Notes under the pieces: generated by a model | What the model was told of the DNA's origin: nothing | Database searches by the model: none | The model's input: only the letters and a program-made list of their open reading frames with translations | Source: Candidatus Iainarchaeum sp. | Lineage (GTDB): Archaea > B1Sed10-29 > WALL01 | Length of the DNA stretch: 36,339 nt | NCBI GenBank assembly: GCA_021162685.1 | Contig: JAGGYF010000036.1 | Location: forward strand, 1-36,339 | Direction: 5' to 3' | Position numbers and translations under genes: made by a program | Shown here: positions 1 through 36,339 of the stretch, one piece after another | Layout: every line of letters starts with the position of its first letter | Position numbering within the stretch: position 1 is the first letter of the stretch

Positions 1-8
1 ATATAATT

Positions 9-599
9 GTGAGAGACGTTGTTTCAAGATTTGGGGCTGACTTTGAAACTGCGAAAAATCTTGCATATTATATGATAACAAATATTGGTACACCTTTTTC
101 TGAAAATAGTGTTGCAAGAGCACTAAGTTTGCATAACGAAACAGTTAAGAAGTATCTAAGATTTTTTGAAGAAGTTTTTTTGTTTTATTATGTTAGACAA
201 TTCTCTTGGAAAATAAAAACACAGCTGAAAAAAGATATGAAATGTTATGCAATAGACACTGGCTTAAGAAATGCTGTCTCGTTCAAATTCTCTGAAGATC
301 TCGGGAAATTGGCAGAAAATACAGTATTGATTGAACTGAAAAGAAGAGGCAAAGATGTTTATTTTTGGAAAGGAAAGAAAGAGGTAGATTTTGTAGTAAG
401 GGATAGAAAAGACTTGATTGCAATAAACGTGAGTTATGCAGATGAAATTCCAAAAAGGGAGATAGATGGATTATTGGAATTTAAGAAAAGGTATGGAAAG
501 AGTAAGTTAATAGTGATTACAAAGGATTTTGAGAAGAGGGATAAAAAGATAAAGTATGTTCCATTGTGGAAATGGCTGCTTCACTTGAGCGAGTTCTGA
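9..599 (+). CDS. AAA+ ATPase / DUF4143 family protein, C-terminal part (5' end lies outside the window)
   Basis: KCYAIDTGL...GKLAENTV...FWKGKKEVDFVV...AINVSY motifs typical of DUF4143 ATP-binding proteins; the frame is open to the window edge. Confidence 0.85.
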   Translation: MRDVVSRFGADFETAKNLAYYMITNIGTPFSENSVARALSLHNETVKKYLRFFEEVFLFYYVRQFSWKIKTQLKKDMKCYAIDTGLRNAVSFKFSEDLGKLAENTVLIELKRRGKDVYFWKGKKEVDFVVRDRKDLIAINVSYADEIPKREIDGLLEFKKRYGKSKLIVITKDFEKRDKKIKYVPLWKWLLHLSEF

Positions 600-603
600 T
601 AAA

Positions 604-622
604 TCAAATCCCGGCGGGAGCA
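604..622 (+). repeat. Isolated tRNA 3'-end fragment (tRNA-Glu-like), probable att-type repeat
   Basis: TCAAATCCCGGCGGGAGCA reads as T-loop/T-stem plus acceptor 3' strand and discriminator; no 5' half precedes it. Confidence 0.65.
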
Positions 623-656
623 TTCATTTAAATAATGGCTATGTAAATAGTAGTGT

Positions 657-1487
657 ATGATAAAACCGTGGCTTCAACTTATACGGCCCTATAATGGGAT
701 AATGACTGCTATTGCTGTTGCAATAGGTTTTTTTGTCTCAAGCAGAACGATAAATGGATCAATGCTCATAGCAATGCTTTCTGCTTTTCTTATAATGAGT
801 GCGGGGATGATAATCAATGATTATTTTGACCTCCCAATAGACAAAAAAAGTAAACCGTGGAGGCCACTACCATCAAGAAAGATAAAAAAAGACGATGCCC
901 TTCTTGTTTCCATACTTCTGTTCTTAGGTGGGATCTTTTTATCCACTATGCTCAACAGAATTGCATTGTACATCGCTATAATCGCGTCTATATTTTTGTT
1001 GCTTTATGCAGCATCACTATCAAAAAAGGTGTTTATTGGGAACATGGTTGTTGCGTTCAATACTGCATTGACATTTATATTTGGGGAAGCAGCAGCAACC
1101 AATCAAATATTCTCAAAAGAACTTGGTGTGCTTTTCTTGCTTTCGTTTCTCTCAACAATTGCAAGAGAGATATACATGGACATCAGAGACATGAAAGAGG
1201 ATAGGAAGGTAAGGAGAACAGTACCAATAGAAATTGGCATGAAAAAGGCAGCATATATTGCATCGTTTTTTGTTCTGCTTTCTATCATTGCAAGCCCTCT
1301 CCCATTCATCGTAGGGTGCTTTGGTATATCATACCTTCTGATTGTAGGCATCGCAGATCTCTACTTTATCGTGATTATTGTAAAAGGGTTGAGGAACAAA
1401 AGGGCGAAGGCATTTGATTTTCAGGGAAAACACATGAAGATCGCACAGTTTATCGCGCTACTTGCTTTCATCATAGGTGCATTGTGA
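657..1487 (+). CDS. UbiA-family prenyltransferase, likely digeranylgeranylglyceryl phosphate synthase
   Basis: NDYFDLPID...RPLPS and REIYMDIRDMKED Asp-rich motifs, multi-TM protein. Confidence 0.85.
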   Translation: MIKPWLQLIRPYNGIMTAIAVAIGFFVSSRTINGSMLIAMLSAFLIMSAGMIINDYFDLPIDKKSKPWRPLPSRKIKKDDALLVSILLFLGGIFLSTMLNRIALYIAIIASIFLLLYAASLSKKVFIGNMVVAFNTALTFIFGEAAATNQIFSKELGVLFLLSFLSTIAREIYMDIRDMKEDRKVRRTVPIEIGMKKAAYIASFFVLLSIIASPLPFIVGCFGISYLLIVGIADLYFIVIIVKGLRNKRAKAFDFQGKHMKIAQFIALLAFIIGAL

Positions 1488-1553
1488 ACAAATGTTCAAT
1501 TTAGAGGATAACATTTAAAAAGATGTCCACATACAATCCTTTTGGGTGGGTCT

Positions 1554-2003
1554 ATGACATCATATATAGACAGTGTGGATATTGCCATACTGCGCGTGCT
1601 TCTGAAAAACGCGAGGGCATCATTTAGAGAGATCGCATCAGAGGTTGGGATTGCTGTTGGTACAGTGCAGAATAGAGTAAGGAAAATGGAAAAGATGGGA
1701 GTACTACAAGGTTTTGAACCAATAATTGATTATAGCAAACTTGGATATGATGTTGATGCGATTATTGCACTGAAGATTAAGAGGGACAAGATAGAAAACA
1801 TAAGAAGAATGTTCAGAGAGACCCCGAATGTGATGAGCATGTATGAGGTCACTGGTGATGTTGATGTTTTTCTAAGGGTCAAGTTCAAGAGTTCATCAGA
1901 ACTAGCAGAATTTCTTATAAACAAGTTAAGCGAAGAATATGTTAAAAGCAGTGTAACATACACAGTATTGAGAAGGATGTCTAAGAAGGATTTGATACGA
2001 TGA
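1554..2003 (+). CDS. Lrp/AsnC family transcriptional regulator
   Basis: N-terminal HTH (NARASFREIA...TVQNRV), YEVTGDVD motif; start chosen at ATG 1554 after GGGTGG. Confidence 0.9.
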   Translation: MTSYIDSVDIAILRVLLKNARASFREIASEVGIAVGTVQNRVRKMEKMGVLQGFEPIIDYSKLGYDVDAIIALKIKRDKIENIRRMFRETPNVMSMYEVTGDVDVFLRVKFKSSSELAEFLINKLSEEYVKSSVTYTVLRRMSKKDLIR

Positions 2004-3439
2004 TATTAAAGGATGATATCTTTGTCATACTAAGGGATACAGGAGAAGTTATGAAATGGTTTTCTGTAGCATTTTCTGTACCATTGCTGTATTCCGTACT
2101 ATTTGAACAAAATATCGGAATCATCTTTTCCTTCCTTGTTTCTATGATGCTGTGTTTTATCATTGGGTTTCTATTATACAGAACATTTAAAGTAAAAAGA
2201 GAGACCAGGAGAATGCATGCACTAGTCTCAGTATTCCTTGTTTGGGTTCTGATCTGTGTTGTATCTGCACTTCCCTTGTATCTCGGTGCTGGAAAGGGAT
2301 TTATTGACTCACTATTTGCAAGCACTGCATCAATAACAACAACAGGATTCAATATATTCACAGAGCAAGAAATGATTGCGCTCCCCCACTCAATAATCCT
2401 ATGGCTCAATTTTCTTTCATGGATAGGTGGTGCAGGTATAGTAATGGTTGCAATGGTAGGATTGCTAACAGCATTTGCAGAAGCAGGAAAACTATATGGT
2501 GCAGAGGGTAGGGCAGAGCGATTAAGACCTCATATAGTAAACACAACAAAACTTATATGGATGATATACGGTGCCCTAACGCTCATCGGTGTAATTTTGT
2601 TGTTGTTCTCTGGCATGAACCTTTTTGATGCAGTCAATTATTCTATGAGTGCGCTCTCAACAACTGGGTTTGGAACACATACAGATGCGTCAAGAGTCAT
2701 AAATCCATTCATTGAAATGACCCTCATGTTTCTGAGTATAATGGGAGCAATAAGCTTTGTTGCACACTATCATGTAATCTCAAAAGATAAATTAGCATAT
2801 TTCAAAGACAAACAGGTGCTTATGCTTCTAACACTTATAATTATAGGTACTGCACTGATTATCCCAAAACTTGTTGCCTATTATGGAACTAACGCCATAC
2901 GAATCGCACTATTCCATGTAGTAAATGCAGTGACATGTGGCGGATTTGAATATGTAGATATGAGTGCATGGATTGGAAACCTTGATTTCGTGCTATGGGT
3001 ATTCATAGGATTAATGTTCATTGGGGGTTCATCTGGTTCAACAACAGGAGGAATAAAGATTATCAGATTTATTGTTCTTCTCAAATCTGTATACTGGAAG
3101 ATAAAGCGGTTTATCTTACCAGAACATGCGGTATTTACAAAGGTTGTTGATGGCAGAAAGATAAAGGATAGCGACATAAACACAACGCTTTTCTTCACAT
3201 TTCTCTATGCACTATTCATATTCATTGGTGCAATGGTTCTAATGTCGTGTGGATACACAGCAACAGCAAGCTTCTTTGAGGTTGTGTCTGCGCAAAGCAA
3301 TGTTGGATTCACTGTTGGTATCATGAGTACATCTTCACCAGTGGTCGTAAAACTCATGCTTATCATAAACATGATCGTTGGAAGGTTAGAGATATTTCCA
3401 ATATTAGCATTTGCTGGTACTCTTCTGAAGATACGATAA
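2000..3439 (+). CDS. trkH: TrkH potassium uptake membrane subunit
   Basis: Pore-loop motifs TTTGF, STTGF, TCGGF, SNVGF; GGSSGSTTGGIK; GRLEI. Confidence 0.95.
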   Translation: MILKDDIFVILRDTGEVMKWFSVAFSVPLLYSVLFEQNIGIIFSFLVSMMLCFIIGFLLYRTFKVKRETRRMHALVSVFLVWVLICVVSALPLYLGAGKGFIDSLFASTASITTTGFNIFTEQEMIALPHSIILWLNFLSWIGGAGIVMVAMVGLLTAFAEAGKLYGAEGRAERLRPHIVNTTKLIWMIYGALTLIGVILLLFSGMNLFDAVNYSMSALSTTGFGTHTDASRVINPFIEMTLMFLSIMGAISFVAHYHVISKDKLAYFKDKQVLMLLTLIIIGTALIIPKLVAYYGTNAIRIALFHVVNAVTCGGFEYVDMSAWIGNLDFVLWVFIGLMFIGGSSGSTTGGIKIIRFIVLLKSVYWKIKRFILPEHAVFTKVVDGRKIKDSDINTTLFFTFLYALFIFIGAMVLMSCGYTATASFFEVVSAQSNVGFTVGIMSTSSPVVVKLMLIINMIVGRLEIFPILAFAGTLLKIR

Positions 3440-3479
3440 TAATATAAATTATCATGAGGTATGAATAGTTGGTGGGAGA

Positions 3480-4136
3480 ATGTACATTATAATTGTTGGA
3501 GCAGGGAGACTTGGTTATCACCTAGCAAAGACGCTTCTTGAAGAAGACCACGATGTTGTTATTGTTGACAAAAACGCAGATGTGTGTGCTGATTTATCTT
3601 CAGAGTTAGAATGTGTTGTTGTGCATGGTGATGGGACAAAGCCCCAGATATTGGAAGAAGCAGGTATTGCAGATGCAGATGCAGTTGTTGCACTCACAGG
3701 CCAGGACGAAACAAATCTTATTGTATGCTTGATGGGAAAACAGATGGGTGCTAAAACAGTTGCTGCTAGGCTTAGCCAGGTACACTATGATGAACAAATC
3801 CTGCAAAAACTCGGTTTGGACCTTGCCATCTACCCAGAGGCAGCCGCTGCTGGATATATCGCTGAACTCCTAACAAAGCCGAGGGTTTTGGATCTGGCAT
3901 TTATCGCAAGAGGAGACGCTGAGATAATAGAGGTTGAAGCATCACCTGACTCTTCTATTACTGGAAAACTGGTCAAAGACATAAAACTTCCAAGTGGTAC
4001 AGCAATTATTGCATTGTACAGAGGAAGCAACCTAATTATACCAGATGAAAGAACAGAGATAGGTTCCGGAGATAAGGTATTGGTATTAGCAAAAACAGAA
4101 AAGGTTGATGAATTGAAAAAACTGTTGGGGTTATAG
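3480..4136 (+). CDS. trkA: TrkA potassium uptake NAD-binding subunit
   Basis: IIVGAGRLG Rossmann motif, RCK-N plus RCK-C, adjacent to trkH. Confidence 0.95.
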   Translation: MYIIIVGAGRLGYHLAKTLLEEDHDVVIVDKNADVCADLSSELECVVVHGDGTKPQILEEAGIADADAVVALTGQDETNLIVCLMGKQMGAKTVAARLSQVHYDEQILQKLGLDLAIYPEAAAAGYIAELLTKPRVLDLAFIARGDAEIIEVEASPDSSITGKLVKDIKLPSGTAIIALYRGSNLIIPDERTEIGSGDKVLVLAKTEKVDELKKLLGL

Positions 4137-4137
4137 C

Positions 4138-4587
4138 ATGGACAAAATAGAATTCTTTGCTCAGGTTGGAAAATGGGTTGCAGTTAAGAAGATGAAAATT
4201 GATGAACACGTACAACCCATTGAAGTATGTAGGTTTTTGGTTTCAGTACATGAAACACTTGACAGAAAGATATGGGAATTCCTCTCGGATGATTTTGACC
4301 TGAAAGCATTGGAAAAGATCGCCGCAGATATCTGTGGTGCTGAGCTTACAAAAAAAGGTTGGCAGATAAAAGGCAGACTTTCTGAGGAGAAAATAAATCA
4401 GATATTGGCAAAACTGAAATCTCCAACTACATCAAAAGCGATCAACCAGATTGTAAAAAGTAAGAGGGGAAAAGAAATCGCCAAAACGTTTGTCACAAGA
4501 AAGGTACTAGAGATTCTTGGTTACCCAATAGAGCTGGAATCAAAACAAGTGGAGAAATACATAGATGAAAAACGATTGCAGGAATAA
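4138..4587 (+). CDS. Conserved archaeal hypothetical protein, DUF2666-like
   Basis: N-terminus IEFFAQVGKWVAVKKMKIDE resembles DUF2666 (from memory, not searched). Confidence 0.6.
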   Translation: MDKIEFFAQVGKWVAVKKMKIDEHVQPIEVCRFLVSVHETLDRKIWEFLSDDFDLKALEKIAADICGAELTKKGWQIKGRLSEEKINQILAKLKSPTTSKAINQIVKSKRGKEIAKTFVTRKVLEILGYPIELESKQVEKYIDEKRLQE

Positions 4588-4590
4588 TAT

Positions 4591-4598
4591 TTTTATAC
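4591..4598 (+). promoter_or_regulatory. Probable TATA box of the tRNA-Pro/tRNA-Leu transcript
   Basis: TTTTATAC about 30 bp upstream of the first (truncated) tRNA-Pro 5' end. Confidence 0.55.
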
Positions 4599-4613
4599 AC
4601 GGAGATGAATAAA

Positions 4614-4738
4614 CTTCCAGCAAATAGTGGGGCTGTGGGGTAGCTGTGCAGCGTCCCTAGGGGAAACCTCTGCGGGTTTCCCCTGGCTACCCTGGGAAGC
4701 CCACCCCTTCCAGCAAACAATGGGGCTGTGGGGTAGCT
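4614..4738. mobile_element. 61-nt hairpin element (4646-4706) flanked by 32-bp direct repeats that include tRNA-Pro nt 1-17
   Basis: 4614-4645 vs 4707-4738 differ at 2 positions; the insert is homologous to 22490-22551. Confidence 0.85.
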
Positions 4739-4794
4739 TGGTATCCTGCGGGCTTTGGGAGCCTGTGACCTGAGTTCAAATCTCAGCAGCCCCA
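4722..4794 (+). tRNA. tRNA-Pro(TGG)
   Basis: GGGGCTG/CAGCCCC acceptor, CGGGC-TTTGGGA-GCCTG anticodon arm, TTCAAAT T-loop. Confidence 0.97.
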
Positions 4795-4830
4795 TTACTT
4801 AACAGCGTAGTTTTGTTGAGGAGCACCAAT

Positions 4831-4916
4831 GCAGGGGTTCCAGAGCCTGGTCAAATGGGCAGGACTTAAGATCCTGTGGCTTAGTGCCTACGAGGGTTCG
4901 AATCCCTCCCCCTGCA
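4831..4916 (+). tRNA. tRNA-Leu(TAA)
   Basis: GCAGGGG/CCCCTGC acceptor, CAGGA-CTTAAGA-TCCTG anticodon arm, long variable arm. Confidence 0.97.
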
Positions 4917-5242
4917 CTGACCAAATTACATATGGTCGTTCGTAGTGTGGCATAAAGCCACACTATTAGAAATCATTGAAAGGAAGGGGTGTGGAATCCG
5001 AGGGTACGCAAAGCGAAGCAAGGGAGTATATCCCCATAGTATGCTCTGCGCTTCGCATTGCGCAGGGGGAACCTGGGTTCCCCATAAAGGACGCTCTGAC
5101 CAAATTACATATGGTCGTTCGTAGCGTGGCAGCCTTTTTCCGCTTCAGGCGGAAAAAGCCTGGGGAAAGTATAATCATGTTCGCCCTGCCGGCGAACAAG
5201 GACGCCTTCGGCGTTTTATGCTTACAAAATCACACCATTAGA
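4917..5242. repeat. Composite of small hairpin elements directly after tRNA-Leu: 36-bp direct repeat (4917-4952, 5096-5131), inverted long copy of the tRNA-Pro element (4982-5095), second element (5130-5242)
   Basis: Repeat copies are 35/36 identical; 5130-5213 nearly identical to 36189-36271; many GC-rich stem-loops. Confidence 0.85.
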
Positions 5243-5306
5243 GGAGGGGGCTGCCTCCTAGTGATATCTTTCAGATTCCCGTATATCCTAGTTGAATGGT
5301 GATTTA

Positions 5307-5729
5307 ATGAAACAATATCCAGAAGTCACAGTTGGCGCGCTCATAGTAGACGAGAATGGTGAGATCCTACTCATACGCTCTCACAAATGGAGCAATAAAT
5401 ACGTGGTCCCTGGGGGCCACATAGAAATCGGTGAGACAATAGAAGAAACACTGAAAAGAGAGGTAAAAGAGGAGACAAACCTTGACATAGAGGTTGGGGA
5501 ATTCCTTGGTGTGCAGGAGAGCATATTTGATGAAACGTTTTGGAAGAAGGAAAGACATTTCATCTTTTTAGATTTTGTTTGCAGATTAAAACGAAAAAAT
5601 GAAATAAAACTAAACTATGAAGCACAGGAGTATATATGGATCAAACCAGAAAAAGCTCTTGAAATAGATGTAGAACCATACACAAAAAAAGCTATTGAGA
5701 GATATATAGAGGTAAGGGATAGAAAATGA
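5307..5729 (+). CDS. Nudix hydrolase
   Basis: Nudix box GGHIEIGETIEETLKREVKEETNL; start at ATG 5307 after GGTGA. Confidence 0.92.
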   Translation: MKQYPEVTVGALIVDENGEILLIRSHKWSNKYVVPGGHIEIGETIEETLKREVKEETNLDIEVGEFLGVQESIFDETFWKKERHFIFLDFVCRLKRKNEIKLNYEAQEYIWIKPEKALEIDVEPYTKKAIERYIEVRDRK

Positions 5730-6178
5730 GGGTTCTTCTGGTATATCATTCCCAGACAGGAAACACAAAAAGAATTGCAGAAGCTATTGCTAGTGGCATA
5801 GGAAAGGAATGCGTTGTTAAAAAAGTTAGTGAAGTAAAACCTGGTGACATAAAGAGATTTGATGTCATCGGATTTGGTACTGGTGTATACTTTGGAAAAC
5901 CTGGGAGGAGCATCGTTGAGTTCATAGAGAGATTACCGAAAGCTAAGAAAAGGGTCTTTGTGTTCGCTACATATGGCATAGGCTTCTTCGGAAAAAAAGC
6001 TATCAAAACACTTGAAACAAAACTTGAAGCAAAAGGTTTTACTGTTGGAAAGGCATTTGGATGTCTTGGTTTTGATAATTGGGGATTACTGAAAATAGTT
6101 GGTGGGATAAATAAAGGCAAACCAAATGAAGAAGACATAAAAAGAGCACATGAATTTGGGAAAGCATTACTGCCATAA
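5726..6178 (+). CDS. Flavodoxin family protein
   Basis: YHSQTGNTKRIAEAIA FMN-binding loop. Confidence 0.92.
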   Translation: MRVLLVYHSQTGNTKRIAEAIASGIGKECVVKKVSEVKPGDIKRFDVIGFGTGVYFGKPGRSIVEFIERLPKAKKRVFVFATYGIGFFGKKAIKTLETKLEAKGFTVGKAFGCLGFDNWGLLKIVGGINKGKPNEEDIKRAHEFGKALLP

Positions 6179-6565
6179 CTCCTTTATCTTTCCCTGTATA
6201 TGCTGCTCTATACCAAATGTTTTGTCTGTGTTTGCTACCATAACCAATGCTGGCCATGGAACCCCCAAATCCCATGCAGCCCTCAATCTTCTGTGACCAT
6301 CTATAAGTATATCCTTGCCATCCTTTCTCAGAATAATCACAGGGGTGTTATAACCAAACTTCAATGCCTTTTTTATCTTGACAACAATCTCATCCTCTGT
6401 TATAATCTCCTGCTCACCTGGAAATGTGTAGTATATCTCTCCAATCTTCTTCCTGTCAAGCATCTCTTCCTTTTTTTCAAATGTTATATCAGGATATATC
6501 TTCTCATAGTATCTCAAAAGCTTATTGAAGAGCTCCCTTTCCTCATATGGCTGGATAAGTGGCAT
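6167..6565 (-). CDS. ParB/sulfiredoxin N-terminal domain protein
   Basis: PVII...ILIDGHRRLRAA motif; start at 6565 after GGTGAG. Confidence 0.8.
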   Translation of the reverse strand: MPLIQPYEERELFNKLLRYYEKIYPDITFEKKEEMLDRKKIGEIYYTFPGEQEIITEDEIVVKIKKALKFGYNTPVIILRKDGKDILIDGHRRLRAAWDLGVPWPALVMVANTDKTFGIEQHIQGKIKELWQ

Positions 6566-6655
6566 GTACTCACCAGAAAAATAAATGCATATCTCCCTTA
6601 TAAGGATTGAGGCAAACATATATAAATAGCATTGCATTCAATTTTTTTGATTGAA

Positions 6656-6940
6656 ATGCCAAGTGAGGAAGAGGAAATCATCCAGCTTATCGCCCAGGAA
6701 CTTATGTCTGGGAAGAGCATAGATACTGTTGCTGGTGAATTGATACAAGCTGGTCTTCCCAGAGACGAAGCATACACTGTTGTAAATGCTGTTGCACAAC
6801 AATTGGCTGCTAGAGGTCGCGGAAGAGCGCCACCAAGAGGCGGGTATGCACCACCACCAAGAAGGCATGGCAGCATGCTAACATATTTGGTCATGATTGT
6901 GGCAATTCTAATTCTATTATACGTTATCATGTACAAGTGA
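6656..6940 (+). CDS. Hypothetical protein with C-terminal membrane anchor
   Basis: Helical N-terminus, RG/P-rich linker, hydrophobic C-terminus; start at ATG 6656. Confidence 0.7.
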   Translation: MPSEEEEIIQLIAQELMSGKSIDTVAGELIQAGLPRDEAYTVVNAVAQQLAARGRGRAPPRGGYAPPPRRHGSMLTYLVMIVAILILLYVIMYK

Positions 6941-6993
6941 TTTGAACAGACATAGTAACCAATTTATTTAATGCTGGCTAAAAACAATGCTGT

Positions 6994-7066
6994 GCCTCAG
7001 TGGCTCAGCCGGTAGAGCGCCACCTTGGTAAGGTGGAGGTCGAGGGTTCGAATCCCTCCTGAGGCT
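6994..7066 (+). tRNA. tRNA-Thr(GGT)
   Basis: GCCTCAG/CTGAGGC acceptor, CCACC-TTGGTAA-GGTGG anticodon arm. Confidence 0.97.
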
Positions 7067-7223
7067 TAGGGAGGCCTTGTGCCTCCCGTTTGTGGATTTA
7101 GGTTTTGATGAAACTTCACATTACACAACATCAGAAATACAGATGGTTTTATACCTCTCGTTGTATGATGTGCGTGAAAAGTTTCTTCGGATTCCGCCGA
7201 GGCTTTTCCAAGGGAGATTTGCT

Positions 7224-7613
7224 ATGAAAAAGTTTCTTGACAAAAACAATATAATAGCAGTTGTTGGTGCATCGCCCAACAAAGAGAAGTGGGGCTGGAA
7301 GATATTCACAAAACTACGGGAATCCGGATTTAAGGTATATCCAGTAAACCCAAAACATGAAAAGATTGATAATGCTAGGTGTTACCCAGACCTAAAATCG
7401 TTGCCTAAAAAACCAGATGTTGTTATAACCATTGTCCCACCACATATTACTGAGAAGGTTGTTGAACAGTGCAAAAAACTAGGCATAGAAATGGTGTGGA
7501 TGCAACCTGGCTCTGAATCAGAAGAAGCCATAAAATTTTGTAGAGAGAACGGTATTGAAGTAGTATATAATGCATGCTTTGTTGTTGATGGATTGAAAGA
7601 TATCTTCCAATAG
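7224..7613 (+). CDS. CoA-binding protein (YccU-like)
   Basis: IAVVGAS, VYPVNPK and VWMQPG motifs; start at ATG 7224 after GGGAG. Confidence 0.92.
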   Translation: MKKFLDKNNIIAVVGASPNKEKWGWKIFTKLRESGFKVYPVNPKHEKIDNARCYPDLKSLPKKPDVVITIVPPHITEKVVEQCKKLGIEMVWMQPGSESEEAIKFCRENGIEVVYNACFVVDGLKDIFQ

Positions 7614-7648
7614 AAACCTTTTTAATGCCTTCTTGTCTATTTAGATAT

Positions 7649-8710
7649 ATGGCAGTTGATTTTTCCAACCTCGTTGTGATGTACTCAGGAATACCATGGG
7701 AAGAAGTAGGGTACACACTATTAACAATCATCATAGCGCTTGTAGCATCAAAGATAATATTTGTATTCATAAAGGGCACATTGGAAAAAATCGCTGGAAA
7801 AACAAAAACAACACTTGACGACATCCTTGTAAAGGAAATGGAGACACCTACACACCTCTTCGTAGTGCTCCTTGCATTATATCTCTCCTTGACAATCTAT
7901 CCAGGAATGCAAAGGTACTTCACGCAATTTGACATTCTCATACAAATATTGCTCATATTTGTTGTCGCATATGGAGTAACAAAAGCAGTTACTGCAACCG
8001 TACGTTGGTACATGCATGAGAAGCGTGGGAAAAAATACAAATATAATTACCTCATTGTAGTCAAGAAGATAATTAACGCAGTTGTGTATATCCTGGCCAT
8101 TATTATTGTTTTATCACAACTGGGCATTGAAGTAACTCCTTTGATCACATCACTAGGGATTGGTGGACTTGCTGTTGCACTTGCATTCCAAGACACCCTG
8201 GAAAACTACTTTGCTGGGATATATGTATCAACAGACAAAGGACTAGAAGTTGGAGATTACATCCAATTATCTGAAGGCATTGCTGGAACCATAAAAGAGA
8301 TTGACTGGAGAACAACAAAGATACAGACCTGGGATGGAAACCTAGTTATCATCCCAAACTCAAAACTTGCAGAATCCACAATAACAAACTACTTTAAACC
8401 TTCGTCCTCACTCCTCGTTCCAATTGATGTGCCCATTAGCTACAATATAAAATCAGACAAAGCGATCAGAGAAATAAAAAGGCTTGTGAGCAATGTAAAG
8501 AAGAAAGCACCAGATGTTCTAGACAAAAACTTTGAAGTTATTGTCAAGATAGACTCATTTGGGGAATCAAATATCATATACAAGGTAATAGTTAAAGTCA
8601 CAAATAGAAGCAATATGTTTAAATTTAAAGAGTTATTTAATGCAGAATTGGCTAGAGCATATGATTCTGGAAAACTTGCTGTAGATTATAACATAGTTAA
8701 AGTTTTGTAG
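7649..8710 (+). CDS. mscS: Small-conductance mechanosensitive channel
   Basis: LGIGGLAVALAFQDTLENYFAG, VGDYI, IPNSKL motifs. Confidence 0.93.
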   Translation: MAVDFSNLVVMYSGIPWEEVGYTLLTIIIALVASKIIFVFIKGTLEKIAGKTKTTLDDILVKEMETPTHLFVVLLALYLSLTIYPGMQRYFTQFDILIQILLIFVVAYGVTKAVTATVRWYMHEKRGKKYKYNYLIVVKKIINAVVYILAIIIVLSQLGIEVTPLITSLGIGGLAVALAFQDTLENYFAGIYVSTDKGLEVGDYIQLSEGIAGTIKEIDWRTTKIQTWDGNLVIIPNSKLAESTITNYFKPSSSLLVPIDVPISYNIKSDKAIREIKRLVSNVKKKAPDVLDKNFEVIVKIDSFGESNIIYKVIVKVTNRSNMFKFKELFNAELARAYDSGKLAVDYNIVKVL

Positions 8711-8742
8711 CAATATCTTTTTTAACTGGTCGGTGTATAATT

Positions 8743-9441
8743 ATGCCTATGGGATTTGTATCACTAATTGGCGTAATAGCAATAGGGGTCCTCCTCCTTG
8801 TGCTGTCTTTTACAGTAGTTATGACCATTGTGGTGTATGCAATATGGAGAACAAGAAACATAATACTGCCAGAGGTCATACTTGCACTTATGAACATATT
8901 TGATTACCCAGTCAAAAGAACATTCTGGTTTTTTAAAATAGACACAGAAGCTGTTGATCTTGTGAAAACTGTGGTTATGAATAAGATCTATGAGAAACAA
9001 TTTTCTAAAATCCCTCCACAGGAAAGATTAATAGTACTGCCGCAATGTCTTAGGCATGTAAATTGCCCAGCAAGGCTTGATCCAAACGAGGGGATTGTAT
9101 GTGTTAAGTGTGGATTATGTGGGATAGCTAACATAAAAGAAGAGGCAGAAGCGCTTGGTGAAAAGGTGGTAATTGTTCCTGGTGGAACATTTGCAGCCAG
9201 GATGATGAAAAAGTTCAGACCAAAAGCAGTTATTGGGGTTGCATGTCCCGCAGAGATAAGAGAAGGAGCAGAGATTGCAATGAAACATGGCATAATCCCC
9301 CAAACGGTTCCATTACTACGTAGTGGATGTGTCAACACCGCAGTAGATTGGGATGAACTAAAAAGGGTTATGAAATTGGGTATTGGCAATGCTCCAGATT
9401 TATCTGACACAATGACAAAAAAGGCCATCATTCAAAACTAG
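8743..9441 (+). CDS. DUF116 family Cys-rich membrane protein
   Basis: LPQCLR..CPA, CVKCGLC, GVAC, GCVNT motifs. Confidence 0.88.
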   Translation: MPMGFVSLIGVIAIGVLLLVLSFTVVMTIVVYAIWRTRNIILPEVILALMNIFDYPVKRTFWFFKIDTEAVDLVKTVVMNKIYEKQFSKIPPQERLIVLPQCLRHVNCPARLDPNEGIVCVKCGLCGIANIKEEAEALGEKVVIVPGGTFAARMMKKFRPKAVIGVACPAEIREGAEIAMKHGIIPQTVPLLRSGCVNTAVDWDELKRVMKLGIGNAPDLSDTMTKKAIIQN

Positions 9442-9458
9442 CATTAGGAGAGAGGAAT

Positions 9459-10307
9459 ATGGACATCATACCAATAATGTTTGATTCTATGGGAGCAAGG
9501 TCTATGGCAACATTTGTTAAATGCAATAAGAATATCTTGATAGATCCTGGTGTAGCACTTGGTCCTTCTAGATATGGTCTGCCTCCACATCCTGTTGAAA
9601 TAAAGGCAATGGAAAGGGGTTATTCCAAAATAAAGAAATTTGCAAGAGATACGGATATTTTTGTTATATCACACTATCACTATGATCACTATGACCCTGA
9701 TGCTAAATTCTACAAAGGAACGGTTTTTGTGAAGCATCCAAAGAAATCAATAAATGCCTCCCAGAAAAGGAGAGCAGAACAGTTTATACCCAAACTGGAA
9801 AAACTTGCAGATGTTAAATTTTCAGACTCAAACGAGTATAAGATTGGCAGCCTAACAATACGTTTTTCTCATCCAATGCCACACGGTCCAGAGCATTCAA
9901 AACTGGGATGGGTTATAGGGACATGTATAGAATACAAAAAAGAGTGCTTTGTTCACACATCAGATGTACAAGGTCCGCTTGTTAAAAAATCAACAGACTG
10001 GATAATATCGCAGAATCCTGATACAATATTTTTGTGCGGAGTACTGTCCTACTTCTTAGGATGGAGATATCCAACAAAGCTACTTGACATTGCAAACAAA
10101 GAGGTTGTAAGAATCATGAAGAACACAGATGTCAAGACAATTGTTATGGACCACCACCTCGTAAGAGATCTCCACTTCAGGAAAAAGATTGCTCCAGTTG
10201 TAGAACATGCTAAAAAGTCTGGGACAAGGATTTGCACTGCTGCAGAATTTGCTGGAAAACAAAACAAATTCCTTGAGGCTGAGAGGAAGTCCTTATGGAA
10301 AAAGTAA
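9459..10307 (+). CDS. Metallo-beta-lactamase-fold hydrolase (UPF0282-like)
   Basis: DSMGARS, SHYHYDH, SDVQGP, DHHLVRD motifs. Confidence 0.88.
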   Translation: MDIIPIMFDSMGARSMATFVKCNKNILIDPGVALGPSRYGLPPHPVEIKAMERGYSKIKKFARDTDIFVISHYHYDHYDPDAKFYKGTVFVKHPKKSINASQKRRAEQFIPKLEKLADVKFSDSNEYKIGSLTIRFSHPMPHGPEHSKLGWVIGTCIEYKKECFVHTSDVQGPLVKKSTDWIISQNPDTIFLCGVLSYFLGWRYPTKLLDIANKEVVRIMKNTDVKTIVMDHHLVRDLHFRKKIAPVVEHAKKSGTRICTAAEFAGKQNKFLEAERKSLWKK

Positions 10308-10792
10308 GATGTTTTATCTCTGGCATGCCAGGATGCGGAAAAACAACGATGATAGAGAGACTTCTTCCATACATAAAAGATTACACTGGATTCATAACAA
10401 AGGATGTAAGAGAGCATGGAAAAAGAGTAGGATTTGACATAGAAGACATAGTTACAAAAGAAAGGCTTCCACTGGCAAGAACAGGCAGGGAAAAACCAAC
10501 TGTTGGAAAATACCACATATTTATTGATAATCTTGAAAGGATTGCTTTGAACGCCATAGAAAGAAAAGCGAACGTTCTAGTAATAGATGAAATTGGAAAA
10601 ATGGAGTTTTGTTCAAAAAGGGTCAAAGAGAAGATATTAGATGCAATAGAGAGCAATAGAAACCTCGTTGCTACCCTTCACAGAAATTATCTGCATTTGG
10701 CAAGAAACAATACACTCATATGGCTTGAGAAGGGGCATTGGAATGAAACATTTGAAAGGCTTAGGAAATTATTAAAAGGAGTTTGTAAATAA
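10295..10792 (+). CDS. NTPase (THEP1/NTPase_1 family)
   Basis: GMPGCGKTT Walker A, IDEIGKME Walker B, RVGFDI. Confidence 0.92.
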   Translation: MEKVRCFISGMPGCGKTTMIERLLPYIKDYTGFITKDVREHGKRVGFDIEDIVTKERLPLARTGREKPTVGKYHIFIDNLERIALNAIERKANVLVIDEIGKMEFCSKRVKEKILDAIESNRNLVATLHRNYLHLARNNTLIWLEKGHWNETFERLRKLLKGVCK

Positions 10793-10805
10793 GATTAGGC
10801 ACTAC

Positions 10806-10941
10806 GCCGGCGTAGCTCAGCCTGGTTAGGCCATGCGTCGTTGATGAAATCGGCGCAGGGACCAAAGCGCCAGACTCATAGGGATGGCATGAGCCCTCCG
10901 GAGATATCTGGAGGTCGCGGGTTCAAAGCCCGTCGCCGGCA
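10806..10941 (+). tRNA. tRNA-Met(CAT), elongator type, with two introns (10830-10865 in the D-arm; 10881-10905 at 37/38)
   Basis: GCCGGCG/CGCCGGC acceptor; removing both inserts restores the GCTC/GAGC D-stem and CCAGA-CTCATAA-TCTGG. Confidence 0.9.
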
Positions 10942-11029
10942 CTTTTTCTTAGTAATTGCAAGAAAATAGTTAAACTTTGATATGATAATGCCATAAAACT
11001 TATATATGTGAAAATAACATAATATTAAT

Positions 11030-11281
11030 ATGAATATAAGTATGCATTTTGAAGGGATTATGGAAGAAATTATTGAAAAACTCCTCAAGCTGGGGATTGC
11101 AAAAACAAAAGCTGAAGCGCTTAGGCTTGGACTGCTTGAGCTGAACGATAAATATCAGTTAGTAGGAGTAGACAAGGAACTTGAAGAGGACTTAATAGAA
11201 ATAAACAGAATTGAAAGGGATATCAAAACAGGCAAGGAAAAGGTTTACTCTGTTAAGAATGTTGCTGAGCTGCTGGCATGA
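11030..11281 (+). CDS. Putative antitoxin (RHH-like N-terminus)
   Basis: 83 aa, KTKAEALRLGL helix, acidic C-terminus, ATGA overlap with a RelE-like gene. Confidence 0.75.
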   Translation: MNISMHFEGIMEEIIEKLLKLGIAKTKAEALRLGLLELNDKYQLVGVDKELEEDLIEINRIERDIKTGKEKVYSVKNVAELLA

Positions 11282-11523
11282 AAATCAAAAGAACGGCTAC
11301 GTTCAAGAAAGATGTCGAGAAACTTGATTCCCAAAGCAAGCAAACTCTCAGAAAAATGATTGAGAAAATCCTTGCCAACCCTGTTCGGTTCAAGCCAATG
11401 AAACATCACTCAAACATTTTCAGAATTAGGTTTAGCAAACTCAGACTTGTTTATAAAGTTGAACAAGACGTTATTACATTCATGTTCGTAAGGAAAAGAA
11501 ACAAAGTTTATAGAAATGTGTGA
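11278..11523 (+). CDS. RelE/ParE family toxin
   Basis: 81 aa, basic; FKKDVEKL...FRIRFSKLRLVYKV pattern. Confidence 0.85.
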   Translation: MKIKRTATFKKDVEKLDSQSKQTLRKMIEKILANPVRFKPMKHHSNIFRIRFSKLRLVYKVEQDVITFMFVRKRNKVYRNV

Positions 11524-11589
11524 ACCGGGGGATCGTCGCCGGCACTCTTTTTGCAAAGGTTTTTAAAGATTGGAGAGATTAATATCAAT

Positions 11590-12618
11590 ATGCCCCGTAT
11601 TACCATGAATGAAGCAAATAATGCCCTGAAATGTCTCAAAGCTCGCAAGGGACATAGGCTTATTATTGTTTTTGATTCTGCAGAAAAACAAGCAATCGCA
11701 AACAAGATACGCAGAGCTGCCAGAAGAAGAGGTATAAGGACAAAATTAATTGACATAAGAGAGCTATTTCAAAAAGGAAACGAAAGATATGTTCTTCAGG
11801 AAATAGAATCGCAACTCTCAAGATTTTTTGGAAGAGCTTCTCACAAGGAAAAGAATGCTATTACATTGATAGGTAATAAAAAACCTTATGCATCTGTAAG
11901 GGGAAAGATAGTGAGGAAGATACTTGAGCAGAATGGATACGTTTTACACATACCAACAGACAACACCAACGTAATAAAAAATCTCCTAGCATTAAATCCA
12001 AATGAATTGGAAAAACGTGGAAATACACTAATTGAGAGACTCAAAAACGCTAGAAGCATAATAATAACTACTGAAGCAGGAACAAATCTTACAATCCCAT
12101 GGCATCCAGAGAAAAGGAGTTGGGTACTAAGTGTTGGAAAAGTCAAGGATTATAGTGTTGGTAAAGGAGGATGGGGCAATCCTGGAGGGGAGGTATTTAC
12201 ATCACCAATACATGAAGGGGTTAGGGGGAAAATTGTTGTGGACGGTTCATTTGGAAATTTTGGATTGGTTAAAGAACCAATAGAAATAGAATTTGATGAA
12301 AGAGGTAGGGCAATCTTAAGTAAGATCAAACATGATGGGATAAGGAAGAAACTATCAAAAGATAAAAATGCTTGTAGACTTGGAGAACTAGGAATAGGAC
12401 TTGTGCCAGGAGAACTTATAGGAGACACCCTATTTGATGAGAAAAAAGAGGGAACAATCCATGTGGCATTTGGCCATGATGAGTCAGAAAGGGGAACAGG
12501 AGGAGAAAATGAAAGTGAAATCCACGAAGATGCGATAATCATGAACCCTACTGTAGTAGTTGTGGATCATAAAGGGAAAAAGCATACAATTATGAATAAA
12601 GGGAAACTCTGTGTATGA
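11590..12618 (+). CDS. Peptidase M29 (aminopeptidase T/AmpS-like) family protein
   Basis: GTNL, NPGGEVF, GELGIG, DEK..GTIHVAFG, IHED motifs; start uncertain. Confidence 0.8.
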   Translation: MPRITMNEANNALKCLKARKGHRLIIVFDSAEKQAIANKIRRAARRRGIRTKLIDIRELFQKGNERYVLQEIESQLSRFFGRASHKEKNAITLIGNKKPYASVRGKIVRKILEQNGYVLHIPTDNTNVIKNLLALNPNELEKRGNTLIERLKNARSIIITTEAGTNLTIPWHPEKRSWVLSVGKVKDYSVGKGGWGNPGGEVFTSPIHEGVRGKIVVDGSFGNFGLVKEPIEIEFDERGRAILSKIKHDGIRKKLSKDKNACRLGELGIGLVPGELIGDTLFDEKKEGTIHVAFGHDESERGTGGENESEIHEDAIIMNPTVVVVDHKGKKHTIMNKGKLCV

Positions 12619-12686
12619 GGGAGTACGGGCTAGATTTTTATACCTCCTCTGCATTATTCTACTGACTAGTTCTGCGGGGTGCGAGG

Positions 12687-13325
12687 ATGGATTTAGCAAA
12701 AAAGGCAGCTGGTGAGAAGGCTGTAGAGTTTATAAAAGATGGCATGATTGTTGGTCTGGGAACAGGTTCAACTGTGTTTTATACTCTAAAAAGAATTGGA
12801 GACCTTGGCTTAGACATCATAGGTATCTGCACAAGCGTTGATACAGAAAACAAATGCAAAGAGTTTGGTATAAAAATTGGGGACATAAATGAATATGTTC
12901 CTGAAATTGCAATAGATGGTGCAGATGAGGTTGACCCAAACAAAAATTTGATAAAGGGTGGGGGAGGAGCATTAACTAGAGAGAAAATTGTTGATTACAG
13001 AGCTAAAGAACTTGTTGTCGTTGTCGGAGAGAATAAACTTGTTGATTATTTAGGCCAAAGATTTTACCTCCCAGTAGAAGTGCTTCCGTTCTGTTGGAAA
13101 AGAGTAAAGAGCGAACTTGAACAAATGTTTGAAAAGGTTGTGAAAAGAGATTTTGTAACAGACAACAAAAATTATATACTAGATTGTTATGGTAGAATAG
13201 AGGGTCCAAAAACATTGGAAAGGGAATTGAATAACATTCCAGGTGTTGTTGAAAATGGACTATTCACAAAGAACACTGGGAGAGTTGTGGTTGGCAAAGA
13301 CAATGGAGAAGTGGAGATAATATGA
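12687..13325 (+). CDS. rpiA: Ribose-5-phosphate isomerase A
   Basis: GLGTGST, DGADEVD, KGGGGALTREK. Confidence 0.97.
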   Translation: MDLAKKAAGEKAVEFIKDGMIVGLGTGSTVFYTLKRIGDLGLDIIGICTSVDTENKCKEFGIKIGDINEYVPEIAIDGADEVDPNKNLIKGGGGALTREKIVDYRAKELVVVVGENKLVDYLGQRFYLPVEVLPFCWKRVKSELEQMFEKVVKRDFVTDNKNYILDCYGRIEGPKTLERELNNIPGVVENGLFTKNTGRVVVGKDNGEVEII

Positions 13326-13957
13326 TTTTGGTTGTGAATTTCAAAACATACGAGCAGAGTATAGGTGAGCGAGGATTGAAGCTTGCTAAGACCTTAGAGG
13401 GGATTACGAAAAATGCTATTGTTTGCCCGCAGATGCCAGACCTAAGGTACATAGCGAATCATGTGGATATCCCGGTGTATGCACAACATATTGATAGTAT
13501 AAAACCAGGAAGCCATACTGGCTGGATACTCCCAGAGGCAATAAAGGAAAGCGGATGTGAGGGCACTCTAATAAATCATTCAGAGCATACCTTGAGCATC
13601 AATGAAATAAAGGAAAGGGTTGAAAGGTGCAGAGATATTGGACTAAAATCAATGGTCTGCGTGCCTGACATAGAAACAGAAGAAAGGGTTGTAGACATGG
13701 AGCCAGATTTTATAGCTATTGAACCACCAGAGCTTATTGGTGGGAATGTATCAGTTGCAACTGCTAAACCTGAGTTAATAGAGAAAGCAGTAGAGGTAAG
13801 CAGAGGTATTCCATTATTATGTGGCGCTGGGATAAACAGCGCAGAAGATATAAAGATAGCAAAAGAACTCGGAGCAATAGGTGTTTTGGTTGCATCAGCA
13901 ATTGTGAAGAGCAAAAATCCGAAAAGTGTAATAGAATCATTTGCTGAATATTTATGA
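13322..13957 (+). CDS. tpiA: Triosephosphate isomerase, archaeal type
   Basis: NFKTY, NHSEH, IEPPELIG, CGAGI. Confidence 0.97.
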   Translation: MILVVNFKTYEQSIGERGLKLAKTLEGITKNAIVCPQMPDLRYIANHVDIPVYAQHIDSIKPGSHTGWILPEAIKESGCEGTLINHSEHTLSINEIKERVERCRDIGLKSMVCVPDIETEERVVDMEPDFIAIEPPELIGGNVSVATAKPELIEKAVEVSRGIPLLCGAGINSAEDIKIAKELGAIGVLVASAIVKSKNPKSVIESFAEYL

Positions 13958-13966
13958 GGTGAAACA

Positions 13967-14869
13967 ATGGATATAGTTGTTGGTCCAAAGGATGGTTTCT
14001 CAGAAAGGATTGCTGAGTATCTAAACCTAACATTTGTTCCACTGCACAGAAGGGTTTTTCCAGACAGAGAGATATGCCCAAGGATTGTTGATGCCATAAA
14101 AGGAAAAAGCGTTCTATTTGTTTCAAGAACAAGTGGTGCAGATGCATTTCATCCAAACAGATATCTAATTGAACTGTATTTAGCATTGACAAACTTGAAA
14201 AGTTTGGGTGCAAAGGAATTAAACGTATTGATGCCATATTTTGTTTACGCAAGACAGGACAAAGTGTTCAGAGAAGGAGAGGTTGTATCAGCAAAAGCAG
14301 TACTTGACCTTCTGAAAAACTTAGGTGTTAAGCGGTTCTATACAGTAACAGCACACATGCAAAGAGAAGAAGGAAAGCTAAGGTTTTATGACGAGATGGA
14401 GTGTTATACAATAGATGGTTTTGAGGAGATTGGAAAATACATAAAAGCAAAATACAATCCAGAAAATCCATTAGTTCTGGGTCCTGATTTGACTGCAAGC
14501 TCTGGGGCAGAAACTGTTGCTAAGGTTTTGGGAATCTCTGAAAGCTCTGCATTGGAAAAGTTTAGGGATAGGGACACAGGTGCAACAGAAACAAAAGGTG
14601 AGCTTCCTGAACTAAATGGCAGAGATGTTATTATTGTTGATGACATTGCTGCAACTGGGGGTACTATGTCCAAAGCAGTTAGCATGTGTAAGGAGAAAGG
14701 AGCAGGGAAGATCATCTGTGCTGTTGTTCATCCTGTTCTAGCTCAGGATTGTTTGAATAGGATAAGAAACACAGGTGCAGAATTCATTGGATGCAATACA
14801 ATAGAATCATGCATATCAAAGGTACATGTTGAGAAAAAGATTGCTGAGTTCATAAAACAGCATTCCTAA
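13967..14869 (+). CDS. prs: Ribose-phosphate pyrophosphokinase
   Basis: [26 protein letters not shown]. Confidence 0.95.
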
Positions 14870-15503
14870 GTTCTTTCAATGCCTCGGCTGGGTCTGGTTT
14901 TTTGAATATTGCTGACCCAGCAACCAAAACATCTGCTCCTTTTTCAACAACCTGGGGAGCAGTTTGCAGATTTATCCCTCCATCTATCTCAATCTCAAAT
15001 GAAAGCTTTTGTTCCTCCCTCATCTCTTTAAGCTGGGTTATCTTTGGTAGAACATTTTTTATGAATGCTTGGCCACCAAACCCTGGATTTACTGTCATCA
15101 AGCAGACCATATCTATATCTGTGAGGACATGCTCTATCATGTAAACGGGTGTTGCAGGATTCAAAACAACTGCTGGTTTTGCTCCCAGTTTTCTTATGAG
15201 CTGCAATGTTCTATGCAGATGTTTACATGCCTCGGTATGTACAGAAATAATATCGCTCCCAGATTCTATAAACTCTGGGATATAAGTATCTGGGTTGTCT
15301 ATCATCAAGTGTGTGTCAAGAGGCAGATCTGTAACATTATCAACTGCTTTTACAACAATTGGGCCCATTGTGATGTTCGGAACAAAATGACCATCCATCA
15401 CATCTATATGGATATAGTCTGCACCAGCCTCCTCAACTGATTTTATTTGTTCTCCAAGTCGCGAGAAGTCTGCAGATAAGATAGAAGGAGCAATCTTTAC
15501 CAT
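14850..15503 (-). CDS. rpe: Ribulose-phosphate 3-epimerase
   Basis: [35 protein letters not shown]. Confidence 0.97.
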
Positions 15504-15570
15504 GAGACCACCGTACCTATTTATGTAGATAAAACTTTTTAAATGATGATTGACAAAAATACTCTCTATT

Positions 15571-15667
15571 GCCTCGGTAGCTTAGCGGTATAGCGCCGGT
15601 CTTGTACAGCCCAACAATATGGGCTAAAGATAACCGGAGGTCGAGGGTTCGAATCCCTCCCGAGGCT
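15571..15667 (+). tRNA. tRNA-Thr(TGT) with a 25-nt intron at 37/38 (15607-15631)
   Basis: GCCTCGG/CCGAGGC acceptor, CCGGT-CTTGTA|A-ACCGG, intron hairpin AGCCCA/TGGGCT. Confidence 0.93.
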
Positions 15668-15813
15668 TCTGGCATTCAAGTGCGGAGCACATGCTTGAGA
15701 CAGTGCATTTCTCTTGGAAATACACTCCCCTTTCGTTGATTGCCTGTACTGGAAGTAAAATTTATTTGCCACACATTTATAAACTCTTTTTTGTATAAAA
15801 TCATCGAAGCAGT

Positions 15814-16252
15814 ATGAAAATTAACTGAAAGCCTACTAAGAAAAGAGTCATTGTAGTGATTTTATTATTCGTCTTTCTTTTCGGTGTTCCGAAAGTTATG
15901 GAATATTTTTTAAAGTCAGAACCCTCACCTTGCCATATCGCATCCGATGTCATGATACAAGAACAGATAAAATCTTGTGAAGCCACGCCAGAGTTTTCAA
16001 GCCTATCACCTAAAACGTGAGATATACTCTACACTACGTAGTATCTTCATGACCATAGCTGCACCATTATACGTCTTACCATCAATCGTAATAGCATATT
16101 CTATTCTCCTGTTTCCAGCAGTGATTTATGGGGATGTTCCTTCCATCATAGGCTTCTGGGCTGTGAGTATAACTTCATTTACACTATATTTTTATCTATT
16201 AGTGGTACTAGGCGAGTATGCATACGCAGTAATACGCCAGAAAAAGAGTTGA
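15814..16252 (+). pseudogene. Probable disrupted small membrane-protein gene
   Basis: ATG 15814 reads MKIN*KPTKKRVIVVILLFVFLFG to a TGA at 16018; the hydrophobic C-terminal part continues in another frame (ORF 15977-16252). Confidence 0.5.
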
Positions 16253-16277
16253 AGCCAAAAACCGTTTCAATTGAACA

Positions 16278-16622
16278 TTACCTTTTCTTGTACTTGAACC
16301 TTTTTTCGTAATCCTTGTGCGAGAGCCATTCAATGACAACACTGACAATGAGCACTTCGTTTGCTTTTATGGTGTAAAGGAGGCGCCAAGCGTTTGGCAA
16401 ATCGTACTTCCACAAGTTGCTGATTTTGTATTTCTTGATGTACTCTTTTGGGATGAGCTTGCTGGGGATTTGTATTCCACAGGTAGGATTTGCTTTCAAG
16501 TCGTCCATTGCCCTGTCTATGAAATGATACAATTGCCTGTCTTCGAACTTCCCTTTCTTGAGCTTGTCAAAAGCCTTCTTCAACTTTTCTTCAATAAATG
16601 CTACGTGGATTTCTCTCGTCAT
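16278..16622 (-). CDS. RelE-superfamily-like toxin
   Basis: NLWKYDLPNAWRLLYTI...EWLSHKDYEKRF; start 16622 overlaps the upstream stop (ATGA). Confidence 0.75.
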   Translation of the reverse strand: MTREIHVAFIEEKLKKAFDKLKKGKFEDRQLYHFIDRAMDDLKANPTCGIQIPSKLIPKEYIKKYKISNLWKYDLPNAWRLLYTIKANEVLIVSVVIEWLSHKDYEKRFKYKKR

Positions 16623-16894
16623 TTCACAATCAATCCTTTGCTCAGGAGCTTTCTCACCCCTTCTGGGTCCCAGATCCACACAATCTTTTTCTCCCTGTCG
16701 AAAATGATTTTGTTAGAATATTCCAGGTAGTCGATTATCGTGCAGTATGTCTGGTACATTGTCTTGCGGGGCAGCTTTTCCCACACCTGCTTTTTTGAGT
16801 ATTTCCCACTGTGCTTTTGTATGAATTCCTCTACCATTAAAATTGTGTCCAGGCGCGGATAGCGCAGGACATTTTCCGGCTTGAAAACTGTCAT
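16619..16894 (-). CDS. Putative winged-helix antitoxin/regulator
   Basis: YPRLDTILMVEEFI...LPRKTMYQT...YLEYSNKI; translationally coupled to the toxin; alternative start 16906. Confidence 0.7.
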   Translation of the reverse strand: MTVFKPENVLRYPRLDTILMVEEFIQKHSGKYSKKQVWEKLPRKTMYQTYCTIIDYLEYSNKIIFDREKKIVWIWDPEGVRKLLSKGLIVK

Positions 16895-16914
16895 TTGAAA
16901 CCGCATACACTAGT

Positions 16915-16930
16915 TATATCAATTGATATA
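16915..16930. promoter_or_regulatory. Perfect 16-bp palindrome, candidate TA operator
   Basis: TATATCAATTGATATA immediately upstream of the antitoxin start, beside a TTTAAATA TATA-like box. Confidence 0.6.
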
Positions 16931-17142
16931 TTTAAATGTTTTGGTGCTCCAAGTACAGTACTCTTGCTCCTCCCGAGGCTCTAATTCTACGGTGCTAGAG
17001 CCTGCACCAAACTATTTATAGAACCTCAAGCAGAAGCCCAGGAGCATGGATAGAATAACAACTGGCAAAGGAAGCTTTTGGCACTCAGTTCCGCGGAAAT
17101 GACCTGCGTGTGTCCTATACTGGCCGAAAACCTTAAATAACA

Positions 17143-17185
17143 GTGTTACACTAATATTAACAAATTATTAATTTCGGTGTAGCAC
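17143..17185. promoter_or_regulatory. Inverted repeat, candidate AbiEi operator
   Basis: GTGTTACAC...TTAA...TTAA...GTGTAGCAC ends at the base before the ATG. Confidence 0.6.
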
Positions 17186-17683
17186 ATGAAGGGCCTTTCT
17201 GGAAAAGAATTAGAACTTGTTTCATTTCTCGAGCTGAAGGAAAAGTATTTTTTTACGAGGGATGATGTGAGAAGTTTCTTCAAGAATGTGAACGAGATGA
17301 ACGTGTACCTGCACAGGTTGAAGAAAAAAGGGAGAATCATGAAGCTGAACAGGACCAAGTATTTTCTCGTTCCCGTGAAGGCGTTTAAAGGCTTCTGGGC
17401 AGAGCACCCCTTTGTTATCGCGGATGAGATATTCAACGGAAAAAACTATTTCATCAGGGGATTGGCCGCAGCGCACTACTGGGGCTTGGTGGAACAAATC
17501 CCGACGCAAATAGAAGTGGCTTGCACGAACAAGCAGGGAAAGAGAAAGCTCTTTGGTTTCACGATTATTTTCAAGAGAGTGAGGCCAGCAGGCATGAAGG
17601 GTTTCGTGAAGAGAAAGATAGGGAAGCATCCTTTCAGGATAATGTCAAAAAAGAGGGTTGAGCAATGGCTGAAATCACGTTGA
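17186..17683 (+). CDS. Type IV TA antitoxin, AbiEi family
   Basis: wHTH (LHRLKKKGRIMKL), AAAHYWGLVEQIP motif, upstream of AbiEii. Confidence 0.85.
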   Translation: MKGLSGKELELVSFLELKEKYFFTRDDVRSFFKNVNEMNVYLHRLKKKGRIMKLNRTKYFLVPVKAFKGFWAEHPFVIADEIFNGKNYFIRGLAAAHYWGLVEQIPTQIEVACTNKQGKRKLFGFTIIFKRVRPAGMKGFVKRKIGKHPFRIMSKKRVEQWLKSR

Positions 17684-18426
17684 TAAGCAAGGCAGAACTA
17701 AAGCACATTGCTGGAAAAACGGGCTTCAATCTAATCTATCTGGAAAAAGACTATTTCCTAACCATACTACTGTACTTGCTTAAAGACATTGGGAGCATCT
17801 GCTTCAAAGGAGGTACTGCCTTGAACAAGATTTTCCTTGACCACACGCGCCTCAGCGAGGACCTTGATTTTGCATGTTCTGGCAACATAAAAAAAGTAAG
17901 AAAAGAAGTGCTTGAGGTTCTAAAGAAAAACAAGGATATTTTTCCAGATTATAAGTTTGAAAACCAGACAAAGGATTTTTTCCGTCTCAGAATCTTTTAC
18001 AAAAGCTATTTTTCTAAAACAAGTTATGTTGTCCTTGACGTGAACAGCAAAGCATCCATCCACAAGAAACCAGAAGCGAAAACAATACCTCATTTTTATG
18101 ATGGAATTCCTCCATTCAAAATAAAGACATTAGCACTTGAAGAACTGGCAGCAGAAAAAACAAGGGCACTGATAACTCGAAACCAACCTCGAGATTATTA
18201 TGATGTTTACATGATTCTACGAAATAAACATAAAATAAACAAAACCCTCCTAAGAAAAAAGCTGTCCGAAGCAGGCGAACAATTTGACGTAAATAGGATA
18301 TTCAAGAACGCTAGAAAGATTTACTCGAAGTGGGATGAAGAGATAAGCCAGCTAACAAACAAGCCAGTTGCTTATGCCTCTGTAATCAAGGCACTCCAAA
18401 AAGAGTTCGGCTACAAGAGCAAGTAA
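17665..18426 (+). CDS. AbiEii/AbiGii nucleotidyltransferase toxin
   Basis: EKDY, FKGGTAL, RLSEDLDF, AEK..AL..R..PRDYYD motifs. Confidence 0.93.
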   Translation: MAEITLISKAELKHIAGKTGFNLIYLEKDYFLTILLYLLKDIGSICFKGGTALNKIFLDHTRLSEDLDFACSGNIKKVRKEVLEVLKKNKDIFPDYKFENQTKDFFRLRIFYKSYFSKTSYVVLDVNSKASIHKKPEAKTIPHFYDGIPPFKIKTLALEELAAEKTRALITRNQPRDYYDVYMILRNKHKINKTLLRKKLSEAGEQFDVNRIFKNARKIYSKWDEEISQLTNKPVAYASVIKALQKEFGYKSK

Positions 18427-18508
18427 CCACCTCATTTCTGCAGAAATGACTTGTGTCTGTCGTTTTTCAGCCACAGCTCAAAGCCGTATGGCTTGTTTCT
18501 CCCAAGAC

Positions 18509-18928
18509 CTATTCTATAATTTTTTCGATTTCTCTGATGAATCCTTCGGCAAATTCTAATGCTTCCTCGGCCTCTATCTTTGTTGCAGAATATCTCACAT
18601 CGTAAAGCACGCCATGCCTTGATGTCCTGTATCTGTCCAGCAGAGCAATTAGCTCACTGGGAATTTCGGGATGCTTTGCTTCTAGGTATCTAATCACGCA
18701 CTCATGACTTTTTTCGCGGTAACCATCTCTAAAAAGAACCGCACGCGCGGCGTTGAACGCGGCAGAATAAGACATAACCAAAGCAGAATCAAAAGAGCTA
18801 TTTTCAAAATTACTTTTCGCTTGTGCCAATAGGTTATCTGCCTTTTCCATGCTTTCCTTCACAAGCGTTTCAGCATAAGGAGACCTTTGGATGTACCCTT
18901 TCCTAAAGCACTCTTCCAGATTAAGCAA
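18509..18928 (-). CDS. HEPN domain protein
   Basis: SYSAAFNAARAVL, KSHECVI, RHGVLY; TTG start after GGGGTGAGG. Confidence 0.88.
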   Translation of the reverse strand: MLNLEECFRKGYIQRSPYAETLVKESMEKADNLLAQAKSNFENSSFDSALVMSYSAAFNAARAVLFRDGYREKSHECVIRYLEAKHPEIPSELIALLDRYRTSRHGVLYDVRYSATKIEAEEALEFAEGFIREIEKIIE

Positions 18929-19469
18929 TTGCCTCACCCCACAAAACAAAAGAGTTATATAAAGAGTAATAAAAGGGGTTTCCTCGCTTGCACAAGTCCT
19001 CTACTTGCTCCTTGCCCAAAGCAGTTAACTGCACGTTCACCCCAAGTTTCTCGGATATCTCCTTCTGGGCTTTTGCAACCCTCACAGCTTCAGGCCTCTT
19101 CTTGACCTTAACCCACAGATCTAGGTCGCTCCTTTCATGATTGGTTCCAGTAAGCCAGCTACCATAAACTCCGATACCTATAGCTTCGGGGATATGCTTT
19201 TTTATTGACTCAATTACCTTACGCTCTAGCAAGCTGTTTATGTTAAAATATATTTTGAGAAGTCGCACATTGGGGTTGGTTAACGAAATGCTATTTCTTT
19301 CAATAACTCTTTGTTTTCTTAAAAGCTTGAGAAATTGAGAAACAAATCCCGGACTAACGTTGTTCTCTTTTGCTATTGCCCTTACTCCAAGCAGTGTTCC
19401 TGGTTCTGATACTAAGTACTTCAACACTCTTACTTTCTTAGGTGAGGAGAATATTGACTCTGTTTTCAT
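18921..19469 (-). CDS. HTH-fused minimal nucleotidyltransferase (MNT antitoxin)
   Basis: N-terminal HTH, YGSWLTG....SDLDL motif. Confidence 0.9.
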   Translation of the reverse strand: MKTESIFSSPKKVRVLKYLVSEPGTLLGVRAIAKENNVSPGFVSQFLKLLRKQRVIERNSISLTNPNVRLLKIYFNINSLLERKVIESIKKHIPEAIGIGVYGSWLTGTNHERSDLDLWVKVKKRPEAVRVAKAQKEISEKLGVNVQLTALGKEQVEDLCKRGNPFYYSLYNSFVLWGEAIA

Positions 19470-19473
19470 ATTG

Positions 19474-19509
19474 TAAACGTATCGTTTGTGATATATAAAC
19501 ATATCGTTT
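19474..19509. promoter_or_regulatory. Tandem palindromic boxes, candidate MNT-HEPN operator
   Basis: TAAACGTATCGTTT (19474-19487) and TAAACATATCGTTT (19496-19509), 22 bp apart, overlapping a TATA-like sequence. Confidence 0.6.
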
Positions 19510-19588
19510 TCTTATTATAAACACATACTAACAGTGTCTCTTTGCAGGCTCTAGAGCCGTATGGGCAGTTATCATAGGTGTTCCAGCC

Positions 19589-20332
19589 TCAAAAAAACAG
19601 CATCTTCACTCCTGAAGCAATAACGAACAGGGCAAACAATCGTTTCACCCATAGGTCTCCTTTCTTTAATGCAACATGAGCGCCGATATAGCCACCAATT
19701 GCCATGCCCACAAGTAAGATTATCCCCACAGCATAGTTGATGATTCCATTCATAGCAAAGATCACCAGTGAAGCTAAGGAGAGGACAAACCAAGGTATGA
19801 TGTTTGTCGCAAGCACTTCAATCATTGTAAACCCAAGGAAATAGGTAAGTGTGTAAAAGATTAATGGTCCTGTTCCTTGACCAAAAAATCCACCGAATAT
19901 CATAATCAGGAAATAGATGAACAAACCTAATACTGACTTTGATTTGGTTGTTTTATTTCGTTTGATACCTATGTTTTGCTTCAGAAATGCAAATGGTAAA
20001 AGGGCAAGTAGAAAAAATCCTACTGCCCTTTGCAAAAGATTGGAATCTATGTTTAACAAAATGTTCGCACCGATTAAAGAACCAATCAAGCTGATTATTG
20101 AGAGGATAGCGACATATTCCCAAATGATTTTCTTGGCTTTATGGAACTTGAACAATGCAGTAGATGTTTGGCCAATTGTTCCAAATCTGTCTGTTGCTAT
20201 GGCAACCTGTGGAGGAAAACCAAGAAACATAAGTGCAGGTATAGAAATCAGACCACCTGCTCCAAGCACTGAATCAAAAAAGCCTGCGGTCATGCCTATA
20301 AACAGTGTGGACAGCAATACTACAAATTCCAT
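19589..20332 (-). CDS. TSUP (TauE/SafE) family transporter
   Basis: AGFFDSVLGAGGLISIP, GGFFGQGTG, GGYIGA. Confidence 0.92.
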   Translation of the reverse strand: MEFVVLLSTLFIGMTAGFFDSVLGAGGLISIPALMFLGFPPQVAIATDRFGTIGQTSTALFKFHKAKKIIWEYVAILSIISLIGSLIGANILLNIDSNLLQRAVGFFLLALLPFAFLKQNIGIKRNKTTKSKSVLGLFIYFLIMIFGGFFGQGTGPLIFYTLTYFLGFTMIEVLATNIIPWFVLSLASLVIFAMNGIINYAVGIILLVGMAIGGYIGAHVALKKGDLWVKRLFALFVIASGVKMLFF

Positions 20333-20559
20333 TGGATAAATTTCTCTGCTGGGTTTTTTAATATTTTATGCTGTAATTACGGGTATGGTCTCGCTACTCC
20401 AGTTATTCAGCATAATTGCTTGTATAATTGCTTTTGTTGCGAGTATAATGGTGTTATATCTAACCAGAAGGAATAGATAGTTTAATATACCCCAACATTC
20501 AAAAATCCACTACAAAACACTAATTCTGTGTTTTGTTAAAAATAAAGAGAGTGAATAAA

Positions 20560-20988
20560 ATGCAAACAGATATAGCTGACCTCAAACCAAGAGGTCGTGA
20601 ATTAGATGTAACCTTTAAGGTTATTGAGAAAACAGATGAGAGAGAAGTAACATCAAAGAGTGATGGAAGCAAGCATAAAGTAGCAGAAGTAAGAGTTGGA
20701 GATGCAACAGGAACTGTGCTTATGACACTATGGGATGATGCAATTGATTTAGTGGAAGAAGGCAAAACGTACGAGCTGAAAAATGGCTACACATCTCTGT
20801 TCAACAACACGATACGATTGAACGTTGGTAGGAATGGAGAGCTAGTTGAGAAGGAAGAGGAGATAGAACCAAATACAGAGAATGATGTTTCCCAGAAGGT
20901 GTACGAAAGAGAGTTCAGACCAAGAAGATTTGAAGGTGGGAGCAGAAGAAGGTTTGATAGAGGACGAGAAAGGAGAAAACGCTGGTAG
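20560..20988 (+). CDS. Single-OB-fold single-stranded DNA-binding protein (SSB/RPA-like)
   Basis: VGDATGTVLMTLWD...LKNGYT...LNVGRNG OB-fold. Confidence 0.9.
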   Translation: MQTDIADLKPRGRELDVTFKVIEKTDEREVTSKSDGSKHKVAEVRVGDATGTVLMTLWDDAIDLVEEGKTYELKNGYTSLFNNTIRLNVGRNGELVEKEEEIEPNTENDVSQKVYEREFRPRRFEGGSRRRFDRGRERRKRW

Positions 20989-21005
20989 ATTGCCAGCACC
21001 TATTT

Positions 21006-21191
21006 CTATTTTTTCATAAGCTTAGTGTAAGCTCTGTTCAGTAATTCTTCATGTGCTTTCTCGTCAGCGATTGTGAGTTTCAGCAGTTCAAGAATTTCTG
21101 GGTCTTGTATACGCTTCACATATGACATATAGAAATCTATTAGGTGTTTTTCTCTCTCCATATCTGATTTTAGTATTTGTTCAATATCCAT
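21006..21191 (-). CDS. Small ferritin/rubrerythrin-like protein (two-helix half)
   Basis: E...FY...DEKAH (ExxH) pattern, GGGGTG SD. Confidence 0.7.
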   Translation of the reverse strand: MDIEQILKSDMEREKHLIDFYMSYVKRIQDPEILELLKLTIADEKAHEELLNRAYTKLMKK

Positions 21192-21243
21192 ATATGCACC
21201 CCACCTACACTGTTTTTATAGGAAAGGTTCCCATAAAAAACCT

Positions 21244-22098
21244 ATGCTTTGGCTTTGGGTAACACTATCTGCTGTTTTTATAAATGCCTTGGGGAAGATA
21301 ATACATAGATACATACTGAAAGATGAGGATGCAATAGGTTATGCATTTATCTGGAGTTTTCTGTCTGCTGTGTTCTACATTCCTTTGCTGGCTATAGAGC
21401 CATTAAGGTTGCCAACAACACAATTAGAATGGATGGGGTTTTTCCTAGCAGTAGCATTGTGGCTTATCATAAACATTGTTGGGTTCTATTCCATAAAACA
21501 TACAGAGATAACACTAAGAACACCACTAAATACAATCAAGATTGTCTTGATACTATTGCTTGGAGCAGTATTCCTGCATGAGGAGATTACCACATGGAAG
21601 GTTTTTGGAACACTGCTTGTCTTTGCTGGTGCATTTGTGATAACATGGAAGAAGGGGGCACTTGGTCATCTAACAGAGTATGGTGTTAAACTTACGTTAT
21701 TAACTTCATTGCTAACAGCGTGTGTTGCAATCGTTGATAAGTTCAATATGAATAATGGTATAAGCCCTGCGTTTTATGGTATGATGATGTATCTTGTTCC
21801 CTCGCTCTTCCTCGGAATCATGACGCGCTCTAGGATAGCAGGATTCAAGAAGTTGTGGGAGAATAAGGCGCCATTTGTCATACTCGCTGCATTATGTTAT
21901 ACTGGTATGTATTACCTGCATATGGTTGCATACACACTTGGGGATGTCACAAACGTATATCCTGTGCTACAATTAACCACACTTGTTACTGTTATACTAG
22001 GTTATGTGCTTCTGAAAGAAAAGACAGAGATAAAACAAAGAATTGTTGGAGCCATATTGATGATTATGGGTGCAGTCCTCATTGCTCTTGGCGCCTAG
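21244..22098 (+). CDS. EamA/DMT family transporter
   Basis: Two-repeat multi-TM protein, FLHEEIT and LLKEK motifs. Confidence 0.9.
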   Translation: MLWLWVTLSAVFINALGKIIHRYILKDEDAIGYAFIWSFLSAVFYIPLLAIEPLRLPTTQLEWMGFFLAVALWLIINIVGFYSIKHTEITLRTPLNTIKIVLILLLGAVFLHEEITTWKVFGTLLVFAGAFVITWKKGALGHLTEYGVKLTLLTSLLTACVAIVDKFNMNNGISPAFYGMMMYLVPSLFLGIMTRSRIAGFKKLWENKAPFVILAALCYTGMYYLHMVAYTLGDVTNVYPVLQLTTLVTVILGYVLLKEKTEIKQRIVGAILMIMGAVLIALGA

Positions 22099-22435
22099 CA
22101 AGAAGATATGAAACAAGTGCAGAATAATGCGGCAAAAGGTTTTCAACTGTTGGTTTGGCATCACCAATCTTCTCTTCTATCTCACTGAATCGCTTCTCGT
22201 GGTGATTATTCATAAAAATATCAGCGGACTTATTTTTTGGAAGATTGGCACTCTCTATTGCCTTGAACAATGCTAAAGCATGTGCTGCCTCCCTTGAATC
22301 CTTACTATAAGTAAATGTTCGTGAGAATCTCCTTCCCCATGCATCTTCATATGAGACATCTAATCTTATTTCATTCCCTCTCTCTTTCAAACGGAACCTT
22401 GGTCCAAGGTAAATCTTTCTATCAACAGCTGGCAT
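22079..22435 (-). CDS. Hypothetical protein
   Basis: 118-aa ATG ORF filling the gap, no recognised motif. Confidence 0.6.
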   Translation of the reverse strand: MPAVDRKIYLGPRFRLKERGNEIRLDVSYEDAWGRRFSRTFTYSKDSREAAHALALFKAIESANLPKNKSADIFMNNHHEKRFSEIEEKIGDAKPTVENLLPHYSALVSYLLARRQEQ

Positions 22436-22450
22436 AACTATATTTTATAC

Positions 22451-22590
22451 AATGTCATTAAAAATATGTTATGGGATCGTGGGGTGGCTGTGCAGCGTCC
22501 CTAGGGGGCTTCGCCCCCTGGCTACCCTGGGAAGCCCACCCCTTCCCTCATAATGTCATCAAAAATATGTTATGGGATCGTGGGGTAGCT
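22451..22590. mobile_element. 62-nt hairpin element (22490-22551) flanked by 39-bp direct repeats that include tRNA-Pro nt 1-17
   Basis: 22451-22489 vs 22552-22590 differ at 2 positions; the insert is homologous to 4646-4706. Confidence 0.85.
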
Positions 22591-22646
22591 TGGTATCCTC
22601 GCGGCTTCGGGAGTCGCAGACGGGAGTTCAAATCTCCCCGATCCCA
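22574..22646 (+). tRNA. tRNA-Pro(CGG)
   Basis: GGGATCG/CGATCCC acceptor, GCGGC-TTCGGGA-GTCGC anticodon arm. Confidence 0.96.
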
Positions 22647-22776
22647 CTTCAGCTCCTTTCTTTTTAGAAAAAAGAAAGTAGTTGGCAGTCAAAGAAAAAC
22701 TAATCTTCTCTTCCTTTGAGAAGCATATTACTGTGGTGCAGCTTTCAGACGCCTTTTGGATCTCCCGATCCCACCA
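22632..22776. mobile_element. ~110-nt hairpin insert between the tRNA-Pro 3' end and a duplicated 3' end carrying CCA
   Basis: ATCTCCCCGATCCCAC (22632-22647) vs ATCTCCCGATCCCAC-CA (22760-22776). Confidence 0.75.
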
Positions 22777-22812
22777 ATGTTTTTAAATGAGTACAGACAA
22801 AACAAATTACGC

Positions 22813-22903
22813 CCCCGCTTAGCTCAGTCTGGTAGAGCGGTCGGCTGTAGATGGTAGCTCTGCCGATACCGACAGGTTGCCGGTTCAAATCCGGCAGCGG
22901 GGA
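22813..22903 (+). tRNA. tRNA-Tyr(GTA) with a 17-nt intron (22851-22867)
   Basis: CCCCGCT/AGCGGGG acceptor (C1-G72), GTCGG-CTGTAG|A-CCGAC. Confidence 0.93.
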
Positions 22904-22904
22904 T

Positions 22905-23034
22905 GCCCCGGTGGTGTAGTTCGGTTTATCATCTGGGACTGTCGTAGCCCTCAAGGGAAGAGGGTAGAGGGAGAAACCGTAGGTGTCTCCTCTGCAGATA
23001 TCCCAGGACTCGGGTTCAAATCCCGGCCGGGGCG
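22905..23034 (+). tRNA. tRNA-Asp(GTC) with a 55-nt intron (22945-22999)
   Basis: GCCCCGG/CCGGGGC acceptor, TGGGA-CTGTCG|A-TCCCA, BHB helix CTGT/GCAG. Confidence 0.92.
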
Positions 23035-23142
23035 CTTTTTTGTGGGGAACCGAGAGGTGCTCATTATAATATCAAATATAAATGCGTAAGCACTTGGAGG
23101 GGGATAGGATGAAAGAAAAGATAATTGCCCCCTTTATAAACC

Positions 23143-23160
23143 AAAAAGCTTTTATATATA
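23143..23160 (+). promoter_or_regulatory. BRE/TATA promoter of the RNA polymerase operon
   Basis: AAAAAG-CT-TTTATATATA upstream of rpoH. Confidence 0.6.
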
Positions 23161-23208
23161 AAGTAATATAACATATGGGGCAATTTGTCTTATTTTGGAG
23201 GAGCTAGC

Positions 23209-23445
23209 GTGCTAGACCCGAGTATCATTTTAAACCATAAACTCGTGCCAAAACACGAGAAAATATCAAAGAAGGAGGCAGAGGAGCTTCTGAAGAAGTA
23301 CAATCTGACGAAGGACCAGCTCCCTAAAATAAATGAAGATGATCCTGTTGTCAAGGCCATAAAGGCGAAGAAAGGGGATATCCTAAAAATAACGAGAAAA
23401 TCATTGACTGCGGGAGAGGCGGTTTCTTATAGAATTGTTTACTGA
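23209..23445 (+). CDS. rpoH: RNA polymerase subunit H (Rpo5)
   Basis: HKLVPKHE, QLPKI...DPVV, RKSLTAG; GTG start after GGAGG. Confidence 0.96.
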   Translation: MLDPSIILNHKLVPKHEKISKKEAEELLKKYNLTKDQLPKINEDDPVVKAIKAKKGDILKITRKSLTAGEAVSYRIVY

Positions 23446-23455
23446 GGTGAGATGT

Positions 23456-24928
23456 TTGTATAATTGGGAGGTAGCAGAGGCGTTTCTAAATGAGAATGGA
23501 ATAATAAAACAACACATTGATTCTTATAATGATTTTATTGACAATAAGATACAGGAAGCAATTAATGAGACAGGTGTTATTGAGGCACATCAGAAGGGGG
23601 TTGTTTTAAAACTTGGAAAGGTTAGGCTAGAAAAGCCAAGGGTCACTGAAGCAGATGGTAGTAAGAGGAAGATACTACCAATGGAGGCAAGATTGAGAAA
23701 CAGGTCATATATGGCTCCAGTATATCTTGAGATGACACTTGTTCAAGATGGCATTGAGAGGAGTACTGAAGAAGTATTGATAGGAGAACTTCCAGTAATG
23801 GTTAAATCAAAACTATGTTACCTAAGCGAGATGAGTGATGATGAGTTGATAAAAGCAAAAGAAGATCCTATGGATCCTGGTGGATATTTCATAATCAATG
23901 GCTCTGAGAGGGTTCTGGTTGCTATTGAGGACCTAGCACCCAATAGAACAATCATCTCAACAGAGAAGAGAAGTGGAAAGGATGTAACTGTTGTCAGAAT
24001 CTTTTCTGTTTCTGGTGGGTTCAGAGCAAAGATTGGCGTTGAAAGGAAAAGCGAGGGTATATTCTATATAAGCTTCCCAGCCTCTCCAAAAAATTTGAAT
24101 ATTGTTCCTGTGCTAAAGGCATTAGGATTGTCCTCTGATAAGGATTTGTTTGCAGCATTCCACGGGAAGAAGAATATCATAAATGACCTCATGTTGAATA
24201 TGGAAGCAGTAAATGTGAAAACACAAAAGGAAGCGATTGATTACATTGGTAAGAGGGTTGCTGCTGGGCAACCTGAGGAGTATAGAAGAGCAAGGGCATT
24301 ACAAATCCTTGATAACTATCTTCTGCCGCACATTGGAAAAGATGAGTCGTCACGTCTGAAAAAAGCGTATTTCTTGTGCAAGATGATTGAAAAAGCAACA
24401 GATGTTGCTACAAAGAAAAGAGGAGAGGATGATAAGGACCACTATGCAAACAAACGAATAAAATTGTCTGGAATGCTAATGGATGAGTTGTTTAGATATG
24501 CACTTGGGTATTTTGTTAAGGATGTTAATTATCAGATAGACAGGGTGTTTGCAAGAGGAAAGAAACTTCAGATAAAAACACTTGTAAGGCCAGATGCGAT
24601 GACAGACAGGATAAGATATGCTATGGCAACAGGTAATTGGGTTGGTGGAAGGACTGGTGTATCGCAGTTATTAGATAGGATAACGTGGATGTCCGCTGTA
24701 TCACACATGAGAAGGGTTATCTCACCGCTCTCAAAGGTACACCCACACTTTGAAGCAAGAGACCTTCATCCAACACATTGGGGTAAGATATGTCCAAATG
24801 AGACACCTGAAGGACAGAGTTGTGGTCTTGTTAAAAACTTTGCTATAGGGTGTGTTGTCTCAAGGGAGTACCCTGAGGAGAAACTTGAGAAAGAACTGAA
24901 TAGGTTGGGGGTTGTCTTCAAGAAGTAG
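23456..24928 (+). CDS. rpoB2: RNA polymerase subunit B'' (Rpo2N)
   Basis: [29 protein letters not shown]; TTG start after GAGGTGA. Confidence 0.96.
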
Positions 24929-24933
24929 GTGAT

Positions 24934-26754
24934 ATGATGGAAGAAGAAGTTGCTAATGTTTATCTCAATGGAAAACTCATTGGTTTTCACTCAAAGCCAG
25001 AGGAATTTGTGGAAACTGTAAGAAAACGAAGAAGAAAAGGGGAACTACCATCTGAACTTAATGTGGCGTACTACCCACAAACAGGAGAGATATACATAAA
25101 TACAGATGCTGGAAGAGCAAGAAGACCATTGATAGTTGTTGAGAACGGAAAACCAAAACTAACAAAAAAACATATACAAGACCTAAAGCATGGAAAGATC
25201 ACCTGGTCAGATCTTGTAAAGGAGGGTGTTGTTGAATTCCTTGATGCTGAAGAAGAAGAGAATGCGTACATTGCAGTTGATGAAGACTCACTTACAGAGG
25301 AGCACACACACATGGAGATACACCCTGCCCTAATTCTCGGTGTTGTGGCTGCAACTGCCCCATTCCCTCATCACAATTCATCCCCAAGAGTTACAATGGC
25401 ATGCGCAATGCTTAAGCAAGCACTTGGGGTATACCAAACAAACTTTAATGTTAGGATGGACACGCAGGCACACATTATGCATTATCCACAAAAACCAATA
25501 AGTATAACGAAGATTGCGAAAAAGGTTGGTATTGCTGAGAGACCAGCTGGACAGAACATGGTTGTCGCTGTTATGCCATACTATGGATATAACATGGCAG
25601 ATGCCATCATCATAAACAAGGCATCAATTGAGAGAGGACTTGGGAGAACAACATTCTACAGAACATACGTCTCAGAGGAGAGAAGATACCCTGGTGGGCA
25701 GAAGGACAGATTTGAGATACCAAAACCAGAGATACAGGGATACAGGGGAGACCAAGCATATAGGTTCCTTGGTGAGGACGGAATCATAGAACCAGAATGT
25801 GAAGTTAAAGGAGGAGATGTACTAATAGGAAAAACATCACCACCAAGATTCCTTGAAGAAGTTGGAGAGCTGAGTATGATTGAAGAGAAGAGAAGGGAAA
25901 ACTCAGTTACAATGAGGCCAGATGAACATGGGGTTGTAGATAAGGTTATAATCACAGAGGCAACAACAGGTAACAAACTTGTTAAGGTAAGAGTGAGAAC
26001 ATTGAAAATTCCAGAAATCGGAGATAAGTTTGCATCAAGACATGGACAAAAGGGTGTTGTTGGACTGATTGTGCCTCAACATGATATGCCATTTAATGAG
26101 CATGGTATAAGTCCTGATCTGATAATGAACTCCCATGCGATTCCATCAAGAATGACCATTGGGCACGTGCTTGAGCTGCTTGGAGGAAAAGCAGCATGCT
26201 TTAAGGGAAAAGAGGTTGATGCAACAGCATTTGAGAAGCTTGATGAAGAGGATATAGAAAAAGAACTGGCGAAATATGGATTCAGGCCAGACGGAAAAGA
26301 GATAATGTATGATGGGATAACAGGGGAAATGATTGAGGCGAAGATATTTGTTGGAGTAACATACTACCAGAGGCTAAAACATTTGGTTTCAAATAAGATG
26401 CATGCACGTTCAAGAGGTCCTGTCCAAATATTGACAAGGCAACCGACAGAAGGTAGGGCAAGAGAAGGAGGATTGAGATTTGGAGAGATGGAAAGAGACA
26501 CACTAATAGGGCATGGAGCATCAATGCTGTTACTTGAGAGATTACTAAAAGAATCCGATGTAGTTACAGAACTGATATGTGAAAATTGTGGCTCAATAGC
26601 AATTGACGACCAGATAAGAAAGAAGAAGTATTGTACGGTGTGTGGAAGTACAAAAGTGAGCCCAGTTGAGATGAGTTATGCATTCAAGTTACTATTGAAT
26701 GAACTAAGGGCTCTTTGTATAAGGCCGAGGGTTGTGTTGGAGGATAAGGCATAG
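24934..26754 (+). CDS. rpoB1: RNA polymerase subunit B' (Rpo2C)
   Basis: [24 protein letters not shown]-terminal Zn ribbon. Confidence 0.97.
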
Positions 26755-26765
26755 GTGGTGGGCAA

Positions 26766-30826
<4,061 letters not shown>

Positions 30827-30830
<4 letters not shown>

Positions 30831-31231
30831 AACTCAGCATGGAAGAGATTGGGTACATCAACCTTGTTGAGAGTATGACTGGAGCCCATGTCAAGGATTG
30901 CATCATAAATGGAAATGAGATTGTTATTGTAGTAAAAGAGGGAGATATGGGGCTCGTTATAGGCAAAAAAGGGGAATCTATAAATAGAGTAAAAAAGAAA
31001 ATAGGTAAGAAGATCTCTGTGGTGGAATATTCAAAAGACCCAGAAAAATTCGTCAGGAACCTTTTCTATCCTGCGAAGATAGAAGGAGTAACAATTGAAG
31101 GCAACCGTGCACTAGTGAAAAGCAGTGAAAGCAAGCGTCTAATAGGCAGAAATGGGAAAAGAATAAAAAGGGCAAAAGAACTAATGTCACGGCATCACGG
31201 GATTGAGAATATTATTGTAGAACAGGTGTAG
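30827..31231 (+). CDS. nusA: Archaeal NusA (two KH domains)
   Basis: IGKKGESI and IGRNGKRI KH loops; GTG start overlapping the L30e stop. Confidence 0.93.
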
Positions 31232-31240
31232 GTGTGTTAT

Positions 31241-31666
31241 ATGCCAGGTGAGTTTGCAGCATCAAAACTTAAGAAGAAGAGGAAAAAGTTTAGATGGAAG
31301 GATAAAGATTACAAGAAGAAAAAACTTAAACTTAAGAAGAAGCATGACCCACTTGGTGGTGCACCACAAGCAAGAGGGATAGTTCTACAAAAGGTTGCAC
31401 TTGAAGCAAAGCAGCCAAACTCAGGATTAAGAAAATGTGTTCGTGTTCAATTAATAAAAAACGGGAAGCAAATTACTGCATTTGCCCCGCGTGATGGAGC
31501 AATAAACTTTATAGAAGAACACGATGAAGTGATTGTTGAAAAGTTGAGAGCATCAAAGCGAGGTACACTTGGAGACCTGCCTTCTGTCAGATGGAAGGTC
31601 ATAAAGGTGAACAATGTACCTCTTGAGATGATGAGAAGAGGAAAGAGGGAGAAGCCAACAAGGTGA
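31241..31666 (+). CDS. rps12: 30S ribosomal protein S12 (uS12)
   Basis: [17 protein letters not shown]. Confidence 0.97.
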
Positions 31667-31670
31667 TCTC

Positions 31671-32267
31671 ATGTTAGTATTTGATAAATGGGATACGAGT
31701 GAAGTGAAGGTTACAGACCCAGGATTAGCAAAGTACATAAACCTTAATGAGTTTGTTACATTCCATACCCATGGAAGGCATGCAGCAAGGCAGTTCGCAA
31801 AAAGCAATATCTCCATAATAGAGCGATTGATAAATAATGTAATGAGGTCTGGTTCTGGAAGAAAGGTTGGTGGAAAACTTATAGATGGAAGGCTCGGATG
31901 CGGTAAAAAGAGCAAGGCAATAAAATGTGTTAGAGAGGCATTTGAGATAATACACAAAAAAACTGGAAAGAATCCAATTCAGGTTTACATAAAAGCACTT
32001 GAAAATGCCGCACCACGAGAAGAAACAACAAGGGTTAAGATGGGTGGCATAACAAGGCTCATTTCTGTTGACATCTCACCACAGAGAAGGATTGATTTTG
32101 CCCTTAGGAATATATGCGTCGCAATGCTTGGAAAGAGTTACAAAAGCAAAAAGAGCAGGGCAGAGGCATTAGCAGACGAGCTAATTGCAGCAGCAAACAA
32201 TGACACAAGCAGCCTTGCAATATCCAAAAAGGTTGAGATAGAAAGGGTCGCAAAAGGAGCAAGATAA
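31671..32267 (+). CDS. rps7: 30S ribosomal protein S7 (uS7)
   Basis: [21 protein letters not shown]. Confidence 0.97.
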
Positions 32268-32277
32268 AGGTGAAAAT

Positions 32278-34473
32278 ATGGGAAGAAGAGAGGAAATGGT
32301 TGAGAGGATAAAGAAGCTCATGACAGACATAGAGCATATAAGGAACATAGGTATTGTTGCACATATAGACCATGGAAAAACAACAATGACCGACAACCTA
32401 ATTGCTGGCGCGGGCATGATGTCTGAAGAGCTTGCTGGAAAGCAGCTTGTCATGGACTTCCATGAGGATGAACAGGAGAGAGGAATTACAATAAACGCAG
32501 CAAACATCTCCCTTGTTCATAATTATGATGGTCAAGATTTCCTTGTAAACATCATTGATACACCTGGACACGTTGACTTCTCTGGTGATGTCACAAGAGC
32601 CATGAGAGCAGTTGATGGTGCTGTTGTTGTTGTATGTGCTGTTGAAGGAGTTATGCCACAAACAGAGACAGTATTGAGGCAAGCACTAAAAGAGAGGGTA
32701 AAACCTGTATTGTTCATAAACAAGGTTGATAGACTCATAAACGAATTGCAGGTAACACCAGAGGACATGCAGAAACGGTTTGTTAAGGTAATCACAAGGG
32801 TTAACAAGATCATAAGTAAGTTGGCACCACAAGAATTCAAAGAGAGTTGGCAAGTAAACCCAGAGAAGGGAACAGTATGTTTTGGCAGTGCATACAATAA
32901 TTGGGCAATATCTGTCCCATTCATGAAGAAAACAAATATTACATTCAAGGATATTTACGAGCATTGCAAGAATAATGATCAAAAGACACTAGCCAAAAAG
33001 ATTCCATTGCACGAAGCTGTGCTTGAGATGGTGTTTCACCATTTGCCAAATCCAAAGGAAGCACAAAAATACAGAATATCTACAATATGGAGAGGAGATC
33101 CAGAAAGCGAGATAGGAAAGGCAATGAGAGAGTGCAGACAGGATGGTCCATTAGCGATGATGATCACAGATATCACTATTGATCCACATGCGGGGCCCAT
33201 TGCAACTGGAAGGATCTTTGCTGGGTATATCCAAAAGGGAATGAAGGTAAAACTCTCAAATGCAGCAGTTGAGAATACAGTACAACAAGTTGGAATATAC
33301 ATGGGCGCGGAGCGCATCAATGTTGAAAAGATTACTGCTGGAAATATAGCAGCAGTAACTGGATTAAGAGATGCATACGCAGGAGAAACCATCTCAACAG
33401 AGGGCATAGAGAGTTTTGAGGCGATGAAACACTTCTCAGAACCTGTGATAACAAAATCCATTGAAGCAAAAAATACTGCTGACCTACCAAAACTCATAGA
33501 GGTTTTGAGGCAAGTTGCAAAAGAGGACCCAATGATAAGAGTTGAGATAAATGAGGAAACCGGGGAACATCTGATCTCTGGTATGGGTGAGCTCCATCTT
33601 GAAGTTATTGAGGATAGAATAAGGAGAGAGAAAAAACTTGATGTAGAGACCTCGCCTCCAATTGTTGTATATAGGGAGACTGTTACACAAAAATCTCCTG
33701 TCATGGAAGGAAAATCTCCAAATAGACATAATAGATTCTATATAGAGGTATCTCCTCTTGAGGATAATGTTTACAAAGCAATTGAAGATGGAAAGATAAC
33801 AGAGAAAGACCTGAAAAACCCAAAAGAGCTATCAAAGAAGCTTGTTGAATTGGGTATGGACAAGGAAGAAGTAAAAAAACCGTGGGCAATATACAACAAG
33901 AATCTGTTACTGGATTGCACAAAAGGTATTGTACATCTTAACGAAACAAAAGAGCTTATCATACAAGGGTTCAAAGAAGCTATGGATAAGGGCCCATTAG
34001 CAAATGAAAAATGCACTAAGCTTAAGGTGAAGCTCGTTGATGCAAAACTACACGAAGATGCAATACACAGAGGTCCATCCCAAGTACTTCCAGCGATCAG
34101 AAAACCAATATATGCAGCCATGCTAAAAGCAGGTGCAATCCTTCTTGAGCCAAAACAAAATGTATTCATTAACGTACCTCAGGAATTAATGGGGGCTGTA
34201 ACAAAGGAGATGCAATCAAGGAGAGGACAGATCTTATCAATGGAGCAAGAGGATGAGCAGATAATTATAAAGGCAAAAGCGCCCATTGCAGAAATGTTTG
34301 GGTTCTCTGGTGATATAAGGAGTGCAACTGGTGGAAAAGCAATATGGAGCACAGAATATGCAGGATATGAGAAATTACCAAATGAACTGCAACAGAAGAT
34401 TATAAAACAGATAAGGGAGAGAAAAGGACTTAAACCAGAACCTCCAAAATACACAGATTTCATGGAACCTTAG
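32278..34473 (+). CDS. fusA: Translation elongation factor EF-2
   Basis: [21 protein letters not shown], diphthamide loop HEDAIHRG. Confidence 0.98.
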
Positions 34474-34525
34474 ATAATATTAATAAACTTTAAAAACAAA
34501 AAATAAGGAGAGTTGGTGATAGAGT

Positions 34526-35794
34526 ATGGCAGACGATAAACCTCACTTGAACCTTGTGTTCATCGGACACGTAGACCATGGAAAGTCTACACTAGTCGGC
34601 AGGATCCTGTATAATACAGGGGCTGTTGACGAAAACACAATGAGAAAGCTTAAAGAAGAGGCAGAAAAGCTAGGGAAGGCAACATTCGAGTTCGCATTCG
34701 TCATGGACCGATTGAAGGAAGAGAGGCAGAGAGGTCTAACCATTGACCTGGCACACAAGGACTTTAAAACAAGCAAGTATTATTTCACAATCATTGATGC
34801 ACCAGGTCACAGAGACTTCGTAAAGAATATGATTACAGGAGCCTCTCAAGCAGATGCAGCAGTACTGGTTGTTGATGTTGCAAGTGGCGTACAACCACAA
34901 ACAAAGGAACACGCATTCCTAGCAAGAACACTGGGTATCAAGCAGCTCATTGTAGCAATAAACAAGATGGATGCAGTGAACTTTGATCAGGCAAAGTACA
35001 ATGAAACAAAGTCACAGGTAGAGAACCTATTAAAGACAATTGGTTATGATACAAGCAAGATACCGTTCATACCAACATCTGCATACGCAGATGCAAATGT
35101 TACATCAAAGAGTGACAAGACACCGTGGTACAATGGTCCATCACTCATAGATGCACTGAATGCTCTAGAAGTTCCACCAAAACCAATGGACAAACCATTG
35201 AGATTGCCTGTGCAGGATGTATATAACATCACAGGTATTGGTACAGTACCTGTTGGTAGAGTAGAAACAGGTGTTTTGAAGGTTGGTCAACAGGTAATAG
35301 TAATGCCATCCGGTGCAAAAGGAGAAGTAAAGAGTATTGAGATGCACCACCAACCAATGCAACAGGCAGAACCAGGAGACAATGTTGGTTTCAATATAAG
35401 AGGTATCGGAAAGAACGATGTTAAGAGAGGAGATGTTGTCGGACCAGTTGAACACCCACCAACAGTTGCAAAGGAATTCACCGCACAGATTGTTATTTTG
35501 CAACACCCAAGTGCAATCACAGCAGGTTATACACCAGTATTCCACTGCCACACAGCACAGGTTGCATGTACAATATCAGAACTAATAAAGAAATTGGACC
35601 CAAGAACAGGACAAGTAGTTGAGGAAAATCCAAAGTTCCTCAAAACAGGTGACGTAGCAGTTGTTAAAGTAATACCAACAAAGCCAATGGTAATAGAGAG
35701 TTCAAAGGACTTCCCACAGCTAGGAAGATTCGCAGTCAGAGATATGGGAATGACAGTTGCAGCTGGTATGGTTTTAGAGGTAACACCAAAGTAA
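34526..35794 (+). CDS. tuf: Translation elongation factor EF-1 alpha
   Basis: [21 protein letters not shown]. Confidence 0.98.
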
Positions 35795-35830
35795 AGCCCT
35801 TCGGGGCTTCCTAACCCCATTTTGTTTTTT
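35794..35830 (+). terminator. UUCG hairpin and T-tract after tuf
   Basis: AAGCCC-TTCG-GGGCTT followed by TTTTGTTTTTT. Confidence 0.55.
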
Positions 35831-35842
35831 AGGTGAAGAATA

Positions 35843-36151
35843 ATGCAGATTGCAACAGTAAAGCTCACAGGACCTGATTATAAGAAGTTGGATATGGTAT
35901 GCAACCAGATAAAGGAGATTTGTAAAAAGACCGGTGCAAAGGTATCCGGGCCAATTCCCCTACCAACGAAAAGATTGCATATCCCAACAAGAAAGAGTCC
36001 ATGTGGCGACGGCTCAGAGACTTATGAGCACTGGGAGATGCGCATCCACAAACGCCTTCTGAACATAGAAACAGATGAGAGAACCTTACGCCAAGTAATG
36101 CGTGTCCAGGTTCCAGACCAGGTTCATATTGAAATAGAGCTAAAAGAATAG
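35843..36151 (+). CDS. rps10: 30S ribosomal protein S10 (uS10)
   Basis: GPIPLPTK, RKSPCGDG, MRIHKRL. Confidence 0.97.
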   Translation: MQIATVKLTGPDYKKLDMVCNQIKEICKKTGAKVSGPIPLPTKRLHIPTRKSPCGDGSETYEHWEMRIHKRLLNIETDERTLRQVMRVQVPDQVHIEIELKE

Positions 36152-36188
36152 ATTACTTTTTAAATCTCTAATTCTCTAAACATTAAAA

Positions 36189-36299
36189 CAGCCTTTTTCC
36201 GCTTCAGGCGGAAAAAGCCTGGGGAAGTATAACCATGTTCGCCCTGCCGGCGAACAAGGACGCCTTCGGCGCATGCTTAAAAGATCCCACTATTAGAAA
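36189..36299. mobile_element. Second copy of the three-hairpin element found at 5130-5242
   Basis: 83/84-nt core differs by one indel and one substitution; tail ends in CACTATTAGAAA. Confidence 0.85.
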
Positions 36300-36306
36300 A
36301 CCATAA

Positions 36307-36321
36307 GCTGGGGTCGCATAG
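36307..36321 (+). other. Probable tRNA-Ser 5' fragment interrupted by a repeat element
   Basis: GCTGGGGTCGCATAG resembles an archaeal tRNA-Ser 5' end, and tRNA-Ser often follows rps10; it continues into CCCAAATTACATATGGG instead of a D-loop. Confidence 0.5.
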
Positions 36322-36339
36322 GCCCAAATTACATATGGG

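Follow-up and report, generated by a model that had tools for sequence, protein, structure and literature searches.

Introduction

Small, hairpin-forming, multi-copy elements that do not move autonomously are familiar from prokaryotes as MITEs, REP/RAYT elements and the palindromic elements derived from IS200/IS605. Those of the REP and IS200/IS605 types make no target duplication and need a Y1 transposase. Integration of the Cas1 type, as in CRISPR repeats and casposons, places a short DNA into a target that is duplicated over tens of base pairs, the length of this duplication being fixed by a ruler. MITEs, as characterized in the excerpted text of PMC11602168, have terminal inverted repeats and duplications of 2-10 bp. 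Longer duplications are known from bacteria: those of IS1630 measure 19-26 bp, and certain kilobase gene cassettes, each present once, are flanked by long, variable, locus-specific duplications without a mobility gene in the insert, their mechanism being given as unknown (both in the excerpts of PMC2853133).

In eukaryotes, target-primed reverse transcription by the SINE/LINE system spreads short, non-coding, non-autonomous elements with a structured and conserved end. Further precedents concern tRNA genes. Archaeal tRNA introns lie within the tRNA and are removed by splicing at a bulge-helix-bulge, and the transposing tRNA introns of Thermoproteales are related short sequences that are found at different positions of different tRNA genes, including the D- and T-loops. 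Repeats from the T-loop to the tRNA 3' end are the form of classical tRNA att sites. Islands and plasmids that bear an integrase leave a tRNA fragment beside an intact tRNA, with a repeat that is carried by a kilobase, recombinase-encoding element. Long att repeats of this type are mentioned in the excerpts of PMC2853133, and the excerpted model for a tRNA-Thr fragment of Caldiarchaeum invokes an integrase-borne element in the tRNA gene (PMC3293823).

Here we analyse a 36,339-nt stretch of archaeal DNA (the window), in which a tiny non-coding insert had been noticed after nt 17 of tRNA-Pro(TGG), together with a duplication of the adjoining sequence. The original prediction saw in it a non-autonomous element aimed at the tRNA 5'/D-arm region. 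We report that the insert, designated E, is one copy of a multi-copy family rather than a tRNA-Pro-specific feature, and we compare its junctions, targets and distribution with those of the systems above.

Results

A short element between two copies of a tRNA-Pro segment

The arrangement at tRNA-Pro(TGG) is the one first described: a left target copy made of a 15-nt leader and tRNA-Pro nt 1-17 (4614-4645, plus strand), an inter-repeat stretch of 61 nt without an ORF (4646-4706), and a right target copy (4707-4738, plus strand) running unbroken into the intact tRNA-Pro(TGG) (4722-4794, plus strand; ARAGORN, and Rfam tRNA with 58.7 bits). In the repeat comparison, 30 of 32 bases are the same between the two target copies. 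The stretch between them consists of a GTG spacer (4646-4648, plus strand), which is present at the tRNA-Pro(CGG) locus too, and the 58-nt short form of E, a hairpin with a C-rich tail (4649-4706, plus strand). The covariance-model match to E extends over 4649-4711 (72.2 bits), and the 3' end of E is uncertain by up to 5 nt, CTTCC being common to E and the right repeat. The exact 61-mer occurs once in the window, with none expected from 100 shuffles.

A TATA-like box, read from the sequence and possibly acting as promoter, lies upstream of the left repeat (4590-4599, plus strand). Sequence inspection found no A/T box like it between E and the intact tRNA, which now stands 93 nt further away from the box. 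Transcription of tRNA-Pro(TGG) would proceed from the old TATA box through the tRNA fragment and E, and RNase P would have to remove this long leader for the tRNA to mature. Folding of 4614-4797 is predicted to pair the left tRNA fragment with the tail of E, in one domain apart from the tRNA and with no helix between the two repeats.

Contigs assembled per run, from two runs of one study, match the window without any difference (X1, 4300-4678; X3, 4516-4707). The contiguity check came out well for the left junction and all of E, which X1 and X3 bridge; the right junction (E to right repeat to tRNA) is spanned by no listed per-run contig. The empty site is in none of the listed contigs either, contig gaps counting neither way. 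X1 and X3 do not amount to independent support, since the best holder may be the window's own source sample.

As had also been noted, the same insert sits at the same nucleotide of the other tRNA-Pro gene. At tRNA-Pro(CGG), the left target copy (22451-22489, plus strand) again comprises leader and tRNA nt 1-17, so that the break follows nt 17 in both genes, and the right copy (22552-22590, plus strand) leads into the intact tRNA (22574-22646, plus strand; ARAGORN, Rfam). Here 37 of 39 bases agree, and the left copy has G, not A, at tRNA position 14. The intervening 22490-22551 (plus strand) holds GTG, E (22493-22546; covariance-model match of 65.7 bits), whose hairpin tip is shorter than in the tRNA-Pro(TGG) copy, and five extra bases, CTCAT. 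One precise and one variable junction, the latter with the CTTCC overlap at the first locus and CTCAT at the second, accord with what had been described. Each of the two loci has a leader of its own, which speaks for two insertions of a subfamily that carries GTG.

The window contains further repeats of this kind. A long form of E with an extra internal hairpin (4983-5096, minus strand; 30 bits) adjoins the 3' end of tRNA-Leu(TAA) and sits between copies of a 34-35-nt module (5097-5130 and 4917-4951); this pair is not a simple target duplication, as the module is the 3' end of another repeat family. We rejected a local deletion as the meaning of a 57-nt skip at 5005-5063, which reflects short-form copies of E elsewhere in the genome. 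Another repeat, F (22651-22759, plus strand; five copies in the genome), begins with CAGCTCC, 4 nt behind tRNA-Pro(CGG), and is flanked by the T-loop-to-3'-end segment of this tRNA (22632-22647) and a copy of that segment (22760-22774).

E is a structured hairpin with one exact and one variable end

Copies of E measure ~50-60 nt, ~95-115 nt when an extra hairpin is nested in them, and ~170-180 nt as composites with add-on modules. The consensus reads [C/G/A]AGCGTC, a hairpin of variable sequence, ACCCT[G/C/T]GG and a C-rich tail ending in ..CCCC(T)TCC; a long imperfect hairpin (nt 1 to ~46) is thus followed by a 3' tail of 12-17 nt. Among 53 distinct E sequences, standard pairs fill 94.9% of the pair cells, compared with 79.9% in shuffles and 45-65% with slid partners, in an alignment that was fitted to the covariance model and so leans toward the structure. 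Changes on both sides were seen in 11 of the 17 pairs of the hairpin. The partner of the first E base is the variable base of ACCCTNGG (C-G in 26 sequences, G-C in 18, A-U in 8, unpaired in one of the 53), which places the 5' end of E at the foot of the hairpin.

This 5' junction is exact at [C/G/A]AGCGTC in more than 50 copies, a minority having 1-6 extra bases there (GTG at both window loci; CTA, CAAAA or AAA elsewhere), and the target bases that precede E vary among copies (..GCT, ..CAG, ..TAA, ..ATT, ..GAA and others). At the 3' junction, some copies share microhomology with the target (CTTCC at tRNA-Pro(TGG), TGC or CC in others), and elsewhere 1-20 extra bases or add-on hairpin modules of 50-120 nt precede the right repeat.

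In the window, only tRNAs reach the Rfam gathering score, and nothing credible falls on E up to an E-value of 10. E was rejected as a C/D-box or H/ACA guide RNA for lack of box motifs by eye, and as a known ribozyme for lack of an Rfam match.

A multi-copy family with patchy occurrence in two DPANN groups

The window belongs to a genome of 1.11 Mb in 45 contigs (G000; 98.4% complete, 39.6% G+C), in which the E 5' motif has 18 matches and nhmmer revealed one further variant. E is tiny, non-coding and non-autonomous as supposed, and in addition multi-copy. A covariance model built on 11 copies detected it in 7 of the 31 genomes of the phylum, by which we mean the class in the 31-genome set searched, and in 15 of 81 relatives of G042, a Micrarchaeota-labelled genome, so that the search across genome and relatives that the original prediction had suggested yielded at least 18 copies in G000 and many outside it. 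Within the phylum, E is present in four of the five other genomes of the window's family and in both genomes of one genus in another family. The record label 'Nanobdellati archaeon' is borne by an E-bearing genome of the window's family. Its hosts are small DPANN archaea in Nanobdellati-labelled records.

Pattern searches extended these numbers: a strict pattern on metagenome contigs gave six matches, all of them true copies, and with a loose pattern on genome contigs, whose listed matches were for the most part due to chance, five of the matches listed were inspected, of which three were true (L082, L101, L104) and two arose by chance (L086, L045). Both E-pattern matches on viral contigs were chance matches. 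Copies with the same structures occur in MAGs of different record series.

Empty alleles, too, exist. The syntenic tRNA-Pro(TGG) locus is uninterrupted in three genomes of the window's family (G004, G005, G002), with the same upstream gene end and, in G005, with tRNA-Leu(TAA) following as well, which marks E as a lineage-specific gain in G000. In a more distant genome (G007) and on two metagenome contigs (L226, L227), E sits in tRNA-Pro genes after nt 19 and is flanked by 19-22-bp repeats. E of these three loci (G007:C28, L226 and L227; g6 lineage) includes, by reading, 10 nt of exact complementarity to the tRNA-Pro D-arm, ending at the insertion point. The leader behind E in L227 equals that of the other tRNA-Pro locus, L226, from which we conclude that gene conversion between paralogues spreads E too.

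Between copies of two DPANN lineages, identity reaches ~85-90% (by reading) at loci that differ strongly in G+C. Taken together, the copy number, the patchy occurrence in two DPANN groups, this high identity despite different G+C, the empty sites and the locus-specific duplications make it highly probable that E is a mobile, non-autonomous element. We found no description of an E-like element in the literature, the archaeal MITE list in the supplement of PMC11602168 lying outside this comparison.

Long, variable duplications at gene ends

Of 61 E copies examined, five were dropped because their flanks were too short. A flanking direct repeat (score of at least 26, left copy ending no more than 8 nt from the E 5' end) accompanies 32 of the 56 scored copies, which include tandem pairs and related genomes and are not independent, as against 1.15% of 2000 random positions in the same loci; in the other 24, no duplication was detectable. 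Duplication length varies among copies from 13 to 67 bp. The repeats are locus-specific and often have a few mismatches and, as they differ between loci and bear these mismatches, are not carried by E.

The proposed confinement to the tRNA 5'/D-arm region did not hold. By reading, E lies in sense orientation 1-4 nt behind the tRNA 3' end in ~13 copies, with a repeat from T-loop to 3' end; in ~11-12, it has the antisense orientation and its 5' end falls within the T-loop; and ~6 are sense copies in the D-loop, with a repeat that extends 2-30 nt upstream of the tRNA. Two sites are in C/D-box-like sRNA genes (box motifs judged by eye), and E also enters the first codons of protein genes, where the repeat includes the RBS, the ATG and 5-17 codons. 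Genes hit in this way encode an ornithine/aspartate carbamoyltransferase (OTCase), which kept its own RBS and ATG, and putative pilin-like proteins, judged from their N-termini; in a PIN/T2SSE ATPase gene, the codon that E enters differs between the two genomes concerned. Relative to the gene hit, sense and antisense orientations of E are equally common.

A duplication at a gene end leaves one complete gene and a short decoy fragment, so that the gene hit is preserved, in agreement with the claim that the tRNA stays intact. That repeats bracket gene ends can be put down to selection for an intact gene copy. Selection does not account for a second regularity, namely that in all delimitable tRNA-associated repeats the inner end is in, or at the edge of, the D-loop or T-loop and nowhere else in the tRNA.

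The signature is not confined to E. Repeats of 17-48 bp flank family B (~52-58 nt), further inserts with long duplications are found at C17:1, C32:12451, C42:1, C19:2201 and C20:9026, and composite elements (E-B-E, nested hairpins) occur. As B, F and other repeats share long duplications, the duplication belongs to the way insertion proceeds in these cells rather than to the sequence of E alone. Exact tandem units of repeat plus E are present in G004 (three loci) and G012, most simply explained by slippage or unequal exchange between the repeats; a CRISPR-like array was rejected, repeat and E both recurring, so that the unit is a tandem duplication.

Candidate enzymes and parent elements

Five Pfam families were searched in the 31 genomes of the phylum, all enzyme counts thus referring to incomplete MAGs, with extrachromosomal DNA and the 81 relatives of G042 (15 of them E-bearing) outside the search. 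RVT_1 was found in none of the 31, including all seven with E, the control search giving matches in 3 of 14 known genomes. Prim-Pol was likewise absent from all 31, Cas1 occurred in five genomes, none of them E-bearing, and Y1_Tnp in one (G025), which lacks E. The TnpB zinc ribbon exceeded its cut-off in seven genomes, among which only G002 carries E.

Self-blastn returned no multi-copy unit above 1 kb that carries E. For copies without a nearby repeat, no distant second repeat was found within up to 6 kb (75-1,500 bases of flank at most of the relatives' loci), and the ORFs between two E copies in G081 encode small membrane-like proteins. Neither long copies with the ends of E nor multi-copy genes were found in these three analyses; the original prediction had suggested looking for such copies with an RT, a Y1 nuclease or a Cas1-like enzyme, and none came to light in the 31 phylum genomes and flanks of up to 6 kb.

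Discussion

The features by which E resembles known elements are spread over several systems. With MITEs, REP/RAYT and IS200/IS605-derived elements it shares small size, a hairpin, copy number and lack of autonomy. Unlike in a MITE, the inverted repeat spans nt 1 to ~46 with the tail outside it, on the 3' side only, and the duplications are variable and measure 13-67 bp rather than the 2-10 bp given in the excerpts of PMC11602168; besides, self-blastn and flanks of up to 6 kb revealed no parent IS with the ends of E and a transposase. E differs from the REP and IS200/IS605 types in its long duplications and in the absence of a Y1 gene from E-bearing phylum genomes, and no conserved short target word was seen at one end, the 5' bases being variable. 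Integrase-borne islands and plasmids likewise have a T-loop breakpoint, a repeat to the 3' end and a tRNA fragment beside the intact gene, whereas the repeats around the 58-nt E derive from the target, and 5' (D-loop) sites and protein genes are targets too. A short DNA insertion with a target duplication of tens of base pairs recalls Cas1-type products, from which E is set apart by its variable duplication length, by the same 'spacer' at all sites and by the lack of Cas1 in E-bearing phylum genomes. Unlike the introns of Thermoproteales, E leaves the tRNA uninterrupted, being placed outside it and beside a duplicated fragment. A bulge-helix-bulge intron was provisionally set aside, a complete tRNA following the insert and the predicted fold showing no helix between the two repeats.

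With the bacterial cassettes in the excerpts of PMC2853133, E has in common long, variable, locus-specific duplications and an insert without a mobility gene, yet it is archaeal, structured, 58 nt long and present dozens of times; it fits this class of long, variable target duplication, which, as excerpted, is a descriptive one. As in SINEs and LINEs, the duplications of E vary in length, and of its two ends, one is constant and one varies through microhomology or extra bases. E departs from them in its archaeal host, in lacking an A-rich tail, in clustering at gene ends, in duplications of up to 67 bp and in the absence of an RT from the 31 phylum genomes.

We tentatively favour the reading that the insert is a copy of the E family, inserted at staggered breaks, probably by target-primed copying with an enzyme acting in trans, a view whose chances we rate slightly below balanced. 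The mode of movement is its more doubtful component, favoured at somewhat less than even odds. Two strand breaks 13-67 bp apart would open the target, in tRNA genes with one break within the DNA of the D-loop or T-loop and its partner immediately beyond the gene. The copying of a discrete E template (RNA or DNA) could then be primed by a 3'-OH of the target and would begin exactly at the hairpin foot, at times after 1-6 untemplated or donor-derived bases; the new 3' end would be rejoined upstream via 0-5 nt of microhomology, and gap filling would duplicate the target. Any polymerase or nuclease involved would act in trans. A classical transposase or integrase is hard to square with duplications that vary in length, with fillers at one junction and with microhomology at the other, and we infer from these features that copying primed from the target 3' end, or capture at staggered breaks, would fit. 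The part of the original prediction that likened this asymmetry to target-primed copying thus stands as a reasoned comparison, and the enzymes it had in mind were not encountered, RVT_1 being absent from all 31 phylum genomes and Y1 confined to E-free G025. Against the favoured reading, 24 of the 56 scored copies lack a detectable duplication, the searches of the 31 phylum genomes and of flanks gave neither an enzyme nor a long copy, either orientation of E at a loop breakpoint fits insertion of a double-stranded piece equally well, the GTG common to both tRNA-Pro copies could mean copying between paralogues, and the long duplications of B and F point to a general host process rather than an E-specific enzyme.

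Such a process, without any dedicated enzyme, might consist of microhomology template switching or ligation of hairpin-protected flaps at stalled forks in highly transcribed genes, the return upstream after the switch or ligation making the duplication. It would accommodate several unrelated repeat families with the same signature, the mosaic elements and tandem repeat-plus-E arrays, the microhomology and filler bases at junctions, and the lack of transposase, RT and Cas1 in E-bearing genomes of the phylum set; breakpoints in conserved D-arm and T-arm sequences could supply microhomology between tRNAs. We nonetheless consider it rather unlikely: the 5' end is exact in more than 50 copies, protein-gene targets have no homology to donor loci, and a passive process leaves the ~85-90% identity between lineages unexplained, which suggests horizontal spread or selection. 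Strict SINE-like retroposition, in which an RT from a virus, plasmid or host copies E RNA, set free for instance from tRNA leaders or trailers, into DNA at a nick in the target, would account for duplications of 13-67 bp, for one fixed end with occasional extra bases and another end varied by microhomology and truncation, and for the frequent position of E in transcribed tRNA leaders and trailers (the ~13 copies 1-4 nt behind the 3' end); the conserved structured end presumably resembles the RT-recognition stem-loops of LINE/SINE pairs. Antisense insertions as common as sense ones, two chance matches as the only E-like patterns on viral contigs and the absence of RVT_1 from the 31 phylum genomes, G000 being 98.4% complete, make this improbable. 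We judge it just as improbable that E is the minimal end of a DNA element moved by an integrase or transposase that has escaped recognition and whose staggered cuts are very long and loosely spaced, like those of Cas1/casposase or Mycoplasma IS1630. The terminal motif and hairpin, being conserved, could serve to bind a protein, the CAGCTCC at the start of F elements is similar, the distribution across lineages is patchy and multi-copy, and long duplications without known mobility genes are described in bacteria in the excerpts of PMC2853133; a five-fold range of duplication length, the variable 3' end with fillers and microhomology, the absence of Cas1 from E-bearing phylum genomes and the failure to find a long element with E ends are hard to reconcile with it.

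The strong covariation of the hairpin, the predicted separate domain in which the left tRNA fragment pairs with the tail of E (fold of 4614-4797), and the 10-nt D-arm complement inside E of G007:C28, L226 and L227 would suit a functional RNA module under selection that sequesters the decoy, blocks exonucleases or guides processing and spreads as a side effect of tRNA-gene recombination. Empty syntenic sites in three relatives, E on either target strand, in coding starts and beside unrelated genes, and no Rfam family render this very unlikely. A remnant of a tyrosine-integrase element in a tRNA gene, which the T-loop-to-3'-end repeats might bring to mind, or an assembly artefact has a negligible chance and is largely refuted: the repeats are locus-specific (unique leaders, coding starts) and so not element-borne, the insert has 58 nt and no ORF, point changes distinguish the repeat copies, MAGs of different record series show these structures too, and contigs from two runs extend across the left junction and the whole of E. 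A more far-reaching reading we regard as unlikely: E, B and F may represent prokaryotic mobile DNA without an element- or genome-encoded transposase or RT. Host replication or repair would place these hairpin-plus-tail modules at the ends of genes with high transcription (tRNA, sRNA, pilin-like and others) through target-primed or flap-type synthesis, with 13-67 bp duplications and horizontal spread among DPANN.

As a small non-autonomous repeat, E is within the known range, and it would be new in kind if no dedicated enzyme exists. On the practical side, modules of the E type break assemblies, their decoy tRNA fragments may be miscalled by annotation tools, and genes acquire long structured leaders or short upstream ORFs through them. 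If our reading is true, E is a delimited, abundant and horizontally spread small archaeal element whose signature combines long target duplications of variable length with one end set by structure and another joined through microhomology, a combination that fits none of the transposition chemistries known from prokaryotes. It would then offer a testable system for how insertions with long target duplications arise, a question that bacteria pose as well; for how tRNA genes gain flanking fragments and insertions at D-/T-loop positions, the gain of such fragments bearing on the origin of non-canonical tRNA introns and split tRNAs; and for how the reduced genomes of DPANN archaea tolerate and spread selfish DNA.

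Distribution of E at a protein gene, in tandem and in tRNA-Pro paralogues

On contig C36 of the genome holding the window (G000), the hairpin element E lies at the start of a carbamoyltransferase gene (locus L183, 1485-1589), where a 34-codon ORF begins at the ATG of the left repeat, reads through E and terminates in a TGA that overlaps with the start codon of the intact carbamoyltransferase gene (ATGA). In two other archaeal genomes, the target repeat and E together form an exact tandem unit that is present at least twice per locus, with a period of 94-103 nt, namely in G004 (L157/L162, L169/L174 and L178/L181) and in G012 (L159/L163). Besides, E occurs in both tRNA-Pro(TGG) and tRNA-Pro(CGG) of a single lineage, the two genes being represented by the metagenome contigs L226 and L227. 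The 8-nt leader behind E is identical between the two, whereas their upstream flanks differ; this indicates gene conversion between the tRNA-Pro paralogues of this lineage.

Further repeat families in G000

The window also contains a long-form E with a nested second hairpin (4983-5096, minus strand), which adjoins the 3' end of tRNA-Leu(TAA) and is bracketed by two copies of a 34-35-nt module (5097-5130 and 4917-4951) corresponding to the 3' end common to repeat family B and a longer 'C' module. Family B itself has a unit of ~52-58 nt, consisting of a hairpin with the loop CTTGT or CTTTATG plus ACGAACGNCCATATGTAATTTGGKC, and its copies are flanked by target repeats of 17-48 bp (C15:21395-21487, C16:1093-1194 and C31:240-388; additional loci at C13:74, C19:21 and C26:66295-66510). 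It is often found antisense at the D-loops of tRNA genes, and at several tRNA-Leu genes it borders on the 3' end.

Family F, with five copies in G000 and CAGCTCC as its first bases, starts 4 nt 3' of tRNA-Pro(CGG) in the window; behind it, the segment from the T-loop to the 3' end of this tRNA recurs, and the whole arrangement spans 22632-22774. Since E is inserted at the 5' end, tRNA-Pro(CGG) bears duplication-type insertions on both ends.

Short inserts of other sequence families also occur in G000 at gene starts or at the 5' ends of tRNAs, where direct repeats of 15-42 bp enclose them (C17:1-138, C32:12451-12585, C42:1-127, C19:2201-2348, C20:9026-9105). A CRISPR-like array (37-nt repeat, period 73-75 nt) occupies the start of C26 (13-490); a search for Cas1 in G000 did not find it.

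Interrupted tRNA genes

In the same-family genome G003, tRNA-Pro(TGG) has, in place of E, an insert of ~35 nt at the canonical intron position (L028, C10:7223-7334). Intron-bearing tRNA genes in the window comprise Thr-CGT (10806-10942), Leu-CAG (15571-15667), Tyr (22813-22903) and Asp (22905-23035). Across the whole G000 genome, ARAGORN detected only 26 tRNA genes, and many tRNAs of this organism are therefore probably interrupted in forms that ARAGORN does not model.

Follow-up and report, generated by a model that had tools for sequence, protein, structure and literature searches.

Our analysis supports the view that the hairpin elements found around the tRNA genes of this archaeon are insertions rather than stand-alone RNA genes. 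A single module is found between direct repeats that differ from locus to locus and range from 11 to 49 bp, and since the same element lies between different locus-specific duplications, we read the repeats as target duplications and not as attachment sites. The window, by which we mean the whole analysed stretch of 36,339 nucleotides, comes from a DPANN assembly (G000) of 1.11 Mb that is 98.4% complete, and across this genome we count at least six families of hairpin insert (A, Amid, B, D, E and F) at 25 loci. The modules are 50-120 nt long, gene-less, rich in hairpins and modular, and their copies occur in both orientations and also within one another, which bears out the claim of a preliminary description, made from the window alone, that hairpin modules recombine and nest. 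Moreover, 14 of the 25 loci have a tRNA within 100 nt, whereas 2000 random placements averaged 0.33 such loci and never exceeded 3. The tRNA-targeting insertion system proposed in that description thus stands as regards insertion and a strong enrichment at tRNAs, although the target range is wider: elements also follow the 5S rRNA, occur where a carbamoyltransferase-like gene starts and where a surface-protein gene stops, and occupy hairpin loops of other elements.

Insertions in the window

The window contig carries eight tRNAs, as had been claimed, when ARAGORN is run with introns allowed (8 calls; the ARAGORN default gives 6 and Rfam 7). Repeat-bounded inserts had been described next to five of them, and this is borne out at both Pro tRNAs, at Leu-TAA and at Thr-TGT (repeats of 32, 39, 39, 16 and 12 nt). 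It fails for tRNA-Met, where there is only a 13-nt AT-rich match of 92% whose second copy lies within an ORF (11030-11281). The Pro(TGG)-Leu(TAA) region and tRNA-Thr(GGT) show the following features.

4614-4645, + strand: left target duplication, an orphan copy of tRNA-Pro(TGG) nt 1-17 with 15 nt of its upstream flank
4646-4706, + strand: A element, short form, with CAGC start, long hairpin and C-rich tail
4707-4794, + strand: right copy of the duplicated target, continuous with the intact tRNA-Pro(TGG) (4722-4794)
4831-4916, + strand: tRNA-Leu(TAA), with stacked elements immediately after it
4917-4977, + strand: B element, two hairpins, short tip (fold z -5.0)
4978-5097, - strand: A element, long form (fold z -3.05)
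5006-5063: Amid module, 58 nt, with inverted ends, inside the long A element
5093-5131, + strand: repeat of the initial 39 nt of B, ending in the loop of B hairpin 2
5132-5242, + strand: E element, three hairpins, sitting in the loop of B hairpin 2 (fold z -3.7)
7067-7116, + strand: F module immediately behind tRNA-Thr(GGT)

On the 5' side of tRNA-Pro(TGG) a 61-nt insert is enclosed by 32-nt direct repeats (4614-4645 and 4707-4738, 94% identical), and the A element there (4646-4706) folds at -30.5 kcal/mol (z -2.6). Behind tRNA-Leu(TAA) the direct repeats measure 39 nt (4914-4952 and 5093-5131, 95% identical), while at tRNA-Thr(GGT) we saw no repeat flanking the F module. Further features lie around tRNA-Pro(CGG) and tRNA-Asp(GTC) and near the contig end.

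22451-22489, + strand: orphan copy of tRNA-Pro(CGG) nt 1-17 with 22 nt of its upstream flank
22490-22551, + strand: A element, short form, with the other hairpin tip (fold z -2.0)
22552-22646, + strand: right copy of the duplicated target, continuous with the intact tRNA-Pro(CGG) (22574-22646)
22648-22759, + strand: D element behind tRNA-Pro(CGG), TTCAGC start and then a hairpin
22760-22774, + strand: right repeat of the D insertion, a copy of tRNA-Pro(CGG) from the T-loop to the 3' end
22945-22999, - strand: intron of tRNA-Asp(GTC) at position 37/38, with an A-like hairpin core reversed
36187-36275, + strand: second E element of the window, behind an S10-like gene
36306-36321, + strand: orphan tRNA-Ser(GGA) fragment, nt 1-14 preceded by 2 nt from its upstream flank, followed by a B start

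The 62-nt insert 5' of tRNA-Pro(CGG) lies between 39-nt repeats (22451-22489 and 22552-22590, 95% identical). It has exact blocks of 19 and 27 nt in common with the other Pro insert (BLAST), and the hairpin tip between these blocks differs. Behind the same tRNA, repeats that are exact over 11 nt (22637-22647 and 22764-22774; 16 versus 15 nt with one indel) surround a 112-nt insert, the D element, whose fold (22648-22745) is not significant at z -1.3. Two tRNA fragments had been taken as marks of further events, and both are accounted for as right-hand repeats, one at Thr-TGT and one at Pro-CGG. There is one additional real fragment, the 5' piece of tRNA-Ser(GGA) at 36306-36321, and the contig end falls inside the repeat that follows it; contigs tend to break within these repeats.

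The resemblance of the Asp intron to an element was correctly noted: its reverse complement matches an A copy from contig C32 in 29 of 33 aligned columns, and 0 of 500 shuffles scored that well. The intron occupies position 37/38 of an otherwise intact tRNA, as expected of an archaeal bulge-helix-bulge tRNA intron, and the Asp tRNA has no intron in the related genomes G002 and G005. Judged from the alignment, this candidate bulge-helix-bulge intron is a former element insertion with an A-derived core.

Duplications and breakpoints

The duplications vary within each family. For A, the two Pro tRNAs show 32 and 39 nt, the start codon of the carbamoyltransferase-like gene (contig C36) 41 nt, two His tRNAs 18 and 11 nt and Leu-CAA 20-24 nt; for B, 17 nt at Ser-GGA, 25 nt at Ser-GCT and 18 nt at His. 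For E we find 14 nt inside a B loop, a perfect 47 nt and, at tRNA-His, three copies of 22 nt in G004, 27 nt at a tRNA-Ser of G003 and 16 nt at a tRNA-Ser of G002. The inner breakpoint falls in the D-loop, T-loop or anticodon loop of a tRNA (the last being the module within the intron), or in the loop of a resident module. By our reading of the alignments, all seven 5'-side insertions end at tRNA positions 15-17 and 13 of 14 3'-side insertions begin within the 7-nt T-loop, and at least five insertions lie in B or E hairpin loops. Because the duplication extends outward beyond the gene end, it restores the gene to one intact copy, and the surplus fragment stays behind next to the insert as an orphan.

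The ends of the modules are imprecise. The 5' ends vary by a few nt between modules but always lie close to CAGC followed by a long hairpin. The 3' ends are ragged, and three junctions match the target over 4-5 nt: CTTCC for Pro-TGG, CCTTT for C36 and GCGC in G004. Reading the sequence ends revealed no inverted termini for A, B, D or E; Amid is the only module with inverted ends, 14 of 16 positions matching. Modules are copied along with neighbours or bits of old flank, hence their nested, recombined look. In the seven A insertions with a duplication seen on both sides the A 5' end lies at the gene-internal breakpoint, whereas behind tRNAs the 5' ends of D and E lie at the outer end of the gene.

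Could the repeats instead be attachment sites of site-specific integrases (SSV-, pNOB8- or phage-type), and the inserts decayed plasmid or virus remnants? The repeats that run from the T-loop to the 3' end do look like classical tRNA attachment sites, integrase genes are present in G002, G003 and G004, and a cassette behind tRNA-Thr(TGT) has the following layout.

15656-15667, + strand: left cassette repeat, the last 12 nt of tRNA-Thr(TGT)
15668-16968: 1.3-kb cassette with three ORFs, behind tRNA-Thr(TGT)
15977-16252, + strand: cassette ORF
16278-16679, - strand: cassette ORF with a weak ParE/RelE-like match
16619-16906, - strand: cassette ORF
16969-16980, + strand: right cassette repeat, a copy of the tRNA-Thr 3' end

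The repeats (15656-15667 and 16969-16980) are exact over 12 nt. A second cassette, at tRNA-Thr(CGT) on contig C17, is homologous to the first at both ends, and the two have the same 11-12 nt repeat and toxin-antitoxin-like genes. For these cassettes a separate cause may apply, as the preliminary description allowed. For the mini-elements, however, the attachment-site reading is highly improbable and is contradicted by the occurrence of one module between unrelated repeats, at no fewer than ten tRNAs and at protein-gene ends. Moreover, the repeats extend into non-conserved upstream flank, duplications also occur on the 5' sides of tRNAs, and the inserts hold no decayed genes, being multi-copy and 85-100% alike. 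Elements driven by tyrosine integrases carry a recombinase and a fixed attachment sequence, whereas here there is no recombinase and the repeats vary by locus; Phage_integrase matches occur in three of six genomes and do not track the elements, being absent from the element-bearing G000, at 98.4% completeness, and G001.

Structure, conservation and empty sites

Family E is also present in four further genera. Its hairpin 2 has 8 pairs, with 97.2% of cells paired against 26-39% in slid controls. Two-sided changes occur in 43 cells, whereas shuffles average 14.7 and none of 500 reaches that value. Hairpin 1 folds in 16 of the 16 copies examined, with five different distal stems, and contains T5/A5 runs.

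Such conservation with compensatory changes across genera would also be expected of functional parts of RNA genes (leaders, trailers, terminators or processing signals) that selection maintains and that local duplication or gene conversion would have multiplied. The T5/A5 runs resemble a bidirectional archaeal terminator, and at both Pro tRNAs TATA-like boxes lie to the left of the duplication, so that the insert is probably transcribed as a leader. However, we consider it unlikely that function alone explains the modules: the orphan gene fragments and locus-specific duplications are insertion footprints, copies occur in both orientations, nested and at protein-gene ends, and syntenic loci in relatives lack the modules. 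Thus in G002, G004 and G005 a DUF2666 gene, tRNA-Pro(TGG) and tRNA-Leu(TAA) stand in the same order and there is no 5' duplication, and in G005 Pro(CGG)-Tyr-Asp is present and the insert absent. Four metagenome runs, which gave short contigs only, contained no empty-site allele. Function and mobility of the modules are not mutually exclusive.

Mobility enzymes

The window had been described as free of any recognisable mobility enzyme, and a comparison of nine window ORFs with Pfam found none. Genome by genome, we searched for nine enzyme families in total with Pfam and NCBIfam models, five of the six family genomes being 84-89% complete. There was no match to RVT_1 (reverse transcriptase) on the binned contigs of six genomes or to Y1_Tnp (HUH) in six, none to the IS1634 model NF033559, IS110 or Prim-Pol in five, and none to Cas1 in G000, the one genome searched for it. 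TnpB exceeds the cut-off in G002 only. DDE_Tnp_1 does so in G000 only, in an ordinary single-copy IS, and the elements are not explained by a known IS family, the counter-explanation that the preliminary description had named: this sole transposase gene of G000 belongs to an IS5/IS1182-like IS with a 9-bp duplication and ends, starting GGCTTTGCG, unlike those of the mini-elements, and it scores 21.5 bits against NF033559 (cut-off 100). None of the nine families follows the distribution of the elements, integrase, TnpB and DDE genes included. The trans-acting enzyme of the preliminary description is an assumption; an unseen one may reside on an unbinned plasmid or virus, or belong to an unknown family.

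Such an enzyme could be a transposase or nuclease of unrecognised type, or else a reverse transcriptase supplied by an unbinned plasmid, a virus or the host, and would recognise the CAGC-hairpin head and nick tens of bases apart at hairpin loops. The same head in all families, the limitation of breakpoints to D- and T-loops, and compensatory changes that keep the hairpins across four genera, as expected if mobility needs structure, speak for it. SINEs are marked by variable duplications, ragged 5' ends and 3' microhomology, and tRNA genes are favoured by some eukaryotic retroelements. Our modules, short, structured and non-coding, show the same three hallmarks, which would suit target-primed reverse transcription; unlike SINEs they have no A-rich or LINE-derived tail and insert inside the tRNA gene, not beside it, and the reverse transcriptase partner is the RVT_1 family missing above. 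Transposition of the IS1634/IS1549 type is the other possible kin: as far as the cited part of the source goes, these elements yield direct repeats of variable length, 8-514 bp, and have no accepted model (PMC2266710). They are, however, IS4-related, autonomous and 1.5-2 kb long, with inverted ends and a large DDE transposase, whereas the modules here have no inverted ends, have imprecise ends and carry flanks along. Given these enzyme searches and ends, we regard a dedicated enzyme as possible but rather unlikely.

Discussion

Our tentative preference is that non-autonomous structured modules are inserted with a long, variable target duplication through copying by a polymerase rather than by a transposase. 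How could such an insertion arise? A DNA 3' end would form at the hairpin loop of exposed single-stranded DNA, such loops being offered most often by heavily transcribed, structured RNA genes. It would be extended using another module copy as template, and synthesis would then return via microhomology to the original template tens of bases back, duplicating the target; a dedicated transposase would not be required. The survivors would be insertions near enough to a gene end for the duplication to rescue the gene in a compact genome, while an insertion at 37/38 would survive otherwise, as a spliced intron. The imprecise ends and junction microhomology suit copying by a polymerase at least as well as an enzyme. 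Against copying, dispersed donor copies are needed as templates, whereas template switching usually copies nearby sequence; the common CAGC-plus-hairpin head could also be what a specific protein recognises; breakpoints fall within a few nt in D- and T-loops, as a structure-specific nuclease would give; and the orientation of insertion is not uniform (A versus D and E). Overall, the preliminary observation is partly confirmed and its interpretation partly supported.

Insertion with long target duplication was reportedly described by Nobusato et al. in 2000. In the portion of the paper by Furuta, Abe and Kobayashi (2010) used here, it concerns kilobase restriction-modification units in bacteria, with repeats of more than 30 bp and up to about 400 bp, and no archaeal case passed the screen (PMC2853133). 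The resemblance, to the extent of that portion, lies in long, variable, locus-specific target repeats that often overlap a gene end, with no linked mobility gene (PMC2853133). Here too we find a locus-specific duplicated flank, no mobility gene and an empty site in a relative; duplications of 32, 39, 39 and 41 bp (window or G000), another of about 49 bp and one of 47 bp in G004 pass their 30-bp threshold, and the shorter ones miss it. Unlike those units, ours are 50-120 nt non-coding multi-copy modules with 11-49 bp repeats and hairpin-loop breakpoints.

The modules are also small, multi-copy, hairpin-forming and non-autonomous like MITEs, REP/BIME and PATE. REP and PATE elements require Y1 HUH enzymes and insert without duplication, and an origin from IS200/IS605 (PATE) or REP/RAYT was rejected on the missing Y1_Tnp and the duplications present. 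MITEs are defined, in the cited part of the source, by inverted termini and 2-10 bp duplications (PMC11602168). This class was rejected as well: A, B, D and E have no terminal inverted repeats of at least 10 bp, the duplications are longer and variable rather than short and fixed, and G000 lacks a partner transposase whose ends would match. The one module with the look of a true MITE is the nested 58-nt Amid. Finally, the tRNA-disruption model of Sugahara et al. (2012), in the passages drawn on here, relates intron gain and tRNA fragments to mobile DNA (PMC3293823); as in that model and in tRNA integrative elements, we see tRNA fragments beside an insert and an intact tRNA restored.

More generally, in this organism gene-less hairpin insertions, mostly in the loops of tRNA genes, duplicate 11-49 bases and so leave the gene whole.

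Inserts beside the tRNA genes

Our analysis indicates that the insertions are real, and that the phenomenon is larger than the preliminary description had supposed. The window is the whole of contig C12 of the assembly G000 (1.11 Mb in 45 contigs, 98.4% complete, 0.01% contamination), and ARAGORN, with introns allowed, places eight tRNA genes on its plus strand, in this order:

tRNA-Pro(TGG), plus strand
tRNA-Leu(TAA), plus strand
tRNA-Thr(GGT), plus strand
10806-10941, plus strand: tRNA-Met(CAT) with two introns when read by hand, tRNA-Thr(CGT) with one intron according to ARAGORN
tRNA-Thr(TGT), plus strand
tRNA-Pro(CGG), plus strand
tRNA-Tyr(GTA), plus strand
tRNA-Asp(GTC), plus strand

In the gene at 10806-10941 the D-loop intron carries a C-box-like TGATGA motif, and the other intron lies at 37/38. 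Rfam returned nothing above noise in the window except tRNAs. From 23185 on, the sizes and order of the ORFs point to a cluster of RNA polymerase and ribosomal protein genes; two adjacent ORFs of 497 and 606 aa (23435-26754) stand at the expected place of the large RNA polymerase subunit B and, by size and order, suggest a split rpoB.

Repeat-bounded inserts had been claimed at both Pro genes and at Leu, Met and Thr(TGT). A repeat search recovered a 61-nt insert upstream of Pro(TGG) between 32-nt direct repeats (94%), a 62-nt insert upstream of Pro(CGG) between 39-nt direct repeats (95%), 39-nt direct repeats (95%) 3' of Leu(TAA), and a 1.3-kb block 3' of Thr(TGT) between exact 12-nt repeats. 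We take the Met repeat to be chance, a 13-nt AT-rich match at 92% with one copy within a coding frame. The two upstream Pro inserts are one element differing in its hairpin tip, and each of their repeats combines non-conserved upstream flank (15 or 22 nt) with tRNA nucleotides 1-17. On the 3' side of Pro(CGG) there is a further repeat with an exact 11-nt core (16 versus 15 nt with one indel). The likeness of the Asp intron to an element also held: its reverse complement agrees with a copy of module A on contig C32 in 29 of 33 columns, a score that none of 500 shuffles reached.

Hairpin modules

Self-comparison and module searches yield at least six gene-less modules in G000:

A: starts near CAGCGTCC; a variable-tipped G-run/C-run hairpin, followed by TACCCTGGGAAGCC and then a tail rich in C
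Amid: 58 nt with inverted ends, nested within some A copies
B: two hairpins
D: CAGC start and a long hairpin
E: CAGC start and a long hairpin, then two more hairpins
F: a hairpin and an AT-rich hairpin

We treat A, B and E as separate units because each can occur singly within its own duplication; they also stack and nest. The modules fold well, with z-scores between -2.0 and -5.0 in A, B and E; D has -1.3. In hairpin 2 of E, 97.2% of cells are paired against 26-39% in slid controls, and double changes occupy 43 cells, where shuffles average 14.7 and none of 500 came as high, a comparison that kinship of the sequences can inflate. Hairpin 1, which was folded copy by copy because MAFFT misaligns it, folds in all 16 copies examined, with five distinct distal stems. 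Judged from these comparisons, compensatory changes have maintained the E hairpins; correction of one palindrome arm against the other could also preserve the pairing in the absence of selection. By eye we rejected module B as a C/D-box RNA, as it has no canonical C or D box. The F module at 7067-7116, behind tRNA-Thr(GGT), overlaps the start of the ORF at 7077-7613, and ATGAAACTT at 7109 is present in F copies elsewhere too; the element may supply the start of this ORF.

Distribution in the genome

A search with the modules other than F finds them at 25 loci of G000, 14 of which lie within 100 nt of a tRNA, where 2000 random placements gave 0.33 on average and never more than 3 (41 ARAGORN calls, one dubious call with a 1302-nt intron having been dropped). 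The remaining 11 loci are:

one abutting a tRNA-Leu(GAG) missed by ARAGORN
one behind a 5S rRNA gene
one at the start codon of a carbamoyltransferase-like gene
two at the stop codons of surface-protein paralogues
one 225 nt 3' of tRNA-Leu(TAG), within a stack of more inserts
three at the ends of contigs
two more, on C3 and C7

The proposal of tRNA targeting thus stands as a preference and fails as an exclusive rule, given the loci at 5S rRNA and at protein-gene ends. Could the bias simply reflect which insertions survive? By our rough estimate the rescuable tRNA target amounts to about 2 kb, where protein-gene ends and intergenic DNA offer tens of kilobases, so a simple survival filter cannot explain it. 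The 5S rRNA gene (locus L056, C14:about 13600-14203) is directly followed by two D, two reversed long A and one B, so that inserts gather also behind a structured RNA gene other than a tRNA. Five contig ends fall within modules (the 3' end of C12, which matches C15:21395-21487, and ends of C13, C19, C31 and C41); since contigs break inside modules, the copy numbers fall short of the true ones and certain tRNA loci are divided among contigs.

G000 has three tRNA-His(GTG) genes, on C26, C31 and C44, in an assembly with an estimated contamination of 0.01%. One has a 58-nt intron containing A-like and B-like hairpins and one is intronless, and in both of these the A head is inserted in the T-loop. 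The tRNA-Leu(GAG) missed by ARAGORN (L049, C15:41013-41128) has a hairpin intron straight after D-loop position 15, the site where element insertions break other tRNAs.

Target duplications and junctions

A is flanked by repeats of 32 and 39 nt at two Pro genes, 41 nt at a protein gene, 18 and 11 nt at two His genes and 20-24 nt at a Leu gene; B is flanked by 17 and 25 nt at two Ser genes and 18 nt at a His gene, and E, inside B, by 14 nt. An event at a protein-gene stop duplicated about 49 nt with a 25-nt exact core, and other genera show a perfect 47 nt, 22 nt in three copies, 27 nt and 16 nt. Since one and the same module is bounded by unrelated, locus-specific repeats, these are target duplications rather than attachment sites. 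Upstream of the tRNA-His of G004, a relative of the same family, two identical E copies are set apart by three copies of the 22-nt duplication (L040, L041), either from tandem amplification or from repeated insertion at a single site.

The 1.3-kb block behind Thr(TGT) holds three ORFs, one with a weak ParE/RelE-like match (E 7.8e-4, below the cut-off), and shares about 65 nt of homology at each end (78-81%) with a second cassette, located at tRNA-Thr(CGT) on C17. There, at C17:124-1960, two cassettes are stacked 3' of the tRNA between three copies of its last 11 nt, the outer repeat extending to about 23 nt. One of the two carries a gene on the minus strand, and the other a pair of ORFs that by eye resemble an antitoxin and a RelE-type toxin. 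As both Thr tRNAs share the repeat end, target duplication and attachment site are indistinguishable here, and we regard the two as about equally probable.

By our reading, on the 5' side all seven insertions interrupt the tRNA in the D-loop, following position 15, 16 or 17, and on the 3' side 13 of 14 do so within the 7-nt T-loop (53/54, 57/58 or 58/59), the sole exception being the Thr cassette, where the break is in the T-stem. At least five insertions lie in a loop of hairpin 1 or 2 of B or of hairpin 2 of E, and the Asp copy sits in the anticodon loop, at 37/38. The duplication always runs outward past the gene end, leaving one gene copy intact and the other as an orphan fragment beside the insert. 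The TATA-like boxes of both Pro genes, as we read them, lie just left of the duplication, so the intact Pro tRNA is probably transcribed through fragment and insert, which together would form a long leader. Resolution of cruciforms was rejected as a source of the duplications, since the duplicated segments are not whole palindromes.

Such tight clustering of breakpoints, together with the common CAGC-hairpin head, favours an enzyme, unrecognised or unbinned, that would make widely staggered nicks; this is the main rival to the mechanism that we discuss below. The element ends bear on the choice. They have no inverted termini; the 5' junction varies by 0-6 nt ahead of a common GC(G/C) start (GTGCA-, TACA-, CA-, AGA- and AAGA- for A; none, CCAGCA- and CCGAACG- for E), and the 3' boundary is ragged. 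Three junctions (CTTCC, CCTTT, GCGC) have 4-5 nt in common, the canonical element closing with the same bases that open the duplicated target. Imprecise ends and microhomology argue against a transposase that recognises precise ends and accord with copying by a polymerase. B's canonical 3' tail is similar to the flank upstream of Ser tRNAs, a likeness suggesting that earlier flanks were carried along. In orientation, A has its 5' end at the gene-internal breakpoint in all seven insertions with both repeats seen, and D and E behind tRNAs are turned the opposite way.

Relatives and empty sites

A DNA search with 4914-5242 matched four of the five other genomes of the family and none of 35 outside it. 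The E covariance model finds 7 copies in G000 and 10, 2, 25, 11 and 0 in the relatives G001 to G005, and the 25 genomes searched from other families of the class gave two marginal matches only (E 3e-4 and 9e-4). In the relatives, too, E follows tRNAs immediately (Pro, Leu twice, Gly, Ala, Ser, Val); other copies lie within the 5' portion of tRNAs for Ser and His or stand behind protein genes.

G002, G004 and G005 share the order DUF2666 gene, tRNA-Pro(TGG), tRNA-Leu(TAA) with the Pro gene uninterrupted. Behind Leu(TAA), G005 has no insert, and G002 and G004 have different ones with 15-nt duplications. In G005 the series Pro(CGG)-Tyr-Asp lacks the A element, and the Asp tRNA is intronless in G002 and G005; these comparisons are between genera, so that loss might in principle account for them. 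For the perfect 47-bp event of G004, the intergenic part of the orthologous flanks in G002 and G005 is too diverged for an empty site to be recognised within the genus. Over 4300-23300, four DNA runs, whose contigs are short and about 5-fold deep, gave no joint skipping an insert and one repeat; their joints came mostly from tRNAs of other organisms, and the one relevant joint, from 5005 to 5063, is another genomic copy without Amid.

Searches for an enzyme

No known enzyme co-occurs with the elements among the families and genomes searched, in line with the earlier remark that no mobility gene is recognisable nearby. RVT_1 and Y1_Tnp are absent from all six family genomes, IS1634, IS110 and Prim-Pol from the five searched, and Cas1 from G000. 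Phage_integrase occurs in three of six (none in G000, G001 or G005), TnpB exceeds the cut-off in G002 only and DDE_Tnp_1 in G000 only. Absence is not proven by this, since completeness is only 84-89% in five of the six genomes and the repeats interrupt contigs.

The DDE gene of G000 belongs to a single-copy insertion sequence (L017, C37:27687-29027 continuing on C23). It encodes a distantly IS5/IS1182-like transposase of 367 aa with a small ORF upstream; its inverted ends begin GGCTTTGCG, and 9 bp of target are duplicated (AAAGTGACC); one fragment, a 74-nt end piece, lies on C4. We rejected it as partner of the mini-elements on account of this 9-bp duplication and its unlike ends. It may be related to Amid, whose inverted ends share CGCAAAGC, and not to the other modules. 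The 1.1-1.4 kb repeats of the genome self-comparison were likewise rejected as insertion sequences, being paralogous, internally repetitive genes.

Discussion

How could modules without genes spread in this way? Any answer must accommodate insertion with long, variable duplications, breakpoints in loops, imprecise ends, microhomology and conserved structure, all of which are established here. In the copying mechanism that we infer, with the staggered-nick enzyme as its main rival, a hairpin loop of exposed single-stranded DNA would give a 3' end, this end would be extended on another module copy as template, and synthesis would then resume upstream on the original template, duplicating the target; selection would retain only insertions rescued by duplication or splicing. 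We put forward more generally, as a doubtful conjecture, that in DPANN and probably other archaea small structured modules multiply without a transposase, ordinary replication or repair polymerases copying them in where a nick or stall arises at a hairpin loop of a heavily transcribed RNA gene, and that the same process brings new tRNA introns to the anticodon loop and D-loop.

The closest phenomenon on record is the unexplained 'insertion with long target duplication' known from bacterial restriction-modification genes (PMC2853133), followed by the long variable repeats of IS1549 and IS1634 (PMC2266710); MITEs as usually defined have inverted ends and 2-10 bp duplications (PMC11602168), which the mini-elements do not fit. 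Sugahara et al. linked a recombinase-bearing element to tRNA intron gain and tRNA fragments (PMC3293823). A 2026 preprint on Asgard archaea finds no general pathway by which introns arrive and calls the arrival of archaeal tRNA introns open (bioRxiv 10.64898/2026.10.13.758758). We found no description of such mini-elements in DPANN or other archaea in the literature that was searched.

On the practical side, the inserts break assemblies and confuse tRNA callers, and annotation pipelines misread the orphan tRNA fragments and long leaders to which they give rise. More generally, mobile DNA is normally defined by its enzyme, and here there are multi-copy insertions in several genera, with clear footprints, for which no enzyme was found. 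Our results extend the bacterial 'insertion with long target duplication' to tiny non-coding archaeal elements, and if the copying mechanism is true, it would be a self-propagating form of templated insertion. The Asp intron, which holds a member of a tRNA-inserting family and has intronless relatives, offers a concrete and testable route by which an intron may arrive.

Follow-up and report, generated by a model that had tools for sequence, protein, structure and literature searches.

A two-hairpin, gene-less element and its 39-nt target duplication before tRNA-Pro(CGG) in a Candidatus Iainarchaeum genome

The element inserted in front of tRNA-Pro(CGG) in this Candidatus Iainarchaeum genome is a member of a non-coding, modular, two-hairpin family of mobile DNA, and it is bracketed by a 39-nt duplication of its target. 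Within the range of the searches, the family is known from only one order of DPANN (Iainarchaeum-type) archaea, and the majority of its copies are located at tRNA genes. The Pro(CGG) insertion may have been made by template switching of the host replication or repair machinery, with no transposase involved, a reading that is given a probability of about one half.

The locus before tRNA-Pro(CGG)

The window, meaning the whole stretch of 36,339 nt that was analyzed, is an entire contig of a 1.11-Mb genome (G000; Candidatus Iainarchaeum sp.) that is assembled in 45 contigs, is 98% complete and has a G+C content of 39.6%. The archaeal tRNA genes of G000 are rich in introns. A repeat search of the window identified a 39-nt direct repeat at 22451-22489 and 22552-22590. 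The two copies are identical at 37 of 39 positions (95%) and differ by T/C at 22459/22560 and by G/A at 22485/22586. For a 39-nt repeat at such identity, with copies 101 nt apart, chance is excluded. Between the copies are 62 nt (22490-22551) that contain no gene and read GTG, CAGCGTCCCTA, the hairpin GGGGGC-TTC-GCCCCC, and TGGCTACCCTGGGAAGCCCACCCCTTCCCTCAT.

All features of this locus are on the plus strand. A TATA-like box, read from the sequence as TTTTATAC (22443-22450), is now located 5' of a partial tRNA copy, and the duplication begins immediately 3' of it. Its role as a promoter is putative and is based on the usual archaeal spacing. The left copy of the duplication (22451-22489) is composed of a leader of 21-22 nt and positions 1-17 of tRNA-Pro(CGG); it ends in the D-loop and is a dead fragment. 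The 3-nt filler GTG (22490-22492) forms the gap between the duplication and the element head. The element core (22493-22545) opens with the head CAGCGTCC and is recognized by the covariance model R1 with 74.3 bits (E 3.6e-18), by its fold and by covariation. It contains hairpin 1 (22503-22519), with the stem GGGGGC/GCCCCC and the loop TTC, hairpin 2 (22520-22536), which reads GGCTACCC-T-GGGAAGCC, and, from the sequence, the C-rich box CACCCC. After the core comes CCTCAT (22546-22551), the end of a pyrimidine-rich tail whose end point differs between copies. The right copy of the duplication (22552-22590) spans positions -21 to 17 relative to the tRNA and runs on into the intact tRNA-Pro(CGG) gene (22574-22647), which was identified by ARAGORN and scores 52.9 bits with the Rfam tRNA model. 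This gene is ~100 nt further from the TATA box and would now have to be transcribed through a ~100-nt leader and trimmed by RNase P.

The window contains three flank copies of the element family in total. The sister locus is located before tRNA-Pro(TGG) (4618-4738, plus strand) and scores 73.5 bits with R1. Here, the duplication is 28 nt (4618-4645 and 4711-4738), or up to 32 nt when CTTC is counted. The identical filler GTG (4646-4648) again precedes the element (4649-4710). When the two Pro loci are compared, the right arm is identical at 32 of 32 positions (4680-4711 and 22515-22546), and the left side is 89% identical (4628-4663 and 22472-22507). The hairpin-1 apex at Pro(TGG) is longer than the Pro(CGG) apex and unrelated to it, and pairing is preserved in both. 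An earlier note on this DNA, made from the sequence alone, had described the Pro(CGG) locus as the same element with a 39-bp duplication and a different, still paired, central stem-loop. The repeat, the arms that match the Pro(TGG) locus, and the sequence and fold of the two apexes bear this description out.

The third copy is located behind tRNA-Leu(TAA) on the minus strand (4918-5131) and was found through the repeat search. Its element (4953-5096) has the head GAGCGTCC, which starts at 5096. The duplication is 35 nt (4918-4952 and 5097-5131; 34 of 35 positions identical) and begins directly after the 3' end of the tRNA at 4917. Because a nested insert of ~58 nt splits hairpin 2, this copy was missed by R1 at E<=0.01.

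Structure and covariation of the hairpins

Across copies, hairpin 1 has a constant base, formed by a G-run and a C-run, and a hypervariable apex, and hairpin 2 reads GGNNACCC-T-GGGNNNCC. In a MAFFT alignment of 12 copies, 97.8% of the cells pair, and both partners have changed in 6 of the 16 pairs. The covariation score of these 12 copies is 0.258 versus 0.066 when shuffled, and none of 500 shuffles reaches the observed value. Pairing falls to 36-65% in slid controls of the same alignment. With 33 distinct copies aligned by the model, 8 of 14 pairs changed on both sides and 95.9% of the cells pair, in an alignment that leans towards the model. Both hairpins covary and their pairing is selected, so the earlier proposal that the structure is under selection stands. 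The covariation is compatible with RNA, single-stranded DNA or a cruciform alike and cannot tell these apart.

The minus strand of the Pro(CGG) insert is GGGGGCGAAGCCCCC, so it contains GCGAAGC, known as a stable mini-hairpin. The earlier note had pointed out this loop. The loop is present, as claimed; among the 38 rows of the family alignment, however, the TTC/GAA loop is found in the Pro(CGG) copy only, and since it is unique to one copy, GCGAAGC is incidental. Two other proposals about pairing were rejected. As a mimic of the anticodon arm of a host tRNA, the hairpin-1 apex has 7-nt matches at both Pro loci, but the cognate tRNA ranks 5, 2, 15, 0 and 28 among 41 tRNAs. Pairing of the element with the target end fails as a general guide for insertion: it is limited to Pro-type D-arms (7-11 nt), and in 21 cases the cognate combination was no better than the non-cognate.

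Distribution of the family

The head motif occurs 6 times in G000 versus 0 times for a reversed-pattern control. The covariance model R1 was built from 12 full copies (alignment A1) and has 10 matches in the 1.1-Mb genome. R1 demands the head, so head-less copies are invisible to it and the fixed head is partly a bias of the search. Matches are present in 8 of the 13 genomes of the order (5 of 5 other genomes of family f1, 2 of 4 of f3, 0 of 2 of f2 and 0 of 1 of f4), where the relatives are incomplete MAGs with a completeness of 61-96% outside G000.

A head-pattern search of 61 genomes returned nothing convincing beyond the order. Head matches with 1 mismatch, one each in three genomes outside of the order, were without hairpins and arms and were rejected. 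A conserved 19-mer of the element has exact matches in 13 stretches of genome contigs, 7 of them from archaeal MAGs or SAGs and 6 bacterial. Six of the 7 archaeal records are titled Iainarchaeum or Micrarchaeota, and one is an archaeal SAG. The 6 bacterial matches are estimated to be at about chance level (~4 expected). In a viral contig collection, the 19-mer had 0 exact matches. A 31-mer of tRNA-Pro(CGG), used to search for strain variants, had 0 matches in metagenome contigs. Rfam at the gathering score matched tRNAs only in the whole window, and at relaxed E-values it returned nothing relevant for 4550-5300 and four related loci.

The other targets of the family are His, Val, Leu, Arg, Gln and Cys tRNA genes, a small-RNA gene and the 5' end of a protein gene. 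Extra hairpin modules and nested inserts make the length of the elements vary from ~50 to ~190 nt. They are found 5' and 3' of tRNA genes and in both orientations relative to the tRNA, and tandem arrays of element and duplication are present. The arms are near-invariant across genera and two families, and the flanking tRNAs are only 80-85% identical. The arms of the Val-flank copy have 1 mismatch to those of the Pro loci.

Target duplications and junctions

Clear flanking direct repeats are present at 22 of 35 copies. They are 15-59 nt long, and their sequence differs from locus to locus. In the remaining 13 copies, flanking repeats are absent or weak. In all 22 clear cases, 0-5 nt separate the end of the left repeat from the head, and a complete gene is retained on one side in every case of duplication. 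The duplication at locus L034 is 59 nt and includes a TATA box. The duplication on contig C36 is 41 nt and covers the ribosome-binding site, the ATG and five codons of a protein gene. Because the duplications take in a TATA box or the start of a protein gene, they were made at the DNA level.

The earlier note had named GTGGGGTAGCT in the Pro D-arm as the shared target and had suggested that duplication lengths and targets be tabulated. The tabulation gave the lengths above and shows that this target is too narrow: an inner boundary in the D- or T-loop recurs in many tRNAs. The inner boundary is in the D-loop, 17-20 nt from the 5' end of the tRNA, at three Pro loci and, by eye, at one more tRNA start. 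It is in the T-loop region in six loci, 16-20 nt from the 3' end of the tRNA in five and 27 nt in one. On the 5' side of the tRNA, outer boundaries are found at -21 to -1, and on its 3' side at -1 to +18; the total duplication length in this tabulation is 17 to 48 nt. An outer boundary fixed at the tRNA 3' end was considered and dropped; several are <=2 nt from it and others are at +14 to +18, in a small sample.

The same junction goes with the same flank type. GTAGCT-GTG is found in both G000 Pro loci, and GGGATT is common to 3 His loci. Together with the head variant GAGCG, GGATTCGAA (TTCGAA) is found at two junctions in 2 genomes and TTTGGTCA at 3 loci. Tails terminate at different points of a common tail sequence in the five copies that were tabulated, and in some copies the first bases of the duplication resemble the tail (~10 nt at C36; AATG at Pro(CGG)). 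Variable tail ends and tail-like duplication starts are suggestive of template switching. The C/T-rich tail is not the reverse complement of the head CAGCGTCC, the repeat search lists no inverted pair that would connect the two insert ends, and the element as read from the sequence is without an A-rich tail.

Gain of the insert

Seven genomes from 3 families share the gene 5' of tRNA-Pro(TGG). Between this gene and tRNA-Pro(TGG), G000 has a spacer of 133 nt and five of the others have one of 17-52 nt; in G006, which is without the element, it measures 140 nt. When the 93-nt unit is subtracted, the G000 spacer is 40 nt. The Pro(CGG)-Tyr neighborhood is preserved in two relatives (G001 and G009), and the element is absent from both. 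In the order, 3 of the 21 tRNA-Pro genes inspected have the element; the third tRNA-Pro gene of G000 is without it. Since the syntenic tRNA-Pro loci of relatives are without the insert, it was gained in the G000 lineage. Recombination between the repeat copies could possibly reverse an insertion, making presence and absence reversible in principle. The public runs with parts of the window are five, all of DNA. Contigs from 4 public runs that cover 4300-23100 contain no joint that skips either Pro insert; at ~5x cover and with contigs that end at repeats (one at 22485), they are silent on empty alleles. One MAG contig resembles a hybrid of two loci, and contig C28 of the G007-type lineage may be a recombinant or an assembly chimera.

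The earlier note had described the Pro(CGG) copy as an independent insertion, with a locus-specific flank. The second part is confirmed by the 21 nt of non-tRNA leader that are repeated. This duplicated leader is the Pro(CGG) locus's own on both sides of the insert, and therefore a segmental copy or plain conversion from Pro(TGG) is excluded. Independence is less clear-cut. The own leader on both sides speaks for it; against it, the two G000 Pro loci have the same junction (…GTAGCT), filler GTG, head and right arm, and a related lineage has a conversion-like block. This block is identical over 111 nt at the Pro(TGG) and Pro(CGG) loci of a G007-type organism (metagenome contigs L116 and L117), with unrelated flanks. 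It opens with 20 nt of a partial tRNA, continues through the element and CAGCGGAAT, and closes with positions 1-21 of the tRNA. At the G007-type Pro(CGG) locus, the leader bases of the other locus precede the intact gene. Bounded by tRNA homology, the block is what ectopic gene conversion would leave. The identical block at two loci therefore indicates that homology between tRNA paralogues can spread the unit without a transposase. The G007-type locus differs from that of G000 in duplication length, junction and apex, which fits separate gains.

Search for a mobilizing enzyme

Ten Pfam families of mobile-element enzymes were searched for in G000, and RVT_1 was searched for across all 13 genomes. 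RVT_1 had 0 matches in 13 of 13 genomes of the order, with a control that was positive in 3 genomes. Phage_integrase (PF00589) had 0 matches in the 98% complete G000, with a control that was positive in 14 of 14 genomes. Y1_Tnp (PF01797) likewise had 0 matches in G000, and Cas1, IS110, Mutator, rve and OrfB_IS605 had no match there. A TnpB-like match in G000 was rejected; it is below the cut-off and has 3 stop codons. The only transposase gene found is one DDE_Tnp_1 gene (contig C37) that encodes a 367-aa protein. Among the 13 genomes, it is restricted to G000, plus a fragment in G002. It was rejected as the mobilizer: it is not co-distributed with the element, it is absent from most element-bearing genomes, and its flanks are unrelated. 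By Pfam models, there is no recognizable enzyme; a virus, plasmid or host cell could supply one, and a parent insertion sequence with the element's ends may exist outside the sampled genomes.

Possible mechanisms of insertion

Through template switching, the element would have entered the D-loop region of tRNA-Pro(CGG) in the G000 lineage, with duplication of the 39 bp that start at the edge of the TATA box and end with position 17 of the tRNA. When a 3' DNA end stalls or breaks inside a tRNA gene, usually in its D- or T-loop part, it would switch to an existing copy of the element, aided by flank homology among tRNA genes. The end would copy the element from the fixed head (CAGCG) tailward over a variable distance. 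It would then rejoin its own template some 11-59 nt behind the point of departure, often at a microhomology of a few bases, and the re-copied target would become the long, variable, locus-specific duplication. In a compact genome, the survivors would be only those insertions whose duplication rebuilds a complete gene. The same modules could persist inside tRNA introns, where splicing would remove them.

Five observations count against template switching. Entry is always exactly at the head, whereas microhomology switching should scatter; a defined template end or an enzyme fits this better. The near-invariant arms across genera suggest protein recognition or another selected function. At the two Pro loci of G000, the junction and arms agree but the apexes are unrelated, which simple inter-locus copying does not explain. 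Several non-tRNA targets have no flank homology to any known donor. Lastly, a clear duplication is missing at 13 of the 35 copies.

The first two of these observations lead to a possible, though clearly less probable, source of the insertion: a non-autonomous element that is moved in trans by an unrecognized dedicated enzyme of its own genome, a virus, a plasmid or a host cell. Such an enzyme would nick DNA in the tRNA loop and make a second nick 11-59 bp off. The element would then be ligated in, as might be imagined for IS1634/IS1549-like elements, or be copied from RNA by target-primed synthesis in a SINE-like manner. Movement by an enzyme would account for one fixed end, 0-5 filler bases from the duplication, and one variable end, for duplications of variable length, for the two orientations, and for arms that are strongly conserved across genera. 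The inner boundaries cluster 16-20 nt from the tRNA ends though the duplications span 17 to 48 nt, which resembles target choice. For IS1549/IS1634, direct repeats of great and variable length (8-514 bp) have been documented, without a mechanistic model (PMC2266710). What makes this source doubtful is that reverse transcriptase is absent from 13 of 13 genomes, and that the 9 other families yield just one DDE gene in G000, which is not co-distributed. The element also has neither terminal inverted repeats nor an A-rich tail, and the conserved 19-mer has no exact match in viral contigs. The 111-nt block at two loci further indicates that spread is possible without such an enzyme.

It is improbable that the element is retained mainly as a host RNA or DNA structure that acts in pre-tRNA processing, termination or sequestering of the dead tRNA fragment, with the duplications as by-products. 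Both hairpins covary, the arms are conserved across two families, and copies are inside tRNA transcription units, all of which would agree with such a role, as would the predicted pairing of the partial D-arm with the element at the Pro loci (GGGTAGC/GCTACCC; 11 nt at the G007-type locus). This complementarity, however, is limited to Pro-type D-arms, and elsewhere cognate pairs score no better than non-cognate ones. A host structure is also hard to reconcile with copies in both orientations, 5' and 3' of tRNAs and at a protein gene start, with syntenic tRNA-Pro genes of relatives and a third G000 Pro gene that do without the element, and with the lack of any matching Rfam family.

Marginally more improbable still is that the Pro(CGG) insert was copied from Pro(TGG) by ectopic gene conversion, with GTGGGGTAGCT... 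as the tRNA sequence common to both loci. The junction position, GTG filler, head and right arm (32/32) are the same, and with the 111-nt block a related lineage offers a clear example of copying of this kind. Conversion should, however, bring a foreign leader and acceptor strand, as in L117, and the Pro(CGG) leader is its own on both sides. The hairpin-1 apexes are unrelated, and identical arms do not set the Pro pair apart, since those of the Val-flank copy are almost the same.

Finally, an attL/attR scar of a tyrosine-integrase virus or plasmid that was later deleted is already contradicted: a partial and a complete tRNA copy around foreign DNA are the classic integrase footprint (PMC9897764; PMC3293823), but an att core carried by the element would be constant, whereas the repeats here differ between loci and take in leader, promoter or coding sequence; it is the 5' part of the gene that is repeated, around an insert of only 62 nt, Phage_integrase has no match in G000, and tandem arrays of unit and duplication exist.

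Comparison with known systems

Archaeal tRNA genes are targeted by larger integrative elements. PYG1 of Pyrococcus yayanosii is described as a tRNA-targeting integrative element with 44-bp direct repeats (PMC9897764), and a 1.8-kb element at tRNA-Thr is described for Caldiarchaeum (PMC3293823). The Pro(CGG) locus differs from tRNA-targeting integrative elements in its 62-nt gene-less insert, its locus-specific repeats, the involvement of the 5' part and D-loop of the gene, and in that no integrase of the Phage_integrase family was found in G000. IS1634/IS1549 share with the family long target duplications whose length varies from copy to copy. Those elements, however, have a size of 1.5-2 kb, a DDE transposase and inverted ends, whereas the present ones are ~50 to ~190 nt long and lack inverted ends.

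SINEs are small, structured, non-autonomous elements that are inserted by target-primed reverse transcription. The family resembles them in having one precise end with a few extra bases, another end that is variable, variable duplications and both orientations. It differs in that no reverse transcriptase is found (13 of 13 genomes), no A-rich tail is present and the host is prokaryotic.

Short GC-rich hairpin repeats that are scattered in the non-coding DNA of compact genomes are also typical of REP/REPIN sequences and MITEs. REPs have no target duplication and need a Y1 transposase (RAYT), and MITEs are bounded by terminal inverted repeats and by short duplications whose length is fixed. In contrast to REP/REPIN, PF01797 is without a match in G000 and long duplications are present. 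In contrast to MITEs, there are no terminal inverted repeats, and the duplications are 15-59 nt in 22 of 35 copies.

In FoSTeS/MMBIR, replicative template switching leaves templated insertions with a flanking duplication, as sporadic rearrangements. The likeness lies in a foreign-templated stretch at the joint of a short tandem duplication, filler, microhomology and no dedicated enzyme. The difference is that here one conserved donor is used repeatedly and is always entered at the same base. In open-access text, no described prokaryotic class was found that combines a fixed hairpin head, no inverted ends, gene-rebuilding duplications of 11-59 bp, a preference for tRNA loops and no recognizable enzyme.

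The link to tRNA introns and its significance

Modules homologous to the element are also found in tRNA introns. The 55-nt intron of tRNA-Asp(GTC) (22945-22999, minus strand) contains, in reverse orientation, a hairpin-1-type module and CTACCCT. It has the same hairpin apex as the Val-flank copy, with an exact match of 15 nt that is followed by CTACCCT. The intron module recurs with 95-100% identity over 41-44 nt, in both orientations and in different genomes. It is found in tRNA-Pro introns (G011, and G012 with two tandem copies), a tRNA-Trp intron (G010) and two non-tRNA loci. BLAST comparisons of the intron module with flank-type copies gave E-values of 7e-4 and 1.5e-4, and the tRNA-His and tRNA-Ser introns of G000 have apexes that are found in other flank copies. 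No flank duplication was seen at the intron copies.

Like archaeal bulge-helix-bulge introns, the element has homologs among the modules of bona fide tRNA introns; unlike them, the Pro(CGG) insert is outside of the mature tRNA and a complete gene lies downstream. Transposed tRNA introns were reportedly described in Thermoproteales by Fujishima et al. in 2010. They are alike in that one short structured sequence recurs in unrelated tRNA genes, and they differ in that the Pro(CGG) copy is unspliced and has a long duplication of its target on either side. For the tRNA introns of Asgard archaea, a 2026 preprint treats the arrival route as still open (10.64898/2026.10.13.758758).

In practical terms, such units make dead tRNA fragments and break assemblies. 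If their spread is host-driven, as template switching would have it, the family shows how selfish DNA can persist in 1-Mb genomes that are almost without transposases. A broader and rather speculative idea, which is more doubtful than template switching at the Pro(CGG) locus itself, is that these elements are transposase-less mobile DNA that exploits stalled replication or repair at tRNA genes and also acts as a vehicle for archaeal tRNA intron gain. If this were true, an insertion in the D- or T-loop would survive by a duplication that rebuilds the gene, and an insertion in the anticodon loop would become a spliceable intron. For the question of how tRNA introns arrive, the family supplies concrete donor and recipient sequences.

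Further copies of the flank element

The flank element is a mobile DNA element without genes that is composed of two hairpins and a fixed head. A third copy in the window lies on the minus strand at 4918-5131, 3' of tRNA-Leu(TAA), and carries the head variant GAGCGTCC. It is accompanied by a 35-nt duplication, the first base of which directly follows the 3' end of the tRNA. Hairpin 2 of this copy is interrupted by a nested insert of ~58 nt, and inserts of a like kind are found at the identical spot in hairpin 2 on contig C3 of G000 (the genome that holds the window) and in two other genomes of the same order, G002 (L030) and G001 (L040).

Another copy occupies the 5'-terminal part of a protein-coding gene (G000:C36, 32030-32175). 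Here, the 41-nt duplication takes in the ribosome-binding site and ATG along with five codons. Because the gene start is thereby repeated, a short upstream reading frame is created that runs into the element.

Tandem arrays of 2 or 3 identical units, each an element with its duplication, are present at L038, L048, and L057 (G004) and at L046 (G012). Two routes would account for these arrays: unequal recombination involving the duplicated flanks, or insertion more than once into one site. At L036 (G007:C28), both flanks, upstream and downstream, are those of the Pro(TGG) locus, but the tRNA body is that of Pro(CGG), as judged against L116 and L117, metagenome contigs of a G007-type organism with these two loci. 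This metagenome-assembled contig arose either by recombination or as a chimera of the assembly, joined across the 111-nt block that is identical in both loci. A search of the whole 98%-complete G000 genome for Phage_integrase, a family that would cover a XerA-type recombinase, gave 0 matches, a result that, if correct, is unusual among archaea.

A tRNA-Leu trailer and a further repeat

Several tRNA-Leu genes or tRNA-Leu fragments are followed by a conserved 3' trailer, TGACCAAATTACATATGGTCGTTCGTAG and a hairpin (loop CTTTATG/CATAAAG), then CACTATTAG. It occurs in the window at 4918-4968 and 5097-5131 and elsewhere in G000 at C20 ~2463-2700, C15 ~41190-41300, and C3 ~4870-4930. Two readings fit this trailer: it belongs to a second repeat family, or it is a small RNA produced by co-transcription. 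A hairpin-rich repeat of ~83 nt, CAGCCTTTTTCCGCTTCAGGCGGAAAAAGCCTGGGG..., has two copies in the window (5130-5213 and 36189-36271) with 90-100% identity (repeat families D7 and D12).

Modules in tRNA introns and a possible further intron

On the minus strand of G000:C15 (~41000-41190), a putative tRNA-Leu(GAG)-like gene, recognised by eye and not called by ARAGORN, has ~28 nt extra in the D-loop region. Judged from sequence, this stretch is a possible non-canonical intron whose position would match that of the elements in the tRNA-Pro genes.

The tRNA-Asp intron (window 22945-22999) is a module that recurs, nearly identical and in both orientations, in the introns of tRNA-Pro and tRNA-Trp genes from a different family within the order. 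In G012 (C20, 191-405; L107/L110), the 139-nt intron of tRNA-Pro(CGG) contains two such modules in tandem. The tRNA-Asp intron module is homologous to hairpin 1 of the flank element plus CTACCCT.

Follow-up and report, generated by a model that had tools for sequence, protein, structure and literature searches.

Prokaryotic repeats of the REP/REPIN type are short, non-coding, multi-copy and hairpin-based. Transposition has been inferred for the tRNA introns of the Thermoproteales, and it is thought to occur at the DNA level (Fujishima et al., 2010, in the summary given by PMC4090602); a 2026 preprint on Asgard tRNA introns states in its abstract that 'how they arrive remains open' (10.64898/2026.10.13.758758). 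Casposase prefers tRNA 3' ends as targets, with the T-loop as 'leader', according to the passages on target choice in PMC5137440, and the oligonucleotide data excerpted from PMC6614799 give the 3'-terminal five nucleotides (LE5 oligo) as the sole TIR determinant that the enzyme needs. The closest published case to the locus described here is the intron transposition inferred for the Thermoproteales, and the closest systems by build are the MITE- and REP-like repeats.

The window, i.e. the whole stretch of 36,339 nucleotides that was analysed, is contig C12 of a genome of 1.11 Mb (G000; 45 contigs, ~40% G+C, 98% complete). The features of its tRNA-Asp gene that enter the argument are these:

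22905..23035, + strand: tRNA-Asp(GTC) gene with one canonical intron (ARAGORN -i, introns allowed)
22945..22999, + strand: tRNA-Asp intron, 55 nt, at position 37/38 (ARAGORN, position 41)
22939..22942, + strand: anticodon-loop CUGU, 5' strand of the 4-bp BHB helix (constrained fold)
22947..22965, + strand: intron hairpin 1 (fold)
22953..22993, + strand: module M (AAGGGAAGAGGGTAGAGGGAGAAACCGTAGGTGTCTCCTCT), 41 nt (module HMM, cross-genome matches, metagenome borders)
22966..22993, + strand: intron hairpin 2, which is the hairpin of M (fold, module HMM, blastn-short)

The gene is not listed by the Rfam tRNA model at gathering score in the window. Its intron occupies the canonical site 37/38, across which intronless orthologues align exactly with the gap. 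In the constrained fold, the anticodon-loop CUGU pairs with a GCAG at 22994-22997, and this helix is bounded by bulges of 3 nt each at about 22943-22945 and 22998-23000. The 3-4-3 BHB-constrained fold of the anticodon arm comes to -32.2 kcal/mol vs -33.3 kcal/mol for the MFE structure, which is an alternative fold lying 1.1 kcal/mol below the BHB. The inner helix h' is absent from the fold; in its place are the two hairpins that had already been proposed in the initial annotation. The first of these straddles the border of the module, with its 5' strand GCCCUC outside M and its loop and 3' strand GAGGGU within it. The genome codes for both the splicing endonuclease EndA (PF01974, E=7.5e-33, in a 171-aa frame) and the RtcB ligase (PF01139, E=7.3e-178). 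On the folded model, this is an ordinary BHB intron, with its ends fixed by the pairing to the anticodon loop, and it is predicted to be excised. Other intron calls by ARAGORN in the genome include those of tRNA-Tyr (17 nt, in the window), tRNA-Ser (50 nt) and tRNA-His (58 nt), along with a 43-nt call in the tRNA gene at 10806-10942. The earlier statement that the length of the tRNA-Asp intron exceeds double that of each of the three others therefore holds against tRNA-Tyr but not against the 43-nt call, and with introns of 50 and 58 nt in the same genome its length is ordinary. A 119-nt tRNA-Glu intron (C30, ARAGORN) has repeats common to other contigs and looks like a mis-call; it was excluded from all statements on introns. 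The gene at 10806-10942 is 137 nt long, scores 41.7 bits with the Rfam tRNA model and is called Thr(cgt) by ARAGORN, an identity that is uncertain. It has ~20 further extra bases and probably contains two insertions, and there is a TGATGA box in the insert.

The core of the tRNA-Asp intron is the module M, which is made up of a purine-rich head and a hairpin, the latter marked by an A.G mismatch and capped by a GUA triloop. When the whole gene was searched against 61 related genomes, matches of 95-100% were recovered to the intron core and not to the exons; these come from G007, G010, G011, G012, G013, G017, G018 and G035, often with several per genome. A module HMM built from 27 copies of other genomes, with G000 not included, matches the intron along model positions 1-41 (E=1.5e-14, 53.6 bits). 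The next six matches in G000 are hairpins of a local repeat, the Pro element considered below (C32, C25, two on C14, C3 and C24; E=3.8e-4 to 0.1), which cover only model positions 17/18-39 and do so throughout in one relative orientation. Thus, M is present in full in the intron, and no more than half of it is seen in the local elements, namely in six of ~18 copies. In four metagenome runs from hydrothermal vents, contigs agree with 22953-22990/22993 and diverge from the window beyond this span, thereby providing an independent border for M, and the flanks of M differ between all the loci examined. M has no match to an Rfam family. Upon its removal, the tRNA-Asp intron is reduced to 9 + 6 = 15 nt, which is what a minimal intron measures, as against the 17 nt of the neighbouring tRNA-Tyr intron. 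No target duplication flanks M in the tRNA-Asp intron, and hence there is no direct footprint of insertion at that copy.

The genomic settings of M extend well beyond this intron. In other tRNA introns it lies antisense, with the end of the hairpin at the 5' splice site, namely in tRNA-Pro(CGG) of G011 and G012 (two tandem copies in the latter), tRNA-Pro(TGG) of G017, and tRNA-Thr(TGT) and tRNA-Thr(CGT) of G013. It is in the sense orientation midway along a 153-nt tRNA-Trp intron in G010, and likewise in the tRNA-Asp intron of G000, where it ends 6 nt from the 3' splice site. Outside introns, M is found in DHVE2-type genomes immediately behind the discriminator base of the genes for tRNA-Leu, Pro, Ile, Val and Trp. 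It also comes after tRNA-Arg or tRNA-Lys and is then followed by a second copy of the tRNA from T-loop to discriminator, 20-29 nt in length (L042, L064, L069). The duplicated tRNA 3' pieces after M in G017 (L064, L065, L069) end in CCA, and the working tRNA-Lys and tRNA-Arg genes upstream of them are followed by CTA and TTT. The RNase P RNA genes of DHVE2-type genomes (L035, L036, L106, L107) contain an 82-nt insert composed of M and an inverted M-like hairpin, which has the last paired strand on one side and ACAGAAGG on the other and is inverted in its entirety between G062 and G065/G066. In G011 and G007 (L040, L033), the RNase P match is weaker and M is found close to its 5' end, by eye in the P3 region, and here too the insert is inverted between the two genomes. 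The presence of M in both orientations within transcripts argues for events at the DNA level.

Counts of M were obtained with a pattern allowing up to 3 mismatches in 29 nt, for which reversed-pattern controls returned 0 matches. By this measure, M is present in 8 of the 31 genomes of the DPANN class (all four of family f3, both of f5, one of the five of f8, and G000), and in 14 of the 21 genomes of an Aciduliprofundum/DHVE2-type family (that of G061), with 1-5 copies each. None of the five relatives in the same family as G000 has it, and G000 itself has a single copy. The M-bearing DHVE2-type set includes G065 and G066, which are single-contig genomes, so that a binning artefact is excluded for these. 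Between the M of G000 and that of G065, which belong to different phyla, 38 consecutive bases of the 41 nt are identical. An exact 26-mer of M occurs at 13 loci in 11 public records, whose titles mention Micrarchaeota, Nanobdellati, 'archaeon', Aciduliprofundum, DHVE2 group and Thermoplasmata, and at a further 7 metagenome loci. The same 26-mer has 0 matches in viral contigs, and a viral origin of M was set aside on this basis.

On these observations, we favour a reading, with a probability of roughly 0.6, in which M is a non-autonomous hairpin module that acts at the DNA level and is lodged in a spliceable BHB intron. We infer that M is mobile at the DNA level and has spread horizontally, and that in the tRNA-Asp gene it inserted into an older mini-intron, of which the 15 nt are what remains when M is taken out. 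The module would move, or be copied, at the DNA level and would land in or beside stable-RNA genes: in RNase P RNA, in tRNA introns, which it enters either way round, in the 3' flanks of tRNAs, and next to duplicated tRNA 3' ends. It would have spread between lineages, including between DPANN and the DHVE2/Aciduliprofundum-type Thermoplasmatota of hydrothermal vents. A BHB intron would offer it a safe harbour because the splicing endonuclease and RtcB together take out all that the two bulges enclose. The Pro-element family would then be a distinct mosaic element with a similar general build, some copies of which, in genomes having both, took over the hairpin of M. In G000, which is 98% complete, there are 0 matches to the Y1 transposase (PF01797), reverse transcriptase (PF00078), tyrosine integrase (PF00589) and Cas1 (PF01867).

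A comparison with the known systems sets these properties in context. Like the transposed introns of the Thermoproteales, in the summary given by PMC4090602, M presents a near-identical intron sequence in different tRNAs, with the BHB as the sole requirement at the junction; it differs from those introns, as summarised there, in that the intron core alone is shared rather than the whole intron, and in that M also occurs outside introns, in both orientations and in two phyla. With MITEs (PMC11602168) and a MITE-like element of Pyrobaculum that resembles an sRNA (PMC6009581), as characterised in the excerpted descriptions, it has in common that it is short, non-coding, multi-copy and hairpin-built, that target duplications are seen at some copies, and that inverted pairs form long hairpins, as in the RNase P insert. 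Unlike MITEs, M is without terminal inverted repeats, being one hairpin and a purine-rich head of ~41 nt in all; the duplications are long and variable (10-39 nt), the targets are stable-RNA genes, and no cognate transposase was found in G000. The family 2 casposon of A. boonei, on the relevant sections of PMC5137440 and PMC6614799, resembles M in targeting tRNA 3' ends, in duplicating its target and in coming from the same clade; its end is likewise a palindromic GGGG...CCCC hairpin closing with TCCCC, and a remnant of M abuts its native target. However, M is not the TIR of that casposon, it is a single end, its duplications differ in length and position, and Cas1 is mostly absent from M-bearing genomes. 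Finally, the SSV-type integrative elements that target tRNAs (as covered in PMC4090602) share with M a duplicated tRNA piece bracketing the insert, but here the insert is only tens of bases long, lacks an integrase gene and is the same beside different tRNAs.

What is new here is a defined sub-intron module that lives outside introns as well, long loop-to-end tRNA duplications, the invasion of RNase P RNA by M, and near-identity across two phyla. A search of the literature for M, which covered the 17-mer as text and the tRNA introns of DPANN/Micrarchaeota and had bioRxiv preprint supplements outside its scope, returned nothing. M can be traced through several states, namely the introns of five tRNA species or more, in either orientation, tRNA flanks with or without duplicated ends, and RNase P RNA. 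It is found in two phyla and in two single-contig genomes, of which G065 has the published ends and target of the A. boonei casposon, so that the question of how introns arrive can be put to the test by experiment and with population data. A more far-reaching version, which we offer only tentatively, is that M is an active mini-element that borrows its enzyme and shuttles between DHVE2/Aciduliprofundum-type archaea and co-living DPANN, entering stable-RNA genes at loops and serving as a direct source of new or enlarged tRNA introns, through landing at BHB-bounded sites or creating them. If this shuttle were real, the near-identity across phyla would also mark the pairing of host and symbiont at hydrothermal vents, and the A. 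boonei casposase, for which a biochemical assay exists, would come first among the candidate mobilising enzymes.

The local repeat with which the intron had earlier been grouped is the Pro element, represented in the window by the following copies:

22491..22547, - strand: short form upstream of tRNA-Pro(CGG) (R1, 70 bits)
4648..4712, - strand: short form upstream of tRNA-Pro(TGG) (R1, 73.8 bits)
4975..5096, + strand: long form downstream of tRNA-Leu(TAA)

Here R1 is a covariance model trained on 8 copies of the short form; its searches were made with the filters off. The genome has ~18 copies or pieces of the element, in a short form of ~60 nt and a long form of ~120 nt, the latter being the short form with an additional central stem of about 57 nt. 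Read from GGAAGGGG to GACGCT, the element consists of a 5' stem-loop, an AGGGTA or AGGGTT, a hairpin and a tail. The hairpin, GGGG-loop-CCCC, has several types of loop that are common to the long and short forms, and the tail ends in GGACGCT. Direct repeats of 10-39 nt (threshold at least 10 nt) flank 11 of the 18 local copies; most of them correspond to one end of a neighbouring tRNA, either its initial 17 nt or its final 10-22 nt, with the GACGCT end adjoining the duplicate. For instance, the element at 22491-22547 is flanked by a 39-nt direct repeat that comprises 22 nt of upstream sequence and the first 17 nt of the tRNA, and the tRNA-Pro(TGG) element is flanked by one that is 18 nt or longer and takes in the first 17 nt of its tRNA. 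Among the class genomes, R1 finds the short form in 7 of 31 (four of the five same-family relatives, G000 and two of the four f3 genomes). It gives the long form 25 bits, and the latter has 0 matches among 60 relatives at E<=0.001; we therefore ruled out the long form as a widespread family, since only the short form reaches the relatives. In the window, Rfam models match only tRNAs at gathering score, with nothing credible around the elements at E<=10.

Several observations accompany these elements. At tRNA-Pro(CGG) (22451-22590), it is the truncated tRNA-Pro copy, and not the full gene, that has a strong TATA-like box (TTTTATAC) upstream, and hence the leader of the tRNA-Pro(CGG) transcript may include the element. 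Elsewhere in G000 (C36:32020-32200), a short-form element is situated just behind the start codon of an ORF, and in its flanking duplication, which measures at least 21 nt, the ribosome-binding site and the initial codons recur. The genome has two tRNA-His(gtg) genes, at C26:66178-66309 and C31:16088-16160, of which only one has an intron (the 58-nt one); behind each gene lies a piece of the element that is closed by a copy of the last 10-17 nt of the tRNA. The intron on C26 was entertained as an antisense relative of the local elements, being similar by eye, and was rejected for want of a shared blastn-short segment and for its poor placement by MAFFT. GC-rich repeat units surround the long form (4914-5260) and recur at 36189-36339 of the window: a 35-nt repeat at 4918-4952 and 5097-5131 is found again at other loci, and a unit of ~85 nt is 90-100% identical between 5130-5213 and 36189-36271. 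On C14 the long form occurs in tandem with a period of 169 nt.

That the intron might itself be a compact, deleted member of the Pro-element family, such that the local repeats entered the intron or came from it, was the central claim of the initial annotation. The string quoted for it is indeed present at 22945-22999, and the blocks quoted from the reverse complement of the Pro element (4645-4712) are found there in the same order, with GGAAG, AGGGTAG and a GGG-hairpin-CCC being the ones that keep it. The GGGG-loop-CCCC hairpin preceded by AGGGTAG is present in the tRNA-Asp intron, where nucleotides 29-43 are identical (15/15; blastn-short, E=0.037 each) to the hairpins of two element copies:

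C32:23604-23618: 15/15 match to the intron hairpin (blastn-short)
C25:11769-11783: 15/15 match to the intron hairpin (blastn-short)

The loop of the hairpin is identical to that of the C32 copy, and builds of the type 'AGGGT.. plus GGGG-hairpin' adjoin M elsewhere (L041, L061 and L071, by eye). However, CTGCA does not survive as a block of the family, whose conserved tail is instead GACGCT plus G or C; in the intron, GCAG is the strand that pairs with the anticodon-loop CUGU in the BHB helix. Neither the 5' stem-loop GGGAAG-GGGTGGG-CTTCCC nor the 3' tail (T/A)AGGGACGCT of the family occurs in the intron, which has GGAAG only, with AGGGTAG directly after it, and GTAG is found in just 3 of the 8 aligned short forms. 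Scoring with a covariance model, which had been suggested as a check, returns 7.4 bits for the intron with R1 (E=4.7 in the 36-kb window) vs 70-74 bits for the true copies; this weak match (22956-22995, + strand) has the right span and strand and is the sixth best in the window, but by this model the likeness of the blocks does not exceed chance. The intron is not among the R1 matches in the whole genome at E<=0.001, nor is it listed at E<=100 by two HMMs of the family (nhmmer --max, 1.1-Mb genome). Lacking both ends of the family and recognised neither by its covariance model nor by its HMMs, it was not retained as a member. Further, M is far more widespread than the Pro-element family: it is seen in f3, f5, f8 and the DHVE2-type genomes, vs R1 in 4 of the 5 same-family relatives. 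M-type hairpins occur inside short forms only in the M-holding G000, G007 and G012 and not in G002-G005; the same-family relatives without M have other loops in their short forms. This restriction to M-holding genomes points to exchange and not to a descent of M from the family, and, going by the sequences of a small sample, suggests that hairpin cassettes may be exchanged between co-resident elements. We accordingly regard descent of the intron from the Pro element as unlikely. What stands of the earlier claim is that the intron carries repeat-element sequence and that a link between the repeats and intron content is real; the real finding is the mobile-looking module M and not membership of the Pro-element family. 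The near-identity across phyla could, on the other hand, reflect strong selection on function rather than transfer, with M being a functional motif inherited along with the host genes, e.g. a protein-binding or processing hairpin. The 38/41 nt shared between phyla, the junction that stays constant directly behind the discriminator base in five tRNA genes of DHVE2-type genomes and the retention of M in the RNase P RNA of several genomes would fit such a motif. They have to be set against the occurrence of both orientations of M within transcripts, with the RNase P insert inverted between relatives, its patchy distribution (0/5 same-family relatives), its non-homologous sites in different tRNAs and different RNase P helices, the target duplications beside some copies and the absence of an Rfam family match, in view of which an inherited motif has a small probability in our estimation.

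The remaining alternatives concern the route by which M might move. A casposase-type (Cas1) integrase could mobilise it as a solo end or mini-element, possibly in trans from a DHVE2-type host. G065 (L108, C1:376000-394000) has the published ends of the A. boonei casposon near 380324 and 389399 (LE26r 26/26), along with its 15-bp TSD at tRNA-Pro, the TSD being taken from the target-site description in PMC5137440 and the TIR from the oligonucleotides in the supplement of PMC6614799. The second copy of this TSD is directly adjoined by a reverse-oriented M that is split in its loop by 41 nt including the palindrome named in the corresponding section of PMC5137440, and this M-type trailer begins with the final 10 nt of the TSD. 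The split M lies just outside the casposon's right end, and the native casposon target thus overlaps an M-type tRNA trailer. About half of the 27 M copies end in TCCCC, on a reading by eye, the preferred target of casposase is the tRNA 3' end, and M is commonest in the DHVE2-type family. Nevertheless, M differs from the published TIR (LE26), and the published oligo sequences rule out that it is the casposon TIR; the duplications beside M are 20-29 nt long and begin in the T-loop, vs 15 bp with a start 5 nt ahead of the end of the tRNA; M is one end without an inverted partner, and the G000 copy ends in TCCTC; and Cas1 is absent from G000, being found in just 1 of the 7 M-bearing DPANN genomes and 1 of the 4 M-bearing DHVE2-type MAGs. 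A casposase is consequently quite improbable as the agent. Alternatively, mobility might be at the RNA level, with an excised and circularised M-intron re-inserting into RNA and being copied back into DNA. All the junctions are indeed in tRNA loops (D-loop, anticodon loop and T-loop), and the duplicated tRNA 3' pieces of G017 (L064, L069) carry a CCA that the working genes do not; but this CCA could equally be the encoded end of the original gene, cut off by an insertion after the discriminator. Such a route is very improbable because M is antisense in five tRNA introns and some RNase P genes and there is no reverse transcriptase in G000.

For the DNA-level module, the tRNA-Asp introns of the relatives are instructive. 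The initial annotation had raised the case of an intron that is conserved where the element is missing, but the intron is not conserved: G005 keeps the Pro-Tyr-Asp gene order with an intronless tRNA-Asp, G002 has the same order and is also intronless, and both hold the Pro element. G004, of the same genus as G002 and G005, has an 80-nt tRNA-Asp intron and G009 one of 47 nt; the interiors of both are unrelated to that of G000. The 3' end, TGCAGAT or TGCAGAC, is common to the introns of G000, G004 and G009 and is the strand needed for the BHB helix. Thus, the ends of the intron are constrained while the interiors turn over. An ancestral intron frame for G000 and G004 was considered on the basis of a common 7-mer (AGCCCTC) and set aside as too short to weigh. 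Among metagenome contigs above an 85% likeness threshold, some tRNA-Asp genes skip exactly 22945-22999 and some hold 28 other letters in its place; with 7 differences in 40 exon bases, these contigs probably come from other organisms. The first hairpin of the G004 intron (L010) is a second, unrelated multi-copy module, which is also found in the tRNA-Glu intron and after the tRNA-Val of G004, in G002 and in the tRNA-Ser intron of G001 (L079, L080, L081, L083).
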